A stretch of DNA of 50,451 nucleotides, from IMG/VR virus record IMGVR_UViG_3300043418_000062, positions 1 to 50,451 of that record; one strand, written 5' to 3'. The notes beneath the pieces were generated by a model. The model worked only from the letters and a program-made list of their open reading frames with translations, did no database searches and was not told the DNA's origin. The DNA comes from a virus (taxonomy: Duplodnaviria > Caudoviricetes). This document shows positions 1 through 50,451 of the stretch, in pieces. The translations under genes were made by a program, and so were the position numbers. How positions within the stretch are numbered: the first letter of the stretch is position 1; each line of letters begins with the position of its first letter.

Positions 1-127
1 CAACCCAAAACAAAGGATAGAAACTAATGACAACACTACGCCAAGCCGAGCAACTACTAGCCGATTTCGAGCCATTCACAGCGGGCAACCTGTCGGCAAA
101 ATACGACATAGCCGGAAATTACATTGT
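1..127 (+). repeat. Terminal 127-bp direct repeat, copy 1 (probable assembly overlap)
   Basis: Identical to 50325-50451. Confidence 0.95.
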
Positions 128-254
128 TTACAGTTATGAAACTATGGTTGCCGGCAAGCACGCAAAAACTGGCAACTTCGATTTAACTACTATGAAATAC
201 AGCCAGACAACAAGCAAGCACCTAAACATTATCCGTAGAGCGTGGGGTTTCTAA
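27..254 (+). CDS. Early hypothetical protein
   Basis: ORF with AAGGA RBS; TAATG coupling to the next ORF. Confidence 0.8.
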   Translation: MTTLRQAEQLLADFEPFTAGNLSAKYDIAGNYIVYSYETMVAGKHAKTGNFDLTTMKYSQTTSKHLNIIRRAWGF

Positions 255-376
255 TGGCAACCGCTAAACTACTCTGGGCAATCACTGGCAGACTAATCGG
301 GTTGCTACTGATTACGGCGAGCGCCTACCTAACGCTCGTAGGGTTCATAGTAATAACGGCGTTCATAGCAGGATAG
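254..376 (+). CDS. Small 40-aa hydrophobic membrane protein (MATAKLLWAITG...)
   Basis: Translated by hand; not in the ORF track; TAATG overlap; long hydrophobic stretch. Confidence 0.6.
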   Translation: MATAKLLWAITGRLIGLLLITASAYLTLVGFIVITAFIAG

Positions 377-384
377 CAACACCA

Positions 385-428
385 GCCTAGACCATAGGGG
401 ACAAGCAGGTTCGAGACCTGCCTAGGCA
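385..428 (+). ncRNA. tRNA-like minihelix (acceptor stem plus T arm only)
   Basis: GCCTAG/CTAGGC-A stem stacked on GCAGG-TTCGAGA-CCTGC. Confidence 0.6.
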
Positions 429-450
429 CGATACGGCGAGCGCTCGCAGT

Positions 451-479
451 ATTGTAGCACACTATCAAGCAAAAGTCAA
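451..479 (-). promoter_or_regulatory. Leftward sigma-A-type promoter
   Basis: TTGACT-17 nt-TACAAT with extended -10 TG on the - strand. Confidence 0.65.
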
Positions 480-536
480 GCCTATTTTTATAACGATTTT
501 GCCGAATTTCGTTATAAACTATTTTGCCAAAACCCC

Positions 537-564
537 TTGACAATCCCCGATAGTGTGCTATAGT
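537..564 (+). promoter_or_regulatory. Sigma-A-type early promoter
   Basis: TTGACA-16 nt-TATAGT with TG extension. Confidence 0.6.
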
Positions 565-626
565 TAGAACATAACAAAACAGAGATAGCAAGTAAAAAGC
601 AAGTCAAAAGAATTTTCCAAAATAAC

Positions 627-655
627 TTGACAAGTCGAAAACAACCTGCTATACT
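627..655 (+). promoter_or_regulatory. Sigma-A-type early promoter
   Basis: TTGACA-17 nt-TATACT with TG extension. Confidence 0.8.
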
Positions 656-689
656 GTAAACATAACAACCGATAACAAAGGGGCAACCA

Positions 690-911
690 ATGGCACGAAT
701 TGAAGTAGTGTACGAGGGACACAAGTTTACCGCTATCGCAGACGGCGCTGGGCTTGATGTCGAGGCTGATGACCTAAGCACTATGGACTTAGCGAGCAAA
801 CTCTGGAACGCTATTTATAGCACTCGCATTAGTCTATTTTCAGATTACGATAATCACGATACTACCCGCCACGAACTAATCACCTGCCTACAAACTATGA
901 AACTAATCTAA
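690..911 (+). CDS. Early hypothetical protein
   Basis: ORF directly after promoter and RBS. Confidence 0.75.
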   Translation: MARIEVVYEGHKFTAIADGAGLDVEADDLSTMDLASKLWNAIYSTRISLFSDYDNHDTTRHELITCLQTMKLI

Positions 912-920
912 GGGGACAAG

Positions 921-1106
921 ATGATTTTCCAAGAGCGCAACCGCAACGGTTCAATTACCCTATCGGCATTAGTGTCAGATAGCCAGACACCGTTCGACTG
1001 GTATGAACGCCAGACTTATTACGATTACACGCTAACCGAGGCTAAACGCCTTTTCAAACAACACCTAACCGACAGCAAGATGACACTAAAGAAGGATACC
1101 TACTAA
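921..1106 (+). CDS. Early hypothetical protein
   Basis: ORF with RBS in operon. Confidence 0.75.
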   Translation: MIFQERNRNGSITLSALVSDSQTPFDWYERQTYYDYTLTEAKRLFKQHLTDSKMTLKKDTY

Positions 1107-1192
1107 TGTCTGACTGTAATGGCGTTCACAATTCAATTCAAGAGATTTTCAATTGCGCCGACTGCGCTAAACTACTAGAGGAGACTAACTAA
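1106..1192 (+). CDS. 28-aa Cys/His micro-protein (MSDCNGVH...CADC)
   Basis: Translated by hand; TAATG coupling on both sides. Confidence 0.55.
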   Translation: MSDCNGVHNSIQEIFNCADCAKLLEETN

Positions 1193-1497
1193 TGCGAATG
1201 AACTACTTAGATATCAAGCGTGAAATTACCGACAACTGGGAATTTATCCCCGTCAATGACCCAAAGTCTTACCTAGACGAATTAGCCGATAGTTCCGTTC
1301 CGATTTACTATGGCGATATTATTAGCGACTGGCAGGAGATGCCTAGCGACTATGACAACAGTTTCCAGACACTAGGCTACCCTATCACCGAAGACACTAC
1401 CATTACCAAACTTATGGCGATAGATTTATACCAATATTATACAGACGAATATTACCGAATTTATGACGAAATTCTAGCCGACAAAGAGAGCGAATAA
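1192..1497 (+). CDS. Ocr-like acidic DNA-mimic anti-restriction protein
   Basis: ADSSVPIYYGDI resembles the T7 Ocr segment ADNAVPHYYADI; about 100 aa; very acidic; early position. Confidence 0.7.
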   Translation: MRMNYLDIKREITDNWEFIPVNDPKSYLDELADSSVPIYYGDIISDWQEMPSDYDNSFQTLGYPITEDTTITKLMAIDLYQYYTDEYYRIYDEILADKESE

Positions 1498-1502
1498 AAA
1501 CC

Positions 1503-1720
1503 TGTGGATAACTTTTTTAGTGGCGACCCTCCCTCTCCCGTATAAATACATTATATTATAATTCAATTATTATTATTGTATTAGGTAATAATTAGTTTTA
1601 TAGAGAATAATCGAATATGTCAATAAAAAATGGACATATTCAACTACAATAATCGAATATGGAAAATATAATTTACATATAATTCAATAAAACGCTGATT
1701 TACTATAAACTATAAATAGC
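1503..1720. other. Very AT-rich non-coding tract with a DnaA box and a 14-bp direct repeat (possible origin)
   Basis: TGTGGATAA at 1503-1511; AATAATCGAATATG at 1606-1619 and 1648-1661. Confidence 0.4.
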
Positions 1721-1836
1721 ATATGCGAGATATAGATTATAGCACAATTTACACCATATTTGATTACTATTATATATCTGTATATGTCGCTACAACATAT
1801 AATAATACTATAACTAACCAAAAGATAGGACATAAA

Positions 1837-2241
1837 ATGGAAACAAAATTTTGTAGAGACTGCCAGACCGATAAGCCATATGCCGAATTCCCGAAGATGA
1901 AAAATGGTAAATTGGGACTAGGGACATATTGCCGAAAATGCCAACAGATTAGAACTGTAAACTCACCGAACTATAAAGCCAATGTTCGCAAGGCTCAACT
2001 AAAACGAAACTATGGAATTTCGCCAGAACTATATGACCAAAAGTTAGACCAGCAGAATGGCAGATGTGCTATCTGTAAAGAACTTGATGAAAACCGAGAG
2101 TTTCTATCAGTAGACCATAACCACCAAACTGGCGCGGTTCGCGGGCTACTATGCCATAATTGTAATATTGGCTTAGGTAAGTTTAGAGATAGCGCACAAT
2201 TTCTAAGTAATGCTATATGGTATTTAGAGATGTATAAGTAA
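1837..2241 (+). CDS. Endonuclease VII-family His-Me finger (homing-type) endonuclease
   Basis: CAIC...VDHNH.TG.VRGLLCHNCNIGLG motif; N-terminal CxxC pairs; likely start METKF at 1837. Confidence 0.9.
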   Translation: METKFCRDCQTDKPYAEFPKMKNGKLGLGTYCRKCQQIRTVNSPNYKANVRKAQLKRNYGISPELYDQKLDQQNGRCAICKELDENREFLSVDHNHQTGAVRGLLCHNCNIGLGKFRDSAQFLSNAIWYLEMYK

Positions 2242-2265
2242 ATTATAACAAAATGATAACAAGAC

Positions 2266-2294
2266 TTGACAAGCACTAGATATTACAGTATAAT
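2266..2294 (+). promoter_or_regulatory. Sigma-A-type early promoter
   Basis: TTGACA-17 nt-TATAAT. Confidence 0.85.
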
Positions 2295-2340
2295 AAAACC
2301 ATAACAACCAAACATAACACTACTAAAAAGGGACAAGATT

Positions 2341-2943
2341 ATGACCAGTTTCGCAATCATTCTAAACACTACTCAAGCCAACTCAATCGCCAGTTTCGCC
2401 AATATGACAGCACCCAAAACTGACGCACCTATTCTTCAGCACGCTAAGTTGTCAATCAAAGCCGACAACCAATATGTCAGTGTAATCGCCACTGACCGCT
2501 ACGCACTAGCCCGAACTATTTTCGAGCCAGCATATATCGAGACACCGACAGATGAAGATATTGACATTCTACTAAGCGCCGACACGCTCAAACTATTCAA
2601 GACTAAGAGCAACCTGACGCTGACTTATGACACCGAGACTAACCAACTAGCAATCACAAGCGACAATTCGACAAGCACATTCACACCGTTATCACCTATC
2701 GGCTACCCTGATATCGTGCCAATGCTAGAGACGGCACTATCCCAAGAGCCTATCGCCACGCCGACATTCAGCCTCAATCTGGCGTTTATCAATCGGATTA
2801 GCAAACTGACTTCAAGCCTAGACGCTAAGAGCAAGCCAGAGCCAAAGTTTGATATCACAACCACTGGCGACAAGAAGCCGATTATCTTCAAGCGAGCTAA
2901 CTTGACCGTTCTACTTCAGCCACTACGCACAAGCACCAACTAA
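2341..2943 (+). CDS. Truncated DNA polymerase III beta-clamp-like protein
   Basis: PIL..., VIATDRYALA, GYPDI, KPIIF and C-terminal VLLQPLR motifs typical of DnaN; only 200 aa. Confidence 0.7.
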   Translation: MTSFAIILNTTQANSIASFANMTAPKTDAPILQHAKLSIKADNQYVSVIATDRYALARTIFEPAYIETPTDEDIDILLSADTLKLFKTKSNLTLTYDTETNQLAITSDNSTSTFTPLSPIGYPDIVPMLETALSQEPIATPTFSLNLAFINRISKLTSSLDAKSKPEPKFDITTTGDKKPIIFKRANLTVLLQPLRTSTN

Positions 2944-2958
2944 CCATAGGAGACCATA

Positions 2959-3063
2959 ATGGCAAAACACGCAGACAGCAAGCGCACAGCGACCGCAAAA
3001 GCACGAGACTTAACTATCAAGCAAGCACGCAAAGCCAAAGCGCTTTACGGCACGAGCAAGTAG
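2959..3063 (+). CDS. 34-aa basic micro-protein (MAKHADSKRTATAKAR...)
   Basis: AGGAG RBS; translated by hand. Confidence 0.65.
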   Translation: MAKHADSKRTATAKARDLTIKQARKAKALYGTSK

Positions 3064-3067
3064 ACTA

Positions 3068-3153
3068 GCACCTTAGCAAGTGTCTAAAAGGCTACCAACT
3101 ATCCTGAAATGGATAGAGCGATATGAGACCCGAGCAAGTCGGTAAAAAGGCTC
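3068..3153 (+). ncRNA. Two tandem copies of a small H-type pseudoknot motif separated by a hairpin
   Basis: GCAC-CT-TAGC-AA-GTGT-CTAAAAG-GCTA and GAC-CC-GAGC-AA-GTC-GGTAAAAAG-GCTC. Confidence 0.65.
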
Positions 3154-3194
3154 ACTATAAACCTAACACACAACACCAGATAAAGGATAAACCA

Positions 3195-3428
3195 ATGACC
3201 GACTCATTCAACCTAAAGATTGACAGTTTCGAGGCACTAGTAGACCTTGAAATGGCACTAGATGGATATATAGATGACCTAAGCACCTATCGCTATCTCA
3301 ATGAGAATGAGACAGAGACACTAAACAACCTACTAGACCTACGAGAGCAAGTTGTCTCACAGCGCAAGCCGATTACCAAACAGCGCAAACTAATGCGACT
3401 ACTTCAAGAAGAATTGAGGGTAAGATGA
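3195..3428 (+). CDS. Early hypothetical protein
   Basis: Likely start MTDSF after AAGGA RBS. Confidence 0.75.
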   Translation: MTDSFNLKIDSFEALVDLEMALDGYIDDLSTYRYLNENETETLNNLLDLREQVVSQRKPITKQRKLMRLLQEELRVR

Positions 3429-3526
3429 TATTCTGTAAAGACTGCCACCATAAGCACTCACCATTCATAACCAGAATAAGTTTCTGTATAAGTTGTGGCT
3501 CAAACAACTTGACAAGCAAGCAATAA
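3425..3526 (+). CDS. 33-aa zinc-ribbon micro-protein (CKDC...CISC)
   Basis: Translated by hand; ATGA overlap. Confidence 0.55.
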   Translation: MIFCKDCHHKHSPFITRISFCISCGSNNLTSKQ

Positions 3527-3537
3527 CCTGCTATAAT
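3509..3537 (+). promoter_or_regulatory. Sigma-A-type early promoter
   Basis: TTGACA-17 nt-TATAAT, extended -10. Confidence 0.85.
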
Positions 3538-3580
3538 ATAAACATAACAAGACACACACACCAAACAAAGGATAACCAAA

Positions 3581-4126
3581 ATGCTAAAGCCAGACCTAAT
3601 GCTACAAGTTGATGACAGCAACCGTATTAGCGCTTATTACGACCAATATGGATATGCTTACGAGGATTTTGTAGGCGACACTATGGGAGTTTATACGCTA
3701 CGAATGGCACGCTTTATGGGCGATATCAAAGGTGGCGAACTAACCGAAGACCTAGACCGACTGACACGCAACACGAGCAACTGGCAACACGAGAGCGCAA
3801 TCGGTAAATACCTAGCAATCTCCGGTAAGCACTATCGCAAGATAACCCTACAAGGCTATTCACAAGGCGACTGGGCAGAAGTGTTTATCTATTCAGATGA
3901 TGACTGGGTGCTAGACAAAGACAGCGACAGCACACTTCAGGCGTGGTTCAAAGGCGATATCTTCACCGTTCACCACGAGCGACTAGAGACCTACACGAGC
4001 AACACCGACCCAAGCAACACAATCTCTCAATGGGAGACCGTAGACAGCCTAAGCGCCTGTATTGTCGAGAGCGAAGAAGACCTTGAGGCATATGTTTCAG
4101 ACTTCAACTTGACAATCGCTAAATAA
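3581..4126 (+). CDS. Early hypothetical protein (GYSQGDW motif)
   Basis: ORF behind promoter and RBS. Confidence 0.8.
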   Translation: MLKPDLMLQVDDSNRISAYYDQYGYAYEDFVGDTMGVYTLRMARFMGDIKGGELTEDLDRLTRNTSNWQHESAIGKYLAISGKHYRKITLQGYSQGDWAEVFIYSDDDWVLDKDSDSTLQAWFKGDIFTVHHERLETYTSNTDPSNTISQWETVDSLSACIVESEEDLEAYVSDFNLTIAK

Positions 4127-4137
4127 CCTGCTATAAT
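4109..4137 (+). promoter_or_regulatory. Sigma-A-type early promoter
   Basis: TTGACA-17 nt-TATAAT, extended -10. Confidence 0.85.
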
Positions 4138-4172
4138 CAACTCATAACAAACAAACACACAAGGAGACTACA

Positions 4173-4346
4173 ATGGCTAAGTATTACATTCAGGCAACCT
4201 ACGCTTACAGTGGAGAGGTTGAGGCAAACTCACCAGAAGAGGCTGAGAGCCTATTCTTAGATGACCTAAATATCTACTATGACGGCACTGATAGTTTCGA
4301 TATCGAAGAAGTTGAAGAAGATGAAGACACCGAGGAGACCGAGTAA
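4173..4346 (+). CDS. 57-aa acidic protein (VEANSPEEA motif)
   Basis: AAGGAG RBS; translated by hand. Confidence 0.7.
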   Translation: MAKYYIQATYAYSGEVEANSPEEAESLFLDDLNIYYDGTDSFDIEEVEEDEDTEETE

Positions 4347-4498
4347 TGACCGTTTATGTAAAGAAGAACGCAACCGTAATCGTGCGAGCTAAAAACTACA
4401 ATCACGCAATCAACATATTCGCCAGCAAAATGGGTTATGACCTTGAGTATGCTATTCTAAATGACGGATATACAATCGAAGTAGAGGAGACAATCTAA
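4346..4498 (+). CDS. 50-aa hypothetical protein
   Basis: TAATG coupling; translated by hand. Confidence 0.65.
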   Translation: MTVYVKKNATVIVRAKNYNHAINIFASKMGYDLEYAILNDGYTIEVEETI

Positions 4499-4668
4499 TG
4501 GCAATGACAATCGAGCAGGTTATCAAGTCAATCAAGTTTGAAATTGACCGAGCGCACCGAGACGCACAGATGTCTACAATTCAAGAAGACCTAGATTATC
4601 ACAATGGCGAATATGACGCACTAAACTTTATGCTAGAGATTATTGAGACAAGCAAGGAGAGCAACTAA
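4498..4668 (+). CDS. 56-aa hypothetical protein
   Basis: TAATG coupling; translated by hand. Confidence 0.65.
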   Translation: MAMTIEQVIKSIKFEIDRAHRDAQMSTIQEDLDYHNGEYDALNFMLEIIETSKESN

Positions 4669-4865
4669 TGGAATTCAGAATTCAGCAACGAGCAGAGATT
4701 TGGTATGAGACTACAATTGAAGCCGACACTTTTGAAGAAGCGGTTATCAAGGCTATTGAAGACTGCGACCTAGACTGGTCGAGCCTACCGGAAAGCGTGG
4801 AATTCCGAGACGAATTCTGGGGACAAGATGAAGACGGTAATGAGTATTCACAGAGGGAAGAATAA
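4668..4865 (+). CDS. Acidic hypothetical protein (IEADTFEEA motif)
   Basis: ORF with RBS; resembles 4173-4346. Confidence 0.75.
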   Translation: MEFRIQQRAEIWYETTIEADTFEEAVIKAIEDCDLDWSSLPESVEFRDEFWGQDEDGNEYSQREE

Positions 4866-4866
4866 G

Positions 4867-4959
4867 ATGATAGAGTGCCCTAAACACGAAGGCAGTTTCG
4901 ACTGCTCACCATTCTGTGAAATATGCGGTGGAGACCAAGAGATAGAGGAGCTAAACTAA
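4867..4959 (+). CDS. 30-aa Cys-rich micro-protein (MIECPKHEGSFDCSPFCEICGG...)
   Basis: Translated by hand; fills the operon gap. Confidence 0.65.
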   Translation: MIECPKHEGSFDCSPFCEICGGDQEIEELN

Positions 4960-5240
4960 TGAGCGTAGTCGAGATTACAGATGAAGATTTTGACGCTTAC
5001 GAGCCTATTGAAAACCACTTTCAAGAGGGAACGCAATTATTCGAGACCTACGGAGATGAATTAGAATTCGTTATCCAGCACAAGAAAGAGCATATCTGGA
5101 CACAGGTAGACGGTTATGACGGTATTTATATCGTGAACGGATATCAATTGGCAAACCGTATTGGCTACTATTTGACCAATAAACCCCACGACCCAAGCAA
5201 AGATATTCAACTACGAGTAATCACAGAGGAGACAATCTAA
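4959..5240 (+). CDS. Early hypothetical protein
   Basis: Likely start MSVVE after GAGGAG RBS. Confidence 0.75.
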   Translation: MSVVEITDEDFDAYEPIENHFQEGTQLFETYGDELEFVIQHKKEHIWTQVDGYDGIYIVNGYQLANRIGYYLTNKPHDPSKDIQLRVITEETI

Positions 5241-5404
5241 TGAGCGAATTCAACAACTGCCAAGACTGCTACGAGAGCCTACGAGGCGACTACGCACGAC
5301 TTGAGACTGGCAGATGTGAAGACTGCCAAGCAACACACGAACACAACACCTACGACCCAATGTTCGACGACAGGGCGTGGGATAACCAGAGAGAGGCTTA
5401 CTAA
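5240..5404 (+). CDS. 54-aa CxxC-CxxC micro-protein
   Basis: TAATG coupling; translated by hand. Confidence 0.65.
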   Translation: MSEFNNCQDCYESLRGDYARLETGRCEDCQATHEHNTYDPMFDDRAWDNQREAY

Positions 5405-5730
5405 TGACAAGCGAGTATGATATCCAATTCCTATTCGACTGGCACTACGGCGACGCTGTGCCAGTATGCCGAGCCTTTCACCTATGGCTAGATGTAGACG
5501 GACAATTCAACACCGATAACGACACTATTGTAGACCGCTACGAATTCACGCAGGAAGATATTGACTGGATTGTAGCCGAGAATGGATACGCAGATATCAG
5601 CGAACTAGAAGTAGACGAATGGTATACCTCAAGCGAGTGGCTGGAACACGCAGGTATGCCAAACGGGTTCAAGAATTGGGTTCGCAACCTTCCAGAATAT
5701 CAACCGTATCAGGAACTTGACATTCACTAA
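5404..5730 (+). CDS. Acidic hypothetical protein
   Basis: Coupled ORF. Confidence 0.75.
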   Translation: MTSEYDIQFLFDWHYGDAVPVCRAFHLWLDVDGQFNTDNDTIVDRYEFTQEDIDWIVAENGYADISELEVDEWYTSSEWLEHAGMPNGFKNWVRNLPEYQPYQELDIH

Positions 5731-5745
5731 CTATTGTGCTATAAT
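5717..5745 (+). promoter_or_regulatory. Sigma-A-type early promoter
   Basis: TTGACA-17 nt-TATAAT, extended -10. Confidence 0.85.
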
Positions 5746-5787
5746 ACTATTACACACACAGCAACACACTAACAAAGGAGAAATATT

Positions 5788-6315
5788 TTGGGTCTCGATA
5801 TGACTTTACACGCAACTAAGTATGTTCGTGGCACTGACTGGACACAGAACGCAGACGGCACTTACTCCGACTGGGACAATGCTGATTACGATACCGCAAT
5901 CGGTTCTATCGGACTTGACCGTAGTGATATCAATGTCAGCTATCCTTCTGTGAATATTGAAATCAAAGTAGCAGAGTGGCGCAAGGCTAACGCTATTCAC
6001 CAGTGGTTCGTGGACAATGTTCAGGGTGGCGAAGATAATTGCCGAGACTACTATGTTAGCCGAGATGACCTAATCGAATTGCGAGACCGTTGTCGAGAGG
6101 TTATTGATATGCGAGACCGACAGAACGCTAATCCAGATGAGATGTTGCCGACTGCCGAGGATATCCTGCCAACTACCGAGGGTTTCTTCTTTGGCTCAAC
6201 CGAGTATGATGAATGGTATTACGAGAACATTCAATATACGCTGGATACGCTAGACAACCTACTTACCAATCCTAAGTTTGGTGGCTTTGACTTCAACTAC
6301 TCAAGTAGCTGGTAG
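5788..6315 (+). CDS. Conserved phage protein of unknown function (MGLDM...WRKANAIH.WF...GFFFGS family)
   Basis: Motif pattern recalled from other phages; TTG start after AAGGAG. Confidence 0.75.
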   Translation: MGLDMTLHATKYVRGTDWTQNADGTYSDWDNADYDTAIGSIGLDRSDINVSYPSVNIEIKVAEWRKANAIHQWFVDNVQGGEDNCRDYYVSRDDLIELRDRCREVIDMRDRQNANPDEMLPTAEDILPTTEGFFFGSTEYDEWYYENIQYTLDTLDNLLTNPKFGGFDFNYSSSW

Positions 6316-6316
6316 A

Positions 6317-6496
6317 ATGTCTCAGCTAATCGAGGTCGAACTCACACAGAAACAAGTAGACCTGCTATTTCCAGCCTTGAAACAGGCAGAGAGCGCTTAC
6401 ACCGATGAAGGCAACTTCAAAGCGTGTAAGGCTCTCACCGAGATTTACAACTCACTACACAGACAGATTTACACTTATGGACAACTGGAGGAATAA
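6317..6496 (+). CDS. Hypothetical protein
   Basis: Likely start MSQLI. Confidence 0.65.
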   Translation: MSQLIEVELTQKQVDLLFPALKQAESAYTDEGNFKACKALTEIYNSLHRQIYTYGQLEE

Positions 6497-6699
6497 TGTT
6501 AGATATGGGCAACCTATGTGCTTGGTGTGGAGAAGACACCTCGTTTGGTTCAGGCAAGTTTGTAAACCGTATCCCTGTCGGGACTCACTTGAACACTACT
6601 ATCTGGGCAGATGCGCCAGAATACAAGGAGTATTCAGAGTGGACTGATGTGGAGTGCTACGGTTGTGAGGACTGCTACGCAGATGAGGAGGAGAACTAA
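6496..6699 (+). CDS. Small CxxC-containing protein
   Basis: Coupled ORF with GGAGG RBS. Confidence 0.7.
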   Translation: MLDMGNLCAWCGEDTSFGSGKFVNRIPVGTHLNTTIWADAPEYKEYSEWTDVECYGCEDCYADEEEN

Positions 6700-6899
6700 T
6701 GGCAGTATACGCGCTATACAGCAACAGCGACTCTACGCTTTACAAGGCGTTCACTAATAGAGCCGAGGCGCAAAAGGAACACTTTGAGACCGGCGCATAC
6801 AACGGCCTCAAGACCTACAAGCACCTAACTAAAGCACAGGTTGAGAAACTATCTTACACCGAGGCAACATTCTTTGAAATGGTAATGGAGGGCAACTGA
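6699..6899 (+). CDS. Hypothetical protein
   Basis: Coupled ORF. Confidence 0.7.
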   Translation: MAVYALYSNSDSTLYKAFTNRAEAQKEHFETGAYNGLKTYKHLTKAQVEKLSYTEATFFEMVMEGN

Positions 6900-7096
6900 T
6901 GAAAGTAAAGAAACCAAAGAAGCAGACTTTCAACGCCTACTATGTATCCGACTATGCTACGCTGGTAATGCGTATCAAAGGCAAGCGCGGTTGGGAAGAG
7001 AAAGACTTTATCAATGAGGCTGACCGTATTGTTCAGGCGTATATCAAGTATCCAGAACACTTTTTCAGCGATGACCTTCAGGAGGTAGAAGATTGA
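6899..7096 (+). CDS. Hypothetical protein
   Basis: Coupled ORF. Confidence 0.7.
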   Translation: MKVKKPKKQTFNAYYVSDYATLVMRIKGKRGWEEKDFINEADRIVQAYIKYPEHFFSDDLQEVED

Positions 7097-7446
7097 TTGA
7101 CCAAGATATCCTAGACAAGTATGATTTCAATGTCTATATCATAGACGGAGAGATTGGCTTGTATGCCTATCGCCAGAAGTATCAGACACACTCAAGCACC
7201 AAGACTGGAGTGCTACGCTATGTCGAGTGCGATACCTCGAACTACACCTCTGTGAAGTTTCCTCTGACGGTTCAGTATCACGAAGAGGTTGCTTACTTGC
7301 TTGACAACGAAGAGTGGCTAGACGAAGACCTTGAGAGTTGGGAAGAATATGACAACTGGGTCGGTCCTGAAGACTTGACAGAAGGCGATACACCTGCTAT
7401 AATCGCCTCATACCTAGAACATTTACCAGACTACGAATTGGAGTAA
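7093..7446 (+). CDS. Acidic hypothetical protein
   Basis: Coupled ORF with AGGAGG RBS. Confidence 0.7.
   Translation: MIDQDILDKYDFNVYIIDGEIGLYAYRQKYQTHSSTKTGVLRYVECDTSNYTSVKFPLTVQYHEEVAYLLDNEEWLDEDLESWEEYDNWVGPEDLTEGDTPAIIASYLEHLPDYELE
7375..7403 (+). promoter_or_regulatory. Sigma-A-type promoter embedded in a CDS
   Basis: TTGACA-17 nt-TATAAT, extended -10. Confidence 0.8.
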
Positions 7447-7448
7447 AT

Positions 7449-7946
7449 ATGAAGAAGAATAAAGATAGCGCACTGCTTGACAGTATTACCCTTTCTCGCA
7501 AGGTCGAGAAGATTGCGATTGCTGACGCTCGCCTCAAGGCTAGTGATTGGGTTCGTGAGCAGACCGAGGAAGAACATTCTAAGGTTCTTGACGCTGTGCG
7601 AGACGCACTGATTGCTGGCTACTCAGCACGACAGATTGGTATTGCCTATGGCTCGACTGACCCATATACAGCTAAACGCCTTGTAATGGAGGCACAGAAC
7701 AGCAGTAGCAAGTCATTCGTTGAGGCTATGGAAAACCACCCAGAGTGGCTTGTAGAGGTTCACGACACCGACCGCTTCACTATCAAGGCTTTCGCTCTAG
7801 GTGAGCAGAAGTTGTCGGGTGAGGGTCTATTCACAGTTGATGAAGACGGCGAGAACTTTACGCAGATTGACGGAGATAGTTTCATTCAGGTTCAGATGTA
7901 TCGTCTAGGACTTGTTGAGCAGGTATTGGAGGAGGTTCGTGGATAA
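7449..7946 (+). CDS. Hypothetical protein, possible HTH DNA-binding
   Basis: ALIAGYSARQIGIAYG resembles an HTH. Confidence 0.55.
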   Translation: MKKNKDSALLDSITLSRKVEKIAIADARLKASDWVREQTEEEHSKVLDAVRDALIAGYSARQIGIAYGSTDPYTAKRLVMEAQNSSSKSFVEAMENHPEWLVEVHDTDRFTIKAFALGEQKLSGEGLFTVDEDGENFTQIDGDSFIQVQMYRLGLVEQVLEEVRG

Positions 7947-8184
7947 TGAAGAACTTGAAGAACTTATGGAAGCAACTGCTTCGGTCGCTGATTACTTTAG
8001 CGACATCACTGGTAGCAGTATTTATGTGGGCGCTGATGTTGGTGGCGATGTCTGGATTAGTAGCAATAGAACTAATGGCAAAGAGTATCTTGAGAGCCTT
8101 CAAGAAGCCGAGCGCAGACTAGAACTGCTTTATAGTGAACACTTTGATGATGACGACACTGACCCTTATGGAGGATTAATTTGA
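7939..8184 (+). CDS. Acidic hypothetical protein
   Basis: GTG start after GGAGG, overlapping the previous stop. Confidence 0.6.
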   Translation: MDNEELEELMEATASVADYFSDITGSSIYVGADVGGDVWISSNRTNGKEYLESLQEAERRLELLYSEHFDDDDTDPYGGLI

Positions 8185-9548
8185 GACCAAAACTATCTAA
8201 ACTAACGCTAGAGACAGAGCAAGAGAAAGCGGTTGCTCGTATCGTAGCAGAACCAACTCGCTCTGCCTTGAACGCAAGTTTGATGGGAACTGGTAAGACG
8301 CTTATGGGCGTTGAGGTTGTCAAGAGGCTGGGAGCTAAGACTGTGCTAATCATTGGCCCACTAAACACCTACTGGGGCTGGTGGGACACCATTCAGCGAC
8401 AGACTGAGTATGGCTCAGATATCTCTCGTATCAACTCAAGCAAAGAAGGCAAGGAAGCGTATCAGCAACTAGCCTCAGGCAAGTCTGGCTGGTATTTTGT
8501 CGGTCGTGAGTATTTTAGAACACTAGACTGGACTAAGATTGTTCCTGACGCTGTGCTAGTTGATGAGTGCCACTTTGCTCAGAACCGAGCTAGTAAGTCG
8601 TTCAAGGTGCTAAAGACGCTGAACGCTGGCTTCAAGTTATCAATGTCAGGAACTCCGTCTGGCAACCGCTTCGAGGGTTTCTGGGCTGTGTCTCGTTTCC
8701 TATGGAAAGACACTAACATTATTGATAAGTCATATTGGAAGTGGGTTGAGAAGTGGTGTCGAACCGGCTACTCGCCTTTTAGCCAAGTTGAAATTCTTGG
8801 TGAGCGTAATTCAGGTGCGTTTGTAAACTCGCTACCTTGCTATGTTCGCCTTGAGACCAATCACAATCTTGAGGTTGTCGAAGAGACTCGCTATGTAGAC
8901 CTAGTGCCAGCACAGAGAAAGATTTATGAGAAGTTTCAGCGAGACCTCGTTGTCTGGCTGGGTGAGAACCCAATGGTTGCTGAAGTGCCTATCGCGGCTC
9001 GTATTCGACTACGACAGATGACCTTAGCTGTGCCTAGTATTACCGATGAAGGTGAAGTTATCTTTGAGCAAGATGCTAAGTCTACTAAGTTTCAGGCGCT
9101 TCAAGAGATTATCGAAGATAATCCAAATGATGCTATGTTGCTATTGACAGATAGCCAAAAGTATGCTAAACTCGTCACAGATAGATTGAACGCAAGCAAG
9201 ACAACTCCGGTTGCTTTTGAGTGGTCGGGCAAGGCAAGCCAAGCTAATCGCGAGATTGCCAAGCAGGCTTTTCTAAAGCGAGACCTGAAGTATATCGTAG
9301 CGGTTATCCCAGCTATTGCTGAAGGTGTAGACGGACTACAAGATGCATGTTCGACTATCGTGTGGCTATCTCACTCAGATAGTAACCTTATGAACCAGCA
9401 GGTTGTTGAGCGTATCCGTCGTCGTGGCCAGAAAGATGTTGTAAAGATTTATGACATCGTGGCTCGTGATACTTACGATGAGGGCCAGCTATCAACGCTA
9501 CTACAGAGACAATTGGAGATGAACGCAAGTCTAAAGAAAGAGGTTTAG
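8181..9548 (+). CDS. Superfamily 2 (SNF2-like) DNA helicase
   Basis: MGTGKT Walker A, DECH, SGTP, EGVDGLQ and QVVERIRRRGQ motifs. Confidence 0.9.
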   Translation: MRPKLSKLTLETEQEKAVARIVAEPTRSALNASLMGTGKTLMGVEVVKRLGAKTVLIIGPLNTYWGWWDTIQRQTEYGSDISRINSSKEGKEAYQQLASGKSGWYFVGREYFRTLDWTKIVPDAVLVDECHFAQNRASKSFKVLKTLNAGFKLSMSGTPSGNRFEGFWAVSRFLWKDTNIIDKSYWKWVEKWCRTGYSPFSQVEILGERNSGAFVNSLPCYVRLETNHNLEVVEETRYVDLVPAQRKIYEKFQRDLVVWLGENPMVAEVPIAARIRLRQMTLAVPSITDEGEVIFEQDAKSTKFQALQEIIEDNPNDAMLLLTDSQKYAKLVTDRLNASKTTPVAFEWSGKASQANREIAKQAFLKRDLKYIVAVIPAIAEGVDGLQDACSTIVWLSHSDSNLMNQQVVERIRRRGQKDVVKIYDIVARDTYDEGQLSTLLQRQLEMNASLKKEV

Positions 9549-9549
9549 T

Positions 9550-9783
9550 ATGGAGATTATGGAATACATTGTGACATATACTTGTATGGCACTTATCCTT
9601 GGCCCTGTTGCCTATGGAGTATTCGTGATAGCACTAGCACCGCTTGCCGCTTTCTTTGCTTCGCCAAGCACAGCTACCACCAGCAAGCCTGCTGTGAACC
9701 GCAACAACAGGGTTTACGGACAGCCTAACGCAAAGTCTTACATTCGCGTAAGAACACACGCCTACGACTACGACGAGGACTAA
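9550..9783 (+). CDS. Small membrane protein
   Basis: Hydrophobic N-terminal half. Confidence 0.65.
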   Translation: MEIMEYIVTYTCMALILGPVAYGVFVIALAPLAAFFASPSTATTSKPAVNRNNRVYGQPNAKSYIRVRTHAYDYDED

Positions 9784-9810
9784 TGAGCAAGATGAATGAA
9801 CAGTGGCTAG

Positions 9811-10116
9811 ATGAGCAATATAACTGGCCAGCAATCGGAGAACTTAAGGAGAGTAATGAACGAGAATAATGTGCAAGCAATCAATGAATATATGGACTGG
9901 TTGCGAGACAAGCGGATGCATCCACCGACAGGCTCGCCTGAAGAGTGGCTTGAGGAACAGCTGAACACAGACGCACGAAAGCGACTAAACCTGCTATCTG
10001 ACTACTTGCTAAACCTTGATGAGTTGCTTGATAGCGACTACTCAGAGGTGCTAGTAAAAATCCATTCTTTTGTATTTGACCCATTGGAGGTAATTGAAGA
10101 TGACCCAGGAGTATAA
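9811..10116 (+). CDS. Hypothetical protein
   Basis: ORF in operon; start uncertain. Confidence 0.65.
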   Translation: MSNITGQQSENLRRVMNENNVQAINEYMDWLRDKRMHPPTGSPEEWLEEQLNTDARKRLNLLSDYLLNLDELLDSDYSEVLVKIHSFVFDPLEVIEDDPGV

Positions 10117-10639
10117 CAAGGTAGTTGATTACTACCCAGTTGTGAATGATAACGACATTGAAGCTGGATATAAAAAACTGGCCGAAGACCCAGAAATGAA
10201 TGAAAGACGGAAGACTGCTCGTATCAATCCTGACTCTATCCCTGTGCTTGGAACGGCAGTTGTGCTTGTCACAATCTTGATGGTCTCATCATTCGCTGTT
10301 TCATTCAGTGGCATCTATGAGGTGTCAGCGTGGACTGGTATTCCTAAGTTCATTCAATGGCTACCTGCGCTATTTATCGATGCTGCAATTCTGGCATATA
10401 CTATCTCACTTATCGTGTTTAAAGCTCGTGGTGAATCGACTTGGAGGACACTACTTGGGCTATCTGGTTTCGCTTTGGTATCTATCTTTGCTAACGCTAC
10501 TCACACAATCGCTTATTGGGATGGGTCTTTGGCCGATTACCGCGCTTGGATGGGCGTTGTTATTACTGCCTCTGCTCCAATTGCTGTCCTACTTGCTTCA
10601 GAAGAGATTACGCGATTGGCTTTCAAGGGAGAGAACTAA
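10094..10639 (+). CDS. Four-TM membrane protein, DUF2637-like
   Basis: FAVSF...WLPALFID...SIFANATH...APIAVLL pattern. Confidence 0.65.
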   Translation: MKMTQEYNKVVDYYPVVNDNDIEAGYKKLAEDPEMNERRKTARINPDSIPVLGTAVVLVTILMVSSFAVSFSGIYEVSAWTGIPKFIQWLPALFIDAAILAYTISLIVFKARGESTWRTLLGLSGFALVSIFANATHTIAYWDGSLADYRAWMGVVITASAPIAVLLASEEITRLAFKGEN

Positions 10640-10977
10640 TGAGTAAGCCTTTTGGCATGGCATGGCCAGTTGATATGACAAATGATGTGACACTAAATCA
10701 GTTTCGCCCTTATAAAGATTCAGATGAAACTCACTATTGGATTGACATTCATGGGGGCAAGGTTCCCCTTACAAAGGAACAGTTTATAGCGATGCACGAT
10801 GCAAGGATTCAACTTTGGGATAAGGCTACCGAGTATGCTGAGGACCGCATTATCAAACTGCTAGAGGATGCTCAAGTAACTGAAGCAGAACTTTTTGATG
10901 GCAGAACTATCAAAGTCAAATCTCAATCAGTCAGGGCCGACCTTCTTATTGAACTTATCAAGGGAGAGAACAAGTGA
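10639..10977 (+). CDS. Hypothetical protein
   Basis: Start MSKPF by TAATG coupling. Confidence 0.65.
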   Translation: MSKPFGMAWPVDMTNDVTLNQFRPYKDSDETHYWIDIHGGKVPLTKEQFIAMHDARIQLWDKATEYAEDRIIKLLEDAQVTEAELFDGRTIKVKSQSVRADLLIELIKGENK

Positions 10978-11171
10978 GTAAACCTGATTGGGCTGAACGC
11001 TTACAGAGGACATTTAAACGTAAGTATCAGCAAGGTTATCAAGATGGCTGGAACGAGGCTACACAAGCCTACAAAGGCTATTTAGTAATGACACCAGCAC
11101 TACTCGAAGACTACAAGCGACAGGCTCGCAAGGAGGAATATGACAGACTACAAATTCAAAAAGAAACCTAG
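10974..11171 (+). CDS. Hypothetical protein
   Basis: Coupled ORF. Confidence 0.6.
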   Translation: MSKPDWAERLQRTFKRKYQQGYQDGWNEATQAYKGYLVMTPALLEDYKRQARKEEYDRLQIQKET

Positions 11172-11628
11172 AGGCACACACTGCTCTAAGGGTCACGAAT
11201 TCACAGATGACAACACATTCATCCGAGCATATGACAACGCTCGTGTATGTCGTGAGTGTCGCAAGCAGTATGCTAGAGAGAAGTATCAGCGCAACAAGGA
11301 TAAGAACGGTGGAGTTGCTCGACCTCGCAAGGATAAAATCCAGATGTTTGAGCTATCCGAATCTATACCAGTGCTTGACAAAGCAGAGAAAGCGTGGTAT
11401 GATTTACAGGCAGGACTTGCAGAAAACAAGACACCTTGCCTTGGTAAAGCAGAAGATTACGCTGACTATTCATCATTCAAGTCTGCTGATGAAGCAGAAG
11501 AGATGTGTTATGGATGTCCACTAATCAAGCAGTGCTACGACTTCGCTGTGCTTAATGAAGTCAATGCTGGTATCTGGGGAGGAATTGTTATGGATGAGGG
11601 AGGAAGTGTTTTATTTGACGTTATCTGA
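11140..11628 (+). CDS. whiB: WhiB-like Fe-S transcription factor fused to an N-terminal Cys/His zinc-binding module
   Basis: C-x22-CxxC-x5-C plus GIWGG; N-terminal THCSKGH...NT...CRECR. Confidence 0.8.
   Translation: MTDYKFKKKPRGTHCSKGHEFTDDNTFIRAYDNARVCRECRKQYAREKYQRNKDKNGGVARPRKDKIQMFELSESIPVLDKAEKAWYDLQAGLAENKTPCLGKAEDYADYSSFKSADEAEEMCYGCPLIKQCYDFAVLNEVNAGIWGGIVMDEGGSVLFDVI
11375..11403 (+). promoter_or_regulatory. Internal sigma-A-type promoter
   Basis: TTGACA-17 nt-TATGAT with TG extension. Confidence 0.65.
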
Positions 11629-12316
11629 TGCACAAGTAAAGCAGATGGTTGTAGACCTATTTCTACAGAAGTCTGAAAGAGATAAGCAACACAAGGTCGG
11701 AGCGTCAAATATCTCAGACCCATGCACGAGACACTTGGCTCACGCATTACTTGGAACTCCGGAAGCGGAGCAAAAGTATTGGATGGGTGGCAAGATTGGA
11801 ACGGCTATTCACAGTTTCCTTGAGGATGCTATCGAGAAAAGTAATGACAGTCTTCTTGATGGCGCAATTGTTGAGCAGAAGATTGAATTAGGTCACATCA
11901 AAGGTTATGGCGATGTATCAAGCAAGCCAGACCTTGTGCTACCTAATGCACGTCACTTGCTAGACTGGAAAACATCTAGCCGAGCTAAGGTCAAGAAGAT
12001 GCAGAACTTAACTCACGGACTGAAGAACTATCCAGACTCAGCCTACACGCTGAAGAAATATATCGGCCAGGCTCAGTTATACGCTTGGGGACTAAACAAC
12101 TCAGGCATCCCAATTGACCGAACTACTTTGGTGTTTCTAAATCGAGATGGCACTAATGCCAATGACATCTGGACTTACTCTGTGGATTACAGTGAAGAAA
12201 TAGCGCTTGCGCTGTGGAATCGAGTTAGTAATCTATGGGCCGAGTTAGAGAGTGGTGCTCATCCTGACAGCTACACCGCAACCGAGCACTGCTACAAATG
12301 CTCTGTTGGAATTTAA
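11555..12316 (+). CDS. Cas4/RecB-like PD-(D/E)XK exonuclease
   Basis: GASNISDPC, GTAIH, PD...DWKT, QAQLY and C-terminal CYKC; true start probably near 11606-11615. Confidence 0.85.
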   Translation: MKSMLVSGEELLWMREEVFYLTLSDAQVKQMVVDLFLQKSERDKQHKVGASNISDPCTRHLAHALLGTPEAEQKYWMGGKIGTAIHSFLEDAIEKSNDSLLDGAIVEQKIELGHIKGYGDVSSKPDLVLPNARHLLDWKTSSRAKVKKMQNLTHGLKNYPDSAYTLKKYIGQAQLYAWGLNNSGIPIDRTTLVFLNRDGTNANDIWTYSVDYSEEIALALWNRVSNLWAELESGAHPDSYTATEHCYKCSVGI

Positions 12317-12340
12317 CGACACGCCGATAAACGCACATAT

Positions 12341-12369
12341 TTGACTACAAGAATCATATGTGTTATAAT
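12341..12369 (+). promoter_or_regulatory. Sigma-A-type promoter with upstream CGACACGCC motif
   Basis: TTGACT-17 nt-TATAAT, TG extension; CGACACGCC at 12317-12325. Confidence 0.8.
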
Positions 12370-12401
12370 ATCTACTCAACAACAATTCTTTAGGAGGAAT
12401 A

Positions 12402-13130
12402 ATGAGTTCAGAATTTCCCGAACTAGCATTTGCTCAGTTCATTCACAAGGCAGAAGCCTTGAACGCACCGAAGAGCATCTTGCTTTACGGTGACGCAGGT
12501 CGAGGTAAGACTTGGCTTGCAGCATCAATCTCAGCAGTCGAGGAATACAATCCTGTACTACTAATTGACGTAGAGGGTGGCGCATCAGCTATCGCTCGTG
12601 ACTGGAAGAACGTAGACGTAATTAACATTACGACCCACGAGCAGTTCCAGTCTGTGATGGATGGTTTGCTAAACACTCCGCACAAGTACAAGACGGTAAT
12701 CATTGACACAATCGGTGTTGTGATGGACCGAGCAGAGAAGTTCTTTGGTGAGAAGCCGGAGAACAAGAGTAACAAGTTTGGTCGCTGGGGCGACCTAAAG
12801 AACTGGGCTAACGAGGTCTTCCGAGCGTTGCACACTGCATCGTTCGTAAGCATCCTGCTTGCCCACGCTCTTGATGACAAGGATGAAAACACTGGCGCAG
12901 TAAAGACAACAGCCATGCTTCCAGGTTCATTCAAGAGCACACTCCCTTCAATTCCAGACATCGTTGGATATCTTGGTGTAGAAAACACTGAAGAAGGTCC
13001 ACAGCGAGTTCTGGTCGTTGGACAGTCTGACCGATTGGTAACCAAGAACCGCTTTGGTTTGCCACCGAAGATTTACCAGCCAACCATGAAGGGCATCATC
13101 GACACTATCAATCAAGGAGGTAACAAATAA
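12402..13130 (+). CDS. AAA_24 / Sak4-like ssDNA-annealing ATPase
   Basis: YGDAGRGKT Walker A, IDVEGG, VIIDT, KNRFGLP; adjacent to nuclease and SSB. Confidence 0.85.
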   Translation: MSSEFPELAFAQFIHKAEALNAPKSILLYGDAGRGKTWLAASISAVEEYNPVLLIDVEGGASAIARDWKNVDVINITTHEQFQSVMDGLLNTPHKYKTVIIDTIGVVMDRAEKFFGEKPENKSNKFGRWGDLKNWANEVFRALHTASFVSILLAHALDDKDENTGAVKTTAMLPGSFKSTLPSIPDIVGYLGVENTEEGPQRVLVVGQSDRLVTKNRFGLPPKIYQPTMKGIIDTINQGGNK

Positions 13131-13615
13131 TGAGCAACATTCAGTTCAACATTTCACAGGAGGCGCTAGACGCTTCAGCATCATCAGACTACACCCCGAT
13201 TCCAGAGGGTAGCTACAACGCTACAATCTTTGAAATCAAGCAGGAGTTCGTGAAGTCTGGTCCAAACGAGGGTAAGCCTCGCTTTAACATCCAGTTCCGC
13301 CTATCAGATGCACCATACGCTAACCGTCGTGTATTTGGTTACGTTGCGTTGTATGCAGCAGGTGACTTCTGGAAGACCAAGGCGTTCTTCTCTGCTCTTG
13401 GTATCGACATGGCAGCTGGTACATTCACTGTGCCAGACGCTCAAGACCTACTAGGCAAGCCAATCGGTGTGCGTGTCAAGGTGGGGAAAGACCAGAACGG
13501 CGCTGACCGCAATGAGGTAGCAGGCTTTGATAAAGCCACCTCAGGCAGTGCCGCTGACGCAGTGATGGCATCGGTGGGCGCAACTCCGGTTGCCTCGTCA
13601 GGTAACGTCTGGTAA
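13130..13615 (+). CDS. Single-stranded DNA-binding protein (DUF669-like)
   Basis: YTPIPEGSYNATI...DLLGKPIGVRV...RNEVAGF pattern. Confidence 0.75.
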   Translation: MSNIQFNISQEALDASASSDYTPIPEGSYNATIFEIKQEFVKSGPNEGKPRFNIQFRLSDAPYANRRVFGYVALYAAGDFWKTKAFFSALGIDMAAGTFTVPDAQDLLGKPIGVRVKVGKDQNGADRNEVAGFDKATSGSAADAVMASVGATPVASSGNVW

Positions 13616-13629
13616 AAGTCCCAATGGGC

Positions 13630-13659
13630 AGTCCTGAGACATGACTTAAAACTGTCTCA
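13630..13659 (+). ncRNA. Small H-type pseudoknot motif, copy 3
   Basis: AGTC-CT-GAGAC-AT-GACT-TAAAACT-GTCTC. Confidence 0.65.
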
Positions 13660-13662
13660 CAA

Positions 13663-13737
13663 GCCCCTACTGGAGTTACACGCTTTTCTCTCTCCTCCTT
13701 TGTGTGTGTAGTCTGAGTTCGATTCTCAGCCGGGGCA
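13663..13737 (+). ncRNA. tRNA-like RNA with an anti-SD pyrimidine loop in place of the anticodon
   Basis: GCCCC/GGGGC-A acceptor; CTGAG-TTCGATT-CTCAG T arm; TACACGC/GTGTGTA stem with a 20-nt loop containing CTCCTCCTTT. Confidence 0.6.
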
Positions 13738-13772
13738 CGTTGTGGCAAAGCATGGTGTGTTATAATTATAAT

Positions 13773-14198
13773 ATGAGAAATGAATATTATAAAACATATA
13801 TGAAGAACCGCAGACTACAGCGAAGAACAATGCTTTTAGAGTTATCTGGTAATAAATGTTCAGTGTGTAGTTCTAGTGATAATCTAGAATTTAACCATAT
13901 TGATAGAGCTAGTAAATTATTTGTTCTTAGCGGTAAGGGTTTAGATAAAAAAATAAATGACATTCTACTTGAGCACAAAAAGTGTGAGCTACTATGCTCA
14001 AAATGCCATCTAGATAAAACTAGACATCAATATGCAACAAAGCAAATCAAAATCTGGAACGATAGAAAAGATGAGCCATATCTTCATGGTACAGCTCGTA
14101 ACTACCATGAAAATGCTTGTAGATGTGCTGATTGTAAATATGCAAAAAAATTATATAGAAATAAAGAAGTAGATTTATGGACTCAGGTTTATAAATAA
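13773..14198 (+). CDS. HNH homing endonuclease (AT-rich, probably leaderless)
   Basis: CSVC...LEFNHID...CELLCSKCH; C-terminal HGT..Y...CRCADC; TGT-TATAAT 6 nt before the ATG. Confidence 0.85.
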   Translation: MRNEYYKTYMKNRRLQRRTMLLELSGNKCSVCSSSDNLEFNHIDRASKLFVLSGKGLDKKINDILLEHKKCELLCSKCHLDKTRHQYATKQIKIWNDRKDEPYLHGTARNYHENACRCADCKYAKKLYRNKEVDLWTQVYK

Positions 14199-14204
14199 AC
14201 TCAT

Positions 14205-14279
14205 TCCTGAATAGCAATCTAGGCGAGTGCGCCGAGCTGTTAACTCGGAGATAGGTTGGTTCGAATCCAACTTCAGGAG
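14205..14279 (+). tRNA. tRNA-Asn (GTT)
   Basis: TCCTGAA/TTCAGGA acceptor; CCGAG-CTGTTAA-CTCGG anticodon arm; TTCGAAT T loop. Confidence 0.9.
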
Positions 14280-14651
14280 CAAGGGCAAGCCATGTCCCCT
14301 TAGCCTATCAACTTGTTGTATAGGTAATCATGGCAAAGGGATAGGCAGACCAGCCGGCTTTAGGTCTGAGGGGAAACAACCCCCGTCTGATTCCCATCAA
14401 GGGCTGAACTGCTTGAGCATCGTCAAGATAGCAGTGAGATGGTTTCCGTATGGTTGCCAAGGGTGCAATTCCTTATCAGCCCACAAACGGTATTGCTGCT
14501 CAATAGGTTCGCTAGAGCCTAACGATTACGGATACCGGACCTGTAACCCATTGCTGCGGCAGGTTACGGGTTACCCGCCTCTGGGCGCATGTCTGCGGTT
14601 CGTCACTGTTCAGCACCCCGTAAGGGCATAAGCCATGCGCCCAGAGTGCAC
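14280..14651 (+). ncRNA. Structured non-coding cassette between the two tRNAs
   Basis: Successive long stems, a possible pseudoknot and a tRNA-like element; no credible ORF. Confidence 0.55.
14401..14483 (+). ncRNA. tRNA-like element with non-canonical D and anticodon region
   Basis: GGGCTGA/TCAGCCC-A 7-bp acceptor; T-arm-like AGGG-TGCAATT-CCTT. Confidence 0.55.
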
Positions 14652-14724
14652 GCCACCTTAGCTCCAATGGTAGAGCGCCGCCTTTGTAACGCGGATGTTA
14701 TCGGTTCGAGTCCGATAGGTGGCT
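14652..14724 (+). tRNA. tRNA-Thr (TGT)
   Basis: GCCACCT/AGGTGGC acceptor; GCTC/GAGC D stem; TTTGTAA anticodon loop; TTCGAGT T loop. Confidence 0.9.
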
Positions 14725-14754
14725 CGGAGAGATACTAATAACGAAGGAGGATAT

Positions 14755-16956
14755 ATGAAGACCAGCGACTTTCTAAGCGCTATTTATGGAGATGCCAAAG
14801 GTCTGGCAACCATCGTCACACGAGGTGCAAGCGGTGAGCTAACAGAGCAACAGTTCTATAACTACCCTGACCAGCGTGATGCTATGGTAAGCCACGTCAT
14901 TCAGCACCAGTCTGAAGACGTTTACTTTTCACCTATCCTATTCAATGCACCACGTCGCATCAAAGAGAACGCAAAGACCGTTCACGTTATCTATGCTGAT
15001 GCTGACTTCTGTGCTCCAGAAAACTTCCTCGTGGAACCATCCATCTCTGTGCAAACCTCTGAAGGTCGTTGGCACACTTACTGGATGCTAGACTCCGAGG
15101 TTGACCCACAGGTTGCAGCACTCCTCTCAAAGAAGATTGCATATGCACACTCGCACCAAGGTTGCGATAAGTCTGGATGGAATACCACAAAACTACTCCG
15201 TATTCCTAACACGATGAATCGCAAGCAGGGGGTAGATTACGCTATCACAGCAACAACGTCTGGCGCAATCTACTCCCTCGACGACCTGCTGCTTCACTAT
15301 GAAGACGTAAAAGTCGAGCCTATTCGTGAGTTGTCGCTAGAGCCACTACCTGAGCAATGGCCATCTGTCATGGATGTCATGGCTAAGATTCAGAGCAATC
15401 CTGAGATTATTGGATTGTACATGGACCAGCCATCGCTTAGTGCAGACCTATCTGTGCTTCTTTGGAAACTTGAGATGCTGCTATTCAAGCAGGGCCTCAC
15501 AGCTGAAGAAGTCTTTGTAATCGCTCGTAATGCCAAGTGCAACAAATACCACTCACCACTTCGCCCGAAGCGTCTAGACGCAGATGGCGACCTGTGGCGT
15601 GAGGTTCAGCGAGCAGCTGCATCTTATGGTCAGGAGCCAGCCGGAACTTCACTTGTTCCAATTGACCTGACCGACATTACTTCTACCGAAACATTCACTA
15701 AGCCAAAGTTCCTAACGGACTCTGAACGCCTAACAGTGTTAGAGCACAGAAACTTTATCGACGAATATCGAGACTGGGCTATGTCGAAGACCGATGGTGC
15801 AATTGCGTACCAGAACGCTTCAGCATGGACTCTACTATCTTGCGTGTTCTCAGATATCGGTTACGCTGTGCCTAAGTTCGGTAAGATGGGCCTGAACCTT
15901 TGGTTCATGGTCCTTGGTGAAACAACCCTGACTCGTAAGTCAACTTCCAGAAACCTCATGTTGCGTGCTGTGCGCCAGTATGAGAAGTTCTCTGGATACC
16001 AGATTGACATTGGTTCAGATGCTACACCAGAAGGCTTGACCGCAATCCTCGGAGAGCGTGACAAGCAGACATCACTCCTTCATCGAGATGAGGTCCAGGG
16101 TATGTTTAAGGACTTCATTAACAAGACCTATATGGCATCAGCAGCTGAACGCTTTACTGAGTTGTATGATGGTCACGTTCCTGTGACGATTCGTTCGTCT
16201 AAGGGCAAGACACAGACGGAGCGAGCCGAAACTAACTTTATTATGTATCTAATGGGTATCACCAGCAAGACTGCTGACGTGCTAACCACTGAATACTTCC
16301 GAAGCGGTTTCTTGGCACGTTTCATTTATGTTACAGCACCTACTCCACCTCGCACCAAGGAATCAGAAGATATCCAACAGGCTGACGAGTATGAAGTAGT
16401 TGTTCGTGACGAAGTTCTTGAGAAGATGATGAAGGACTTGTCAGATAGCGTTATGTTCTGGCAGAAGAAGGGTGGGCCGAGTCCTCGACCTGTTCGACTA
16501 AGCCAGCGAGCGCTAGAGCGCTTCAATCAGTACAAATGGGAAATGGGTAACTGGGCCGAGAATCATCCTGAAAAGGAATCTATCGAGCCATCACGCCAGC
16601 GTCTATCACTGTCTGTTTGGAAGTGTGCAGTTCTACTTGCTATGTTCGAGAAGTCAGAAGAGGTACAGGAGCGTCACTTGCTGACAGCTATTATGTACTC
16701 TGAAGACTGGTTCTGGAACCTAGTTCAGATGGCTGGAGCAATCTCAGCGTCTGAATGGCAACGTGACGTTGACCGTCTTGAAGCGTTTATCGTGGAGAAG
16801 GGTGGTCGTGTTCGTTACGAGGAGTGCTACAAGAAGTTCAGCAACAAGCGTAAGCGTGAGTTTGACGAGATGGTGGAAGCACTAAACTCTCAGGCTCGTG
16901 TGCACGAAGTAACAGAAAATCAGAAGCGTTATTTGGAGGTGGTTTCAAATGGATAG
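14755..16956 (+). CDS. RepB-like primase fused to a C-terminal P-loop/helicase-like (DUF3987-like) domain
   Basis: YFSP, YADAD, TSEGRWHTYW, LLRIPNTMNRK; C-terminal GETTLTRKST, RDEVQG, SGFLARF; start MKTSD after AAGGAGG. Confidence 0.8.
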   Translation: MKTSDFLSAIYGDAKGLATIVTRGASGELTEQQFYNYPDQRDAMVSHVIQHQSEDVYFSPILFNAPRRIKENAKTVHVIYADADFCAPENFLVEPSISVQTSEGRWHTYWMLDSEVDPQVAALLSKKIAYAHSHQGCDKSGWNTTKLLRIPNTMNRKQGVDYAITATTSGAIYSLDDLLLHYEDVKVEPIRELSLEPLPEQWPSVMDVMAKIQSNPEIIGLYMDQPSLSADLSVLLWKLEMLLFKQGLTAEEVFVIARNAKCNKYHSPLRPKRLDADGDLWREVQRAAASYGQEPAGTSLVPIDLTDITSTETFTKPKFLTDSERLTVLEHRNFIDEYRDWAMSKTDGAIAYQNASAWTLLSCVFSDIGYAVPKFGKMGLNLWFMVLGETTLTRKSTSRNLMLRAVRQYEKFSGYQIDIGSDATPEGLTAILGERDKQTSLLHRDEVQGMFKDFINKTYMASAAERFTELYDGHVPVTIRSSKGKTQTERAETNFIMYLMGITSKTADVLTTEYFRSGFLARFIYVTAPTPPRTKESEDIQQADEYEVVVRDEVLEKMMKDLSDSVMFWQKKGGPSPRPVRLSQRALERFNQYKWEMGNWAENHPEKESIEPSRQRLSLSVWKCAVLLAMFEKSEEVQERHLLTAIMYSEDWFWNLVQMAGAISASEWQRDVDRLEAFIVEKGGRVRYEECYKKFSNKRKREFDEMVEALNSQARVHEVTENQKRYLEVVSNG

Positions 16957-17350
16957 AGCACAGGAAATGCGTGTTGCTCAGGCTCTAAATGAAGCCATCT
17001 GGCTTCGAGACAACATTGCCTCGCTGGAGAAGTCCGAGATTATTGAAGCGATTATTCGCATTGGTAAACTTGAGATATTCTCCAGCAGGCAGCTGTCTGC
17101 AATTACAAACGGTGCAATCCAGCACTCGACAATTAGTAAACTGATTGGCAAAAACAACAAGACAGGAGGCAAACTAAATGTTGGAACTCTTGACATTCTC
17201 CGTACTATCCTTATTAGTAGGGCTGATTCTTCTACTGACTTCAGGCTTATCGCTGACGCAGTTGGGCAAGGAACATCTCAAGGCATGGTGGAAAAACTCA
17301 CTGGCGTTAATCAAGGCACTATTAGTAAGAAAATAAAGGAGATGAGATGA
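16949..17350 (+). CDS. HTH-containing DNA-binding protein
   Basis: Two HTH-like segments (SSRQLSAIT...HSTISK; SQGMVEKLTGVNQGTISK). Confidence 0.6.
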   Translation: MDRAQEMRVAQALNEAIWLRDNIASLEKSEIIEAIIRIGKLEIFSSRQLSAITNGAIQHSTISKLIGKNNKTGGKLNVGTLDILRTILISRADSSTDFRLIADAVGQGTSQGMVEKLTGVNQGTISKKIKEMR

Positions 17351-17571
17351 ACTTTGATGAATGGATTGAAATAGGCATCAAGAATAACTGGGCTGGCCCT
17401 CCTGTGTGCTACACACATGACGGACTACCGACAACTCGTGAAGAGGATGATGAATGGGAAGATGGCGAGCCATGCATCCACATAGTTAGACTATACGAGC
17501 ACCCCGACGACAGACTGTACGTCGAAGATAACCACGCACCAAGTAAATGGAGGAATCAATGGCTGACCTAA
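17347..17571 (+). CDS. Hypothetical protein
   Basis: Coupled ORF. Confidence 0.7.
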   Translation: MNFDEWIEIGIKNNWAGPPVCYTHDGLPTTREEDDEWEDGEPCIHIVRLYEHPDDRLYVEDNHAPSKWRNQWLT

Positions 17572-17780
17572 AGAGTCGCAAAGCAAAATTCGATGAAGTA
17601 AAATTCAACAAGGAAGCACTTGACTTTCATGCTAACCGATACGAGAATGGCTCTGTTGATGCGCTTGCAAAGCAGTGTCACCAATGGAAGATGATTCACG
17701 AATTCAAGCAGAGCATGAAGACACCGTATGAGATATTCACAGAGGAGGCAAAAGCAAATGGCATTAGTATTGAGTCTTGA
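17559..17780 (+). CDS. Hypothetical protein
   Basis: Start MADLK after GGAGG. Confidence 0.65.
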   Translation: MADLKSRKAKFDEVKFNKEALDFHANRYENGSVDALAKQCHQWKMIHEFKQSMKTPYEIFTEEAKANGISIES

Positions 17781-18201
17781 CCCAGGTGGCACTACTGGCT
17801 ATGCCCTGTGGGACATAGCTGACGACGGAAGCTACATTGCAAAAGTTCGAGAAGGCCAAGTTGCCGGTAGCCTCAAAGGCTTCCTAGATTTTCACTGGGA
17901 TGTGCTAGAGGATTATCCAATTGATAAAATTATCTGCGAGTCCTTTACATTGCGTGAGGGAATCTATGGTGCAGACCTGTCGCCAGTGTACATCATTGGT
18001 GCGCTAGAGGCCCTATATCCGACAACTGAAATTATCTACCAAGAGCCTAAGTTGAAGCCACTGGTGACTGATATGAGGCTAATGAGGCTTGAGGTCTACG
18101 AGCCAGGTAAGCCTCACCGAAACGATGCTGTGAGGCATCTTGTGATATACTTGAGAAACAATAAACATAAAGGAATACTCGAACTTGGATGGAGGGATTA
18201 A
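17758..18201 (+). CDS. RuvC-like Holliday junction resolvase
   Basis: LSLDPGGTTGYA, IICESF and HRNDAVRH motifs. Confidence 0.8.
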   Translation: MALVLSLDPGGTTGYALWDIADDGSYIAKVREGQVAGSLKGFLDFHWDVLEDYPIDKIICESFTLREGIYGADLSPVYIIGALEALYPTTEIIYQEPKLKPLVTDMRLMRLEVYEPGKPHRNDAVRHLVIYLRNNKHKGILELGWRD

Positions 18202-18936
18202 ATGAAGATTCTATTTCTAGACCTAGAAACAAGCCCAAATCTGGCTTATGTCTGGGGGCTATGGCAACAGAATGTCGCAATTACTCAGATGGTTGACTCA
18301 ACGGAAGTTATCTGTTTCGGTGCTCGATGGGCTGGAACTAAGAAGGTAATCTTCAAGTCAGTCCACCACGATGGCAAGAAAGGTATGCTAGATGAACTTC
18401 ACGCTCTTATGGAAGAAGCCGATGTCCTTGTTGGATGGAACTCTCAAGCGTTCGACTCAAAGCACATTAAGCGAGAGTTCGTTGAGAACGGATACCTACC
18501 ACCATCACCTTACAAAGAACTCGACCTCATGCGAGTCGTCAAATCTCAGTTCAAGTTCCCATCAAACAAACTAGATTATGTTTCACAGAAGCTAGGTGTC
18601 GGAGCCAAGGTTAAGCACTCAGGTTTCGAGTTGTGGACTCAGTGTATGGCTGGAGATAAAAAGGCATGGAAGGAGATGAAGGAATATCAGATTCAGGATG
18701 TGAACCTACTGATTGACCTTTATGAAATCCTAAAGCCTTGGATTAAGAATCACCCTCATGCTGGACTACACGAAGGCGTAGAAGACGGGTGCACCAACTG
18801 TGCGTCTACCAATCTTGAGAAGCGTGGTGTTACTCGAACAGTAACTCACACCTACCAGCGCTTCCAGTGTCGAGACTGTGGCAAGTGGATGAGAGGTAAT
18901 GAGTCAATTGAAAAGACTAATTACCGTTCTATCTAG
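18202..18936 (+). CDS. DnaQ/RNase H-like 3'-5' exonuclease with C-terminal zinc ribbon
   Basis: LDLETS, WNSQAFD, NKLDYV, YQIQDV; CTNC...CRDC. Confidence 0.85.
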   Translation: MKILFLDLETSPNLAYVWGLWQQNVAITQMVDSTEVICFGARWAGTKKVIFKSVHHDGKKGMLDELHALMEEADVLVGWNSQAFDSKHIKREFVENGYLPPSPYKELDLMRVVKSQFKFPSNKLDYVSQKLGVGAKVKHSGFELWTQCMAGDKKAWKEMKEYQIQDVNLLIDLYEILKPWIKNHPHAGLHEGVEDGCTNCASTNLEKRGVTRTVTHTYQRFQCRDCGKWMRGNESIEKTNYRSI

Positions 18937-19234
18937 TCTGTTCAAAAAGAAAAAAGTAGTATTAGAAGTTGCCCCAGTACGCAAGCCTAACGGTTTGTTT
19001 ACTGGGCACTCTGATACTCACTTGATTTTCTACACAGACGTAATCTACGATGAAGATTCAGGCGTTGAGCTAACTATTCAATACATCTGTGCGTGTGGTA
19101 ATGCAGTATATCGAATTACAGATGACTTCGGCTTTGGCTGTGAGCATTGCGATTCAGTATGCGGTCTTGATACCCCGGAGACACCATGCGAAAGATGTCG
19201 AGAATTGTTCTCAGTCGATTTTGAGGAGGGCTAA
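18899..19234 (+). CDS. Cys-rich hypothetical protein
   Basis: Multiple CxC and CxxC motifs. Confidence 0.6.
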   Translation: MSQLKRLITVLSSLFKKKKVVLEVAPVRKPNGLFTGHSDTHLIFYTDVIYDEDSGVELTIQYICACGNAVYRITDDFGFGCEHCDSVCGLDTPETPCERCRELFSVDFEEG

Positions 19235-19416
19235 TGCCGGTTTACGAATATAAGTGTGAGCCATGCGATACTCGATATACAGAGAGTCGAGGAATCACCG
19301 AGGAGCAGAAGTTGGTAAGCTGCCCCTCCTGTGATACAATACTAAAGCGAGTGTTCAACGCACCAGTAGTCACCTTTAATGGCTCTGGATTTTATGCAAC
19401 AGATAAGAAGAAATAG
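19234..19416 (+). CDS. FmdB-family zinc-ribbon protein
   Basis: MPVYEYKC..C...CPSC...F.GSGFYATD. Confidence 0.9.
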   Translation: MPVYEYKCEPCDTRYTESRGITEEQKLVSCPSCDTILKRVFNAPVVTFNGSGFYATDKKK

Positions 19417-19424
19417 GAGGAATA

Positions 19425-19799
19425 ATGCAGGGATTTGACTTAGCAGATACACTTGTTCATATCAATTACAAGTCTGGTAACATCGTTTCGGCAATTGGTT
19501 CAGCAAAGATTCTTTATCGCCCAAAAGGTGATTTTGTAATCATAACAGCACAACAAGATTCGCCAGAAATTCATCGTGCGGTTAGCGAGATGGTTTCAGT
19601 TAATTTTCCAAACTGTACACGAGTTCATTTTGTATCTGGTGGAGAAGCTGATATCATAAAGAAGAAGGCAGCACTTATCAAGAGCCTAGGTCTTACTGAT
19701 TTTACAGATAATAACAGAGCAATTCTTGCTGGAATTAAAGAGCTAAATACTGGAGCAAAGTTATGGGTGATGACTGGAAGCGGTCGTAAGCCATACTAG
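19425..19799 (+). CDS. HAD-like fold protein with a degenerate motif I
   Basis: GFDLADTL, IITA, KK and FTDN resemble HAD motifs I-IV. Confidence 0.5.
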   Translation: MQGFDLADTLVHINYKSGNIVSAIGSAKILYRPKGDFVIITAQQDSPEIHRAVSEMVSVNFPNCTRVHFVSGGEADIIKKKAALIKSLGLTDFTDNNRAILAGIKELNTGAKLWVMTGSGRKPY

Positions 19800-19814
19800 A
19801 AATAAGGAGGAAAT

Positions 19815-20228
19815 ATGAAAGTAAAGATTAAGGGTAATATCCCTGTCTATGGTAAGCCTGGAGATGCAGGTGCAGACCTCATTACAACTGAGTCTCTGCA
19901 CTTGCGCTCCGGCGCACGAGCAATCGCACCGACTGGTACATGGATTGAGATTCCAGAGGGCTATGTTGGCTTGATTCATCCTCGCTCAGGCTTGGCTATG
20001 AATCATGGCTTGACTGTGACTAATGCGCCAGGCACAATTGATGCTGGCTTCCGAGGTGAGATTAAGGTTCTATTGATTAATCATGGAAGTCACTCGCTAC
20101 AACTAGAACCAGGTCAACGTATCGCACAGCTAGTGATTCAGAAGTTCGAGACAGCAGAGTTTGAACTTATTGATGAGCTATCTGACACTCAGCGAGGTGA
20201 GGCTGGTTTTGGGTCAACAGGGAGCTGA
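19815..20228 (+). CDS. dut: dUTPase (trimeric)
   Basis: AGADL, PRSGLA, PGTIDAGFRGEI, RIAQL, RGEAGFGSTG. Confidence 0.97.
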   Translation: MKVKIKGNIPVYGKPGDAGADLITTESLHLRSGARAIAPTGTWIEIPEGYVGLIHPRSGLAMNHGLTVTNAPGTIDAGFRGEIKVLLINHGSHSLQLEPGQRIAQLVIQKFETAEFELIDELSDTQRGEAGFGSTGS

Positions 20229-20439
20229 ACAGGTAAACCATCCCAAGCACTATCTATCTCATCCTAGCGGAATTGAAACAATACAAATAACTGAGCATAT
20301 GGGGTTTTGTCTTGGCAATGTTATAAAGTATGTATTACGAGCACCATATAAGGGCAAGGAGCTAGAGGACCTCAAAAAGGCTCGATGGTATCTAAGTCGT
20401 GAAATCGAAAGATTGGAGATGACAAATGACCGAGATTAA
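20161..20439 (+). CDS. DUF3310-family protein
   Basis: VNHPKHY...GNVIKYVLRA..KG...EDLKKARWYL; start uncertain. Confidence 0.85.
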   Translation: MNLLMSYLTLSEVRLVLGQQGAEQVNHPKHYLSHPSGIETIQITEHMGFCLGNVIKYVLRAPYKGKELEDLKKARWYLSREIERLEMTNDRD

Positions 20440-21121
20440 ATTCCGTTCTGATATGACAGTCGAGCTAATTGATTCGATGGGCGATGACAATTCTGTAGTT
20501 CGTGCGGCTCGTGTATCAAGTGGCAGTGCGTCAGACAGCTCAGATAGAGACGCTGGGCTGATTAGCTACCTGATGCGTGACCGTCATGGTTCTCCATTTG
20601 AGCATAATGCTTTTACGTTCCGCATTGAAGCACCTATCTTTGTATTTCGTGAGTTCATGCGTCACCGCATTGCTTCCTACAACGAAGAATCTGGTCGCTA
20701 TAAGCAGTTAGAGCCAGTGTTCTATATTCCAGCTGAAGATAGACCACTGGTGCAGGTTGGTAAGCCTGGTGCATATACGTTTGAAGAAGGCACAACGGAG
20801 CAGTCGGCATTAGTCAAAGAAGCTCTGTTAGCCAATAGCGAAGACGCATACGAAATCTATGAGAAGATGCTAGAAGAAGGTGTTGCACGAGAAGTTGCTC
20901 GTATGGCACTCCCTGTGAATATCTACTCGTCAATGTATGTCACAATGAACGCACGAAGCCTAATGAACTTCTTGTCTCTACGCTCACTAGAGCAAGGCAC
21001 TTACCCATCATTCCCACAGGAAGAAATCGCTTGGGTTGCTAATGGCATGGAGTCTTGGTTTGCAAAGCGTATGCCAATTACATATAAGGCGTTTGTCAAC
21101 AACGGAAGGGTAGCACCATGA
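20426..21121 (+). CDS. thyX: Flavin-dependent thymidylate synthase
   Basis: HGSPFEH, RHRIASYNEESGRY, NARSLMNFLSLR. Confidence 0.97.
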   Translation: MTEIKFRSDMTVELIDSMGDDNSVVRAARVSSGSASDSSDRDAGLISYLMRDRHGSPFEHNAFTFRIEAPIFVFREFMRHRIASYNEESGRYKQLEPVFYIPAEDRPLVQVGKPGAYTFEEGTTEQSALVKEALLANSEDAYEIYEKMLEEGVAREVARMALPVNIYSSMYVTMNARSLMNFLSLRSLEQGTYPSFPQEEIAWVANGMESWFAKRMPITYKAFVNNGRVAP

Positions 21122-21378
21122 AACAGTTAGTTTATTTCTCGGCACCTTGGTGCCAGCCATGCGGTATGTTTGGCCCAATTGTGCAAAAGTTTGTAGAGGA
21201 CAATCCACAGATTCAACTAATCAAAGTTGATATCGATTCTACTCCACAGATTGCAGTTGAGAATAACATCACCTCAATTCCAGTTCTTGCTTTGCTAAGT
21301 GATGGCGATGAAATCTATCGTCTTCAAGGTGCAAAGCCAAGAGCGTTTCTAGATAAAGAGATTCTTCCTTTAATCTAG
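21118..21378 (+). CDS. trxA: Thioredoxin
   Basis: FSAPWCQPC, KVDID, SIP. Confidence 0.9.
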   Translation: MKQLVYFSAPWCQPCGMFGPIVQKFVEDNPQIQLIKVDIDSTPQIAVENNITSIPVLALLSDGDEIYRLQGAKPRAFLDKEILPLI

Positions 21379-21385
21379 GTAAAGC

Positions 21386-21418
21386 AAAACCCCTACGTCA
21401 CCTCGGCGTAGGGGTTTT
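21386..21418. terminator. Bidirectional intrinsic terminator at the convergence of the two genome arms
   Basis: AAAACCCCTACG...CGTAGGGGTTTT. Confidence 0.9.
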
Positions 21419-21439
21419 ATCTTGTCGGGTATTACGTTC

Positions 21440-21688
21440 CTACGGTAGTAGGCTTGTGATTACCGACACAGCAATAGCTGCTACTGCAAGCCACAGAGCT
21501 ACTGATGCAGCTTTGTTTTCTCGCTGTGTTTTCAATTGTGTAATGTCGTGCTCCACAGTAGTTAGTCGAGCATCGTGAGTATCGAGTTTCTTCTCTACAC
21601 GTTCTTGTGATTGTTGCACGTTAGTGATTTTCTCCTCAATGCGCCCAATCGCGATGAGTATTGTAACGTCTGTGGTGTCTTCTGGCAT
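21440..21688 (-). CDS. Coiled-coil protein with C-terminal TM helix (lysis-associated)
   Basis: Heptad pattern plus hydrophobic tail at the end of the late operon. Confidence 0.65.
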   Translation of the reverse strand: MPEDTTDVTILIAIGRIEEKITNVQQSQERVEKKLDTHDARLTTVEHDITQLKTQRENKAASVALWLAVAAIAVSVITSLLP

Positions 21689-21945
21689 TATAGTTCTTCT
21701 GAGTCCTCTTCTGGCTCGTGCTTTGCAGCAGCGTTTCCGAAGGCTCGGTTAATTTCGTCAATGTCCAAGATACCGTCGTTAAGGTATGAACGAGATAGCT
21801 CCTGAGCTACACCCATTACACCAGCAATACCTGCCATTAGAGCAGACTGCCAGACCTCAAGACCGATAAATGAACCACCAACAAATGCGCTGGTGACGTT
21901 AAGAACAATTACCGCAATGGTGCGGCGAATGATGTCCATAATCAT
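21688..21945 (-). CDS. Holin-like membrane protein
   Basis: Two TM segments; downstream of the endolysin. Confidence 0.6.
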   Translation of the reverse strand: MIMDIIRRTIAVIVLNVTSAFVGGSFIGLEVWQSALMAGIAGVMGVAQELSRSYLNDGILDIDEINRAFGNAAAKHEPEEDSEEL

Positions 21946-21983
21946 GTTATTTATCCAATCTCGCCCATTGTATACTCTTACTA

Positions 21984-22175
21984 TTATACCTTATTATGTT
22001 TTCTTGCGGCTTTTATGTAGGCCGTAGAATAAGCGTTAATAAAGCCTCTTTGATAGGCTTGAAACTCGCCAGCTGTCTTCGCTCTTCCGCTGTAGTAAAT
22101 CTGAGCTGAACGGTAGGCCATGTCTCTCGTCTTTTTATTGCGCGATTCTTTTACTAACTTCAGAAACTTAATCAT
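21984..22175 (-). CDS. Small basic hypothetical protein
   Basis: ORF with AAGGA RBS. Confidence 0.6.
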   Translation of the reverse strand: MIKFLKLVKESRNKKTRDMAYRSAQIYYSGRAKTAGEFQAYQRGFINAYSTAYIKAARKHNKV

Positions 22176-22176
22176 A

Positions 22177-22344
22177 TTATTCCTTTGGGTTACGGATGCG
22201 GTATGTTATGACCCAGATACCAAGGGTAATTAAAATAAGATTTCCAGTTACGGTCTTTGCTGAACCCTCAAGCACAAGCCACGCTGTGCCGAGTCCAACA
22301 AGTGTCCATGCCTGGTCAAGCATATCCTTAAGAAAATTCTTCAT
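22177..22344 (-). CDS. 55-aa two-TM membrane protein (MKNFLKDMLDQAWTLVGLG...)
   Basis: Translated by hand; TAATG coupling to the PA14 gene. Confidence 0.7.
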   Translation of the reverse strand: MKNFLKDMLDQAWTLVGLGTAWLVLEGSAKTVTGNLILITLGIWVITYRIRNPKE

Positions 22345-23450
22345 TACTTATTCTTTCTTGTAGAGGCACTTGCCGCAACGCTAGAAGCTGCTGCTACCTG
22401 TGCAATTTGACCTGCGATAATTGCGCCCACTACTACTTTTTCTGATTTCGCCCTAACTTCCGGAGCCATGTCAGCACCAAGATTACCAAGAGCATTAAAT
22501 GCCTCCAATACAGCTACTGCTGCGTTTCCAATAAGAGGGATAGATGCCAGTTCTTCCGGCACTTCTGGGTCATCAGCTTCCGCTTCTTCAGCAAGCTGGG
22601 CCACAAGCTCTTCCTGTGTTATAATAGGTTCTTCGACGTTTTCTATAGGAGGTTCAGTTGAAGGTATTTCTACTACGGTCGGTTCTGGTTCTATTGTGTT
22701 TTCTACCACTGGTTCTGGTGATAACTGGGGTTCAGGCGAAGATGTCACTGGTGGCTCAGTCGGCTCTGGGCTTGGTTCTGGGCTTGGTGTTTCTGGTTCT
22801 GGCGACGGTTCTGGAGAAGGCTGAGTTGGCTCAGGAGAAGGCTCAACGCTTGGCTCGGGACTAGGTTCAACTGTCGGCTCTGGTGTTGGCTCAACAACTG
22901 GTTGAGTAAAGGCGCTAGGTTGAACAATATCCCAGCCCGAGACCCCATCAAGAGGCAGCATATATAAGGTAGAGCAGGCTCCACCACCATACTCATAGAA
23001 CCAGGCATCTAGAACATATGAATGGTTGGCTATTGGTGTAAAAGCGTTCACAGAGCCGCCACAGCCCTTTAGAGACCAGTCTTCAATTACTGATACGCCA
23101 TCAAGGGTCATGCTAAATCCGTCATCTGCAATAGCCATGAGATAAACAGGAGTATCAGACGCAAAAGTCATTGCACCTGTGTAATGAATTGCTACGAAGT
23201 CATTACCACAGCCAAGGATATCATTGCCACCCCAGTCTGCTTGTATATTAGCAGTATAGGTGGTAGCGCAGAATGTCATCGTGTCGGGATTGCGCTCTGG
23301 GTAAAGGAAGTCTGAACTAAATGTATACACATCCAGCTTCACGTTATTAGCCTCATCAGCAAACGATGGCATGGCTGCAAAAGAGCCAGCAAACAAAAGA
23401 AGGGCTGCGGAAATAATCCGCAGCCCATTTTTATTAAATATATTCTTCAT
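22344..23450 (-). CDS. Secreted or membrane PA14-domain protein with a Pro/Glu-rich stalk
   Basis: Signal peptide; ADDGFSMTLDG..VIEDW...WFYEYGGGAC (PA14); PEPS repeats; hydrophobic C-terminus followed by RKNK. Confidence 0.75.
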   Translation of the reverse strand: MKNIFNKNGLRIISAALLLFAGSFAAMPSFADEANNVKLDVYTFSSDFLYPERNPDTMTFCATTYTANIQADWGGNDILGCGNDFVAIHYTGAMTFASDTPVYLMAIADDGFSMTLDGVSVIEDWSLKGCGGSVNAFTPIANHSYVLDAWFYEYGGGACSTLYMLPLDGVSGWDIVQPSAFTQPVVEPTPEPTVEPSPEPSVEPSPEPTQPSPEPSPEPETPSPEPSPEPTEPPVTSSPEPQLSPEPVVENTIEPEPTVVEIPSTEPPIENVEEPIITQEELVAQLAEEAEADDPEVPEELASIPLIGNAAVAVLEAFNALGNLGADMAPEVRAKSEKVVVGAIIAGQIAQVAAASSVAASASTRKNK

Positions 23451-24160
23451 TACTTCAGTTTCAGTGTTTGACCTGGAACAAGAGGTTTATTTCCATTTAG
23501 TTTTTGGAGGACTTTAAAGTCCATCTTATACTTCTGAGCAATACCCCAGTAAGACTCTCCACGCTTCACAGTATGGGTGGTCGCAGAAGCCTTTGCTGGC
23601 ACCTTCTTGGCCGGAGCTTTAGCCGCTTTAATCTCAGCTGCTTTAGCCACTGAAACGGCCTTCTGAGCCTTTGCAGCGACTACTCCAACCTTAGCGACAA
23701 CCTTCTTCTTCTTGCTCTTATCAATCTCTTTAAAGAGGTCAATGAGCTTCTCGCGAGGTGCGGCGTGTGGGGTATGGAACTTAGCAGCTGATGCGTGTAG
23801 GTGGAAAGCGTGAGATGCAGATAGAGAGCTACCTGTGCAGCCAATGCGACCAACAACAGTCTTACCACCGTAAACAACATCACCAACCTTCACAGGGGCT
23901 TTTTCGTTCATGTGGTTATACTCGACGTGAACACCATCGGCAGACTTAATGATTACGGTATGACCTAGAGCATCGTTCCAGTCAGCAAAGGTAACGCGAC
24001 CAGTGCGGATTGCGTAGATAGTCTTCTTCTCTGAGCCATTCTTAAAGCCCCAGTCACAACCTCGATGAGGCTGTGAACGGTATGGAGCAAAGTTACCTAG
24101 CTCGTCTCGGCGTTCTGCGCCAGGACCCTTAACTGGTTCGTAGTAATTTAAGTCAACCAT
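23450..24160 (-). CDS. Endolysin: M23 peptidase plus LysM
   Basis: HRGCD, YNHM and HLH zinc motifs; C-terminal HTVKRGESYWGIA...LN...PGQTLKL. Confidence 0.9.
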   Translation of the reverse strand: MVDLNYYEPVKGPGAERRDELGNFAPYRSQPHRGCDWGFKNGSEKKTIYAIRTGRVTFADWNDALGHTVIIKSADGVHVEYNHMNEKAPVKVGDVVYGGKTVVGRIGCTGSSLSASHAFHLHASAAKFHTPHAAPREKLIDLFKEIDKSKKKKVVAKVGVVAAKAQKAVSVAKAAEIKAAKAPAKKVPAKASATTHTVKRGESYWGIAQKYKMDFKVLQKLNGNKPLVPGQTLKLK

Positions 24161-24161
24161 T

Positions 24162-24872
24162 TTATGCCTTTTCGTATGAGAACTCGGCGTAGATAATGTC
24201 GTTAATGCTAATAGGTGGAACGTTTGTTGACGAAGTTCTTTGAGTCAGTGCTCTGTATGCGCCAGTTGTTCCAGCGAAAACCATAGCCTTTACGTTTGTA
24301 GTGGTAGCGTTACCGACAATGCCAACTGGGTAACCGGTGCTGCCAGCTTTATATGTTCCATAACCAACGGTAGACAAGCTGTCAATGCTTGCAGATGCGG
24401 GTGCATTTGTCGGTAGAGTAATCGTTGTGCTGGTTGCGGATGATGTTTCACCAGCGGCTCCAGCTGTTTTTGTTGCTTTAAACTGAACGGTTACAATACC
24501 ATCCGAGATTCTATAACGTGAAATGTTTACAGTAAAGTTTGTCGGGTTAGTGTAGGTGTATGTAGTCCAGGGTTTATTAGTAACCTTCCAGCCGTCTCCG
24601 GAGCCAAGGTAAACGTGCTGTTCCCATGTGCCATCTGCGCCAGTTTCAACAAAAGCAAAAGAGCCGACAACCATGCCGGTCAATGCGTTAAGTGCAGTAG
24701 TATTAGTAACCCTGTAAAGATAAGTCTGCACTTTACCTGCAATTGGACCCAGGTTAGTATTAAGAACTGTATCAATATCGGTAGCCATTGTCGAGAACGC
24801 TTCGTTAAGCGGAGCAATACTGTCGCTTGCTGTTGGGTACTCAATGTTGTAATGTGTTGTAAAAGCTGTCAT
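24162..24872 (-). CDS. Minor tail / fibre protein
   Basis: Thr-rich beta-type sequence; position; leaderless promoter. Confidence 0.65.
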   Translation of the reverse strand: MTAFTTHYNIEYPTASDSIAPLNEAFSTMATDIDTVLNTNLGPIAGKVQTYLYRVTNTTALNALTGMVVGSFAFVETGADGTWEQHVYLGSGDGWKVTNKPWTTYTYTNPTNFTVNISRYRISDGIVTVQFKATKTAGAAGETSSATSTTITLPTNAPASASIDSLSTVGYGTYKAGSTGYPVGIVGNATTTNVKAMVFAGTTGAYRALTQRTSSTNVPPISINDIIYAEFSYEKA

Positions 24873-24886
24873 ATATATATTCTACC

Positions 24887-26791
24887 TTATCTGGCTTCTA
24901 AAGCTGCGATACGAGCCTCAAGAGCTTCGTTCTTTAGGATGAGTTCCTTGATTGCCTGCGCCATCAGTGGAGTAAGTTTAGCATCCATAACCTGCTGGTA
25001 TTCTGGATTTCCGTCTTCATCAACGGCATCCTTCTCACCAATAACGGCTTCTGGGTGCACAGCTGCAACCTCGTGTGCAATGAAACCTGTCTGTAGGTTT
25101 TGCTCAGGGTCAACTTCTTTAATCTTGCGGAATGTGTAAGCCTGGATACCCTTCATGCGCTCAAGAGCATCAGTTACAGGCTGGACATCTTCCTTAATTC
25201 GGTAATCCGAACCAGAGGCAAATGCTGGTGTACCACCAGAGGCGACGTTGATTGTACCATTGTTAGCTCCGTTATAAAGGAATTGCACCATGACTGAGGT
25301 TCCGCTTGTTCCATAACGGTGAATATAACACACAGTAGCATTGCTACGCGTGAAAAGTCCATAGCCGTCTGGGTGCAAGTGCACACCAGCCGCCTGTGTT
25401 GCTGCAACGCCTGTTCTTGCATTTGTCGAGAGACCTTGGTCAGAGTTCCATGCGCTAGTGGTATTATTCCAAAGGAAGTCAGCGGTAGCATCTCCAGTGC
25501 CTGCTATATACGGTCTAAAACCACCGATAGCAGCGGAGCTATCAGATACATACACTCTTGCACCGTTACCGCTTGCTGTTTGCACAAGAGTAGTGCCCTG
25601 GAATGTAGCAGTCCCCTCAACTAGCATATTACCATTTGAGCTAATGCTACCATTACTACCAAGAGTAGTTCCGCTTCCGTTGGCAGCATAGCCACCACCG
25701 ACTCTAACACTTGAGTCAACATCTAGGTAACCATTAGTAGTTATGTTTCCATCTGCGTCGATGGTAGTACCAGTCGAACCGTAGCCACCACCAACGTCAA
25801 GAAGGCCAGCATCAACTAATCCAGTAGCAGTTAACACTTCAGAGGTAGTGATTCCTGTTGGCGTAATTTGAACTGTAGCAAATCCATATGTAGGCCCAGT
25901 TGCAGGTGGCTGCTCCTCTGTGCCAACGTATACTCCACGACTGCTGATATAGGTGTAATCAGTACCAAAGACACCTTCTTCGTTATAAAGCTCGATAGTA
26001 TTAGGAATAGCATCATACCCGAATGTTTGCATAATAACAGCGTTACCACTTGCCACAAAATCAGTGTAAGGTGTTGCTACGGTGATAGATAGTAAATCGC
26101 TTGGAACATCATAGCTCACCGCATAGATTGCAGTCTTTGGTGTGGTATAAACCCCACCATTGATAATCGCTATATAAGCACCAACTACATACGCATCTGG
26201 CTTATTATTACCGAGAACAGTTATGGTCATAAAACCATCTACACCCTGAAGATTAGACCTAATCTCATCTGGATAGTACCATGTTCCACCCTTGTCCTGC
26301 ATATGCAGTTTAAGACCACTAGCATTGATGATGCCATGAATATTCGAGCCAGTGACCTCAACGTCATTAAGGCTTAGATAGCCAGGAGTGAATTCAGTAG
26401 CACCTGTGACAGGGTTTACAACTTCATCCGCACCTGTCATAGAGAAGCTAGGTGCCTCATAAGGAAGCGACTCCATAATGCCACCCACGTCAACCAGTTG
26501 AAAGCGTGTTGCGTTTCCAACTGAAAGTGTGCCATCAATCTGAAGGTTTGATTCCATAGTAGTATCAGTATCAAAAGACACATTAGATAGAGTTGCGCTA
26601 ATAGCACCTTCGACACTCTGTGCAATAGATATAACCTCAGCGGAACCAACGCCAATGCTGCTACTAGATGTAGGTCCTGTCGCAGACCTTTCAATGTCAG
26701 CAACTTTACGCTGAAGCGCGTCTATATCTTTTTCGGTAGCTTTGACCCAAGGGGCCATGTTGCTAGGTGCATTGCTTTTTGGTCTGCTCAT
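24887..26791 (-). CDS. Tail fibre with C-terminal peptidase S74 intramolecular chaperone
   Basis: SDYRIKEDV...GFIAHEV...P.AV...L..AIKEL...LEARIAALE. Confidence 0.85.
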   Translation of the reverse strand: MSRPKSNAPSNMAPWVKATEKDIDALQRKVADIERSATGPTSSSSIGVGSAEVISIAQSVEGAISATLSNVSFDTDTTMESNLQIDGTLSVGNATRFQLVDVGGIMESLPYEAPSFSMTGADEVVNPVTGATEFTPGYLSLNDVEVTGSNIHGIINASGLKLHMQDKGGTWYYPDEIRSNLQGVDGFMTITVLGNNKPDAYVVGAYIAIINGGVYTTPKTAIYAVSYDVPSDLLSITVATPYTDFVASGNAVIMQTFGYDAIPNTIELYNEEGVFGTDYTYISSRGVYVGTEEQPPATGPTYGFATVQITPTGITTSEVLTATGLVDAGLLDVGGGYGSTGTTIDADGNITTNGYLDVDSSVRVGGGYAANGSGTTLGSNGSISSNGNMLVEGTATFQGTTLVQTASGNGARVYVSDSSAAIGGFRPYIAGTGDATADFLWNNTTSAWNSDQGLSTNARTGVAATQAAGVHLHPDGYGLFTRSNATVCYIHRYGTSGTSVMVQFLYNGANNGTINVASGGTPAFASGSDYRIKEDVQPVTDALERMKGIQAYTFRKIKEVDPEQNLQTGFIAHEVAAVHPEAVIGEKDAVDEDGNPEYQQVMDAKLTPLMAQAIKELILKNEALEARIAALEAR

Positions 26792-26792
26792 T

Positions 26793-28385
26793 TTAGATTG
26801 GCTCCATTAGTGGGATGATAGCGTGGTCGCTATATTTCATAAACTCTGCAGGGGCAGCAGCTTCTGTGAACATAGTGCTATTAAAATCAGAATATAGTTT
26901 ACCTGCCCATTTTGCGTTAAAGTCTGCAAATGTGACGTGCTGAGTTGCTGAGATATCAACTGAGCCATATGAGTAAGTTGCATTATCTACACGATACTTG
27001 CTTCTACCGTATTCTACAATAGCACCAGGAACGTAGCTAAACTCCTGACCTTCCGCTTCTTCAATTATATCAGTAGTAAGCGATATCTGAACCTTTGGGC
27101 CACCAGCTTCTTTAGCTGAATAACTCGCAGTTCTAACTAGCGCACCCTTATTTGAAAGGAATGGATTATTACTGTAGTCGGTAACATCATCACCAACAGA
27201 CAGTCCAGTAGGAAGCTGGTACATAGTCGAGTCAAACACTTTATCGGTCTTGTTATAACTGCGGCCACGAGAGTGAACGCCAGTGCCGGTAATCATTAGT
27301 GCTTGCTCTTTGCGGTCACCAGTATTACTGAAGACTAGCTCCCAGGGGGTGTCAAGAGCTACGTTTGGTCCAATGATTTTAACCACAGCATTGTATGAGT
27401 TATCTGGGTCAATAGAGACGCTGACACTTGCGCCAGTAGATTCCAATACCCCCGAAGTAACTTTATTGGCTCGTGAGTTCACGAAACAGTAGAACCCATT
27501 TAAGTCGCCAGAGTCAGGAGTTGAACCAATCGAGGTTGGCTCGGTATAGCGGATTAGGCTTTCCGGGACAGTGTTTGTGTATGCTGGCTGATTCACAGAG
27601 GCGAGAGAGATTGGTGATTCAATTGTGATTTCTCTAGTCTCATTTACGTCAATGCCTTCAGTGCCGTCATCATTAGAATCAGCGTAGCACTTTAAGATTG
27701 CATTGGTTACATACTTAGTATCTAGGAACTCGAAGGATACTGCTTTAGATTCGGTTGGCATCATTACCGACACTGAATCATTAGTGACATTATCCAGCTT
27801 TATAGAGCGACCGTTTCTAGGCTTAACGTAAAGAATGTCGGAATTGAAGCTAATCTCGGCACCAACAGCAATACAAAGCAGTTTTAAGTAATCCCAAACT
27901 TTACCTGTCCAGCCTGGGTAAATTGCCTCATTAGCCGTAGTCTCAGCGTCGTAAGATTCATCAATATCATAGTGAGCAGATGTGACTCCAGCAAGCTCTA
28001 GGTATTCCGCAAACGCTCCACCTATAAAGCCATTAAAAGGAAGCGCTGTCTTTTCTGAGTTTAGGGACTCAAAGATAGACTGCGCTGTAATTGATACGCT
28101 TTCACCAGTTATACTAACATCTGTAATCTTTCCAGAAAACGAGCCTCTAGAAGAGTCAGTTAGTGTAATACCGTTATCAAGCAGCAAAAGGCTGGTCGGG
28201 TGAGTTAATCCGAGCGTTTCAACATTGTTAGACTTACCGTCTATATTCATCGTTGGAATAGCGGCGGCAGTATCAATCACACTGAGTGGAGTCGCATCTT
28301 CAGTTAGTGAGTAGCTGGATACAAAGTCACCATCACGATTTGGTTGAAACTTTCCATTGCCTGTAACCTGCAAGGATACTGTCAT
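26793..28385 (-). CDS. Minor tail (baseplate hub-like) protein
   Basis: Second gene after tape measure; size. Confidence 0.65.
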   Translation of the reverse strand: MTVSLQVTGNGKFQPNRDGDFVSSYSLTEDATPLSVIDTAAAIPTMNIDGKSNNVETLGLTHPTSLLLLDNGITLTDSSRGSFSGKITDVSITGESVSITAQSIFESLNSEKTALPFNGFIGGAFAEYLELAGVTSAHYDIDESYDAETTANEAIYPGWTGKVWDYLKLLCIAVGAEISFNSDILYVKPRNGRSIKLDNVTNDSVSVMMPTESKAVSFEFLDTKYVTNAILKCYADSNDDGTEGIDVNETREITIESPISLASVNQPAYTNTVPESLIRYTEPTSIGSTPDSGDLNGFYCFVNSRANKVTSGVLESTGASVSVSIDPDNSYNAVVKIIGPNVALDTPWELVFSNTGDRKEQALMITGTGVHSRGRSYNKTDKVFDSTMYQLPTGLSVGDDVTDYSNNPFLSNKGALVRTASYSAKEAGGPKVQISLTTDIIEEAEGQEFSYVPGAIVEYGRSKYRVDNATYSYGSVDISATQHVTFADFNAKWAGKLYSDFNSTMFTEAAAPAEFMKYSDHAIIPLMEPI

Positions 28386-29257
28386 TATAATACCTCAGTT
28401 AGAGTTGCGCTCATTTCAATGAAACCATCATTAATCTGTGACGAAATATAGTTGATAACAGGTGCGTCAGAGAACTCAAGAGCATTAGTTCCGCGACCAG
28501 AAACAAATCCACCAGTAGCTACTGAAACAGAGCTGGGTAGAATCTGTGCAATCATTGCTGTAATATTCACAGTGGCAGCGGCTGCTGTTGCTAGTAGTAT
28601 CTCAACTCGACTGTATGTAGTGCCAGAAACAGTAGTGTTAGTGCGAGTAGTTCCACCGGCAGTAATCTTAGTTGGGTTCAGTGCTGTACCTGCTGCACCA
28701 GTCGAGCGTAGGTATGGAATAATTCTAATACCAGTAGATGAACCAGCAGCAGGGCCATGCCAGCCAAAGTTGAGGGTGTAGCCAGTTGGGATTATGACTA
28801 CCAACTTCTCTGTGCCTGTGTAAGCACCGGTAGAGGTGTAGGTAGCATACTTGCTTGGGAAGCCATTAGCAACCGTAGCGGCAGTGAAGGTTGGTGTTAG
28901 CGTATTGGTTAGCTTAGACCAATCCTTTTTGGCAAGCATAGGAGATGCCCAGTTAGGTGGAAGAATGTTCTGGTTAACCGCAAATGGGTCGTTCCAGTAG
29001 AATGGGCCATCGCCATAGATGCCATCGTAAAAGTCTTTTACAACGTGCAAGTCAGAATCTACGATACCACTATTCATCGAGCCAGTCCAGCTCATAGCGA
29101 ATTCGCGGTGCGTCTGCGAACTACGACGCACAGATGCGCCACCGTTTAGGAATTGCAGGGATTCCGAATAACCAGCAGACCCAGCACCCATTCCAGATGC
29201 CGGGGCCTTAATCCAGGTTTGATAATTAGCGTTACCGAAGTAAACTGTGCCTGCCAT
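28385..29257 (-). CDS. Minor tail (distal tail-like) protein
   Basis: Immediately after tape measure. Confidence 0.65.
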   Translation of the reverse strand: MAGTVYFGNANYQTWIKAPASGMGAGSAGYSESLQFLNGGASVRRSSQTHREFAMSWTGSMNSGIVDSDLHVVKDFYDGIYGDGPFYWNDPFAVNQNILPPNWASPMLAKKDWSKLTNTLTPTFTAATVANGFPSKYATYTSTGAYTGTEKLVVIIPTGYTLNFGWHGPAAGSSTGIRIIPYLRSTGAAGTALNPTKITAGGTTRTNTTVSGTTYSRVEILLATAAAATVNITAMIAQILPSSVSVATGGFVSGRGTNALEFSDAPVINYISSQINDGFIEMSATLTEVL

Positions 29258-32200
29258 TAATTCTTTCCTCGTCTTGCAAGTTCTTTGTTGCCAGCATTTG
29301 CTGACTCAGCAATTGTCTTGTTATTTGAGTAGAGAACAACTGGGCGGTCAACTGCTGCCCTCAGTAGCTTTCTATCCTCTTGAGACAAGTATACCATTTG
29401 TGGACCATTTCCGCCAGCTGCAATCTTTGCGCTAACCGGCATCGCTCCACCAAACTTTTGCTGGTTAATTGCGTTCATAAAGTCGGTGCCATAGGCTCTG
29501 ACGGCAGATGCTTGCATTATAAACTCGCCATTAGAAGCGTTGATTGGAATAGAGTCGCTAGTAGGTGTTCCTCTTCCGCGAATCAAACCACCAGAAGCAT
29601 AGTTACCAGAAGCAATCAAAGCATTGATAGAGTCAACCTGTAGCTGTAGCTGGGCATTAACACCCTCAAGCCCACGAAGGCCCTTCTGCTTGTCGAGTGT
29701 GTCCTGAATTCGCTTACGCTCATCTCGCAGTGCCTTTAGTCGGTCAGCCTTTGTAGGCGGCTTCACATCTAGAGTAACTGTAGCCTTTGAATCATTTGCC
29801 TTTGTAATGAACTCATGTAGAGCACGAGTTGCAGGGTCGGTATTTGCGTCAACGTTAACTTCGTTTGGCACCTCGTCAATGATTTTATTCATGTCATCGA
29901 AGGCAGCAGCTAGGTCATCAATCTTAGAAGGTGCTACACCCATTGCTCGCATCTGTGAACGGAAGGCTGCCTCACCATCGGCAACTGCTTTATTCACAGT
30001 ATCTTGGCTTGCACCAGACTCAATCAACGACTGAACGTAGTCAGCGTTTGCCTGAATGATGTCCTGGGCTGCTGCATAGTTGTCACGACCAGCCTGAGTG
30101 TTCAAGTCCATGCTACCAGTTGCGATACCGTTCTGGTAAGCAAGGTCCTCCTGTGAGGCAGCAATATCTTCGTTTAGAGTTGCAATCTGCTTACGAATAT
30201 CCTCAGCACCAGCTGCGTCACCGTACTTAATAGCAAGGTCAAGTTGTGCCTGAAGGTCAGCCTTGTCATTCTTCTTACCAGCGATTTCGTCTCGAAGGTC
30301 ACGAACCTTTTTGCGAGCGTCATCTGTACGGTCATTAAACTCTTGAATTGCTGTACGCATTTCAGATAGGCCGTTGTTACGACCAAAGCGGAAGTTAAGT
30401 GCATCAGCAATAACGCTTGCAACATTTGAAGCGTAGTCCCCAAGAGTAACAAGAGCCTCTTTAGTTCCATTTACCTCATCGGTAACAGCAGACTGGTCGT
30501 CTACCCAGCCACGAAGGAATTGCTGTGCAAAGTTACTTGCAGGCTGAAGTGATGCAAGAAGTTGCTTACCATAGGCAGCAGCAGCAGAGGTCGAGCCCTC
30601 TGTGGCAATCTTATTGTTAGTCCACTCTTCGACCTGTTTTCTAAGTTCTTCAGTATTCTTGGCAGTTGATATATTTAGGTCAGTGTAACCAGAGTCGCTT
30701 ACGGCGTTCTGTAGGTAATCACGCATCTGCTGGAACGGCACAGCAGCGTCTCCGCCAGCAAGTTCAATCTCGTGAAGGCCATCAACCATTGACTGAATAC
30801 CACCAGCAAGGCCAGTTCCAGCGGCCTCAGCTTGGCTAAGAGAGTTCTCCATGTAGGTAGCCCAAGCGTCAAGCTCCTGGCGACCTTCCTTCGTGAAGGT
30901 AGTAAACTCTCCGCCAGTTTGCTGCACAGTGTCGCGAAGGCCAGCCATAGAGTTTTCGAGAGTTCCGTTTGCTTTGCTGACTGCAAGTACAGCTTCAAGA
31001 TTCTTCTTTAGCTGCTCGTTTAGACCAGATACAGCATTATCAGCAGCATCCTCTGATACGCCAGTCTCTACAAGGGCCTTCTTCATAAGGTCTTGCTCGG
31101 CAGCAGCTTGCTTAGTTGATGCCTTCATTGCATCTAGAGACTTAGCGGCCTCATCAAACTGACCATATGCACGAGGAATCATTCCTCGGTTTGCCTCAGC
31201 GGCAACAGTTAGCTTATCCATCTGCTCAGCAGTTAAGCCGAACTCTTTACCAACCTTCTGGATTCCACCACCCTTTACGGCTCCGATAGAGTTCATCTTA
31301 CCAATCATACCCTGGAACTTGTCAAGGTATCCAGTAGCAGTCATGCCATCTGTCATAGATGCGGTAATCATCTCACCAGCACTAAAGCCGGCACTCTCAA
31401 GAGCTGCTACGTTCTTGCTATTAGCAGGGTCAGCATACTCAGCCCAGAAGTTCTTATCAGCATTGCTGCCGTACTTAGTTAGCGCCTGTGCTGCAAGAAT
31501 TGCATAATTTTCGCCCAGAGCAAGGGTTTGGTTTTCAATCTGAGTATTAGCAGCTGCTGTAGAGGCAGCTAGAGAGTCATTGGCTGCTGCTGCACCATTT
31601 GCAGCTGTAGAGTAGTTGTCAGCACCCTTACCAGCCTCACCAAAGCTATCAGTTACAGCATTATGTGCATCCATAGCCTTCACTGCTGCATCAGTCTTTG
31701 CCTGGTCAGCCTTAGTTGCTTCACTTACCTTTGCAGTAAGTGTACCATAAACTGTAGCACCCTCCTTAGCAGCAGCTGTGTCCTTACGGATTGCATCGGC
31801 AACGGCCTCAGCACCGCCAGCAGACTCCAGCATTGACTTACCTAGTTTAGAGTTAGCTTCGCTTGCTTCAATGATTAGAGGGACAACTACCGATAGAATA
31901 GAAGCTACTACACCAATAATACCAAGCGCTTTTTGGAAGCCTGACATTGCAGCAGCAGCACCCTTGACAGCAGTACCAAAGCCAATCATATTAGCCTTTG
32001 CCCCAGTTAAGCCACCAGACAACATATTGAGTCCGGCTGTTGCTACGCCACCACTTACACCCATATCTTTTAGAAGCACATTTACAGTGCCAAAAGAGGC
32101 AAGAGACCTAATGCTAGTCTCACCAAAAGAATTAAGTGCAATCTTAGCTGCAATCAAACCTGCAATAGCAAGCATGGTGGCACCCTTGAAAATTAAGAAG

Positions 32201-33912
32201 CCAGCACCGGCAGCAGCTACAATAGAAATCATCCACTTGAAACCATCAGGCATCTTTGCGATACCTTCGATAAGCCCATTCACAAAATCCATTACACCTT
32301 TTAGTGGGCCAAGGAAAGTGTCACCAAAAGCAGCTGCAAGTTGGTCAACCGATGATTTAAAAACAGCAAACTTAGTCATAAGGTCATCTTGAACTTTAGA
32401 GTAAGCATCTGCCGAGTAGGTACCAAGCGCATACTGTTCACGAGCATTTGCCATAGACTCGTTAAGGACATCCATGTTGCCAGCGAGGCGCTGTACTACG
32501 TTAAGCTCACGAGTGTTAGTTACGCCAAGCGAACTCATAACCTGGTCAAGCTGTCCAGTCGCTGATGCTCCCTCAATCAGTTTCTGGAAATAACCACTTG
32601 GGTCTTGCTTCCACATTTTAGCAGCTGCATCGGCATTAGTGCCCAACACAGATGCCATGTCGTTTAGAAGTGGGCCAGCCTCGTTAACGCCTGTACTAAT
32701 AGTACGGAACATACGGAGCAGGACACCACGAGCTTCCTCAGGTCGAACCTTTAGAGACGCTAGAGCACCGGCCATACCAATTACCTCGTCAGTTGCATAG
32801 CCAGCCTGTGATGCAGTTGCTGCAATAGACTCTGACATTGTGAGGATTTCTTTATCGGTTGCAACTGCGTTTACGCCGACATAAGCAATAGATGAAGATA
32901 GATTCTCGAACTGGGCGACTGGCACGTCAAGCATCTGGCTTAGGCGACCGAACGAGGTAGAGACCTCTTCTACTGCAATACCTGTGATGCCAGAGAAGGC
33001 AACGACGGTATTGGTAAAGCCAGTAAGCGCACTAGAGGCGATGCCCAGCTGTGCACCAAGGGTTGCAATCTTTGTAATCTCTTCATATGAGATAGGTGAA
33101 GTTGTGGCAATATCCATCAACTGATTCTTTAGATTCTCAGCGGCAGCACCTGCTACGCCAGAGGTTCTCTCCACAGAGGTAAAGGCTGACTCAAACTTTG
33201 CAGCGGCATTAATTGCATATCCAAAACCGGCTGCAATGCCAAGGCCGACACCCATAGCCTGACGGCCTAAGTCATATAGCGCATAACGCGCACGACCCAT
33301 AGACGCTTCAAAGTCACCACTATTAATACGAAGAGTTAGGTCTCGCTGGTGGGCCATGTTGTTGTAGAAAGTGTCCCACTTCTTACGCGTGTAAGAAGCG
33401 GCTGCCTGGTCCCACTTAGCTGATACTAAAAGTGAGCTTTTATTTTTAAATGATACAGCTAAGTCATTTGCCTGCTTCTTAAGCTCTGCAACTTGCTTCT
33501 TTACTTCGGAAGTCCGAAGTGCCATCTGGCGACCTAGTGTTGGTTCAGCTTTGTAGTTTGCTTGCTCAACACGAGCCATAGGTGTAACAGCTCGCGGAGT
33601 GACTGCTCTAGCAGTTGGTGCATTTCCAGTAGCACCGTACTGAGCACGCATAGCCTCTTTTGCCATGCGACGATTTGAGGACATAGCCTTCTTCTCAAAA
33701 TCCGAGAGGGCCTTCATGTCACGACTCTTAGCTTTTGTGTAAGCATTAGTCTGGTCGTTGAAAGACTTTTCAACGTAAGCGTTAAGTTTCTTCGTATCAG
33801 CCTGTGCTGTACCTGTCAGGTGCTTGATTGCACCAATTGCCTCAGATGCGCCTTTTTTTACGCCGTCTGCTGCAAGAGAGATTTTGACTCTAATGTCCAA
33901 AGTATGTACCAC
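29257..33912 (-). CDS. Tape measure protein
   Basis: 1551 aa, Ala-rich; FESAFTSVERT core; C-terminal ASGGLIRG.GT.TSDSIP...NGEF; start may be TTG at 33900. Confidence 0.95.
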   Translation of the reverse strand: MVHTLDIRVKISLAADGVKKGASEAIGAIKHLTGTAQADTKKLNAYVEKSFNDQTNAYTKAKSRDMKALSDFEKKAMSSNRRMAKEAMRAQYGATGNAPTARAVTPRAVTPMARVEQANYKAEPTLGRQMALRTSEVKKQVAELKKQANDLAVSFKNKSSLLVSAKWDQAAASYTRKKWDTFYNNMAHQRDLTLRINSGDFEASMGRARYALYDLGRQAMGVGLGIAAGFGYAINAAAKFESAFTSVERTSGVAGAAAENLKNQLMDIATTSPISYEEITKIATLGAQLGIASSALTGFTNTVVAFSGITGIAVEEVSTSFGRLSQMLDVPVAQFENLSSSIAYVGVNAVATDKEILTMSESIAATASQAGYATDEVIGMAGALASLKVRPEEARGVLLRMFRTISTGVNEAGPLLNDMASVLGTNADAAAKMWKQDPSGYFQKLIEGASATGQLDQVMSSLGVTNTRELNVVQRLAGNMDVLNESMANAREQYALGTYSADAYSKVQDDLMTKFAVFKSSVDQLAAAFGDTFLGPLKGVMDFVNGLIEGIAKMPDGFKWMISIVAAAGAGFLIFKGATMLAIAGLIAAKIALNSFGETSIRSLASFGTVNVLLKDMGVSGGVATAGLNMLSGGLTGAKANMIGFGTAVKGAAAAMSGFQKALGIIGVVASILSVVVPLIIEASEANSKLGKSMLESAGGAEAVADAIRKDTAAAKEGATVYGTLTAKVSEATKADQAKTDAAVKAMDAHNAVTDSFGEAGKGADNYSTAANGAAAANDSLAASTAAANTQIENQTLALGENYAILAAQALTKYGSNADKNFWAEYADPANSKNVAALESAGFSAGEMITASMTDGMTATGYLDKFQGMIGKMNSIGAVKGGGIQKVGKEFGLTAEQMDKLTVAAEANRGMIPRAYGQFDEAAKSLDAMKASTKQAAAEQDLMKKALVETGVSEDAADNAVSGLNEQLKKNLEAVLAVSKANGTLENSMAGLRDTVQQTGGEFTTFTKEGRQELDAWATYMENSLSQAEAAGTGLAGGIQSMVDGLHEIELAGGDAAVPFQQMRDYLQNAVSDSGYTDLNISTAKNTEELRKQVEEWTNNKIATEGSTSAAAAYGKQLLASLQPASNFAQQFLRGWVDDQSAVTDEVNGTKEALVTLGDYASNVASVIADALNFRFGRNNGLSEMRTAIQEFNDRTDDARKKVRDLRDEIAGKKNDKADLQAQLDLAIKYGDAAGAEDIRKQIATLNEDIAASQEDLAYQNGIATGSMDLNTQAGRDNYAAAQDIIQANADYVQSLIESGASQDTVNKAVADGEAAFRSQMRAMGVAPSKIDDLAAAFDDMNKIIDEVPNEVNVDANTDPATRALHEFITKANDSKATVTLDVKPPTKADRLKALRDERKRIQDTLDKQKGLRGLEGVNAQLQLQVDSINALIASGNYASGGLIRGRGTPTSDSIPINASNGEFIMQASAVRAYGTDFMNAINQQKFGGAMPVSAKIAAGGNGPQMVYLSQEDRKLLRAAVDRPVVLYSNNKTIAESANAGNKELARRGKN

Positions 33913-33957
33913 CTATGCCGATTGTCTTATTTAATTCTATCTTATAGTGGCAGGTTT

Positions 33958-34380
33958 TTAGTCTGCCACTATAAGGGATTCGTAATATGACTTACGACTT
34001 GGCATAGGACTATCGTCGTAAGTGTATGCAACAGTGTATGGGTACTGACCGTATGCGCTCTTGCTATTCTTTTTCTTTTCTTCTTTTTCTCTCCACTTAT
34101 CAAGTTCTGCTTTGGCAAAGCAAGTGGCAATCTTTACTTTAAACCCAACATTGGAAGCCTCTTCGTTACGGCAAATCCAAATAGGATTACCGCACTCGTT
34201 GCAGGTTTCGTCTTGAAGGATTTGGTATGCCTCTAGTAACTTGAAGTCGAAAGGCACCCAGGGGTCGCTAGGCTGCTCATGGAACAGCATAGCGACTGGG
34301 CGAATACCTGCTGCAATCGCTGCTTTTATGCTTGTGACATAAGGGCGATTACCTTCCCATGTTAGGACTTCGGTAAAAAA
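33958..34380 (-). CDS. Tail assembly chaperone C-terminal extension reached by -1 frameshift
   Basis: The -1 frame is open from the slippery T TTT TTA (34380-34374) into ORF 33958-34290. Confidence 0.8.
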   Translation of the reverse strand, partial: FFTEVLTWEGNRPYVTSIKAAIAAGIRPVAMLFHEQPSDPWVPFDFKLLEAYQILQDETCNECGNPIWICRNEEASNVGFKVKIATCFAKAELDKWREKEEKKKNSKSAYGQYPYTVAYTYDDSPMPSRKSYYESLIVAD

Positions 34381-34955
34381 CCTGCATCCGTAACTGCCTC
34401 AAAATACGAGCCAGCTAGGGTTAGCTTTTGCATAGTCTCAACTAGGTTACCCCATGAATCCACAGGGATGATTCCGCGAATCTCAATCATGTCTTCCATA
34501 GAGAACTTGCTTGTGTCTTCGTTGCCTTCTGCATCGGTAACCTTGGTTACGTTAGCTGCGATTAGGTAGCTTAGGTAGAACTTCACCCACTCAGGGTTGT
34601 CTTCTCCGTCTACATTCGGAGCCAACTTATCTGCGTTCTTCACAGCGTCTTCCACGATTGCCTGTCCTACGCCACGCATATGGAATGTTAGTTTTGATTC
34701 CTCAATCTTATCAGCGAGTTCACGAGCAACAATATTTAGCTTATCGTAATCCTCTAGCTGACCAAGGTTTGAAAGTTCCTGCAACTTCTGGTTTACCTGC
34801 TCTAGCTCAAAAGCTGAACCCGAATCTAGGTATACATCCACAGATGCCTCTGGGTAGCCGCGACCTTTAATGGTGTCGGCTAGGTTAAACTTGCCACGCT
34901 TCTGTGCTGCTTCAGCAAGGTTAACTACGTTTTCTGGTGTGTTGTTTTCTGTCAT
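34362..34955 (-). CDS. Tail assembly chaperone
   Basis: Between major tail and tape measure; ends GGT TTT TTA CCG AAG TCC TAA. Confidence 0.85.
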   Translation of the reverse strand: MTENNTPENVVNLAEAAQKRGKFNLADTIKGRGYPEASVDVYLDSGSAFELEQVNQKLQELSNLGQLEDYDKLNIVARELADKIEESKLTFHMRGVGQAIVEDAVKNADKLAPNVDGEDNPEWVKFYLSYLIAANVTKVTDAEGNEDTSKFSMEDMIEIRGIIPVDSWGNLVETMQKLTLAGSYFEAVTDAGFLPKS

Positions 34956-35001
34956 TATTTGCGCCTTTCAGTTATGAAAAATACCCATTATAAATGTTTA
35001 A

Positions 35002-35042
35002 AGTCTGGGGAGAGGGAATGGGCGCAAACCTCTCCCCAGACT
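35002..35042 (-). terminator. 14-bp hairpin after the major tail gene (attenuator or terminator; loop complementary to the downstream RBS)
   Basis: AGTCTGGGGAGAGG/CCTCTCCCCAGACT. Confidence 0.7.
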
Positions 35043-35052
35043 GTTCTTTTTA

Positions 35053-36144
35053 TTAGGCTACTGCGGTCTTGTTAACTGCAAGCTGTCCCTGTGGCATGAA
35101 GTTAACCATAAACTTCACAGAGTCTTCGCCTTCGGTGTTGTCCATAACAGCATCTGCGATGAACTTAAATACGTTCACAACATCACCAGCTGCAATTGCT
35201 CCAGAGCCATCGCCAATACGAGTTACTAGGTAACCTGATACGCGAGCATCAGTTGCACCCTTGAAGGTAGCAAATGCGTCTGCGTAAGCACCGGTGGTCT
35301 CTGAAGTGATGCCTCGGAAGAAGGTTAGCGAACCAGAGAACTGAGCAAAGCCACGAACCTGTGCGTTCGACTTGTCAACAATTCCCTTGTCGTCAATCTT
35401 GTTTGACTCGCCAGCACCGAGGTCGTAACCATCCCAAGCGATTGCTTCGGTAAGGTTTACGCCACCAGTAATAACCGAGGCATCTGGTGAGGCTAGAAAA
35501 GCAGACTCATTGGTAACATCGGCAACTGGAACCCAGTAAACTGCAAGGTTTCCGTTTGACTGTAGCTTTGTACCGGTAATAGTCTTAGTTGTTGGACCAG
35601 CACCTGCGGTACCAGAAGCGGTTGCAACGTTAACTGCAAGCTCACCGGTAGTCAAGAAGCGAGCACCATCGCGAATCATCTCGCCGTCGCCAATCAAAGC
35701 AACTGGGTAGTCGGTAGTTACGCCGTAAGCGCTAACTAGGTCGCCAACAGCAAAGGCTGCGGTTGCAGTCTTACCAATGCGCTTGATTAGGTAATACTTT
35801 GTACCAACTGCTGCGTCAACAAACTTAGTCTTGAAAAGGTTGTATGCTGAATCAGCTGCTGAATCTGCATCGCGGAAGCCATCAAGAGATGCCTCGTAGT
35901 TGAACATAGTTGGGGTCTCAACAGAAGCGTTGTCAACAATAGCAAGAGAGCTGTCGTTGTCAGAGTCGGTCATGTTAAGGGTGTAGTCGTCAGTGACGGC
36001 TTGTGAAATGTTGAAGACCTTAGTTGGGTCAGTAAGCTGCGCTAGAGTAGGTGCCCAGGTCGAAGCAGTAATGTCTGCACCACCGAAAGCATCGCTAGTC
36101 GCAACGAAAAGACCAACGTTAGGTCGAAGCATCTTAGTTGCCAT
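35053..36144 (-). CDS. Major tail (tube) protein with an internal tandem domain duplication
   Basis: Position; the two halves share motifs (YLIKRIG/YLVTRIG, AVGDLV/AAGDVV, GELAVN/GQLAVN). Confidence 0.85.
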   Translation of the reverse strand: MATKMLRPNVGLFVATSDAFGGADITASTWAPTLAQLTDPTKVFNISQAVTDDYTLNMTDSDNDSSLAIVDNASVETPTMFNYEASLDGFRDADSAADSAYNLFKTKFVDAAVGTKYYLIKRIGKTATAAFAVGDLVSAYGVTTDYPVALIGDGEMIRDGARFLTTGELAVNVATASGTAGAGPTTKTITGTKLQSNGNLAVYWVPVADVTNESAFLASPDASVITGGVNLTEAIAWDGYDLGAGESNKIDDKGIVDKSNAQVRGFAQFSGSLTFFRGITSETTGAYADAFATFKGATDARVSGYLVTRIGDGSGAIAAGDVVNVFKFIADAVMDNTEGEDSVKFMVNFMPQGQLAVNKTAVA

Positions 36145-36147
36145 GCT

Positions 36148-36360
36148 TTATTCCTCGTTTTCTTCAGTAATAGTTACAGGTTCTGCTACGATTAGCTCGA
36201 CCTCTGGAGCAGGCTGCTCCTTCTTTTTTGTTTCTTTCTTTGGTGCAGCCTGAGCCTCTTCGCCTACAGCGACTAGGTTCTTGCCCAAAACTGGGTGCTC
36301 GATGTAGTGTGCTGGCACGTTAGATACGATACCAGTAACCACGTTCTTTGCTAGAGCCAT
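36148..36360 (-). CDS. Small virion-associated hypothetical protein
   Basis: ORF with RBS upstream of major tail. Confidence 0.65.
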   Translation of the reverse strand: MALAKNVVTGIVSNVPAHYIEHPVLGKNLVAVGEEAQAAPKKETKKKEQPAPEVELIVAEPVTITEENEE

Positions 36361-36387
36361 GATATTCCTTCCATACTAGGTTCTATT

Positions 36388-36807
36388 CTACCATACAGTG
36401 TTCAAAATAAACGAAAACATAATCTCAGAGACGTATCGAGTTGGTCGAGCCGTTGCATCAATATATGTGTATGGAGAAGTGATTGGTGTTAACTCGCCAG
36501 CGTCTAATGGTTTGAAGCCAATAAGTTTCTGTCGCACTAATTCAGCGACCTGACGTGAAGCCCTTTGACTTGGGGCAATGCACAGGACAGACATCACCGA
36601 GTTGCCGGCAGCATCCTTCACTCCTGTGACTGGCATCCCTGCTTGATTCACAGTTACGCCAGCGTGTTCTACAATAATATAAGGTAACAGGTTCCCTGCT
36701 GAGTCGAAGCGTAGACGAGTGTCGTCAGGAACGCCATCATCATAGATGTCCTGAGATAGTTCGCCTAGCTCGGCCACAATTGCATCTTGAACTTGCATTA
36801 ATGTCAT
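36388..36807 (-). CDS. Tail terminator-like protein
   Basis: IYDDGVP...PYIIV pattern; position. Confidence 0.65.
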   Translation of the reverse strand: MTLMQVQDAIVAELGELSQDIYDDGVPDDTRLRFDSAGNLLPYIIVEHAGVTVNQAGMPVTGVKDAAGNSVMSVLCIAPSQRASRQVAELVRQKLIGFKPLDAGELTPITSPYTYIDATARPTRYVSEIMFSFILNTVW

Positions 36808-37424
36808 TTTAGGTTCTTCATTCTGTATTCTAGCATCCTACCAAAACTCTTGTCAAACTGAGAAGATAGATAAGCTGCGGTCTTTGGGACAGCACCCATA
36901 GGGCTTGTACCATTACTGATGCCATCTTCCTGAAACGAGAAGTAGCGATAATATTTACCCTGTGCACCAACCAGGCCAGTATTCCATCCAACTGCTACGA
37001 TAGTCTCGTTCTTCAGGCTCTTAGTGCGGCCACGAACAGAATCCAGCATCTCATGAGTCTCAATACGGCCTGGACCTTTAGTCTTGTTTGGGGCTGACTT
37101 GATTATCTCTCTAAAGTAATCTTTACCAGCAGAGGCAATCATCTTACCCCATTCGTTCGCGCTATCCTCCAAAGCCCTGTCCCATGCCCTGATTTGAACT
37201 GCACCAACTTCTTTAAAGCTGTCACCGTCTTTTTCAAACTCAATAGAAAAGGTATCTTTCTTATAGCCCTTTTTTGAAATGGCTGCTCTATCAATTTTAG
37301 ATAGCTCGGCAGCTACTTTTCTAGTACCACGAACAAACTCTTGCTTTTCTATTACGAATAGTACGCCAACTGAGCCACCTAGTTCTGGTGGCGTGGTTTC
37401 TTTACCAGTACGTTTTCCAGGCAT
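36804..37424 (-). CDS. Neck / tail-completion protein
   Basis: GRIETHEMLDSV...FQEDG; position. Confidence 0.55.
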   Translation of the reverse strand: MPGKRTGKETTPPELGGSVGVLFVIEKQEFVRGTRKVAAELSKIDRAAISKKGYKKDTFSIEFEKDGDSFKEVGAVQIRAWDRALEDSANEWGKMIASAGKDYFREIIKSAPNKTKGPGRIETHEMLDSVRGRTKSLKNETIVAVGWNTGLVGAQGKYYRYFSFQEDGISNGTSPMGAVPKTAAYLSSQFDKSFGRMLEYRMKNLK

Positions 37425-37906
37425 TAGCTAGTTACCGTAGGGTCCAATTCTGAGTCAACCTTGCACAGAAGCGTACGCTCCCAGGCGTTGCTTGAATTTA
37501 ACACGTCTGTAACGATGTAAACAAACTTAGTTAGACTTTCCTCATAAGAAGATGTAACCACCTTAAGTCTGTGGTTAGGTCTAATGTCAGGCATCTGTAC
37601 ATCCTGCCCAACAGCGGTGTTTTTATTGTAAGGCAACTGCACTCGAATAGTCTTAACGAAGGCAGGGTCGTAAGCGTTTGATGTCTCTGAAGGGCTGCCT
37701 ACAGGCTGGATGCGAGCAGGGCCAGTGTAGATAGTGGTAGCGTCGCCGGTCCAAGTATTATTAACAGCGTCATATACCTGCGAACTACTTGCAGGATTAA
37801 ATACCTCAACAGTCGCCAAGTTAAGCGCATAGCCAACTGCTCGGTTATGCGTTAACCAGCGAGGGTCAATAGCGCCTCTTGAGTTTAGAGCCAAGTGTTT
37901 CCCCAC
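37424..37906 (-). CDS. Head-to-tail stopper (DUF6093-like)
   Basis: IYTGPARIQP pattern; position. Confidence 0.65.
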   Translation of the reverse strand: MGKHLALNSRGAIDPRWLTHNRAVGYALNLATVEVFNPASSSQVYDAVNNTWTGDATTIYTGPARIQPVGSPSETSNAYDPAFVKTIRVQLPYNKNTAVGQDVQMPDIRPNHRLKVVTSSYEESLTKFVYIVTDVLNSSNAWERTLLCKVDSELDPTVTS

Positions 37907-38280
37907 TTCACAGCAGGGGGTGCGATGACAAATGACTCGTACTGGTCAACCATATCATCTTCCTTTGCTTCATCCTGTAGAGCCTTAGCTTGAGCACGAA
38001 GCTCTGCACCAAGTTTTGCTCCATCGGTAGTGTAGTCAGCTGTGCGAATAACCTTGTTGATTAGCGCTTCAGACGTAGCTAGAACAAGTTTAGCCTGAGC
38101 TGCTGCTCTCTTAACGTTGTCGCTGTAGAGTGAAAGAAACGCTTGAATCTGCGAATCGTTGAACAGGTAAGATGCGTCAGCATTAGGGTCGGCTAGGTTA
38201 TCCAGCTGCTCAGTGTCTGGGATTAGCAATCGAACTTGGCCGATAGCGGTGGCATAGTTTGGAGGGGTTGTATCCGTCAT
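37885..38280 (-). CDS. Head-to-tail adaptor
   Basis: IGQVRLLIPD...FND.QIQAFL...VKRAAA; leaderless start. Confidence 0.75.
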   Translation of the reverse strand: MTDTTPPNYATAIGQVRLLIPDTEQLDNLADPNADASYLFNDSQIQAFLSLYSDNVKRAAAQAKLVLATSEALINKVIRTADYTTDGAKLGAELRAQAKALQDEAKEDDMVDQYESFVIAPPAVKWGNTWL

Positions 38281-38289
38281 AGTTTTATT

Positions 38290-38424
38290 CTATCTTATCT
38301 CAACGATATCTGTAATCTGTTGACCACATGGTCCACAGATACAGAGTTCCGCTGGGTCCTCGAATGGGATTGCAATGCCGTTATTCTCACAGCCACTTGT
38401 GTGGCAAGTTAGGTTTTTAATCAT
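38290..38424 (-). CDS. 44-aa Cys-rich fibre-associated protein (CHTSGCEN...CGPCGQQI)
   Basis: Translated by hand; TAATG coupling to the collagen fibre gene. Confidence 0.65.
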   Translation of the reverse strand: MIKNLTCHTSGCENNGIAIPFEDPAELCICGPCGQQITDIVEIR

Positions 38425-40664
38425 TATCCTGCTGCTGCTCCTGATGTCATTTGAATTGCGGTCCAGTTAGCTGTACGACCAACGTTTCCTCCTGCTGTGC
38501 CAGCCCAAGCGTAGACAGTAAAACCTGATGCTGTAACGCTACCAACTGTTGCAGATGTTGAAGTGGCAGACGAAACCAGCGTTGCTGTAACAATTGGTGC
38601 AACGCTAAATCGTGAAGCTGGAAAAGTAACAGATGCGCTTGCTGTAACAGAAACAGAGCCAGCTGCCATAGAATAAGCAGTATTTGTTGCAACTGCTTTT
38701 CTTAGAAAGGTGACATCCCTAGTTGTGCCATCAATAGATAATACTACGTTATTACCTGAATCAAATATTCTTAGCGATGGTGAAACAGTTGAGCCAAAAG
38801 CATCAATACTCCACGCTATAGTATTATCTACTGCTCTAGCAAGTCCCAGCTGGCCTCCCTCCTCTATAGAATCTGTACGACTAATTTTTGTATTAACGTT
38901 AGATGCAGCATCCGTAAGGCCGTATCCAGCAATAGTAGTTGGCTTGGCTGTCAAGTCAGCAAATGCATGAGTGTGGTTACCTAAAGCAACAGTAGTGCCG
39001 CTTGTACCAGTAGGAACACGTGCAATGTCCAGCGTGCCAGAAGTAACATCTGCAGCTGCGTGAGTGTGTGAAGCAGCCGCATAAACACCAGTATGTAAAT
39101 GGTTACCCAGTGCAACAGTAGTGCTAGTTGTTCCAGTTGGAATTCTAGCGATATTAAAAATACCCGATGTAGTATCAGCTGCTGCATGAGTGTGTGATGC
39201 TGCTGCATAGGTTCCATTGTGATTGTGATTACCAAGCGCAACTGTTGTTCCAGTTGTGCCAGTTGGAATACGAGCAATATCTAGGGTTCCAGATGTGATA
39301 TCAGCAGACGAGTGGGTGTGACCAACCGCTGAAATGCCAGCCTCGGCAAGCGTCTTGTTTTCCCATAGGTTAGAGGCTGTGCGTTGAATAACCTCACCAG
39401 TTGCAGGAGCATCAATCTTCACGTCGTGTAGTTCATCTAGCTCAAAACCGTTTTGTGGTTTAACAAAGATTTCACCATTATTAGCATTTACACGAGTTAC
39501 AACACCAATGTACACAAGGTGGTCAGGTGCAGATGGTTTAGTAGTTGAGCCGCCATAGTGCCAAAAGATAAGGTTACCATTAGTTCCAAGCCATACCGCA
39601 TCGCCAACTGTTGCTGTAGAGGTGTCCAAGCCAGCAAGCAAGCCCTCGGTTATAACATTAACCTTAGCATTAGTTGACCCACCATTTTCAAGTAGACCCA
39701 TAGTCTTAGACGATGTTGCTTCAGCTGCATTAGATGCCTTGGAGACAATCATGTTTGTGCCATCAGCAGATGAGACGTATACAGCTTGCCCCTTAGCAAT
39801 TGCATCGCCAAGTTTTACTTCATGCTTAATAGTTGAGGTGTAAGATGCAGCTGGAGCTACATTTGTCCAATAGGTATTGTAGTCTGTGCCATCAACCTTT
39901 GTTAAAATCTGGCCAGCGGTTCCACCGGCTGCAATGCCAGGTCCAGCAGGGCCGGTGGCTCCGGTAGCTCCCTGGATTCCTTGTGGGCCAGTTGCACCTG
40001 TTGCACCTGTTGCACCAGTAGACCCTTGAGGGCCAACAAGAGAGTCAAGCCATTCAGCTTCTGTACCGGTGAATCCATCTAGCTGTGCAATCTGATAAGC
40101 AGATAAACCAGTTAAGCCTTGGTCGCCTTTTGACCCAGTAGCGCCAGTAGAGCCAGTTGGACCAGTAGCACCCATAGGACCTTCAGGACCTGTCGGACCT
40201 GTAGCACCATCAGCACCGGCTGGGCCAGTGAGCCCAGTTGCGCCCTGAGGACCAGTTTCTCCCTGCGGTCCCATAAGACCAGTCTCACCTTGGATACCCT
40301 GAGGCCCCTGAGGTCCTGTTGCACCAGTCTCTCCTTGAATACCCTGTATTCCCTGCGAACCCTGAGGTCCAGTATCGCCTGTAGGGCCAGTTTCTCCCTG
40401 TAGACCTTGTGGTCCCATTGGGCCAGTTTCGCCTTGAATTCCTTGAGGCCCTTGTGAGCCTGTTTCTCCCTGTGCACCTTGTTCTCCTTGAATACCTTGA
40501 GGGCCTTGTGGTCCAGCTGGCCCCTGCGTTCCGGTGCCAGAATCTGAGCCACCACCGCCGCCGCCGATTGGTCGCTTATCTAGTTTCTTAATTTCCTTCT
40601 CAACCTTCTGAGTCCAATCCTGGGACTGGGGAGGGAGATTTGTGTCAGGGAAGTAGATTGTCAT
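38424..40664 (-). CDS. Collagen-like fibre protein with His-rich repeats
   Basis: Long Gly-X-Y tract; three HTH..AD.TSG...[16 protein letters not shown] repeats; likely start MTIYF at 40664. Confidence 0.85.
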
Positions 40665-40701
40665 AATACATCTATTATACCACTGATTGTCTCGAAATAC
40701 G

Positions 40702-40740
40702 AAAAACCCCTCGGAGCGATAAATGCTCAACGAGGGGTTT
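40702..40740 (-). terminator. Intrinsic terminator downstream of nrdJ and the candidate sRNA
   Basis: AAACCCCTCG...CGAGGGGTTTTT on the - strand. Confidence 0.8.
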
Positions 40741-40778
40741 CTCTAACACAACACACATAGTAAGGAGGAACTATGTGC
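40702..40778 (-). ncRNA. Candidate ~75-nt sRNA with anti-SD loop
   Basis: TATAAT at 40788-40783, then CACATAG-TTCCTCCTTA-CTATGTG hairpin, then terminator. Confidence 0.5.
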
Positions 40779-40790
40779 TTCTATTATATC

Positions 40791-42830
40791 TTACTTATTG
40801 TTCTCCACAATCAACTTGACTTCACAAGCATCTGTGGTGCAGTACGCTTCGCCAACTGCGTCAGCTGCCATACCAGCATAGACACCAGCAAAATCAATCG
40901 GAAAGAGCTGCAATGCGTATTCTTCATACTCTTCTTTTTGAATCTGTGTGTAAGGCATCTGTGGATAAACGTGGTTTCCAGATGGCAAGAACGATACAGT
41001 CTTTAGCTGACCGTCGTACATATGCAATACGGTTCCAACGTGCTTTGATTCTGTTTCTGGGTCAAATGTCACAGTCACAGATACTGAGTTATCGGACCAG
41101 TAACGCTGTGCGGTTGCAGCAAGAGCCATCTTCTCGAAGATTGATACATCACGTTCAGCACGTTTTGCACCAGCCTTGATTGGGAAGAATACAACTGAGG
41201 TGCCAGTTGGGTCTTCTGAAGCAGCCTCGACTCGATAGTTAGCCATCTTGAATAGAGGTAGCATCGGGTCAGAGTTCTTGAAGCGAATTGCACGAAGGAA
41301 GTATTCGCCACCCGGAGTCCAGTGAACACCTGGTGATTCACCTGCGAGGATTGATACAGTGCCAGATGGCTTAACTGTTGTCATCTTCACAGAAGGGCGA
41401 ACGCCTAGCCACTCAGAGTAAATCTCGTCATAGCTCTTTACTGTGTCGTAGCCTTCATCCATCCACTGCTTCAAGACTGGGATGCCATTGTTATCAGCGA
41501 AGTTAGCGATACCAGAAATAGATGTTCCGATACGGCGGTTACGCTGCATAATGGCGTTAGTCTCTTCCCAGTGAGTAGGAAGCAAAGTTACTGTCTTTGC
41601 GTAGAGGTAAGCAAACTTCAAAGTACGCTTGAAGTCCTCTAGTGACTCGTGACGGTTCAAGTAGGTTTCTACAAGGGTACACATCTCGAATGACTCTAGT
41701 GACTGCTCTGCACAAGGGTTATATCCGACTACTCGGTGGTCCTTATTGTTTGGGGCATCTTTTAGGCGACCATATTTGCGTGACTGGTCCATCCAGATAA
41801 CTCCAGGCTCACCATTGCGGATAATGCCATCAACAATAGGGCTGAAGTCAGTTCCAACTGAAACCTCTACTGAGTTGTTAGACATCCAAGCCCAGCCTGG
41901 AGCCTCTGCATCATATGAGTTACGCTCAGGGAATCGCTCTGCGTTCTTTAGGTTTAGGAAGTCCTCGTCGTCAATGCGACCGATTAGAAGCTCCGCTGAA
42001 CGGCGAACGTTACCAGCAACAACAGCAACACCAATCATGTTACCAATGTCAGCGATGTCCTTGCGAGTTAGCTGCTCACCTTCACGACCAAGGAAAATCT
42101 TGCGAATACCGTTGTGCAACTTCATCAGAGGCTCAGGACCAGAGGCAGTTCCACCAAAGGTCTTGATAGGCTCACCGTATGGGCGAACCTGGTCGTAGTT
42201 AAAGTCCCAGCTAGGCTGTCCTGGCTTTAGAAACGAGTTGATAACTGCTGCTAGTGACTCAGCCCAACCCTGACGAGTGTCAGGAATGTCGTAAGTCTGT
42301 GGAGCGCCTGGAGCGTAAATCTCAAAGCCCTTGTCTGCACCCTTGTCATCAAAGCCAACGCCAACGCCAAGCATAGATGCTTCCATAAGGAAGTTGAATG
42401 GCTTTGCTGGGTTATTCTTGGTCATCTCATTAGTTGAGACAAACGCACAGTTCTGAAGGGCTGCTGAGTTCTTCTGAACATTAACAATGTCAGTTCCCAT
42501 GACCCATAGGCCACGACCAGGTGGTGTCCACTTTAGGTCAAATAGACGACTAAAGAACTCCTTTGCCGAAGCCTGTGCTTTTGCGTCTGACCAAGGCAGT
42601 CTCTGTTGCTTCGCATAGTCCTTCTGAAGGCTGTAGGTGCCATTTGTGACACGCTCACATACATCTGCCCAAGTTTCCTTTGTTCCGTCTTCCTTGAGCC
42701 TGCTGTAGGTTCTCAGGAAGGTAATTTCACCTACCGAGTTACCGGCAACGTCGGTGTAACCGAATGGTGCCTGTTTTTTGCGATAATCGCTGACGAATTC
42801 GTCTGTGAGCTTGAATGAAAAGATGCTCAT
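40791..42830 (-). CDS. nrdJ: Class II (adenosylcobalamin-dependent) ribonucleotide reductase
   Basis: PPGRGLW, LQNCAF, GNVRRSA, NPCAEQ, TTVKPSGT, DNSVSVT; C-terminal CTTDAC. Confidence 0.95.
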   Translation of the reverse strand: MSIFSFKLTDEFVSDYRKKQAPFGYTDVAGNSVGEITFLRTYSRLKEDGTKETWADVCERVTNGTYSLQKDYAKQQRLPWSDAKAQASAKEFFSRLFDLKWTPPGRGLWVMGTDIVNVQKNSAALQNCAFVSTNEMTKNNPAKPFNFLMEASMLGVGVGFDDKGADKGFEIYAPGAPQTYDIPDTRQGWAESLAAVINSFLKPGQPSWDFNYDQVRPYGEPIKTFGGTASGPEPLMKLHNGIRKIFLGREGEQLTRKDIADIGNMIGVAVVAGNVRRSAELLIGRIDDEDFLNLKNAERFPERNSYDAEAPGWAWMSNNSVEVSVGTDFSPIVDGIIRNGEPGVIWMDQSRKYGRLKDAPNNKDHRVVGYNPCAEQSLESFEMCTLVETYLNRHESLEDFKRTLKFAYLYAKTVTLLPTHWEETNAIMQRNRRIGTSISGIANFADNNGIPVLKQWMDEGYDTVKSYDEIYSEWLGVRPSVKMTTVKPSGTVSILAGESPGVHWTPGGEYFLRAIRFKNSDPMLPLFKMANYRVEAASEDPTGTSVVFFPIKAGAKRAERDVSIFEKMALAATAQRYWSDNSVSVTVTFDPETESKHVGTVLHMYDGQLKTVSFLPSGNHVYPQMPYTQIQKEEYEEYALQLFPIDFAGVYAGMAADAVGEAYCTTDACEVKLIVENNK

Positions 42831-42892
42831 ATATCCTCCTTTAAAGGTTAGTGTTTTGTGGTTGGTCTACCATTATAACATACCCCACAGAC

Positions 42893-42929
42893 AAAAGCAA
42901 ATCCCCCACCCCGAAGGGTGAGGGATTGC
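42893..42929 (-). terminator. Intrinsic terminator after the major capsid gene
   Basis: Stem with C(UUCG)G loop followed by a U-rich tract on the - strand. Confidence 0.8.
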
Positions 42930-42944
42930 AATTTGGAGCTAGGT

Positions 42945-44042
42945 TTAGCTTGCGCCACCGCGTGATGCAATGGTACCAGCTGGAACCAAGAAGCCACCAG
43001 TAGCGATGTGACGAATACGCATCTCGAAGTCGTCGTTGTCGAAACCACCGTCGCGAGCAGGAACTGCACCGCCACCAAGGTATAGACCGCCGTTAGCCTT
43101 AACGCGAAGCTCAGGAGTCTCGTATCCACGAAGGAAACCAAGAGCAACTGAAGGGTTCAAGGTTGCAGATGGAACTGGAATTAGGAACCAGAAAGCGTCT
43201 GCGCCTGAGTTAATCTTCTTAATCCAAGGGTTTACAACAATCTCAATCTGTGAGCCGATTGGGTTACCAGAGATGGTGCGAGTTGCAACATCACCAGTAG
43301 TTACGTCGGTCTGAACTGACTGAACTGCAAGAATCTTGCGAGCAGTCAACTCTAGAGACGCAGGGATAACCAATGCGAAACGTGAGATAGGGGTTACTAC
43401 CTGGCCGTTGTAAACCTGAGTGTTAGCAGCCTGGATTGCAAGCTCTAGGTTCTCAAGAGTTAGGGCGAAGTTGAACAAGTTACCGTTACCAGAGTTGAAG
43501 TTAGTAGCGTTCAAGCCAGAAGCTGAAACAAGCTGCTTAGTAACTTCTTCGTCTTCCTTGCCAGCAGCCTTTAGGCCAAGCTCAACAGGTAGACGCTCTA
43601 GAAGACCGATGTTGCCATCGTTAACGATTGACTCCCATGAGAAACGGATACGCTGACCGGCCTTCTTTAGCTGGATTGACTGCTCAGTAGCAGCAAACCA
43701 ACCGGCGGTTGGGTACTCGTCGTACTCGCCAACGGTAGGAAGTGAGCCAGCGCGGAATGTGTCTCCAGCGTTGTCCTTACCCTCGTCTTCGTAGGCTAGG
43801 TTCATGTATGTCTGTGGGCGGAAGTCATCAAGGACTAGCTTGCTTGCGAAACGGTCCCAAACCTTTGGAGCTGCCTGGTAGTTCTCAAGAAGAATCTTGT
43901 TGATGGCTGGAGCCAACTGCACAGGAAGGTCTGAGGTAGAGATACCTTCTTGTAGCTTTAGCTTGTCTGCGCGGTCGCCGCGTAGTGCACCTTCGAGTAG
44001 CTTTGCAGCCTCTAGGTTGCGTGGGGTAATGTTTTCAGTCAT
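42945..44042 (-). CDS. Major capsid protein
   Basis: STSDLP...DFRPQ...LP.VGE..EYP...F.WE.IVND...FLRGYETPE...FDND pattern; position. Confidence 0.9.
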   Translation of the reverse strand: MTENITPRNLEAAKLLEGALRGDRADKLKLQEGISTSDLPVQLAPAINKILLENYQAAPKVWDRFASKLVLDDFRPQTYMNLAYEDEGKDNAGDTFRAGSLPTVGEYDEYPTAGWFAATEQSIQLKKAGQRIRFSWESIVNDGNIGLLERLPVELGLKAAGKEDEEVTKQLVSASGLNATNFNSGNGNLFNFALTLENLELAIQAANTQVYNGQVVTPISRFALVIPASLELTARKILAVQSVQTDVTTGDVATRTISGNPIGSQIEIVVNPWIKKINSGADAFWFLIPVPSATLNPSVALGFLRGYETPELRVKANGGLYLGGGAVPARDGGFDNDDFEMRIRHIATGGFLVPAGTIASRGGAS

Positions 44043-44053
44043 TGTCTATATCC

Positions 44054-44398
44054 TTACGCTGCTGATGGAACTAGGCGAACGTAGACAGTGCCAGCTGAAG
44101 TGCCAGTCTTTGCTGCGATTGCGTGTCCGATGAACTTGTTGCCTGAAGCAGTAACGTTAATAACGCCAGCTGAGGTAACATATACGGCTGCACCAACAGT
44201 AATTGCTACTGAGGTGGTTAGGGCTACAACGCCATTTAGCTTGAGGGTAGTGTAGTAGTTACCGTCTTCGCCTACTGCTGCGTCGCGCTGTGCGATTCCG
44301 ACAATCTGACCAACCTGAACCAAGTCGCCTGAGTTAACAGTGCTTGCAACAGGGAAAACCAGCTCATTGCCGTCTTTGTAAATCTCGTTAAGAGCCAT
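44054..44398 (-). CDS. Capsid cement/decoration protein (DUF2190-like)
   Basis: V.SGDLVQVG.IVGIA...GAAVY...IGHA...VYVRL. Confidence 0.8.
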   Translation of the reverse strand: MALNEIYKDGNELVFPVASTVNSGDLVQVGQIVGIAQRDAAVGEDGNYYTTLKLNGVVALTTSVAITVGAAVYVTSAGVINVTASGNKFIGHAIAAKTGTSAGTVYVRLVPSAA

Positions 44399-44413
44399 TT
44401 ACTTTTCCTTTTC

Positions 44414-45409
44414 TTACTTAACGCCAGTGATGCGAGAAGTAACTGCTTCCCACTCGTCGACTAGGCTTGACTTGTTTGCTTCCTGAATAACACCAGTGGT
44501 GTCTTCAGTGGCAGGGGTTTCTACAGCAGCAACCTCAGCAGCGATTTCGGCAACGTATGCCTGCTCCGCTTCAATTAGCTCTGCTACAGTCTTTTCGTTG
44601 GTCTCTGACTTCAGGGTCTCTGCTACACGAGCAATTGCCTTCTGTGGTAGACCGGACTCGTTGAACTGCAATGCTACGTCAACTGGGTTTAGTGCTTCAG
44701 CTAGTTCTTCAACAGCCTCTTCACCTTCCACGATTTCAGCAGGCTTTGCAGCCTCAGCCAGAATCGAAACTGACTCGACTACAGGCGTGAGTGCCTCAAC
44801 GAAGGCAGTCTTGAGTTCAGCGATTGCTGACTCAAATTCTTCCTTAGTAATGGACATTCCATTTCCTTCCGATACGGATTCTGCAACCGGAGTGGTTTCA
44901 GTATCTTTTCTGGTGTAGCTCTCGAGAAGGTTCAAAAACTTTCCTCCTGCGCCAGCTACGGTTACAACATCAACGCTGGTCATAGGGTCTGACACAAGCG
45001 ATTCGATGATGGGTCCTTGACGACCCTCTGCCTCACCAACAGTAGCATTACCTAGTGCGTGGATTGACAAGCCTACATCCCCAGCCATCTCCTTGATAAT
45101 AGGAGCATAGTGAGAATAAAATTCGATTTCTGCAACAAGACCGTTCTCTGAGAACACAGCATCAGAGGTTAGCTTACCGGCAAGCTGGTGAACGTCACGC
45201 TCTGGGCGGTCAGATGATTCGGTTGCACTCGGATGGTTCATGAATACCTTGGTTCCAGCCTTGAAAACCTGAGGCCCGTACTCGGCAAGCATATCTGCGC
45301 CGTAGTAACCAGATGAACCCCAACCGGCTTCAATAACTTTTACGCTCCACTTATTACCCTTTTTAGTTGGGGTAGCGAGTGAGGCGTTCTCATTCAGCGT
45401 TACTGACAT
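44414..45409 (-). CDS. Capsid maturation protease / scaffold
   Basis: GWGSSGYY, FMNHP, GLSI, SVDVVTVAGAGG; acidic helical C-terminus. Confidence 0.85.
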   Translation of the reverse strand: MSVTLNENASLATPTKKGNKWSVKVIEAGWGSSGYYGADMLAEYGPQVFKAGTKVFMNHPSATESSDRPERDVHQLAGKLTSDAVFSENGLVAEIEFYSHYAPIIKEMAGDVGLSIHALGNATVGEAEGRQGPIIESLVSDPMTSVDVVTVAGAGGKFLNLLESYTRKDTETTPVAESVSEGNGMSITKEEFESAIAELKTAFVEALTPVVESVSILAEAAKPAEIVEGEEAVEELAEALNPVDVALQFNESGLPQKAIARVAETLKSETNEKTVAELIEAEQAYVAEIAAEVAAVETPATEDTTGVIQEANKSSLVDEWEAVTSRITGVK

Positions 45410-45457
45410 ATTTCTCCAATAAGTTATTTACTAAACACTATTATAGCATACATTGTG

Positions 45458-46924
45458 TTATGCAGTAGGTTTTGCATCCTGAGTTCTAGTGTCATTTGTG
45501 TTGTCCTGCATCGAACCAACCGAACCAGAGTTTCCTTGACTTGGAACAGCCGATGTATCATTACTGTTCTGCTGGTCATTCTGGTTGTTCACGTCATTCT
45601 GATGAGCAACATCATTGATGCCGTCATCTGGAGCCATATCGTGCAACTTAGCGATGTCGAGAACTTCAAGGATTGCTTCGCGGTACTCATCCTGGTGAAT
45701 AGCCTTTGACTCAAACGCAAGAGCAAGAGCCTGAGTCATTCTCTGTGAAGGTTCGGTCTCAATCTTTGGCCAGTTGATAGCAAGTGTGTCAGGGTTTGCA
45801 CCAATGAACTTCATAATGCGACGGTAGAACATCGACCAAACTTGCTGGCGAGCTTCCATAGCCTTCACAGTAGGAACATCTAGAGTCTGTGCAGTTCCAT
45901 AAGCACCTGAGGTGCCTGGGTCTGAAAGAAGCGCAACAACTGAAACCTCAAGTGCAGACGCAACCATCGAACCCAATGGGCGACCGTTGGTGAGGTCAAT
46001 TGTTGAGCTTGAGCGTGGCATAGATGATAGCTCGACATCGGCACCCATCACAGCGGTAGAACCTGCCTGAGTTGGAGTTGCGATAGTCGCAGCAGCCGCG
46101 TTAACGCCAGCCTTGGTCTTTGACTTCAACTGCCATGCAAACATCGACAGAGCCTTCAGCATACGAGAACCATCTTTTAGGTAGTCGTTATAAGCGTGTG
46201 CCCAAGGAAGTGCAGGGAAAGCATCTGGAACACCCCAGATTTGACCAGCACGACGGTTTACACGAGATGCAAACATTCGGTATGAACGGTCAACTCGCTG
46301 GTTTTGAATGGTAGCTGCGAACTTGCCACCCATAGGCTCATAAGTGTCAGCTGGGTACCAAACGTTCATCTGAACAGCCTTAGGAGATGAAGCGTTAAGC
46401 TCCTGCTCGTAGCGAGTCCATGAACGGCGGTAGTAGCGGATTGCTTCTGGGTCATCAGGGTCGGTTACAACGCCAGTAACCTCATTAAAAGGCACACGCT
46501 GAAACTTCTTGCTGGTGATTGAACCAAGCACAAAGAACTGACCGTCTGTGAAGTGGCTACGCTCGTTGATTACCTGAGCTTCAGACGAGAACAGAACATC
46601 CTGGTTCTGCTGGTCCATCATGGCCTTCTTGACGCGAGGTGGCTGTTCGCCGAAGGTAACGCCACGACCGAAGATGTAAGATGTACGAAGACCGCAACCA
46701 CGCTTAAGTAGTGGGTTAGCCTCAGAGGTCTCTCGGATTACATCCGCTGCCTTCTGGAGTTGGTCAAGCTGGAATGAGTCATTCAGCGCAACAGAGCCAA
46801 GTGCGTTCCAGCCTTTGTCCTCAAATGCTAGGATTGCGCTCGCCATAGCAGCGTAACTCTCCGAGAGAACTTCGTTCTCATTCATTAGCGACTGAATTTG
46901 TGAAGAAAAGTCCTCAGAAGTCAT
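45458..46924 (-). CDS. Portal protein
   Basis: Between TerL and protease; NPLLKRG...YIFG.G, DGQFF. Confidence 0.85.
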   Translation of the reverse strand: MTSEDFSSQIQSLMNENEVLSESYAAMASAILAFEDKGWNALGSVALNDSFQLDQLQKAADVIRETSEANPLLKRGCGLRTSYIFGRGVTFGEQPPRVKKAMMDQQNQDVLFSSEAQVINERSHFTDGQFFVLGSITSKKFQRVPFNEVTGVVTDPDDPEAIRYYRRSWTRYEQELNASSPKAVQMNVWYPADTYEPMGGKFAATIQNQRVDRSYRMFASRVNRRAGQIWGVPDAFPALPWAHAYNDYLKDGSRMLKALSMFAWQLKSKTKAGVNAAAATIATPTQAGSTAVMGADVELSSMPRSSSTIDLTNGRPLGSMVASALEVSVVALLSDPGTSGAYGTAQTLDVPTVKAMEARQQVWSMFYRRIMKFIGANPDTLAINWPKIETEPSQRMTQALALAFESKAIHQDEYREAILEVLDIAKLHDMAPDDGINDVAHQNDVNNQNDQQNSNDTSAVPSQGNSGSVGSMQDNTNDTRTQDAKPTA

Positions 46925-46978
46925 TAAAAAGTCCTTAAAAAGTAGTGTAATACTATTGTATCACACATTCAGGACAGT

Positions 46979-48484
46979 TTACCAAGTCCAGGTGCTGTAA
47001 AAAGGGTGCTCTGCATCTAGTTCGTTTGCATCCCAAGTGATAACATCACCAGGCTTCTTATCGCCATAGGCAGAGTTGCTCAAGTAATCCAGGTTCACAG
47101 TGGCATAGACCAGGGCATCGAGGTGGTCGGGAGACTTAACGCCTCGTGAGCGCATATCATCCTTCGACTCAATCTGAATCGCACCTTTATTAGTGAACTT
47201 ATACTGAATCATCAACAGCTCATCAAGCAACTGCTTGTCATCTGGGTCAAGGTCAATCTCGCCAGCCAGCATCTGCTCTCGTAGAGAGTCGAAGTTATAA
47301 GCACGAGCGTTACCCCAACGGTTATTGTCAGGGCTTGCAGCTGAACCCAGCATAGAGATAACTGTATATGAGTCTCTAGCAAGGTTCACAAGGATATCGA
47401 TAATCGGGCCACCAAGACCGGCACCATCGACTCGGACTTCTTTACAGCCATGCTCAATGGCCAGCCTGTGAATCCTGTTGGCACTCTCAATAGCGGTGGC
47501 CTTAGTCCAGCTCTCTAGCTTACGGCTTCTGCCACCTCGGTTGATATAAACCACAGAGTCATCTTCACCGAAGCGAGCAACGTCGCAGCCGAGCTTAGGG
47601 ATGATGTCGTAATCCTCTGTGATGTTAGCATCAATTGCTCTGTCAAGCGCAATCTGCGAGTAGAAGGTGTTGTCAGCTTCATCTGGGAACTCAGCAAGGA
47701 TTTTCGATTTATATCTAGCACTCTCAACGCCCCATGAAATCTTCTGACGCTCAACCCACTCAGGCTGAATCAAAAGTGGCTTAAGCTCCTCTGAGATAAC
47801 CTCATCTGTGAAGTTAGGTGTGTCAAAGGCTGAAATCTTAATCTTGGTCCAAGTAGGGTCTTCTCGGAAGATTCTGTGAAAAGGTGTTCCACGAGAGTCG
47901 GGGTTACCAATTGCCAACACACGAGCACCCTCAGTGTTAGTAACCGCTTCAGTCGCAGTATACAAATCCTCTGGGATACCACCGGCCTCATCCAGGACCA
48001 CCATAACATAACGTCTGTGGATACCCTGGAAGGCGCTAACAATGTCCTTATCGGCAGGTCTACGACCCCAAGCCATAACCGTACCGTCATCGAGCTTCCA
48101 CTCCTGCGACTGCGTGATATAACCAGGCAGCGTGTGGCCATGCTCTTTAGCAAGGCGGAAGTTATCCTGAATCTCTTTAAATAGCACTCGAGCAATCTGG
48201 ATGTATGTCGGAGCCGAACAAATCACAGCAACATCGCGAGGGTCATGTACAGCAACCCACCATACCGCCAAAATACCAGCAAGACCAGACTTACCAGCAC
48301 CGTTACAGCTTACAACCGCAGTGTGAGAATTCTCAACTACAGAGTTAGCAATCTCACGCTGCTTAGACCAAAGCTCTTTACCAAGGACTTCCTTAGCCCA
48401 TAGAGCAGGGTCAGTCAGGTACTCGGCCTTCTTAGACCGACCACGAAGGTCTGCGATAACCGCATCTAGTACGTTGTTTATCAT
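46979..48484 (-). CDS. terL: Terminase large subunit
   Basis: CNGAGKS Walker A, VLDEAGG Walker B, GCDVARFGED, SPDHLDAL nuclease motifs. Confidence 0.95.
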   Translation of the reverse strand: MINNVLDAVIADLRGRSKKAEYLTDPALWAKEVLGKELWSKQREIANSVVENSHTAVVSCNGAGKSGLAGILAVWWVAVHDPRDVAVICSAPTYIQIARVLFKEIQDNFRLAKEHGHTLPGYITQSQEWKLDDGTVMAWGRRPADKDIVSAFQGIHRRYVMVVLDEAGGIPEDLYTATEAVTNTEGARVLAIGNPDSRGTPFHRIFREDPTWTKIKISAFDTPNFTDEVISEELKPLLIQPEWVERQKISWGVESARYKSKILAEFPDEADNTFYSQIALDRAIDANITEDYDIIPKLGCDVARFGEDDSVVYINRGGRSRKLESWTKATAIESANRIHRLAIEHGCKEVRVDGAGLGGPIIDILVNLARDSYTVISMLGSAASPDNNRWGNARAYNFDSLREQMLAGEIDLDPDDKQLLDELLMIQYKFTNKGAIQIESKDDMRSRGVKSPDHLDALVYATVNLDYLSNSAYGDKKPGDVITWDANELDAEHPFYSTWTW

Positions 48485-48489
48485 TAGGC

Positions 48490-49011
48490 TTATTCTTCTA
48501 CAATTTCATTCTTAGCGTGTTGCAAGCCTTCTGCAACAAGCTCTTCAAGCTCGCCCCTGGTAATCTGAGGGTAACGCTCTTCTAGCTGGTCCTTTGCGAA
48601 AGTCAGTGCAGTGTCCATAGCTCGCAGCAGCACACGCTCCTGGAACTGGGTCAGCTTTATCATATTCTCATCTAGTGCCTGCTGCTGCCCATCAAGGCGC
48701 TTGCCGATAGTCTCCAGAGTCTTTAGCATCAAACGCTGGCTATCCAGGTCACCGCCCTTAGACTGCTCCTGTAGCTGGTTCTTCAAATCATGTAGCTCAG
48801 TTAATAGCAGCTGACGTTGTTCATGCTCAGTCCATACGTTGCGGGTCTGAAGCAACTGTTTAACATGATGCACAGCCTGGGCAGCAGGAATACCTGTCAT
48901 ACGCTCCATCTCGGCACCTGACTTACCTCCAGCAGCTGCCTTAATCAGGATGTCATCTAGTAGAGCAATTTGATTGTGTGAGCCTGTTGAGCTTAGTGGA
49001 TATGATGCCAT
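48490..49011 (-). CDS. Putative terminase small subunit
   Basis: HTH-like N-terminus; helical; immediately upstream of terL. Confidence 0.55.
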   Translation of the reverse strand: MASYPLSSTGSHNQIALLDDILIKAAAGGKSGAEMERMTGIPAAQAVHHVKQLLQTRNVWTEHEQRQLLLTELHDLKNQLQEQSKGGDLDSQRLMLKTLETIGKRLDGQQQALDENMIKLTQFQERVLLRAMDTALTFAKDQLEERYPQITRGELEELVAEGLQHAKNEIVEE

Positions 49012-49236
49012 TTACAAACCTTTATTCCAGACTAGCTTCTGCGCTTCAAACTGAATACGAGCTTCTGTGAGTGTAGTCTCTAGTTTCTCAACTTTATTCA
49101 CAAGGTCGTTATGGCGGTTGATTAGTTCCTGAACAACCTGCTGCATCTCATATACCATTTCAAGGGCTTCGTTTAGCTCCTGCTGTGTGTTAGCTGATTC
49201 TTCTGGTAGTGGTGCGTCTGTTAATCCGCGTGACAT
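49012..49236 (-). CDS. Coiled-coil hypothetical protein
   Basis: AAGGAG RBS. Confidence 0.7.
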   Translation of the reverse strand: MSRGLTDAPLPEESANTQQELNEALEMVYEMQQVVQELINRHNDLVNKVEKLETTLTEARIQFEAQKLVWNKGL

Positions 49237-49299
49237 TTGTGCTCCTTGAATGTTTTAAAAATTATGCGAAAAAAATTTGAGGTAGGTGTTTTGAGGTGT

Positions 49300-49527
49300 T
49301 TAAACTTCCAGGCGATATGTTTGAATAGCCTCATCCAGTATATCCCAGGTATCATAGTCGCCAGACATCTCAAAGTACACAATGTCGCAGTCACCTGTTG
49401 ATGGGTCGCAGAAGGTAGCTCGCCATACCTCGGTTTGAGTCGGGTCGTCTATAGTAGCTGGGTCGTGGATGTCTAGTGACATGGTGAAGTCACCGATGCC
49501 TGACATTGAAACTGTTATTTCGCTCAT
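49300..49527 (-). CDS. Acidic hypothetical protein (leaderless)
   Basis: TGG-TAAGAT 6 nt before the ATG. Confidence 0.6.
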   Translation of the reverse strand: MSEITVSMSGIGDFTMSLDIHDPATIDDPTQTEVWRATFCDPSTGDCDIVYFEMSGDYDTWDILDEAIQTYRLEV

Positions 49528-49626
49528 CTTGCTATCTTACCACATAAATGTTGGTTGTAGCAAAAATAGGGGCAAAAAATTTTGGAAATTTGAGAAAATG
49601 GGTGTGGTGGTGCCGCCGCTTAAAAA

Positions 49627-49642
49627 CCGAACACCTGTTCGA
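49627..49642. promoter_or_regulatory. Actinobacterial LexA (SOS) box, one mismatch
   Basis: CCGAAC-ACCT-GTTCGA versus consensus TCGAAC-N4-GTTCGA. Confidence 0.65.
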
Positions 49643-49670
49643 ATAAAATGATTTCTTTGAGGCTCGACAT

Positions 49671-49686
49671 TCGAACGCTTGTTCGA
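49671..49686. promoter_or_regulatory. Actinobacterial LexA (SOS) box, perfect match
   Basis: TCGAAC-GCTT-GTTCGA. Confidence 0.75.
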
Positions 49687-49902
49687 GAGCGACACGCCTA
49701 AAGCCCAGTAATGACGGGGATTTTGGGAATTTTGGCGTTTCGATTTGCGCTTTCGGTTCGAGTGTGCTTTGATTTGAGTATGTTGATTTTCCGAAATCGA
49801 GTAGGCGGTTCGCAGGTTTATCCCGCGAACGAGCAACGGCTTAGTTTCAAAAATTTCTTCATCGGCGCTTAGGCGTTTGACAATTCAACAGTGGACCAGC
49901 CC

Positions 49903-49953
49903 TCGTTAGGGCTTTACTTTGCCCGATAGGCGGGCAAGGTAATCACCTAACGA
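49903..49953 (+). other. Long hairpin in the leader of the first early gene
   Basis: TCGTTAGG/CCTAACGA outer stem and 12-bp TTACTTTGCCCG/CGGGCAAGGTAA inner stem. Confidence 0.7.
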
Positions 49954-49964
49954 AAGTTGAAATT

Positions 49965-50168
49965 ATGATTACGAACGCAAAGACCGCTAAGAACTCGACT
50001 ATTGAAGAACTAATCGAGTGGCTAGAAGTCGGACACCGACTAGCAGGGCGCGCCAATTACTACACCGTCGAGGCTGTAGAGCGTAGACTTACACGCCTAA
50101 CCACTTCAGAGGTTTCGCCAGAGCAAATTGAACGAATTTCAAAAGCAATTCAGAGCGCCGACTACTAA
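49965..50168 (+). CDS. Early hypothetical protein
   Basis: ORF with GAAAG RBS. Confidence 0.7.
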   Translation: MITNAKTAKNSTIEELIEWLEVGHRLAGRANYYTVEAVERRLTRLTTSEVSPEQIERISKAIQSADY

Positions 50169-50175
50169 GCCAACT

Positions 50176-50202
50176 GACCTAGGCAAGTCGCTAAACTGCC
50201 TA
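50176..50202 (+). ncRNA. Small H-type pseudoknot motif, copy 4
   Basis: GAC-CT-AGGC-AA-GTC-GCTAAACT-GCCT. Confidence 0.65.
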
Positions 50203-50232
50203 ACCAACCAACCAACCGAAAGGCAACCCAAA

Positions 50233-50319
50233 ATGAACGAACTAATCTCAGTAATTGACGCAATCAACGAGTCTGGTAATTTCGACTCTGATGACTTTTA
50301 CGAACTAGGCAACGACTAA
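50233..50319 (+). CDS. 28-aa acidic micro-protein (MNELISVIDAINESG...)
   Basis: GAAAGG RBS. Confidence 0.55.
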   Translation: MNELISVIDAINESGNFDSDDFYELGND

Positions 50320-50324
50320 CCAAC

Positions 50325-50451
50325 CAACCCAAAACAAAGGATAGAAACTAATGACAACACTACGCCAAGCCGAGCAACTACTAGCCGATTTCGAGCCATT
50401 CACAGCGGGCAACCTGTCGGCAAAATACGACATAGCCGGAAATTACATTGT
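50325..50451 (+). repeat. Terminal 127-bp direct repeat, copy 2
   Basis: Identical to 1-127. Confidence 0.95.

Follow-up and report, generated by a model that had tools for sequence, protein, structure and literature searches.

Four short motifs in the window (the whole 50,451-nucleotide stretch analysed here, a complete 50-kb freshwater phage genome) very probably fold on early mRNA as compact RNA pseudoknots of the H type, and they have three different standings. Site 3 is, with the same high confidence, the 5′ module of a conserved RNA of ∼125 nt in which the pseudoknot is followed by a linker of 3–4 nt and then by a tRNA/tmRNA-like domain. Site 4 is, judged by its sequence, a clear, bona fide member of a widespread family of stop-proximal phage pseudoknots. 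Sites 1 and 2 are in all likelihood weak copies, recently gained or lost.

One architecture, three standings

The four sequences had been put forward in an earlier note as covarying copies of one pseudoknot, and their positions and division into segments are all correct (Table 1). A structure scan of the window's + strand returned exactly these four matches, and the − strand gave no match with these linkers. The descriptor for the shuffle test, composed post hoc once the copies were known (S1 of 3–5 bp, L1 = CY, S2 of 4–6 bp, L2 of 1–2 nt, L3 of 5–9 nt with AAA), matches the + strand four times; 300 dinucleotide shuffles averaged 0.42 matches, and none of them had as many as four. The pseudoknot structure by itself is not distinctive, structure-only matches of at least 8 bp numbering 21–31 per strand in the window and four of five relatives and 12–14 in the fifth, G005. 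Nested folding energies from ViennaRNA, which cannot model pseudoknots, are significant for no copy (z from −1.44 to +0.72).

All four copies are intergenic and on the coding strand. They lie just after stop codons, as the note had observed, with gaps of 4–5 nt at site 1, 14 nt at site 3 and 7 nt at site 4; site 2 is in tandem, 32 nt after site 1. An alternative 5′ partner for the 3′ strand, claimed for three copies, was found as an exact match only at site 2 (GAGC at 3116) and site 1 (TAGC, 3066–3069, which overlaps the pseudoknot itself), with none at sites 3 and 4. The copies share one H-type architecture without forming one homogeneous sequence family. Trained on the relatives' site-3-type copies, a model found site 3 with 54.2 bits and did not match sites 1, 2 or 4 at E ≤ 10 with filters off, and the model from the wide stand-alone family did not match site 3.

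Table 1. Positions of the pseudoknots and neighbouring features in the window
Feature	Position	Strand	Remarks
34-aa basic ORF	2959..3063	+	Conserved; its TAG precedes site 1
Indel block	3063..3227	+	Site 1, hairpin, site 2, leader; ∼39 nt instead in sister phage L073
Site 1, (G)CAC-CU-UAGC-AA-GUG(U)-CUAAAAG-GCUA	3068..3094	+	3+4 bp; weak, divergent
Hairpin CUAUCC-UGAAAU-GGAUAG	3099..3116	+	Between sites 1 and 2
Site 2, GAC-CC-GAGC-AA-GUC-GGUAAAAAG-GCUC	3127..3153	+	3+4 bp; weak, divergent; competing CCGA/UCGG hairpin
Sigma-70-type promoter TTGACT-17-TATAAT	12341..12369	+	Heads unit of Sak4-like gene, SSB gene, pseudoknot and tRNA-like domain
DUF669 SSB-like gene	13130..13615	+	Pfam PF05037 and PHROG SSB families; 29 related loci
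AAUGGGC	13623..13629	+	Directly 5′ of site 3 pseudoknot; in most members
Site 3, AGUC-CU-GAGAC-AU-GACU-UAAAACU-GUCUC	13630..13658	+	5′ module of composite RNA
tRNA/tmRNA-like domain	13663..13738	+	46 model matches, one per genome
Acceptor stem	13663–13669 with 13730–13736	+	7 bp
CUGG segment	13670–13677	+	
Helix P2	13678–13683 with 13702–13707	+	
Pyrimidine-rich loop capping P2	13684–13701	+	CUCCUCCUUU
T-arm	13713–13729	+	Then A13737 and C13738 at domain end
67-aa ORF	49965..50168	+	Stop codon precedes site 4
Site 4, GAC-CU-AGGCA-A-GUC-GCUAAAC-UGCCU	50176..50201	+	7 nt past TAA of the 67-aa ORF
Leader	50202..50232	+	G/U-poor, A/C-rich; between site 4 and ATG at 50233

The composite RNA at site 3

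In the window, the site 3 pseudoknot stands 4 nt 5′ of a tRNA/tmRNA-like domain with a CCUCC-rich loop. The composite RNA is found 3′ of a DUF669 SSB gene in all 33 distinct members, at a gap of 9–14 nt from the stop codon and with no ORF after it. These relatives were picked by model R1, which contains S2 and not S1, and the choice of members was independent of the fold; the pseudoknot is fully paired in 33 of 33, through about 12 S1 and about 12 S2 pairings. Every distinct 5′ segment (28/28) reaches at least 9 bp, compared with 24 of 2800 shuffles, and pairing over the family amounts to 90.4% in S1 and 90.2% in S2. Loop L1 varies (CU, CC, GG, GC), and so does L2. The AAUGGGC element is absent in G002/G003, L093 and G005.

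Beyond the linker, a 7-bp acceptor stem is stacked on a perfect T-arm. Pairing in the domain is 83% in the acceptor stem, 78% in P2 and 96% in the T-stem, with changes on both sides in 21 of the 27 pairs. Neither ARAGORN nor the Rfam tRNA and tmRNA models call it. Of the 13 relatives scanned for tRNAs, nine have a tRNA-Asn 60–140 nt further on; in those of the CT type the composite RNA heads a tRNA array, and in GG-type relatives it is present without one. The RNA-library runs are assembled contigs, and an X3 contig starts at 12404. Depth is greatest for the X3 contig over Sak4/SSB (1354, against 130–852 elsewhere), a weak hint in favour of the end protection proposed below; contig depth cannot rank genes.

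The stop-proximal family, site 4 and the paired copies

The stand-alone motif is, on the sequence evidence, a widespread and so far unnamed phage family of ∼26 nt (GAC-CU-ARNCA-A-GUC-NN-UAAA-NN-GNYU). It is located in intercistronic RNA. IMG/VR yielded 97 distinct contexts, and cultured phages that infect cyanobacteria, proteobacteria and Firmicutes have the motif too, usually with one copy per genome (five of five among the cultured phages). Rfam 15 gives no match even at E ≤ 10, in keeping with the note's failure to name a family, and no description of the motif was found in the literature searched. Model R3, made from 76 copies from other contigs without any window sequence, scores site 4 at 47.9 bits (E 1.9e-11). 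Both stems covary; the two central S2 pairs, freed in the collection-wide pattern, are Watson–Crick in 97 of 106 distinct contexts, in six combinations. The loop letters CU, A and UAAA are strongly conserved, in part because the search patterns used imposed them. The flanks are G-poor and carry no conserved sequence; the base directly 3′ of S2 is A in 53 of the 97 contexts; CCA after the element is not conserved across contexts, and among the window sites only 1 and 4 show ACCA or AACCA.

Proximity to a stop codon is the sharpest property of the motif. In 84 of the 97 contexts, an upstream ORF of at least 40 aa ends no more than 80 nt away. Among these 84, the gap measures 6–10 nt in 54, with a peak at 6–8 nt (43/84), and falls below 6 nt in only four; from this lower bound the distribution decays into a long tail, 30 of 84 lying outside 6–10 nt, with no sharp optimum. 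Such a lower bound fits placement as close as the ribosome permits. For 58 of the 97 contexts the next start codon is no more than 60 nt away, at distances that are flat over 6–45 nt, and one group of contexts has a promoter there instead. The flanking ORFs fall into 55 clusters upstream and 42 downstream, so no particular gene is followed.

Site 4 comes after the first ORF beyond the divergent control region, a 67-aa ORF that belongs to no PHROG family and has no Pfam match of significance. Within 49900–50451, nucleotide similarity to the relative G003 is limited to 50176–50222, the pseudoknot and leader (83%). Like sites 2 and 4, the G003 copies at 46744 and 47066 are followed by an unstructured leader of 24–41 nt and a start codon.

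By the same model R3, site 2 is marginal (11.6 bits, E 0.25) and site 1 is a partial match among background matches (9.5 bits, E ∼1), with a stop gap below the family's lower bound. The 34-aa ORF has homologues in G004 (68% identity), G002/G003 (59%) and the sister phage L073 (97%), and no Pfam or PHROG match. By blastn and pairwise alignment, the flanks of the indel block are 94.5% and 90.4% identical to L073, from which the block is missing; sites 1 and 2 are thus dispensable, and may be decaying copies. In relatives, the 34-aa ORF is followed by different structured inserts, hairpins in the case of G004 and G003, or by no insert at all. The note's proposal of an RNA fold under selection holds for sites 3 and 4, where S1 and S2 covary in the site-3 and stand-alone families.

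Possible functions and likeness to known systems

We suggest, tentatively, that the pseudoknot may be an autonomous module for RNA end protection or processing, stabilised by its own loops, that folds immediately beyond the terminating ribosome. Occupying the first nucleotides left uncovered by this ribosome, the fold would persist during translation of the upstream gene, and would mark and protect an RNA end. At site 3 that end would arise through a cut by host RNase P between 13662 and 13663, where the tRNA-like domain starts, and the Sak4/SSB mRNA would then end in pseudoknot-ACAA-3′, resistant to 3′ exonucleases; stand-alone copies would guard the end of the neighbouring cistron following an endonucleolytic cut. 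The tRNA-Asn downstream leads us to expect tRNA processing enzymes to act at the composite RNA. Because + strand intrinsic terminators are almost absent and consensus promoters are many, transcripts must be shaped by processing, and the alternation of inserts after the 34-aa ORF is as expected of interchangeable 3′ structures. Against end protection, a single copy per genome is hardly what one expects of a general stabiliser, which ought to be found behind many genes; the conserved loop letters suggest a specific recognition partner over mere stability; and conservation at site 4 of the pseudoknot and downstream leader, not the upstream side, favours a 5′-UTR role. The 8–10 bp may also be too few to halt RNase R or PNPase, and the GG-type relatives without a tRNA array, the dispensability of sites 1 and 2 and the short gap at site 1 likewise count against it.

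It is rather doubtful that the element is instead coupled to the ribosome, lying at the mRNA entry channel with the stop codon in the A site and controlling release, recycling, sliding or reinitiation. The gap peak of 6–8 nt is the spacing used by recoding pseudoknots, a start codon is often near, and the ribosome, as a universal partner, would explain both the range of hosts and the conserved loops; yet the gap has no sharp optimum, the composite RNA stands further from its stop codon with no ORF to follow, and one context group has a promoter after the element. Recoding itself, by stop-codon read-through or frameshifting at the stop, is scarcely tenable despite this spacing: all three stops are used (TAA 60, TAG 18, TGA 6), reading on in frame gives a median extension of 12 codons, in 46 of 53 contexts the element interrupts the frame of the downstream gene, and no slippery heptamer was seen by eye at the window copies. 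Stop usage, short continuations and closed frames largely refute it. A site for a specific host or phage protein, either a translational operator in the style of T4 gene 32 or a nut-like antitermination loading site, seems unlikely. The conserved loops, the unstructured leaders, the tie of site 3 to an SSB gene, the position of site 4 and the basic ORF adjoining site 1 all speak for it. The flanking genes, however, share no family, so that a phage-encoded partner would need to be coded elsewhere; the SSB gene is upstream of site 3, not downstream; L073 retains the 34-aa gene without sites 1 and 2; and L1 is GG in some site-3 relatives.

Still less likely is that the pseudoknot itself is a minimal tRNA mimic cut by RNase P in loop 1 after U, the S2 hairpin then heading and stabilising the downstream RNA. 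L1 does end in U, the usual N−1 base of RNase P substrates, A is the commonest base after S2, RNase P is universal and the site 3 copy has a tRNA-like domain attached; the S1+S2 stack of 7–10 bp is nevertheless shorter than the 12 bp of a tRNA acceptor–T arm. In the excerpted text of PMC12710915, bacterial RNase P cleaves a small H-type pseudoknot in loop 1, with helix 2 as the acceptor stem, and the substrate required an RCCA trailer, of which the phage motif has no conserved counterpart. A small-molecule riboswitch is very improbable, although the motif has the H-type topology of preQ1-I, an A-rich L3 and a short L1. PreQ1-I needs an L2 of 4–6 nt with a ligand-pairing C, whereas L2 here is just 1–2 nt; Rfam finds nothing, L1 and L2 vary in the site-3 family, the Shine–Dalgarno sequence lies outside S2, and the element follows unrelated genes. 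Ligand aptamer and antitoxin mimic, two functions offered in the note, look unlikely. An origin by chance, or a signal that acts as DNA (a promoter or a site for protein binding, for example), is hardly credible: structure alone is common, and at sites 1 and 2 there are just 7 bp, with marginal model scores and no folding support, but both stems covary around fixed loops, matches are strand-biased (35 distinct on the + strand, 13 on the − strand), and the phage promoters are clear consensus sigma-70 sites located elsewhere. For sites 3 and 4, pairing above shuffles and covariation in relatives and collection exclude it.

Size (26–34 nt), a short L1, a junction of one or few nucleotides and an A-rich L3 over a short S1 are features that the phage motif has in common with frameshift pseudoknots of the luteoviral (BWYV) type and with the preQ1-I aptamer; the likeness suggests loop–stem triples and high stability for the size. 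Unlike the BWYV type, the phage motif lacks both a slippery site and a shifted frame that is open, and it differs from preQ1-I in giving no Rfam preQ1 match and in an L2 too short for a ligand pocket. The site 3 RNA shares with tRNA and tmRNA a perfect T-arm (GTTCGAWTC), a 7-bp acceptor stem and a discriminator A, and a GG-containing segment stands where the D-arm would be, which is also the case in the tmRNA TLD; at the 3′ end its loop reads CCUUUGU, similar to the anticodon-loop region of tRNA-Thr(UGU). It lacks a D-arm, a 7-nt anticodon loop, a tag reading frame and G3–U70. Plant-virus tRNA mimics also place a pseudoknot directly 5′ of the mimic, after the last ORF, but they form the 3′ terminus of an RNA genome, end in CCA, are aminoacylated and form their acceptor stem with a pseudoknot, whereas site 3 has an ordinary 7-bp acceptor helix in a DNA-phage transcript and encodes only A-C in place of CCA.

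According to the excerpted account in PMC8457004, the MALAT1 3′ end is formed by RNase P at mascRNA, with a stabilising structure upstream. As far as that account goes, MALAT1 and MEN-beta resemble site 3 in having a compact A-rich tertiary structure, a few nucleotides and then a tRNA-like element, at site 3 an expected RNase P substrate, so that the upstream RNA would end in a protective structure. MALAT1 is, however, a eukaryotic nuclear lncRNA in which a U-A-U triple helix (ENE), not an H-type pseudoknot, captures the new A-rich 3′ end; the phage cleavage is only predicted, and the phage copies that stand alone lack a tRNA-like partner. The T4 gene 32 operator has, in the part of PMC10690425 drawn on here, an unstructured leader after its pseudoknot. 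The T2/T4 element is similarly a small H-type fold linked to an SSB gene, and the leaders of the stand-alone copies recall its path to the RBS; it lies 5′ of that gene, whereas the SSB gene at site 3, an unrelated one of the DUF669 type, has the pseudoknot on its 3′ side, and the wide stand-alone family follows genes of 55 clusters. The PeSL cassettes of T4-type phages, described in the excerpt of PMC2839356 as a sigma-70 promoter with a terminator hairpin, differ in that the phage module is a pseudoknot and the window promoters lie elsewhere. Both are, on that description, short conserved intergenic modules tied to gene gain and loss among close relatives, as in the indel between the window and L073 and the extra cassette with an extra copy in G003 relative to G002.

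The four pseudoknots and their genome setting

All four H-type pseudoknots described in an earlier note (sites 1–4, see the table) are present in the window, in place and with the segments assigned to them. A descriptor carrying the features listed there for a single design matches four times on the + strand and never on the − strand. In 300 dinucleotide shuffles, the mean was 0.42 matches and four were never reached, a comparison to be read in the light of the post hoc nature of the descriptor and of the abundance of the structure alone in the window. Nested folding of the copies gave no significant energy. The alternative 5′ partner claimed for three copies was found at site 2; that of site 1 overlaps the motif itself, and the other sites have none.

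The model R2, built from 13 copies of the site 3 type from relatives (two of 15 rows, L090 and L095, were misaligned by MAFFT and dropped before building), detects site 3 and misses sites 1, 2 and 4. R3, built from 76 stand-alone copies on other contigs, scores site 4 at 47.9 bits, site 2 at 11.6 bits (E 0.25) and site 1 at 9.5 bits (E ~1), and leaves site 3 undetected. The remaining R3 matches in the window are background; extra matches at 19664 and 37554 (− strand), which miss the 3′ strand of S1 and fall within coding sequence or antisense to it, were rejected. Because R2 and R3 split the copies, we conclude that what stands of the single motif is a common architecture with common linkers, without detectable sequence homology.

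The record is complete at 50,451 bp, with direct terminal repeats. A megablast search with 20 kb of the window found no close deposited phage, and the runs holding at least half of its words are metagenomes from freshwater or freshwater sediment. The + strand encodes small early and replication genes (about 49,400 to the end and 1–21,378) and the − strand the structural genes; annotated + strand products include endonuclease VII, an SNF2-type helicase, a Sak4-like AAA_24 protein, a DUF669 SSB-like protein and a DUF3987 primase. Four of the five perfect sigma-70 promoters in the early region have an extended −10 TG, and intrinsic terminators are nearly missing on its + strand. The RNA library X3 contains 98% of sampled window words, with contig depths of 130 to 1354 along 1–20,000 that report presence in RNA libraries rather than RNA ends. 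Its deepest contig starts about 35 nt past the 12341 promoter, and 13504–13789 is uncovered among the X3 pieces listed. RNA-library contigs of relatives extend from the end of the SSB gene into the pseudoknot.

The sister phage L073 keeps the 34-aa ORF (97% identical), and in it the block 3063–3227, which holds sites 1 and 2, is replaced by about 39 nt; the same place in other relatives has different hairpins or nothing. The ORF is rich in lysine, arginine and alanine, is conserved in the relatives G004, G002/G003 and L073, and belongs to no Pfam or PHROG family; the place 3′ of its stop codon holds a differing structured insert genome by genome. Among the whole genomes of five relatives, G002 and G004 have one stand-alone copy each, G003 two, and G001 and G005 none. 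Compared with G002, G003 has two additional genes with an additional pseudoknot copy between them, and the similarity of the site 4 neighbourhood to G003 is confined to the pseudoknot and its leader (50176–50222).

Features of the window and their coordinates
Feature	Position	Strand	Remark
Terminal repeat	1–127 and 50325–50451		127 bp; spans + strand gene start at 50352/27
Promoter	537	+	11/12 match to sigma-70; early region
Promoter	627	+	11/12 match to sigma-70; early region
Promoter	2266–2294	+	TTGACA-17-TATAAT; early region
34-aa ORF	2959–3063
Site 1	3068–3094	+	pseudoknot
Site 2	3127–3153	+	pseudoknot
Promoter	3509–3537	+	TTGACA-17-TATAAT; early region
Promoter	4109–4137	+	TTGACA-17-TATAAT; early region
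Promoter	5717–5745	+	TTGACA-17-TATAAT; early region
Promoter	7375–7403	+	TTGACA-17-TATAAT; early region
Promoter	11375	+	11/12 match to sigma-70; early region
Promoter	12341	+	11/12 match to sigma-70; early region
Deepest X3 contig	12404–13503		RNA library
DUF669 SSB gene	13130–13615	+
Site 3	13630–13658	+	pseudoknot of composite RNA
tRNA/tmRNA-like domain	13663–13738	+	second part of composite RNA
Loop of tRNA-like domain	13684–13701	+
132-aa ORF	13800–14198		AT-rich; between tRNA-like domain and tRNA-Asn
tRNA-Asn/tRNA-Thr spacer	14281–14651		371 nt, GC-rich
Site 4	50176–50201	+	pseudoknot

A wide family of pseudoknots past stop codons

A pattern that accepts both site 4 and the G003 copy retrieved 29 stretches from unrelated-looking contigs of 4–185 kb. 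GA, which lies outside the pattern, precedes all 29, and the fourth S1 pair is Watson–Crick in 22 of 28 contexts, where 10.6 would be expected and none of 2000 shuffles gave as many. Leaving the two central S2 pairs free, a second pattern gave at least 106 distinct contexts. Among the matches listed, both freed pairs are Watson–Crick in 97 of 106 distinct contexts, the chance rate being 1 in 16, and occur as AG/CT (59), GG/CC (28), GA/TC (4), GT/AC (3), AT/AT (2) and AA/TT (1); GA stands in front of all 97 and is missing in six of the other nine. The family is a very small, sequence-conserved pseudoknot with covariation support, present in metagenomes in at least 97 distinct contexts.

Among the matches listed, 84 of the 97 contexts have an ORF whose end lies no more than 80 nt upstream. 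Over the same matches, the gap from stop codon to element is 6 nt in 21 contexts, 7 nt in 13, 8 nt in 9, 9 nt in 4 and 10 nt in 7, and is shorter than 6 nt in only four; downstream starts spread over 6–45 nt, and neighbouring proteins fall into 55 clusters upstream and 42 downstream. The flanks are G-poor and the preceding stop codons ordinary, again among the matches listed. The folds, and their placement independently of gene content, are established features of these elements; position is set by stop codons and not by any gene, which points to core host machinery as the interaction partner. In one group of contigs (L150, L153, L155, L158, L161, L168 and L171), the pseudoknot lies exactly 6 nt past an ORF of 297–399 codons, with a promoter-like stretch, TTGAC(A) ... 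TATA(T/C)A, directly 3′ of it.

Cultured phages carry the element in unannotated spacers: Ma-LMM01 (Microcystis), Moraxella Mcat1, Lactobacillus Lj965, Acaryochloris A-HIS1 and Clostridium phiCT19406B, the last with S1 as ACAC/GUGU. There is one copy per genome in all five, and none of these copies has an Rfam match at E ≤ 5. BLAST matches were also obtained in Roseobacter and L. plantarum phages; a 45-nt query, of low sensitivity, gave no match in E. coli genomes.

The composite RNA 3′ of the DUF669 SSB gene

At 29 related loci gathered via the DUF669 protein, conservation 3′ of its stop codon reaches far past the 29-nt pseudoknot. The composite RNA comprises, in order, AAUGGGC, the pseudoknot, a 3–4 nt linker, a 7-nt strand, a YNGG segment, a helix with a pyrimidine-rich loop (CUCCUCCUUUGU), a GTTCGAWTC T-arm, the 7-nt complement and A-C. 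A model of S2 and the three distal helices with S1 left out (R1) finds exactly one strong copy per genome. New contigs were recruited with a pattern from the loop end and T-loop (CTCCTTTGT..GTTCGA), about half of whose matches are ordinary tRNA-Thr(UGU) genes and were rejected. Membership was decided by R1, a heuristic acceptor finder that mixed in true tRNAs having been dropped, and the recruited set gave 46 matches, 33 of them distinct. Three R1-unsupported candidates in the genome-contig scan were dismissed as chance.

The pseudoknot is fully paired in all 33 distinct members, through about 12 S1 and 12 S2 pairings, and ends 3–4 nt before the acceptor stem. At least 9 bp form in 28 of 28 distinct 5′ segments, against 24 of 2800 shuffles. 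Across 35 distinct rows, 86.6% of cells are paired, compared with 72.8% in the shuffles, none of 500 of which attains the observed value; slid controls pair at 28–45% and both sides change in 21 of 27 pairs; these alignment-based counts understate the pairing because the GG-type rows are out of register. The MAFFT and CM alignments (A1, A3 and A4) shift GG-type pseudoknots by 2–3 columns, and the statistics for these rows were therefore taken from a purpose-written parser. S1, unseen by R1, is 90.4% paired. The acceptor stem covaries (83% paired, both-side change in 7 of 7 pairs), the T-stem is 96% paired and the T-loop is invariant. This second family, a pseudoknot with a tRNA-like RNA, is tied to the DUF669 SSB/Sak4-like recombination module.

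A tRNA-Asn lies 60–140 nt downstream in 9 of 13 relatives scanned, and the four GG-type relatives have no tRNA. By eye, the 132-aa ORF is HNH endonuclease-like (CxxC...NH...CxxCH motifs); a 99% identical relative (L002) has other sequence directly after the tRNA-like domain. The tRNA-Asn/tRNA-Thr spacer is about 114 nt long in relatives, to which its similarity is merely patchy, and has no Rfam match at E ≤ 1. In a comparison of the window with L008, L014, L017 and L021, the tRNA-like domain has a loop of the sequence CUCCUCCUUU, like the 3′ end of 16S rRNA. GG-type relatives have, about 40 nt past the domain, a gene whose strong AAGGAGGA Shine–Dalgarno sequence could pair with the loop; such pairing is not general, the window being without such a site. 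A GC-rich contig (L054:580–636) has a related CCUCC-loop and T-arm, additional hairpins that separate the acceptor strand from P2, no pseudoknot of the composite type and a partial R1 match (18.7 bits).

Possible roles and likeness to known RNAs

The reach of a terminating ribosome past the stop codon, as known from ribosome footprints, matches the 6-nt lower bound of the gap; we therefore infer that the element is designed to keep its fold behind a gene under translation. The pseudoknot would remain folded just outside the ribosome terminating on the upstream gene. At site 3, the next feature would be a good RNase P-type substrate heading the tRNA array, and a cut there would give the SSB mRNA a pseudoknot-capped end. 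On the grounds of this placement and of the predicted substrate, we favour, tentatively, a role in end protection or processing. A role coupled to the ribosome itself is rather doubtful, and recognition of the pseudoknot as a protein-binding site is unlikely. Direct cutting by RNase P in loop 1 of the pseudoknot, for which PMC12710915 provides a precedent, seems less likely still. The single copy per genome and the conservation of the loop letters argue against a generic stabiliser.

More broadly, the stop-proximal pseudoknot of ~26 nt, shared by phages across bacterial phyla, might represent a new class of cis-acting RNA punctuation, though we offer this speculatively. It would be read in the first nucleotides past the stop codon that the ribosome leaves free, by host machinery that is universal, either the ribosome or RNase P. 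In one freshwater phage group, its fusion to a D-armless tRNA-like RNA, whose loop is anti-Shine–Dalgarno-like, would give bacteria a MALAT1/mascRNA-style route to forming and capping mRNA 3′ ends. One observation has yielded two unannotated RNA families, of known fold type and new to Rfam 15 and the searchable literature. Literature searches gave no phage tRNA-like RNA with a pseudoknot, no phage anti-Shine–Dalgarno RNA, no DUF669-associated RNA and no instance of the motif string; the supplements of PMC10690425 (10,006 candidate RNAs from IMG/VR) may list both families. Recent work showed that the DUF669 SSB/Sak4-like module counters CRISPR (PMC13687109), and over-expression of its SSB is toxic; an RNA that determines where the SSB mRNA ends or how stable it is would therefore be biologically relevant. 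The wide family is a simple handle on the organisation of phage polycistronic mRNA, and both RNAs are of a size that permits direct biochemical and structural study.

The earlier note had assigned no named family, and an Rfam search around every copy at permissive thresholds likewise gave no match. The preQ1-I riboswitch (RF00522) was not matched at the gathering threshold, nor at E ≤ 10 around sites 1/2, 3 and 4; its L2 is 4–6 nt long with a ligand-pairing C, and L2 is merely 1–2 nt in all copies. A luteovirus-type −1 frameshift signal has a slippery heptamer 5–9 nt upstream and an open shifted frame past it, whereas a stop codon precedes the element here; recoding is opposed by a downstream frame that is closed in 46 of 53 contexts among the matches listed, and was rejected. 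Judged by repeat layout, the copies are not ToxI-like Type III antitoxin RNAs, which stand beside an endoribonuclease toxin gene: tandem near-identical repeats of ~36 nt are missing, the window copies being single or 59 nt apart and non-identical. A PeSL cassette combines a strong sigma-70 promoter with a terminator hairpin; none of the copies coincides with a promoter or terminator call, and consensus promoters lie elsewhere (those at 2266 to 7375 in the table, and others), contrary to a promoter reading of the motif. A T4 gene 32-type operator stands at the 5′ edge of its own SSB gene's unstructured leader; the DUF669 SSB start overlaps the Sak4-like stop codon, leaving no leader, and the site 3 pseudoknot is 14 nt past the SSB stop codon.

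The domain that follows this pseudoknot resembles tRNA and tmRNA in its 7-bp acceptor stacked on a 5-bp T-stem, its TTCGAWT loop and its discriminator base. Nevertheless, ARAGORN calls only tRNA-Asn and tRNA-Thr in the window, an Rfam gathering search of the whole window returns the same number of tRNAs (two) and nothing else, and 13600–13770 has no tRNA (RF00005) or tmRNA match at E ≤ 10. Unlike tRNA, the domain has a GG segment of 5–9 nt instead of a D-arm and no 7-nt anticodon loop; unlike tmRNA, it has a pyrimidine-rich P2 loop of 13–35 nt without an ORF, and no tag ORF with pseudoknots. Plant viruses also join upstream pseudoknots to a tRNA-like structure, which there forms the 3′ end of an RNA genome, whereas the composite RNA is internal to a DNA-phage transcription unit. 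Its acceptor is an ordinary helix, after which come A-C and divergent sequence, and it has neither a pseudoknotted acceptor nor a CCA end. The order of its parts is that of MALAT1, with the pseudoknot directly 5′ of a tRNA-like putative RNase P substrate in 33 of 33 distinct members.

What the first reader, a model, noticed from the sequence alone, without database searches (positions are those of the whole stretch)
13663..13737. tRNA-shaped RNA that displays an anti-Shine-Dalgarno sequence where the anticodon should be
Seen: acceptor-like ends (GCCCC/GGGGC-A, inner two pairs mismatched), a perfect T arm and no D arm. A 7-bp stem holds the 20-nt loop TTTTCTCTCTCCTCCTTTGT. TCCTCCTTT is the exact complement of the nrdJ RBS (AAAGGAGGA), and the loop matches the AGGAGG sites of the Sak4, SSB, primase and dUTPase genes. 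Known: the 16S rRNA 3' end carries CCUCCUUU. Inference: a trans-acting translational repressor on a tRNA scaffold that provides processing and stability, able to mask strong SD sites of host or middle phage mRNAs. It sits directly behind pseudoknot copy 3 and has a counterpart at 40754-40777. This is my best candidate for an undescribed system.
Basis: partly seen in the sequence, partly recalled or inferred. Interest (0 to 1): 0.85.

Follow-up and report, generated by a model that had tools for sequence, protein, structure and literature searches.

The report
Phage tRNA-like RNA with anti-Shine-Dalgarno loop
A family of freshwater phages carries, between its SSB and primase genes, a conserved tRNA-shaped RNA whose enlarged loop displays a sequence complementary to ribosome-binding sites, most likely a processed regulatory RNA that acts on the primase message.

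Summary

It is not a decayed tRNA. The same element sits between the SSB and primase genes in 63 of 69 primase-related viral loci (the other 6 lack upstream DNA) and in 11 further contigs. All three helices covary: 95% of cells are paired, against 33-47% for slid controls. The loop always keeps CUCCU (47 of 47 distinct sequences). ARAGORN and Rfam call none of them.

A conserved H-type pseudoknot precedes the element. It heads a variable tRNA array or directly abuts a short primase leader of about 30 nt.

Loop and primase leader are more complementary in cognate than in non-cognate pairs (6 of 20000 class-level permutations). Other strong ribosome-binding sites match too.

Best reading (about 0.5): host tRNA enzymes cut the RNA out of the Sak4-SSB-primase transcript, and its loop pairs with SD-containing leaders, above all primase's. 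Still open: whether it represses or stabilises, whether it acts in cis or trans, and whether it is expressed. The claimed counterpart at 40754-40777 is not a homologue.

The parts
12341..12369 (+). Sigma-70-like promoter before Sak4; likely start of the transcript that carries the element
   Evidence: TTGACT-17-TATAAT, 11 of 12 matches with TG. No other + strand promoter-like or terminator-like site up to 17500. This is a consensus match only.
13130..13615 (+). SSB-like gene directly upstream of the module
   Evidence: PHROG SSB families. SSB homologue found upstream of the element in 10 of 11 newly found contigs.
13623..13659 (+). Conserved AATGGGC motif plus H-type pseudoknot (S1 13630-13633 with 13643-13646; S2 13635-13641 with 13653-13659); it ends 3 nt before the element
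   Evidence: A pseudoknot with at least 9 Watson-Crick pairs forms in 35 of 38 distinct upstream sequences, against 1 of 380 shuffles; 17 distinct S1 and 14 distinct S2 sequences.
13663..13737 (+). tRNA-like RNA: acceptor 13663-13669 with 13730-13736, discriminator A13737, conserved GG 13672-13673, central stem 13677-13683 with 13704-13710, T arm 13713-13729
   Evidence: Alignment A1 and covariation. Model R1 scores it 81 bits. Not called by ARAGORN or Rfam.
13684..13703 (+). 20-nt pyrimidine loop with the anti-SD-like core (CUCCUCCUUU)
   Evidence: CUCCU in 47 of 47, CCUCC in 32 of 47 and CUCCUUU in 38 of 47 distinct family members.
13773..14198 (+). HNH endonuclease gene inserted right after the element; absent in the 99%-identical relative L003
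   Evidence: PHROG HNH hit, 1.1e-22. L003 matches the window at 100% up to 13738 and then diverges.
14205..14280 (+). tRNA-Asn (GTT), part of the variable tRNA array behind the element
   Evidence: Arrays of Asn, Thr, Trp and Gln in relatives.
14652..14724 (+). tRNA-Thr (TGT), last member of the array
14725..14754 (+). 30-nt primase leader: 5' purine tract GGAGAGA (14726-14732) and SD GAAGGAGGA (14742-14750)
   Evidence: Leader length is at most 43 nt in 39 of 46 distinct loci whatever the number of tRNAs in between. Loop-to-leader duplex -19.2 kcal/mol, fifth best + strand site in the genome.
14755..16956 (+). DNA primase gene, the conserved downstream neighbour
   Evidence: PHROG 10514, 5e-164. 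Used to find 69 related loci.

Best explanation
The element is a conserved tRNA-like RNA embedded in the phage's Sak4-SSB-primase transcript. Its acceptor/T-arm half mimics a tRNA. I infer that host tRNA-processing enzymes (RNase P at 13663, a 3' tRNA nuclease after A13737) cut it out together with the neighbouring tRNAs. That would leave three products: an SSB message ending in the conserved pseudoknot, a stable RNA of about 75 nt, and a primase message with a leader of about 30 nt. In place of an anticodon arm the RNA has a 6-8 bp stem presenting a 13-25 nt pyrimidine loop with an invariant CUCCU core. This loop base-pairs with the purine tracts of the primase leader (the SD and, in many lineages, a second tract at the leader's 5' end) and probably with other strong ribosome-binding sites of the replication module. 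The most likely effect is to limit translation of primase as the stable RNA accumulates. Shown: conservation, structure, strand, synteny, complementarity and its lineage-specific co-variation. Inferred: processing, stability, pairing in vivo, and the direction of the effect.
For: Family size: the element is present in 63 of 69 primase-related loci. The other 6 (L019, L037, L042, L061, L063, L068) lack upstream DNA. Eleven further contigs share the same SSB-element-primase order. There is one strong copy in each of 5 of 5 (near-)complete relatives.

Structure: 16 of 17 pairs show compensatory changes. Paired cells are 95.2%, against 33-47% when partners are slid. The covariation score is 0.796 against at most 0.148, and 0 of 500 shuffles reach it.

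Strand: 46 G.U cells against 3 A.C cells, so the + strand is the folded one.

tRNA-like signature: GTTC(G)A.TC is invariant, GG at positions 10-11 occurs in 45 of 47, and the discriminator is A in 44 of 47.

Loop: CUCCU in 47 of 47.

Position: always behind a conserved pseudoknot (35 of 38). It heads the tRNA array or sits 19-85 nt before the primase start. The leader from the last tRNA or tRNA-like 3' end to the ATG is at most 43 nt in 39 of 46.

Pairing: cognate loop-leader duplexes average -15.75 kcal/mol against -13.86 for permuted pairs over 17 lineage classes (6 of 20000 permutations). The effect holds separately for the 5' tract (24 of 20000) and the SD part (219 of 20000). Examples: L047-type loop CUUCUUCUCCUUUC with leader GAAAcGGAGAAGAAG; L065 loop UUUCUCCUUUUC with leader GAAAAGGAGAAA; L030 loop CCUGUUUG with leader CAAACAGG.

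Transcription: no + strand promoter or terminator consensus between Sak4 and 17500.
Against: There is no usable expression evidence: only assembled contigs of RNA libraries were available.

The primase leader is the best-matching site in its own locus in only 13 of 46 distinct loci and ranks fifth on the + strand in the window. Complementarity is therefore not exclusive to primase.

The cognate advantage is small (about 2 kcal/mol on average). It is absent in about 6 of 17 classes (C, D, G5, H, I, L). It could partly reflect lineage base composition.

The lineage of L013-L017 and L062 lacks the 5' tract.

In the window the match to the primase site is only the 8-nt SD core.

In the compact relatives the complementary tract starts 2-3 nt after the discriminator. 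That would be sterically awkward for pairing in cis if the RNA folds into a tRNA-like L shape (inference). RNase P or RNase Z cleavage was not tested.
Confidence: 0.5

Rival explanations
1. It is a pure processing signal, a phage 't-element'. The tRNA-like fold exists only to recruit RNase P and the 3' tRNA nuclease, so that the SSB and primase messages are separated and the tRNA array is released. The pyrimidine loop is conserved for another reason, such as protein binding (ribosomal protein S1 or a phage protein), and does not pair with leaders.
For: Acceptor/T-arm mimicry, position at the head of the tRNA array, the constant leader of about 30 nt behind the last tRNA(-like) 3' end, and the pseudoknot 3-4 nt upstream. 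L029, L031 and L041 carry an additional minimal tRNA-like element without the pyrimidine arm, which shows that punctuation alone can be the function.
Against: It does not explain the invariant CUCCU in 47 of 47 loops. It also does not explain why cognate loop-leader complementarity exceeds non-cognate complementarity.
Confidence: 0.2
2. It is a general anti-SD decoy acting in trans. The released RNA titrates strong SD sites of host and phage mRNAs and shifts translation towards weak-SD or leaderless messages.
For: The loop core equals the complement of AGGAG in every member. Many TIRs in the same loci match as well as primase's. Strong AGGAGG sites cluster before replication and nucleotide-metabolism genes. 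The element is kept when up to 1 kb of HNH gene and tRNAs separates it from primase. A WhiB-domain ORF suggests an actinobacterial host; that phylum is known (recalled) for abundant leaderless mRNAs.
Against: Lineage-specific co-variation with the primase leader, including non-SD flanks, argues for a specific partner. A stoichiometric decoy would have to compete with abundant ribosomes. There are no expression data.
Confidence: 0.15
3. It is a DNA-level signal, for example a replication origin or primase-loading hairpin next to the primase gene, folding in single-stranded DNA.
For: It is adjacent to SSB and primase genes, contains a polypurine-polypyrimidine tract, and its stems would also form in ssDNA.
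Against: The T-loop consensus and GG are features read by tRNA-specific RNA enzymes. There are 46 G.U against 3 A.C cells on the transcribed strand. Genuine tRNA genes are inserted directly behind it in the same orientation.
Confidence: 0.05
4. It is a decaying tRNA pseudogene or a non-canonical decoding tRNA.
For: tRNA-like length (66-79 nt), acceptor stem and T arm; it lies in a tRNA cluster.
Against: The three helices covary across primase identities of 54-99%, so the fold is under selection. No D stem is present. The loop is 13-25 nt long and of variable length, so there is no anticodon. ARAGORN of 63, and the Rfam tRNA model gives no hit at E up to 10.
Confidence: 0.02

Closest known systems
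Plant mitochondrial t-elements and mitochondrial tRNA punctuation (PMC1920247; I saw only the search listing and the start of the abstract)
   Same: tRNA-like structures inside polycistronic transcripts that are thought to define mRNA 5' and 3' ends through tRNA-processing enzymes. Here the element and the tRNA array sit between two cistrons, and the downstream leader has a constant length.
   Different: The host is a phage of a bacterium. The element carries a conserved pyrimidine loop complementary to the downstream leader. Processing was not tested here.
MALAT1 / mascRNA with upstream stabilising element (PMC8457004; search listing and start of abstract only)
   Same: A tRNA-like RNA immediately downstream of a compact structured element. 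RNase P cleavage would leave the upstream RNA ending in that structure. Here an H-type pseudoknot ends 3-4 nt before the tRNA-like 5' end.
   Different: The upstream structure is a pseudoknot, not a triple-helix ENE. The system is bacterial/phage. The tRNA-like part has a specialised loop.
tmRNA tRNA-like domain (recalled)
   Same: Acceptor stem plus T arm, no D stem but D-loop-like residues, and a long helix where the anticodon arm would be.
   Different: No tag reading frame, no G3.U70, 66-79 nt in total. ARAGORN's tmRNA search finds nothing.
Plant-virus 3' tRNA-like structures with upstream pseudoknot domains, such as in tymoviruses (recalled)
   Same: A pseudoknot followed by a tRNA mimic in a viral RNA.
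   Different: Those sit at the 3' end of an RNA genome, build the acceptor arm itself from a pseudoknot and are aminoacylated. Here the acceptor is an ordinary helix inside a DNA-phage operon.
Bacterial sRNAs that mask SD sites with C/U-rich loops, such as RsaE/RoxS and RNAIII of Firmicutes (recalled)
   Same: An unpaired pyrimidine-rich loop complementary to the G-rich SD.
   Different: Those are free-standing sRNAs with terminators and no tRNA scaffold, and they are not phage operon-embedded.
T4 RegB and RegA (proteins acting on the SD/TIR of early mRNAs) and the T4 stable RNAs encoded in its tRNA cluster (recalled)
   Same: Phage control of its own early and middle genes at the ribosome-binding site; stable RNAs of unknown function in a phage tRNA cluster.
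   Different: Here an RNA would do the job. No sequence or structural relation was tested.

Membership tests
Canonical tRNA (Rfam RF00005) | Cloverleaf with D arm, 5-bp anticodon stem and 7-nt anticodon loop; recognised by tRNA finders | tested here: not met
   ARAGORN calls neither the window copy nor any of the 63 relatives. The Rfam tRNA model gives no hit at E up to 10 over 13550-14800. The loop is 13-25 nt and of variable length.
Canonical tRNA (Rfam RF00005) | 7-bp acceptor stem stacked on a 5-bp T stem with a GTTCRAnYC T loop and a discriminator base | tested here: met
   The T arm and 5 acceptor pairs covary. GTTC(G)A.TC is invariant or nearly so. The discriminator is A in 44 of 47. 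Acceptor pairs 6 and 7 are mismatched in the window but paired in several relatives, e.g. L025 and L029 (read).
tmRNA | tRNA-like domain plus tag-peptide reading frame and pseudoknots; G3.U70 alanine identity | tested here: not met
   ARAGORN's tmRNA search finds none. The RNA is 66-79 nt with no reading frame. Pair 3-70 is C-G in 43 of 47.
tRNA-like processing elements (t-elements, mascRNA type) | Acceptor/T-arm mimic located inside a longer transcript at a cistron boundary | tested here: met
   Same SSB-element-(tRNAs)-primase order in 63 + 11 loci. No promoter or terminator consensus in between.
tRNA-like processing elements (t-elements, mascRNA type) | Cleavage by RNase P at the 5' end and by a tRNA 3' nuclease | not testable with these tools
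   Only assembled contigs of RNA libraries were available; they cannot show RNA ends.
Base-pairing regulatory RNA that masks an SD | Accessible seed complementary to the target TIR, with co-variation of seed and target | tested here: met
   The loop is unpaired in the consensus fold. Cognate beats non-cognate duplexes in 6 of 20000 class-level permutations (for the two sub-tracts). Caveats: small effect, and not exclusive to primase.
Base-pairing regulatory RNA that masks an SD | Accumulates as an RNA and changes target translation or stability | not testable with these tools
   No raw reads and no culture. The host is unknown (a WhiB-domain ORF suggests an actinobacterium).
Any curated Rfam family (YrlA/Y RNA-like, viral TLS and others) | Match to a curated covariance model | tested here: not met
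   No Rfam 15 hit over the element or the pseudoknot at gathering score or at E up to 10.

The most novel reading that the evidence does not exclude
This is a new class of phage riboregulator: a tRNA-shaped, tRNA-enzyme-processed and therefore long-lived RNA that carries a portable copy of the ribosome's anti-SD. As a stable by-product of the replication operon it accumulates and acts as an RNA-only timer, switching off SD-led translation (primase first, then other strong-SD phage and possibly host messages) while weak-SD or leaderless messages continue. In the boldest form, its tRNA shape lets it dock on the small ribosomal subunit next to the mRNA's SD.
Probability: 0.15. Interest if true: 0.9.

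Novelty: new variant of a known kind. Interest (0 to 1): 0.72.

Why it matters
If this reading is right, a DNA phage uses the host's tRNA-processing machinery in two ways. It punctuates an operon, with an upstream message capped by a pseudoknot and a downstream message given a defined 30-nt leader. It also manufactures a stable regulatory RNA whose loop imitates the ribosome's mRNA-binding sequence.

That would link three themes so far known separately: tRNA punctuation, tRNA-like by-products such as mascRNA, and SD-masking sRNAs. It would also suggest why tRNA genes and homing endonucleases accumulate at this exact site in these genomes.

The family is a well-defined new RNA motif: 74 loci, strong covariation, no Rfam match. 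It comes with a testable partner, the primase leader. It offers a compact natural scaffold for presenting an antisense loop.

Tried and rejected
Single-sequence folding is weak evidence on its own (z = -1.96).

blastn and tblastn against deposited phage genomes found no close relative. Only the tRNA-Thr matched, and primase reached at most 37% identity.

The 'counterpart' at 40754-40777 was rejected: no R1 hit, and on reading it is a pyrimidine run in the nrdJ 3' region before a terminator-like hairpin.

Other copies of the pseudoknot in the window: no sequence copy with up to 3 mismatches. The AATGGGCA motif is not enriched. My loose structural scan gave as many hits as shuffles do, so it says nothing.

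RNA evidence: the look-up of sequencing runs listed freshwater runs, 3 on record as RNA. Read laying returned only Logan contigs. In the RNA run X4 no listed contig covers about 13504-13789, while the DNA run X1 is continuous. Contigs of X13 and X16 belong to relatives and end at various places. This cannot show transcription, ends or absence, and I draw nothing from it.

Cellular genomes: the pattern scan of genome contigs gave 44 places, about what chance predicts. None scored as a family member with R1 (best 30.7 bits, against at least 41 bits for members). That best hit, in L098, looks like a partial duplicate of the neighbouring tRNA-Arg. The pattern covers only one loop variant, so absence from cellular genomes is not shown.

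Exclusive targeting of primase was rejected: the primase leader is the top site in only 13 of 46 loci.

Literature: five full-text searches found no description of such an element. PMC10690425 (passages read) reports 8495 candidate structured RNAs from IMG/VR, including unnamed tRNA-like ones.

No structure prediction, complex prediction or large protein search was needed.

Full report
What is there. The window is a complete 50,451-bp viral record with direct terminal repeats.
- GCCCC pairs with GGGGC and is followed by A, and the next two acceptor positions are mismatched.
- There is no D stem.
- A 7-bp stem (13677-13683 with 13704-13710) holds the 20-nt loop TTTTCTCTCTCCTCCTTTGT.
- The T arm is perfect: CTGAG / TTCGATT / CTCAG.

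ARAGORN finds only tRNA-Asn (14205-14280) and tRNA-Thr (14652-14725) in the window. Rfam 15 finds only those two, at gathering score and at E up to 10. On its own the fold is only mildly better than shuffles (z = -1.96).

Context. The element lies between an SSB-like gene (13130-13615) and, in this order, an HNH endonuclease gene (13773-14198), tRNA-Asn, a 371-nt spacer, tRNA-Thr and a DNA primase gene (ATG at 14755). Sak4 and an exonuclease lie upstream. A strong promoter-like site sits before Sak4 (12341-12369), and there is no + strand promoter or terminator consensus from there to 17500. Co-transcription is therefore plausible, but it is an inference.

The genome also encodes a class II ribonucleotide reductase (40791-42830, -), dUTPase, ThyX, thioredoxin and an ORF with a WhiB domain (11140-11628; 40.7 bits against a cut-off of 23.6). 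The runs holding the sequence are freshwater metagenomes. WhiB together with actinophage-like primase hits suggests an actinobacterial host. This is an inference; the host is not known.

It is a conserved RNA family, not a decayed tRNA. A primase-based scan of viral contigs gave 69 related loci at 60-99% primase identity. The element is present in 63 of them. The other six (L019, L037, L042, L061, L063, L068) have no or too little DNA upstream of primase. This gives 47 distinct sequences of 66-79 nt, counting the window's copy, which is identical to L003's.

RNAalifold predicts three helices: acceptor (5 bp), central stem (6 bp) and T arm (6 bp). Compensatory changes occur in 16 of 17 pairs. 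On the MAFFT alignment 95.2% of 794 cells are standard pairs, against 33-47% when the 3' partners are slid by 1-3 columns. The covariation score is 0.796 against at most 0.148, and no shuffle in 500 reaches the observed values. G.U cells (46) far outnumber A.C cells (3), so the + strand is the one that folds.

The following are invariant or nearly so:
- the T-loop signature GTTC(G)A.TC
- GG at positions 10-11 (45 of 47)
- the discriminator A (44 of 47)

The acceptor stem has 6-7 pairs in several relatives (read). ARAGORN calls none of the 63 copies.

A covariance model of the family (R1) scores members at 41-84 bits and genuine tRNAs at 23 bits or less. It finds a single copy in the window and one strong copy in each of five complete or near-complete relatives.

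A motif scan of viral contigs followed by R1 found 21 hits of at least 44 bits among 56 new loci. Ten lie in contigs already known. Eleven are new (L125, L130, L133, L135, L142, L144, L148, L151, L169, L170, L178). Where the locus reaches far enough, these have an SSB homologue upstream (10 of 11) and a primase homologue downstream (9 of 11; 54-69% identity).

A motif scan of one genome per prokaryotic species gave 44 places, none of which scored as a member. That pattern covers only one loop variant.

The loop. Its length (13-25 nt) and flanks vary, but CUCCU occurs in 47 of 47 distinct sequences, CCUCC in 32, CUCCUUU in 38 and the window's UCCUCCUUU in 19. The longest pyrimidine run has a median of 14 nt. 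The conserved core is the complement of AGGAG, the centre of a Shine-Dalgarno site. That the ribosomal anti-SD has a CCUCC core is recalled knowledge.

The module around it. Directly upstream, ending 3-4 nt before the element, is an H-type pseudoknot (window 13630-13659), usually preceded by AATGGGC. A pseudoknot with at least 9 Watson-Crick pairs forms in 35 of 38 distinct upstream sequences, against 1 of 380 shuffles, with 17 different S1 and 14 different S2 sequences.

Downstream, the element is followed in one of two ways. Either the primase start comes within 19-85 nt (lineages without tRNAs), or a variable array of Asn, Thr, Trp and Gln tRNAs comes first. Whatever is inserted, the distance from the last tRNA or tRNA-like 3' end to the primase start codon stays short. 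It is at most 43 nt in 39 of 46 distinct loci, mostly 27-32 nt. In at least one of the exceptions (L008) a further unannotated tRNA-like element again precedes a 29-nt leader.

In the window the HNH gene begins right after the element. The 99%-identical relative L003 matches up to 13738 and then diverges, so the HNH gene is a recent insertion at the element's 3' boundary.

This layout looks like tRNA punctuation of an operon. tRNA-processing enzymes would release an SSB message ending in the pseudoknot, the tRNA-like RNA, the tRNAs, and a primase message with a defined leader of about 30 nt. None of these cleavages could be tested here.

What the loop could pair with. The primase leaders are purine-rich and complementary to the loop of the same genome beyond the SD core. 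Examples:
- L047, L049, L053: loop CUUCUUCUCCUUUC, leader GAAAcGGAGAAGAAG.
- L065: loop UUUCUCCUUUUC, leader GAAAAGGAGAAA.
- L030, L059: loop CCUGUUUG, leader CAAACAGG, plus the SD.
- L008, L012, L022: loop UUUAUCUCUC, leader GAGAGAUAAA.
- L130: loop UCUCCUUUCG, leader CGAAAGGAG.
- L029, L032, L039 lineages: loops with two CCUCC motifs facing leaders with two GGAGG motifs.

Many leaders carry two tracts, one at the extreme 5' end of the leader and one at the SD.

I grouped the 46 distinct loop/leader pairs into 17 lineage classes. Cognate duplexes average -15.75 kcal/mol, against -13.86 +/- 0.53 for permuted pairings (6 of 20000 permutations as low). The effect holds for the 5' part of the leader (24 of 20000) and for the last 14 nt (219 of 20000).

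Results against an exclusive partnership:
- The primase leader is the best site in its locus in only 13 of 46.
- In L043-type genomes the Sak4 and exonuclease TIRs (GAAAGGAGAAG...) match nearly as well.
- In the window the primase site (GAAGGAGGA, 8 nt) ranks fifth on the + strand.
- About six classes show no cognate advantage.
- The L013-L017/L062 lineage lacks the 5' tract.
- Lineage base composition could contribute to the signal.

In the window AGGAGG is not enriched overall (24 against 19.3 expected). It does sit at the right distance before at least nine replication or nucleotide-metabolism genes, with starts at 6699, 7093, 11140, 12402, 13130, 14755, 19425, 19815 and 42830.

Most likely mechanism (confidence about 0.5). 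The element is a tRNA-like RNA cut from the Sak4-SSB-primase transcript by host tRNA enzymes. Its loop pairs with the primase leader, and probably with other strong SD sites of the replication module. Each transcript yields one stable tRNA-like RNA and one short-lived primase message. The RNA would therefore accumulate and progressively limit primase translation.

A stabilising role is an alternative outcome of the same pairing. A duplex at the processed 5' end of the leader could protect it from 5'-end-dependent nucleases. In the compact relatives the complementary tract starts 2-3 nt after the discriminator. That argues for pairing between molecules, or for a fold that competes with the tRNA shape, rather than simple cis pairing within an L-shaped RNA. 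This last point is an inference from tRNA geometry.

Rivals:
- A pure processing signal whose loop serves another ligand (0.2).
- A DNA-level origin or primase-loading hairpin (0.05).
- A decayed or odd tRNA (0.02, contradicted by the covariation).

Comparison with known systems. The nearest analogues in logic are plant mitochondrial t-elements and mitochondrial tRNA punctuation, and MALAT1/mascRNA with its upstream stabilising element. For both papers I saw only search listings and abstract starts. In architecture it resembles the tRNA-like domain of tmRNA and the pseudoknot-plus-TLS ends of some plant viruses (recalled). In the proposed action it resembles SD-masking sRNAs with C/U-rich loops, and it parallels T4's protein regulators of early TIRs (recalled). 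It fails the membership tests for tRNA, tmRNA and every Rfam family.

Five full-text searches found no description of a phage tRNA-like RNA with an anti-SD loop. A 2023 catalogue of candidate structured RNAs from IMG/VR mentions unnamed tRNA-like candidates (PMC10690425, passages read).

Verdict. Trans action, repression and expression are not shown. I rate it a new variant of known kinds (tRNA-like punctuation element combined with an SD-complementary regulatory loop), with interest 0.72.

Noticed in passing
window 13623-13659: A conserved H-type pseudoknot (with an AATGGGC prefix) ends 3 nt before the tRNA-like element. It forms in 35 of 38 distinct relatives against 1 of 380 shuffles. It may cap the 3' end of the SSB message after RNase P cleavage. 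No Rfam match.
   Followed up: partly
window 13738-14204: An HNH endonuclease gene is inserted exactly at the element's 3' boundary. The 99%-identical relative L003 lacks it and diverges from 13739 on. The site between the element and primase seems to be a hotspot for tRNA and homing-endonuclease insertions.
   Followed up: partly
window 14281-14651: A 371-nt GC-rich spacer lies between tRNA-Asn and tRNA-Thr. It has no PHROG hit for its ORF and no Rfam hit. Its MFE is 4.1 sd below mononucleotide shuffles, and pieces of it recur in L002, L009, L010, L012, L016 and L018. It may be another structured RNA or degenerate tRNA-like units.
   Followed up: partly
L029 5753-5802, L031 4950-4999, L041 about 5727-5777; L008 5061-5126; L017 1539-1618: Further non-canonical tRNA-like elements that ARAGORN does not call. 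In L029, L031 and L041 a minimal acceptor/T-arm unit without a central arm directly follows the pseudoknot, and the anti-SD element comes about 80 nt later.
   Followed up: no
window 624-656, 2263-2295, 3506-3538, 4106-4138, 5714-5746: Five copies of a near-consensus TTGACA-N17-TATAAT promoter, followed by a shared CA-rich leader (ACATAACAA...) with weak or no SD. The early genes therefore seem to use a different kind of leader from the AGGAGG-led replication genes.
   Followed up: no
window 11140-11628: An ORF with a WhiB domain (Pfam PF02467, 40.7 bits), which points to an actinobacterial host for this freshwater phage family.
   Followed up: no
On the + strand the same bases look like an RBS before a 15-codon ORF. 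It has no tRNA-like scaffold.
   Followed up: partly
window 39969-40526 (-), inside ORF 38424-40730: Collagen-like triplet repeats with a 9-nt periodicity (repeat families D1-D3), probably in a tail-fibre-like protein.
   Followed up: no
L138 1240-1282 (as oriented): In an unrelated 99.5-kb viral contig, a 43-nt minimal acceptor/T-arm unit follows a hairpin ending in CTCCTTTCA (32 bits with R1). It may be a distant or convergent relative.
   Followed up: no
window 1-127 and 50325-50451: An exact 127-bp direct terminal repeat, consistent with a complete linear genome.
   Followed up: no

Follow-up and report, generated by a model that had tools for sequence, protein, structure and literature searches.

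The window analysed here is a 50,451-nt stretch of phage DNA (Duplodnaviria; Caudoviricetes), and the locus of interest lies on its minus strand, between a ribonucleotide reductase gene and a fibre gene. The features used below are listed in the reading order of that strand, with a second RNA from the plus strand placed last.

~42880, minus strand: promoter-like box TGTTATAAT of nrdJ, accompanied by the nrdJ SD sequence AAAGGAGGA
40791..42830, minus strand: nrdJ, class II B12-dependent ribonucleotide reductase (Pfam RNR_Alpha 2.6e-30, RNR-II_ins_dom 1e-11)
40793..40791, minus strand: TAA stop codon of nrdJ, read from the sequence
40788..40783, minus strand: -10-like box TATAAT of the small RNA unit, read from the sequence
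40778..40753, minus strand: hairpin 1, with a 9-bp stem GCACAUAGU / ACUAUGUGU, from folds and as helix 1 of covariance model R2
40769..40762, minus strand: 8-nt loop of hairpin 1, UCCUCCUU, anti-SD-like, from sequence and fold
40752..40744, minus strand: GU-rich single-stranded linker GUUGUGUUA, from sequence and fold
40743..40701, minus strand: intrinsic terminator with a long G+C-rich stem, an apex of a GUU bulge followed by GAG..CUC, and a U run, from folds and covariation
40682..40674, minus strand: fibre-gene extended -10 box TGGTATAAT, separated by 9 nt from the ATG, read from the sequence
38424..40664, minus strand: gene for a collagen-repeat fibre protein, ATG at 40664..40662 (Pfam Collagen 2.4e-24)
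~13636..13737, plus strand: tRNA-like RNA showing CUCCUU in a loop, read from the sequence

The first-pass annotation of this DNA had described a TATAAT, a hairpin, a linker and a terminator after the nrdJ stop codon, and we found all of them on the minus strand. Its 7-bp stem with a 10-nt loop is a more conservative reading of the same hairpin that we give as a 9-bp stem with an 8-nt loop. The fold of the 80-nt RNA reaches -38.3 kcal/mol (z = -8.43), and none of 200 shuffled sequences was equally stable. The segment 40743..40701 qualifies as an intrinsic terminator, since on the transcribed strand a U run follows its G+C-rich stem-loop. The last base of TATAAT lies 4 nt ahead of the 9-bp stem, and transcription starting about 7 nt past the box would begin at 40778..40776, the base of the hairpin. 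We consider it very likely that the ~77 nt running roughly from 40778 to 40702 on the minus strand are a conserved structured RNA unit, best explained as a small RNA gene.

Related loci were retrieved through the N-terminus of the fibre protein, a query independent of the RNA itself. The window and 79 such loci make up 80 sources, which collapse to 62 distinct sequences, the basis of the family counts given here. MAFFT alignments (A1, A3, A4 and A5) misaligned the variable hairpin, with RNAalifold on A4 recovering only the terminator, and a covariance model (R1) seeded from nine gap-free sequences misplaced hairpin 1 in linker-bearing members; model R2 was rebuilt from 22 correctly aligned R1 matches. 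R2 gave exactly one match (E <= 0.01) in each of the 80 sources, always on the strand of the fibre gene, and the window scored 44.9 bits (E 9e-9). Scanning five whole records with R2 likewise returned one match in each.

Across the 62 distinct rows, 99.0% of paired cells held standard pairs compared to 72.2% in shuffles, and 16 of 19 pairs showed double, compensatory changes; these pair counts are biased towards the model, as the alignment behind them (A10) was fitted to its structure. The covariation score was 0.760 against 0.226, with 0 of 500 shuffles reaching 0.760, and slid controls were 42-51% paired. Double-sided changes occurred at all six pairs of helix 1 (97.3% of cells paired) and at nine of the ten pairs of helix 2, the terminator (99.7% paired), and the apex helix 3 was invariant, with its G-C and its A-U pair each present in 62 of 62. 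In a check that needed no alignment, each sequence was folded by itself, and its MFE structure placed CUCCU in a hairpin loop for 58 of the 62 members versus 51 of 620 controls. CUCCU was kept in every loop (62/62) despite stems without sequence relation to each other, CUCCUU was present in 55 and CCUCC in 45; for the most part the loop reads CCUCCUU, the letters of the 16S rRNA 3' tail. The GU-rich linker is present in many members and absent from others, and is thus dispensable. The structure lies far beyond chance, since all 80 related sources have it and its stems covary among them.

U.G and G.U pairs are frequent in the stems, so that the structure is valid on the minus strand only; read from the opposite strand, the pair at alignment columns 61/96, which is U.G in 26 of the 62 sequences, would become a C-A mismatch. 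This bears on a reading of the locus from the plus strand, where TAAGGAGGAA would act, at a distance of 4 nt from an ATG at 40773, as the ribosome-binding site (RBS) of a 77-aa ORF antisense to nrdJ. Such an ORF does exist (40773..41006) with AGGAGG ahead of it, but its ATG lies in the hairpin stem and is replaced in relatives (GCACAG/CTGTGC, GTCCCA/TGGGAC), leaving the start unconserved, and the surrounding genes are all on the minus strand. The first-pass annotation had itself named this ordinary RBS as the case that would overturn its proposal; the U.G pair in 26 of 62 and the unconserved ATG stem exclude it, and we regard a plus-strand RBS as extremely improbable.

A search of Rfam with 40400..41000, taking matches up to E 10, found no family for the unit, and a search of the whole window at gathering score found no match to it. 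The RNA family is previously uncatalogued; its 62 distinct sequences and its functioning covariance model define it well, and it could enter RNA family databases.

The proposed tie to nrdJ, of which the unit had been suggested to be a 3' UTR element, did not survive comparison: only 5 of 80 nrdJ loci carry the unit (5 matches in 727 kb), and each of these five has the fibre gene as well. The association of the unit is with the fibre gene and not with nrdJ, which lies upstream in this phage only by context. The fibre gene, whose N-terminus is conserved, is the constant downstream partner of the RNA. A -10-like box stands 4-9 nt ahead of the fibre ATG in all 59 distinct loci with a motif-found ATG (6 nt in 18 loci, 7 nt in 8, 8 nt in 6, 9 nt in 25 and 4 nt in 2) and is visible by eye in the remaining three (L235, L237 and L269). 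Transcription from this box would give the fibre mRNA a leader of ~2-3 nt and a leaderless-type start. We also considered the TTGAG of the terminator apex as a -35 element of the fibre promoter and rejected it as too distant, at 45 nt from the -10 box.

The RNA unit has a similar box of its own. Of the 62 distinct members, 61 have TAnA[AC]T no more than 12 nt ahead of the modelled helix, with a modal gap of 6 nt (33/61) and TG two bases upstream in 42/61, and this box-to-helix geometry is that of the fibre promoter to the fibre ATG. A terminator-like hairpin lies within 90 nt upstream of the unit in 21 of the 62 distinct loci; in the other 41 the unit directly follows an ORF with no separate terminator. 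Because another terminator precedes it in those 21 loci, the unit looks self-transcribed from its own extended -10 promoter. Together with the family-wide conservation and covariation, this supports the earlier description of a self-contained promoter-hairpin-terminator unit with a selected anti-SD-like loop. In the present phage a second source of the RNA may be the nrdJ transcripts, as their 3' end. A late-type promoter for the unit is not supported: boxes of the form TGnTAnAAT stand before genes of either strand and either module, and thus reveal nothing about timing.

An alternative is that the unit is punctuation acting in cis, with the hairpin stabilising or processing transcripts, the terminator insulating the upstream unit (capsid, nrdJ or other) from the leaderless fibre promoter, and the loop and apex serving as sites for nucleases or RNA-binding proteins, all with no role in trans. 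In the 41 loci that have no separate terminator the unit also ends the transcripts of the upstream ORF, here nrdJ, and a low-depth RNA-library contig (X10, 40707..40867) links nrdJ, at its 3' end, with the hairpin and terminator. Moreover, the invariant GAG/CUC apex with its GUU bulge resembles a protein site, and a terminator right before a leaderless promoter keeps the 5' end of the mRNA defined. However, punctuation alone leaves without a role both the -10 box at a fixed short distance in 61 of 62 members and the complete unit behind another terminator in 21 of 62. Stabiliser hairpins also need no invariant CUCCU loop, and the same motif occurs on a separate tRNA-like RNA elsewhere in the genome. 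We consider a purely cis-acting role rather unlikely.

RNA-library contigs over the unit came from two runs of one study, at a depth of 4-5 and with ends and strand not resolved by the contigs. Besides X10 they include X13 (40516..40771), which crosses the terminator into the fibre gene; both may reflect DNA carry-over or read-through. In run X4 none of the contigs listed covers 40639..40942; the contigs of the fibre gene and of nrdJ end at 40638 and 40943, respectively (contig depths 900, 556 and, at the capsid end, 3281), and the DNA run X1 spans the region in one piece. Small RNAs are usually lost from such RNA libraries, and the X4 coverage gap carries no evidential weight.

Read-through of the terminator would be the productive event if the unit were an antitermination leader. 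In the PR'-6S RNA-tR' arrangement of phage lambda, a short terminated transcript lies upstream of the late genes and an antiterminator acts at that promoter. On this model, RNA polymerase that sets out from the first -10 box would stop at the terminator unless made resistant to it, by a phage factor or by the RNA hairpin itself, and read-through would express the fibre gene and the downstream structural genes. In 80 of 80 sources the structural genes are indeed preceded directly by what looks like a constitutive promoter, with a short structured transcript and then a strong terminator; X13 is one RNA-library contig with the expected extent, and some members (e.g. L238 and L249) have AGGAG <=9 nt before the fibre ATG. 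But the second -10 box, 4-9 nt before that ATG in 59/59, means that the fibre gene has a start independent of read-through, an ATG without an SD is what most read-through transcripts would offer, and no antiterminator gene was identified. We judge an antitermination leader distinctly improbable.

Small RNAs with anti-SD loops are already known from bacterial chromosomes. The cuckoo RNAs (RSs0680 / alpha-r14 / C14-type) of Alphaproteobacteria are described as 2-4 adjacent hairpins, each with CCUCCUCCC as an anti-SD-like pyrimidine loop on stems that vary by compensatory changes, and are thought to occlude ribosome-binding sites (PMC4615179). The phage RNA is like them in its variable, compensating stems around a conserved anti-SD-like loop (helix 1 6/6, CUCCU 62/62). 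Unlike them, it has a single motif hairpin and a terminator with a conserved apex, its loop reads (C)CUCCUU with CCUCCUCCC in 0 of 62 loops, and it is encoded by phages alongside a leaderless fibre gene, whereas cuckoo RNAs are chromosomal. The cuckoo family was not among the Rfam matches up to E 10 for 40400..41000 or at gathering score for the whole window, and the phage RNA resembles cuckoo RNAs but does not belong to their family. In S. aureus, C/U-rich loop motifs of the RNAIII hairpins (UCCC) and of the Rsa RNAs are reported to make first contact with the SD region of the target (PMC4615179). The phage RNA also exposes a C/U-rich loop motif, but where RNAIII and Rsa RNAs have defined targets and longer pairing it conserves the generic SD complement only, and no specific target was found.

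Further comparisons are offered by c4 of phages P1 and P7, a structured antisense RNA whose loops pair around an RBS and block translation (PMC12197685), and by the streptococcal csRNAs, small RNAs of the CiaRH regulon (PMC3091779). With c4 the unit shares the form of a small structured phage RNA with a loop complementary to an RBS region; c4, however, has one target mRNA (ant, in immunity) and is processed from a longer transcript, whereas the unit shows no specific complement beyond the SD and has its own promoter-like box. The csRNAs carry their anti-SD complementarity in a single-stranded region between two stem-loops and are transcribed from CiaR-dependent promoters. By this general description they are like the unit in being small RNAs with stem-loops, a terminator and anti-SD complementarity, and unlike it in the position of the motif, which the phage RNA holds in a loop; the phage RNA has no Rfam match. 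In the full-text literature that we searched and in Rfam 15 we found no phage-borne family that combines generic anti-SD letters only, a fixed place before a leaderless structural gene and a second RNA scaffold with the same loop motif.

That second scaffold bears out the earlier claim that two scaffolds expose the same anti-SD: the tRNA-like RNA at ~13636..13737 on the plus strand shows CUCCUU in a loop, and an RNA of this kind was present in 5 of 5 whole records examined. It lies within the replication-module strand. It has no tRNA or tmRNA domain recognised by ARAGORN or Rfam; on the window ARAGORN reported only tRNA-Asn and tRNA-Thr, at 14205 and 14652, and Rfam agrees.

Turning to possible targets, the dUTPase RBS had been put forward as an exact complement of the loop. 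We confirmed the sequence match, with TAAGGAGGAA at 19803..19812 before the dUTPase ATG at 19815 and TAGGAGGAA before 12402 and 19425, but not a special target, as the match is within chance: allowing <=1 mismatch, the 10-mer has 5 matches versus 2.56 expected, and 11 of 100 shuffles reach 5. We also searched the window and four related whole records for the longest stretch exactly complementary to the loop of the phage concerned; no extended loop complement recurred at a homologous RBS in the four other records. In a window-wide duplex scan ordinary SD sites ranked no higher than some non-TIR sites. In keeping with SD targeting, the duplexes predicted between the loop and SD sequences come to -12 to -14 kcal/mol at a number of starts in the replication module and at the nrdJ start. 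Starts on the strand opposite the RNA also pair better with the loop than starts on the RNA strand in the window (p 0.011) and in record G005 (p 0.009); G004 leans the same way (p 0.085), and there is no asymmetry in G001 (p 0.39) or G002 (p 0.92), a comparison that rests on crude gene calls throughout. The -10 boxes located 5-9 nt before starts number 2, 2, 2, 3 and 6 on the RNA strand versus 0, 0, 0, 0 and 1 on the other.

We rejected as a general mechanism a two-site pairing in which the loop binds an SD and the GU linker binds a CA-rich leader. In the window, AAGGA(G) preceded by a CA-rich leader is found at 3165, 3553, 4146 and 5737, but such leaders are absent from G004 and G005, although both have the GU linker, and many family members have no linker. 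CA-rich leaders were not top-ranked in the duplex scan, where the score at 5741 was -22.2 (mean -11.3, sd 3.3).

Our main proposal, to which we give somewhat less than an even chance, is that the unit encodes a trans-acting anti-SD RNA that hinders SD-led initiation. The exposed loop would pair with SD sequences of mRNAs (AAGGAG/AGGAGG), and this pairing would hinder binding of the 30S subunit. Translation would then shift away from strongly SD-led messages, those of host genes and of phage replication-module genes, and weak-SD and leaderless structural genes, including the adjacent fibre gene, would gain. More broadly, and judging from sequence, the unit probably changes which messages get translated in infection. 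Several observations run against the anti-SD proposal: no specific target was found in the searches described above, the asymmetry in SD pairing is missing from G001 and G002, strong SDs on structural genes such as nrdJ and on the phage's own replication genes would also be hit, and the placement of the tRNA-like RNA in the replication-module strand is counter to a simple late shut-off of early genes. The anti-SD model does not explain the invariant terminator apex.

The carriers of the unit are a lineage of uncultured freshwater phages of ~45-50 kb. They are probably phages of Actinobacteria, and their capsid relatives point to actinobacterial hosts. The best match of the fibre N-terminus to cultured phages by tblastn had E = 9, and thus no cultured relative with the unit is known. 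A scan of a genome collection returned three matches, among them one true member at 53.4 bits, on a 9.5-kb contig in a MAG titled uncultured Rhodoluna sp.; of the other two, one was weak (24.5 bits) and one was unconfirmed by R2. The binning of this phage contig into a Rhodoluna MAG is a weak hint at the host.

With such hosts, the loop could serve not to pair with mRNAs but to imitate the 16S 3' tail and occupy a factor that recognises it. Candidate factors are the anti-SD-cutting toxin endoribonucleases of actinobacterial toxin-antitoxin (abortive-infection) systems, or another tail-binding protein, towards which the phage RNA would act as a competing substrate or inhibitor and thereby protect ribosomes. 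MazF-mt3 is described to cleave U^CCUU, including in the 16S anti-SD (PMC5408214), MazF-mt11 to cleave C^ACCU just ahead of the anti-SD (PMC12274833), and RelE1 is also reported to be directed at the 16S anti-SD region. Many loops match the 16S tail beyond the SD-pairing core (e.g. CACCUCCUU and UACCUCCUUU), UCCUU is present in 55 of 62, and these phages carry the motif on a second, unrelated scaffold as well, as would suit an abundantly produced decoy that titrates its target; the actinobacterial affinity of the capsids suits the toxins. However, no toxin or partner gene is linked to the unit, UCCUU is missing in 7 of 62 loops and CCUCC in 17 of 62, and the argument is one of analogy throughout; we think such a decoy unlikely.

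A wider possibility, to which we likewise assign a low probability, is that a mimic of the 16S 3' tail on two unrelated scaffolds takes control of SD-dependent initiation, either as a toxin decoy or by cell-wide SD masking. If true, the phage would encode, in the form of RNA, a switch for the way in which its host initiates translation, and under cell-wide masking leaderless and weak-SD phage structural genes would win ribosomes. Provided that the RNA is produced and can bind SD sequences, or a factor recognising the tail, phages of abundant freshwater bacteria would have in it a simple means of redirecting initiation, and it would also bear on the open question of the balance of leaderless versus SD-led translation in Actinobacteria.

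When viral contigs were scanned for CCTCCT..CCTGTTGAG, most of the matches listed looked like chance. A stricter filter over the collected loci (L002 onwards) passed at least seven: L002-L005, known from the nrdJ search, L086, a chance match, and L089 and L142, which are new members. L119 was judged a member by eye.

The window is a complete virus record of 50,451 bp with direct terminal repeats. Genes on the + strand span about 1-21.4 kb (replication, nucleotide metabolism and two tRNAs), and - strand genes take the remainder (terminase-like, portal-sized, capsid, nrdJ, fibre, tail tube and tape measure). Between nrdJ and the fibre gene we find a compact RNA unit.

The RNA unit and its flanks
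40793..40791, - strand: nrdJ stop (sequence)
40788..40783, - strand: TATAAT box of the RNA unit (sequence)
40778..40753, - strand: hairpin GCACAUAGU-UCCUCCUU-ACUAUGUGU (sequence, fold)
between hairpin and terminator, - strand: GU-rich linker
40743..40701, - strand: long, G+C-rich terminator with a U run (sequence, fold)
40682..40674, - strand: TGGTATAAT box ahead of the fibre gene (sequence)
40664, - strand: ATG of the collagen-repeat fibre gene, nine bases past TGGTATAAT, without a Shine-Dalgarno (SD) sequence

Since all of these elements lie past the nrdJ stop on the - strand and folding of the 80-nt RNA yields -38.3 kcal/mol (z -8.4), the first-pass annotation described the layout of promoter, anti-SD loop and terminator accurately.

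Only 5 loci in a first homologue set of 80 nrdJ loci carry the unit; their hairpin stems are wholly different and their loop core is the same. In L003, a small additional gene parts nrdJ from the unit, indicating that the RNA accompanies the fibre gene. A second set of 79 loci was retrieved via the 30-aa fibre N-terminus, independently of the RNA, and a covariance model made in two rounds gave one match each at E <= 0.01 in 79/79 fibre loci and in the window, always on the fibre strand. Whole records likewise had one match each (5/5), and the remaining 75 nrdJ loci had none at E <= 0.1 (727 kb searched in all). No Rfam model matches the unit, that of the cuckoo RNAs included; the family is real, conserved and uncatalogued. 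One match, in L235 (862-930), lies 570 nt farther upstream than usual: there the next gene after the unit is a different small one (MKTCKVCGES...), which likewise has TAGAAT 6 nt ahead of its ATG, and the fibre gene sits some 570 nt farther downstream. It follows that the RNA unit, together with a leaderless promoter, can serve genes other than the fibre gene.

Across 62 distinct family sequences, in an alignment fitted to the covariance model, pairing held in 99.0% of cells, versus 72.2% in shuffles and 42-51% with slid partners, and 16/19 pairs had changed on both sides. Every pair of the loop-bearing hairpin had done so (6/6, with 4-6 pair types each), and none of 500 shuffles matched the observed covariation scores. 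With each sequence folded alone, free of any alignment, CUCCU fell wholly inside a hairpin loop in 58/62, versus 51/620 composition-matched controls. The structure is under selection. Frequent U.G and G.U pairs (U.G in 26/62 at one position) identify the fibre-gene strand as the functional one, which excludes, virtually with certainty, a + strand ribosome-binding site (RBS).

The loop sequence is under selection as well. CUCCU is found in 62/62 loops, CUCCUU in 55/62 and CCUCC in 45/62, and several loops read CACCUCCUU or UACCUCCUUU. The 3' end of bacterial 16S rRNA carries ..CACCUCCUU.., and the loop is the complement of AAGGAG/AGGAGG. The terminator apex (a GUU bulge, then GAG..CUC; window 40725-40730 and 40714-40717, - strand) is invariant in 62/62, unlike the freely covarying lower stem, a pattern that suggests a sequence-specific contact of some kind. 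That the unit is an antitermination leader we consider very unlikely.

In 61/62 members a TAnA[AC]T box precedes the modelled helix by at most 12 nt, with a modal gap of 6 nt (33/61) and TG two bases ahead of the box in 42/61. The fibre gene is arranged likewise: in 59/59 its ATG has a -10-like box 4-9 nt upstream, implying a leaderless or near-leaderless mRNA. In 21/62 loci an intrinsic-terminator-like hairpin behind a ~370-aa ORF stands upstream of the unit; with terminators on both sides, only the unit's own box can drive it. In the other 41/62, window included, the unit lies directly 3' of an ORF, whose transcripts it must then terminate too. That it is no more than a cis-acting stabiliser and insulator is unlikely. 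From its sequence, the RNA is probably its own transcription unit, and its expression as a small RNA is putative. The same box type precedes genes of both modules, so the promoter's designation as late-type is not supported.

RNA evidence is weak and came from three RNA libraries among the runs with this DNA, as contigs, in which ends and strand are not readable. A low-depth contig (X10, 40707..40867) links the 3' end of nrdJ with the hairpin before ending inside the terminator, and another (X13, 40516..40771) spans the terminator into the fibre gene; both derive from close relatives, and DNA carry-over is possible for each. In RNA library X4, the capsid gene end is covered by one high-depth contig (3281) in which sequencing-adapter letters stand directly before 42938, a point 7 nt beyond the capsid stop and ahead of a terminator hairpin (42927..42900). 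This junction may be a true RNA end, or else artefactual.

The same motif recurs on a second, candidate RNA.

The candidate tRNA-like RNA
~13636..13737, + strand: tRNA-like RNA candidate, between ORF 13130..13615 and a TGTTATAAT box at 13758
L291 ~14450-14560, L285 ~4470-4580, L288 ~16700-16810, L295 ~7670-7780, L300-L312: tRNA-like RNA in other loci

This candidate, uncalled by ARAGORN and Rfam, opens with a hairpin of conserved sequence (GAGACA..UGUCUC); behind it comes a tRNA-like piece with a 5-bp acceptor-like stem and a canonical T arm (CUGAG-UUCGAUU-CUCAG), lacking a D arm. Its 'anticodon' arm in the window has an 18-nt loop, UUUUCUCUCUCCUCCUUU. It occurs in 5/5 whole records examined, window counted, and a loop-blind pattern located 13 viral-contig stretches that carry it; of these, L311 at least comes from a record already counted. 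In nine distinct versions that we folded, the window's among them, covariation of stems and T arms is apparent by eye, and all pyrimidine loops (13-20 nt) contain (C)CUCCUUU. It is probably the 'first' anti-SD RNA to which the first-pass annotation referred, and the claim that two unrelated scaffolds expose the same anti-SD is borne out: CUCCUU sits on both in the same phages, which makes it more likely that function resides in the motif. With one scaffold inside the replication module, a simple late shut-off is weakened.

We tentatively infer, at somewhat less than even confidence, that the exposed loop masks SD sequences. Strongly SD-led messages would be dampened, the phage's own included, and weak-SD or leaderless structural genes spared. 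At nrdJ and several starts of the replication module, the loop and the SD are predicted to form duplexes as strong as -12 to -14 kcal/mol. By crude gene calls, opposite-strand starts pair better with the loop than RNA-strand starts in the window (p 0.011) and two related records (G005, p 0.009; G004, p 0.085), but not in G001 (p 0.39) or G002 (p 0.92). Boxes of the -10 type 5-9 nt ahead of a start are almost confined to the RNA's strand (in the window, at starts 40664, 38280 and 24872), and both asymmetries fit such a regime. No specific target emerged from searches over the window and related records.

At the starts 38280 and 24872 (- strand, structural module), (A/G)(A/G)TAGAAT precedes the ATG by exactly 6 nt in a common context, GATAAG(A/G)TAGAAT, which marks both as further candidate leaderless genes. 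CA-rich leaders (ACACACAC, ACAAACAAACACACA) at 3165, 3553, 4146 and 5737 (+) lead straight into AAGGA(G) sites, three of the four behind TGCTATAAT boxes; they are partly complementary to the unit's GU linker and absent from G004 and G005. A CCTCCT at 19325 is coding, inside a small zinc-ribbon-like ORF (19236-19415, +) with two CxxC pairs (MPVYEYKCEPCD...SCPSCD), between 18899..19234 and 19425.

The nearest kind so far described is the alphaproteobacterial cuckoo family, with variable stems around an anti-SD-like loop (PMC4615179). On paper the RNA unit would work alike, but it has one hairpin where that family has two to four, and the cuckoo motif CCUCCUCCC occurs in 0/62 loops. A loop meeting an RBS is also the principle shared with P1 c4 RNA (PMC12197685) and staphylococcal C-rich loops (PMC4615179). 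A search for five terms in a review of phage-derived small RNAs (PMC12197685) brought up no anti-SD, leaderless or actinobacterial example.

Among the cultured phages with a related capsid, actinophages predominate (Microbacterium 19, Arthrobacter 18 and Streptomyces 7 of 70 records, ~39-45% identity); a Stenotrophomonas phage gives the best match of all. Promoters with only a -10 box and leaderless starts fit Actinobacteria. Toxins described in that phylum cut at the 16S anti-SD: MazF-mt3 at U^CCUU (PMC5408214), MazF-mt11 just ahead of it at C^ACCU (PMC12274833) and, reportedly, RelE1. Leaderless mRNAs are said to gain when the anti-SD is lost (PMC5408214). A CUCCU loop acting as a decoy against these toxins is thus a live rival to SD masking, by analogy, if a distinctly unlikely one. 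One further clue to the host group, a weak one, is a true family member (L297 3970-4045, -; 53.4 bits, loop CACCUCCUU) whose 9.5-kb contig was binned into a MAG with the title uncultured Rhodoluna sp.
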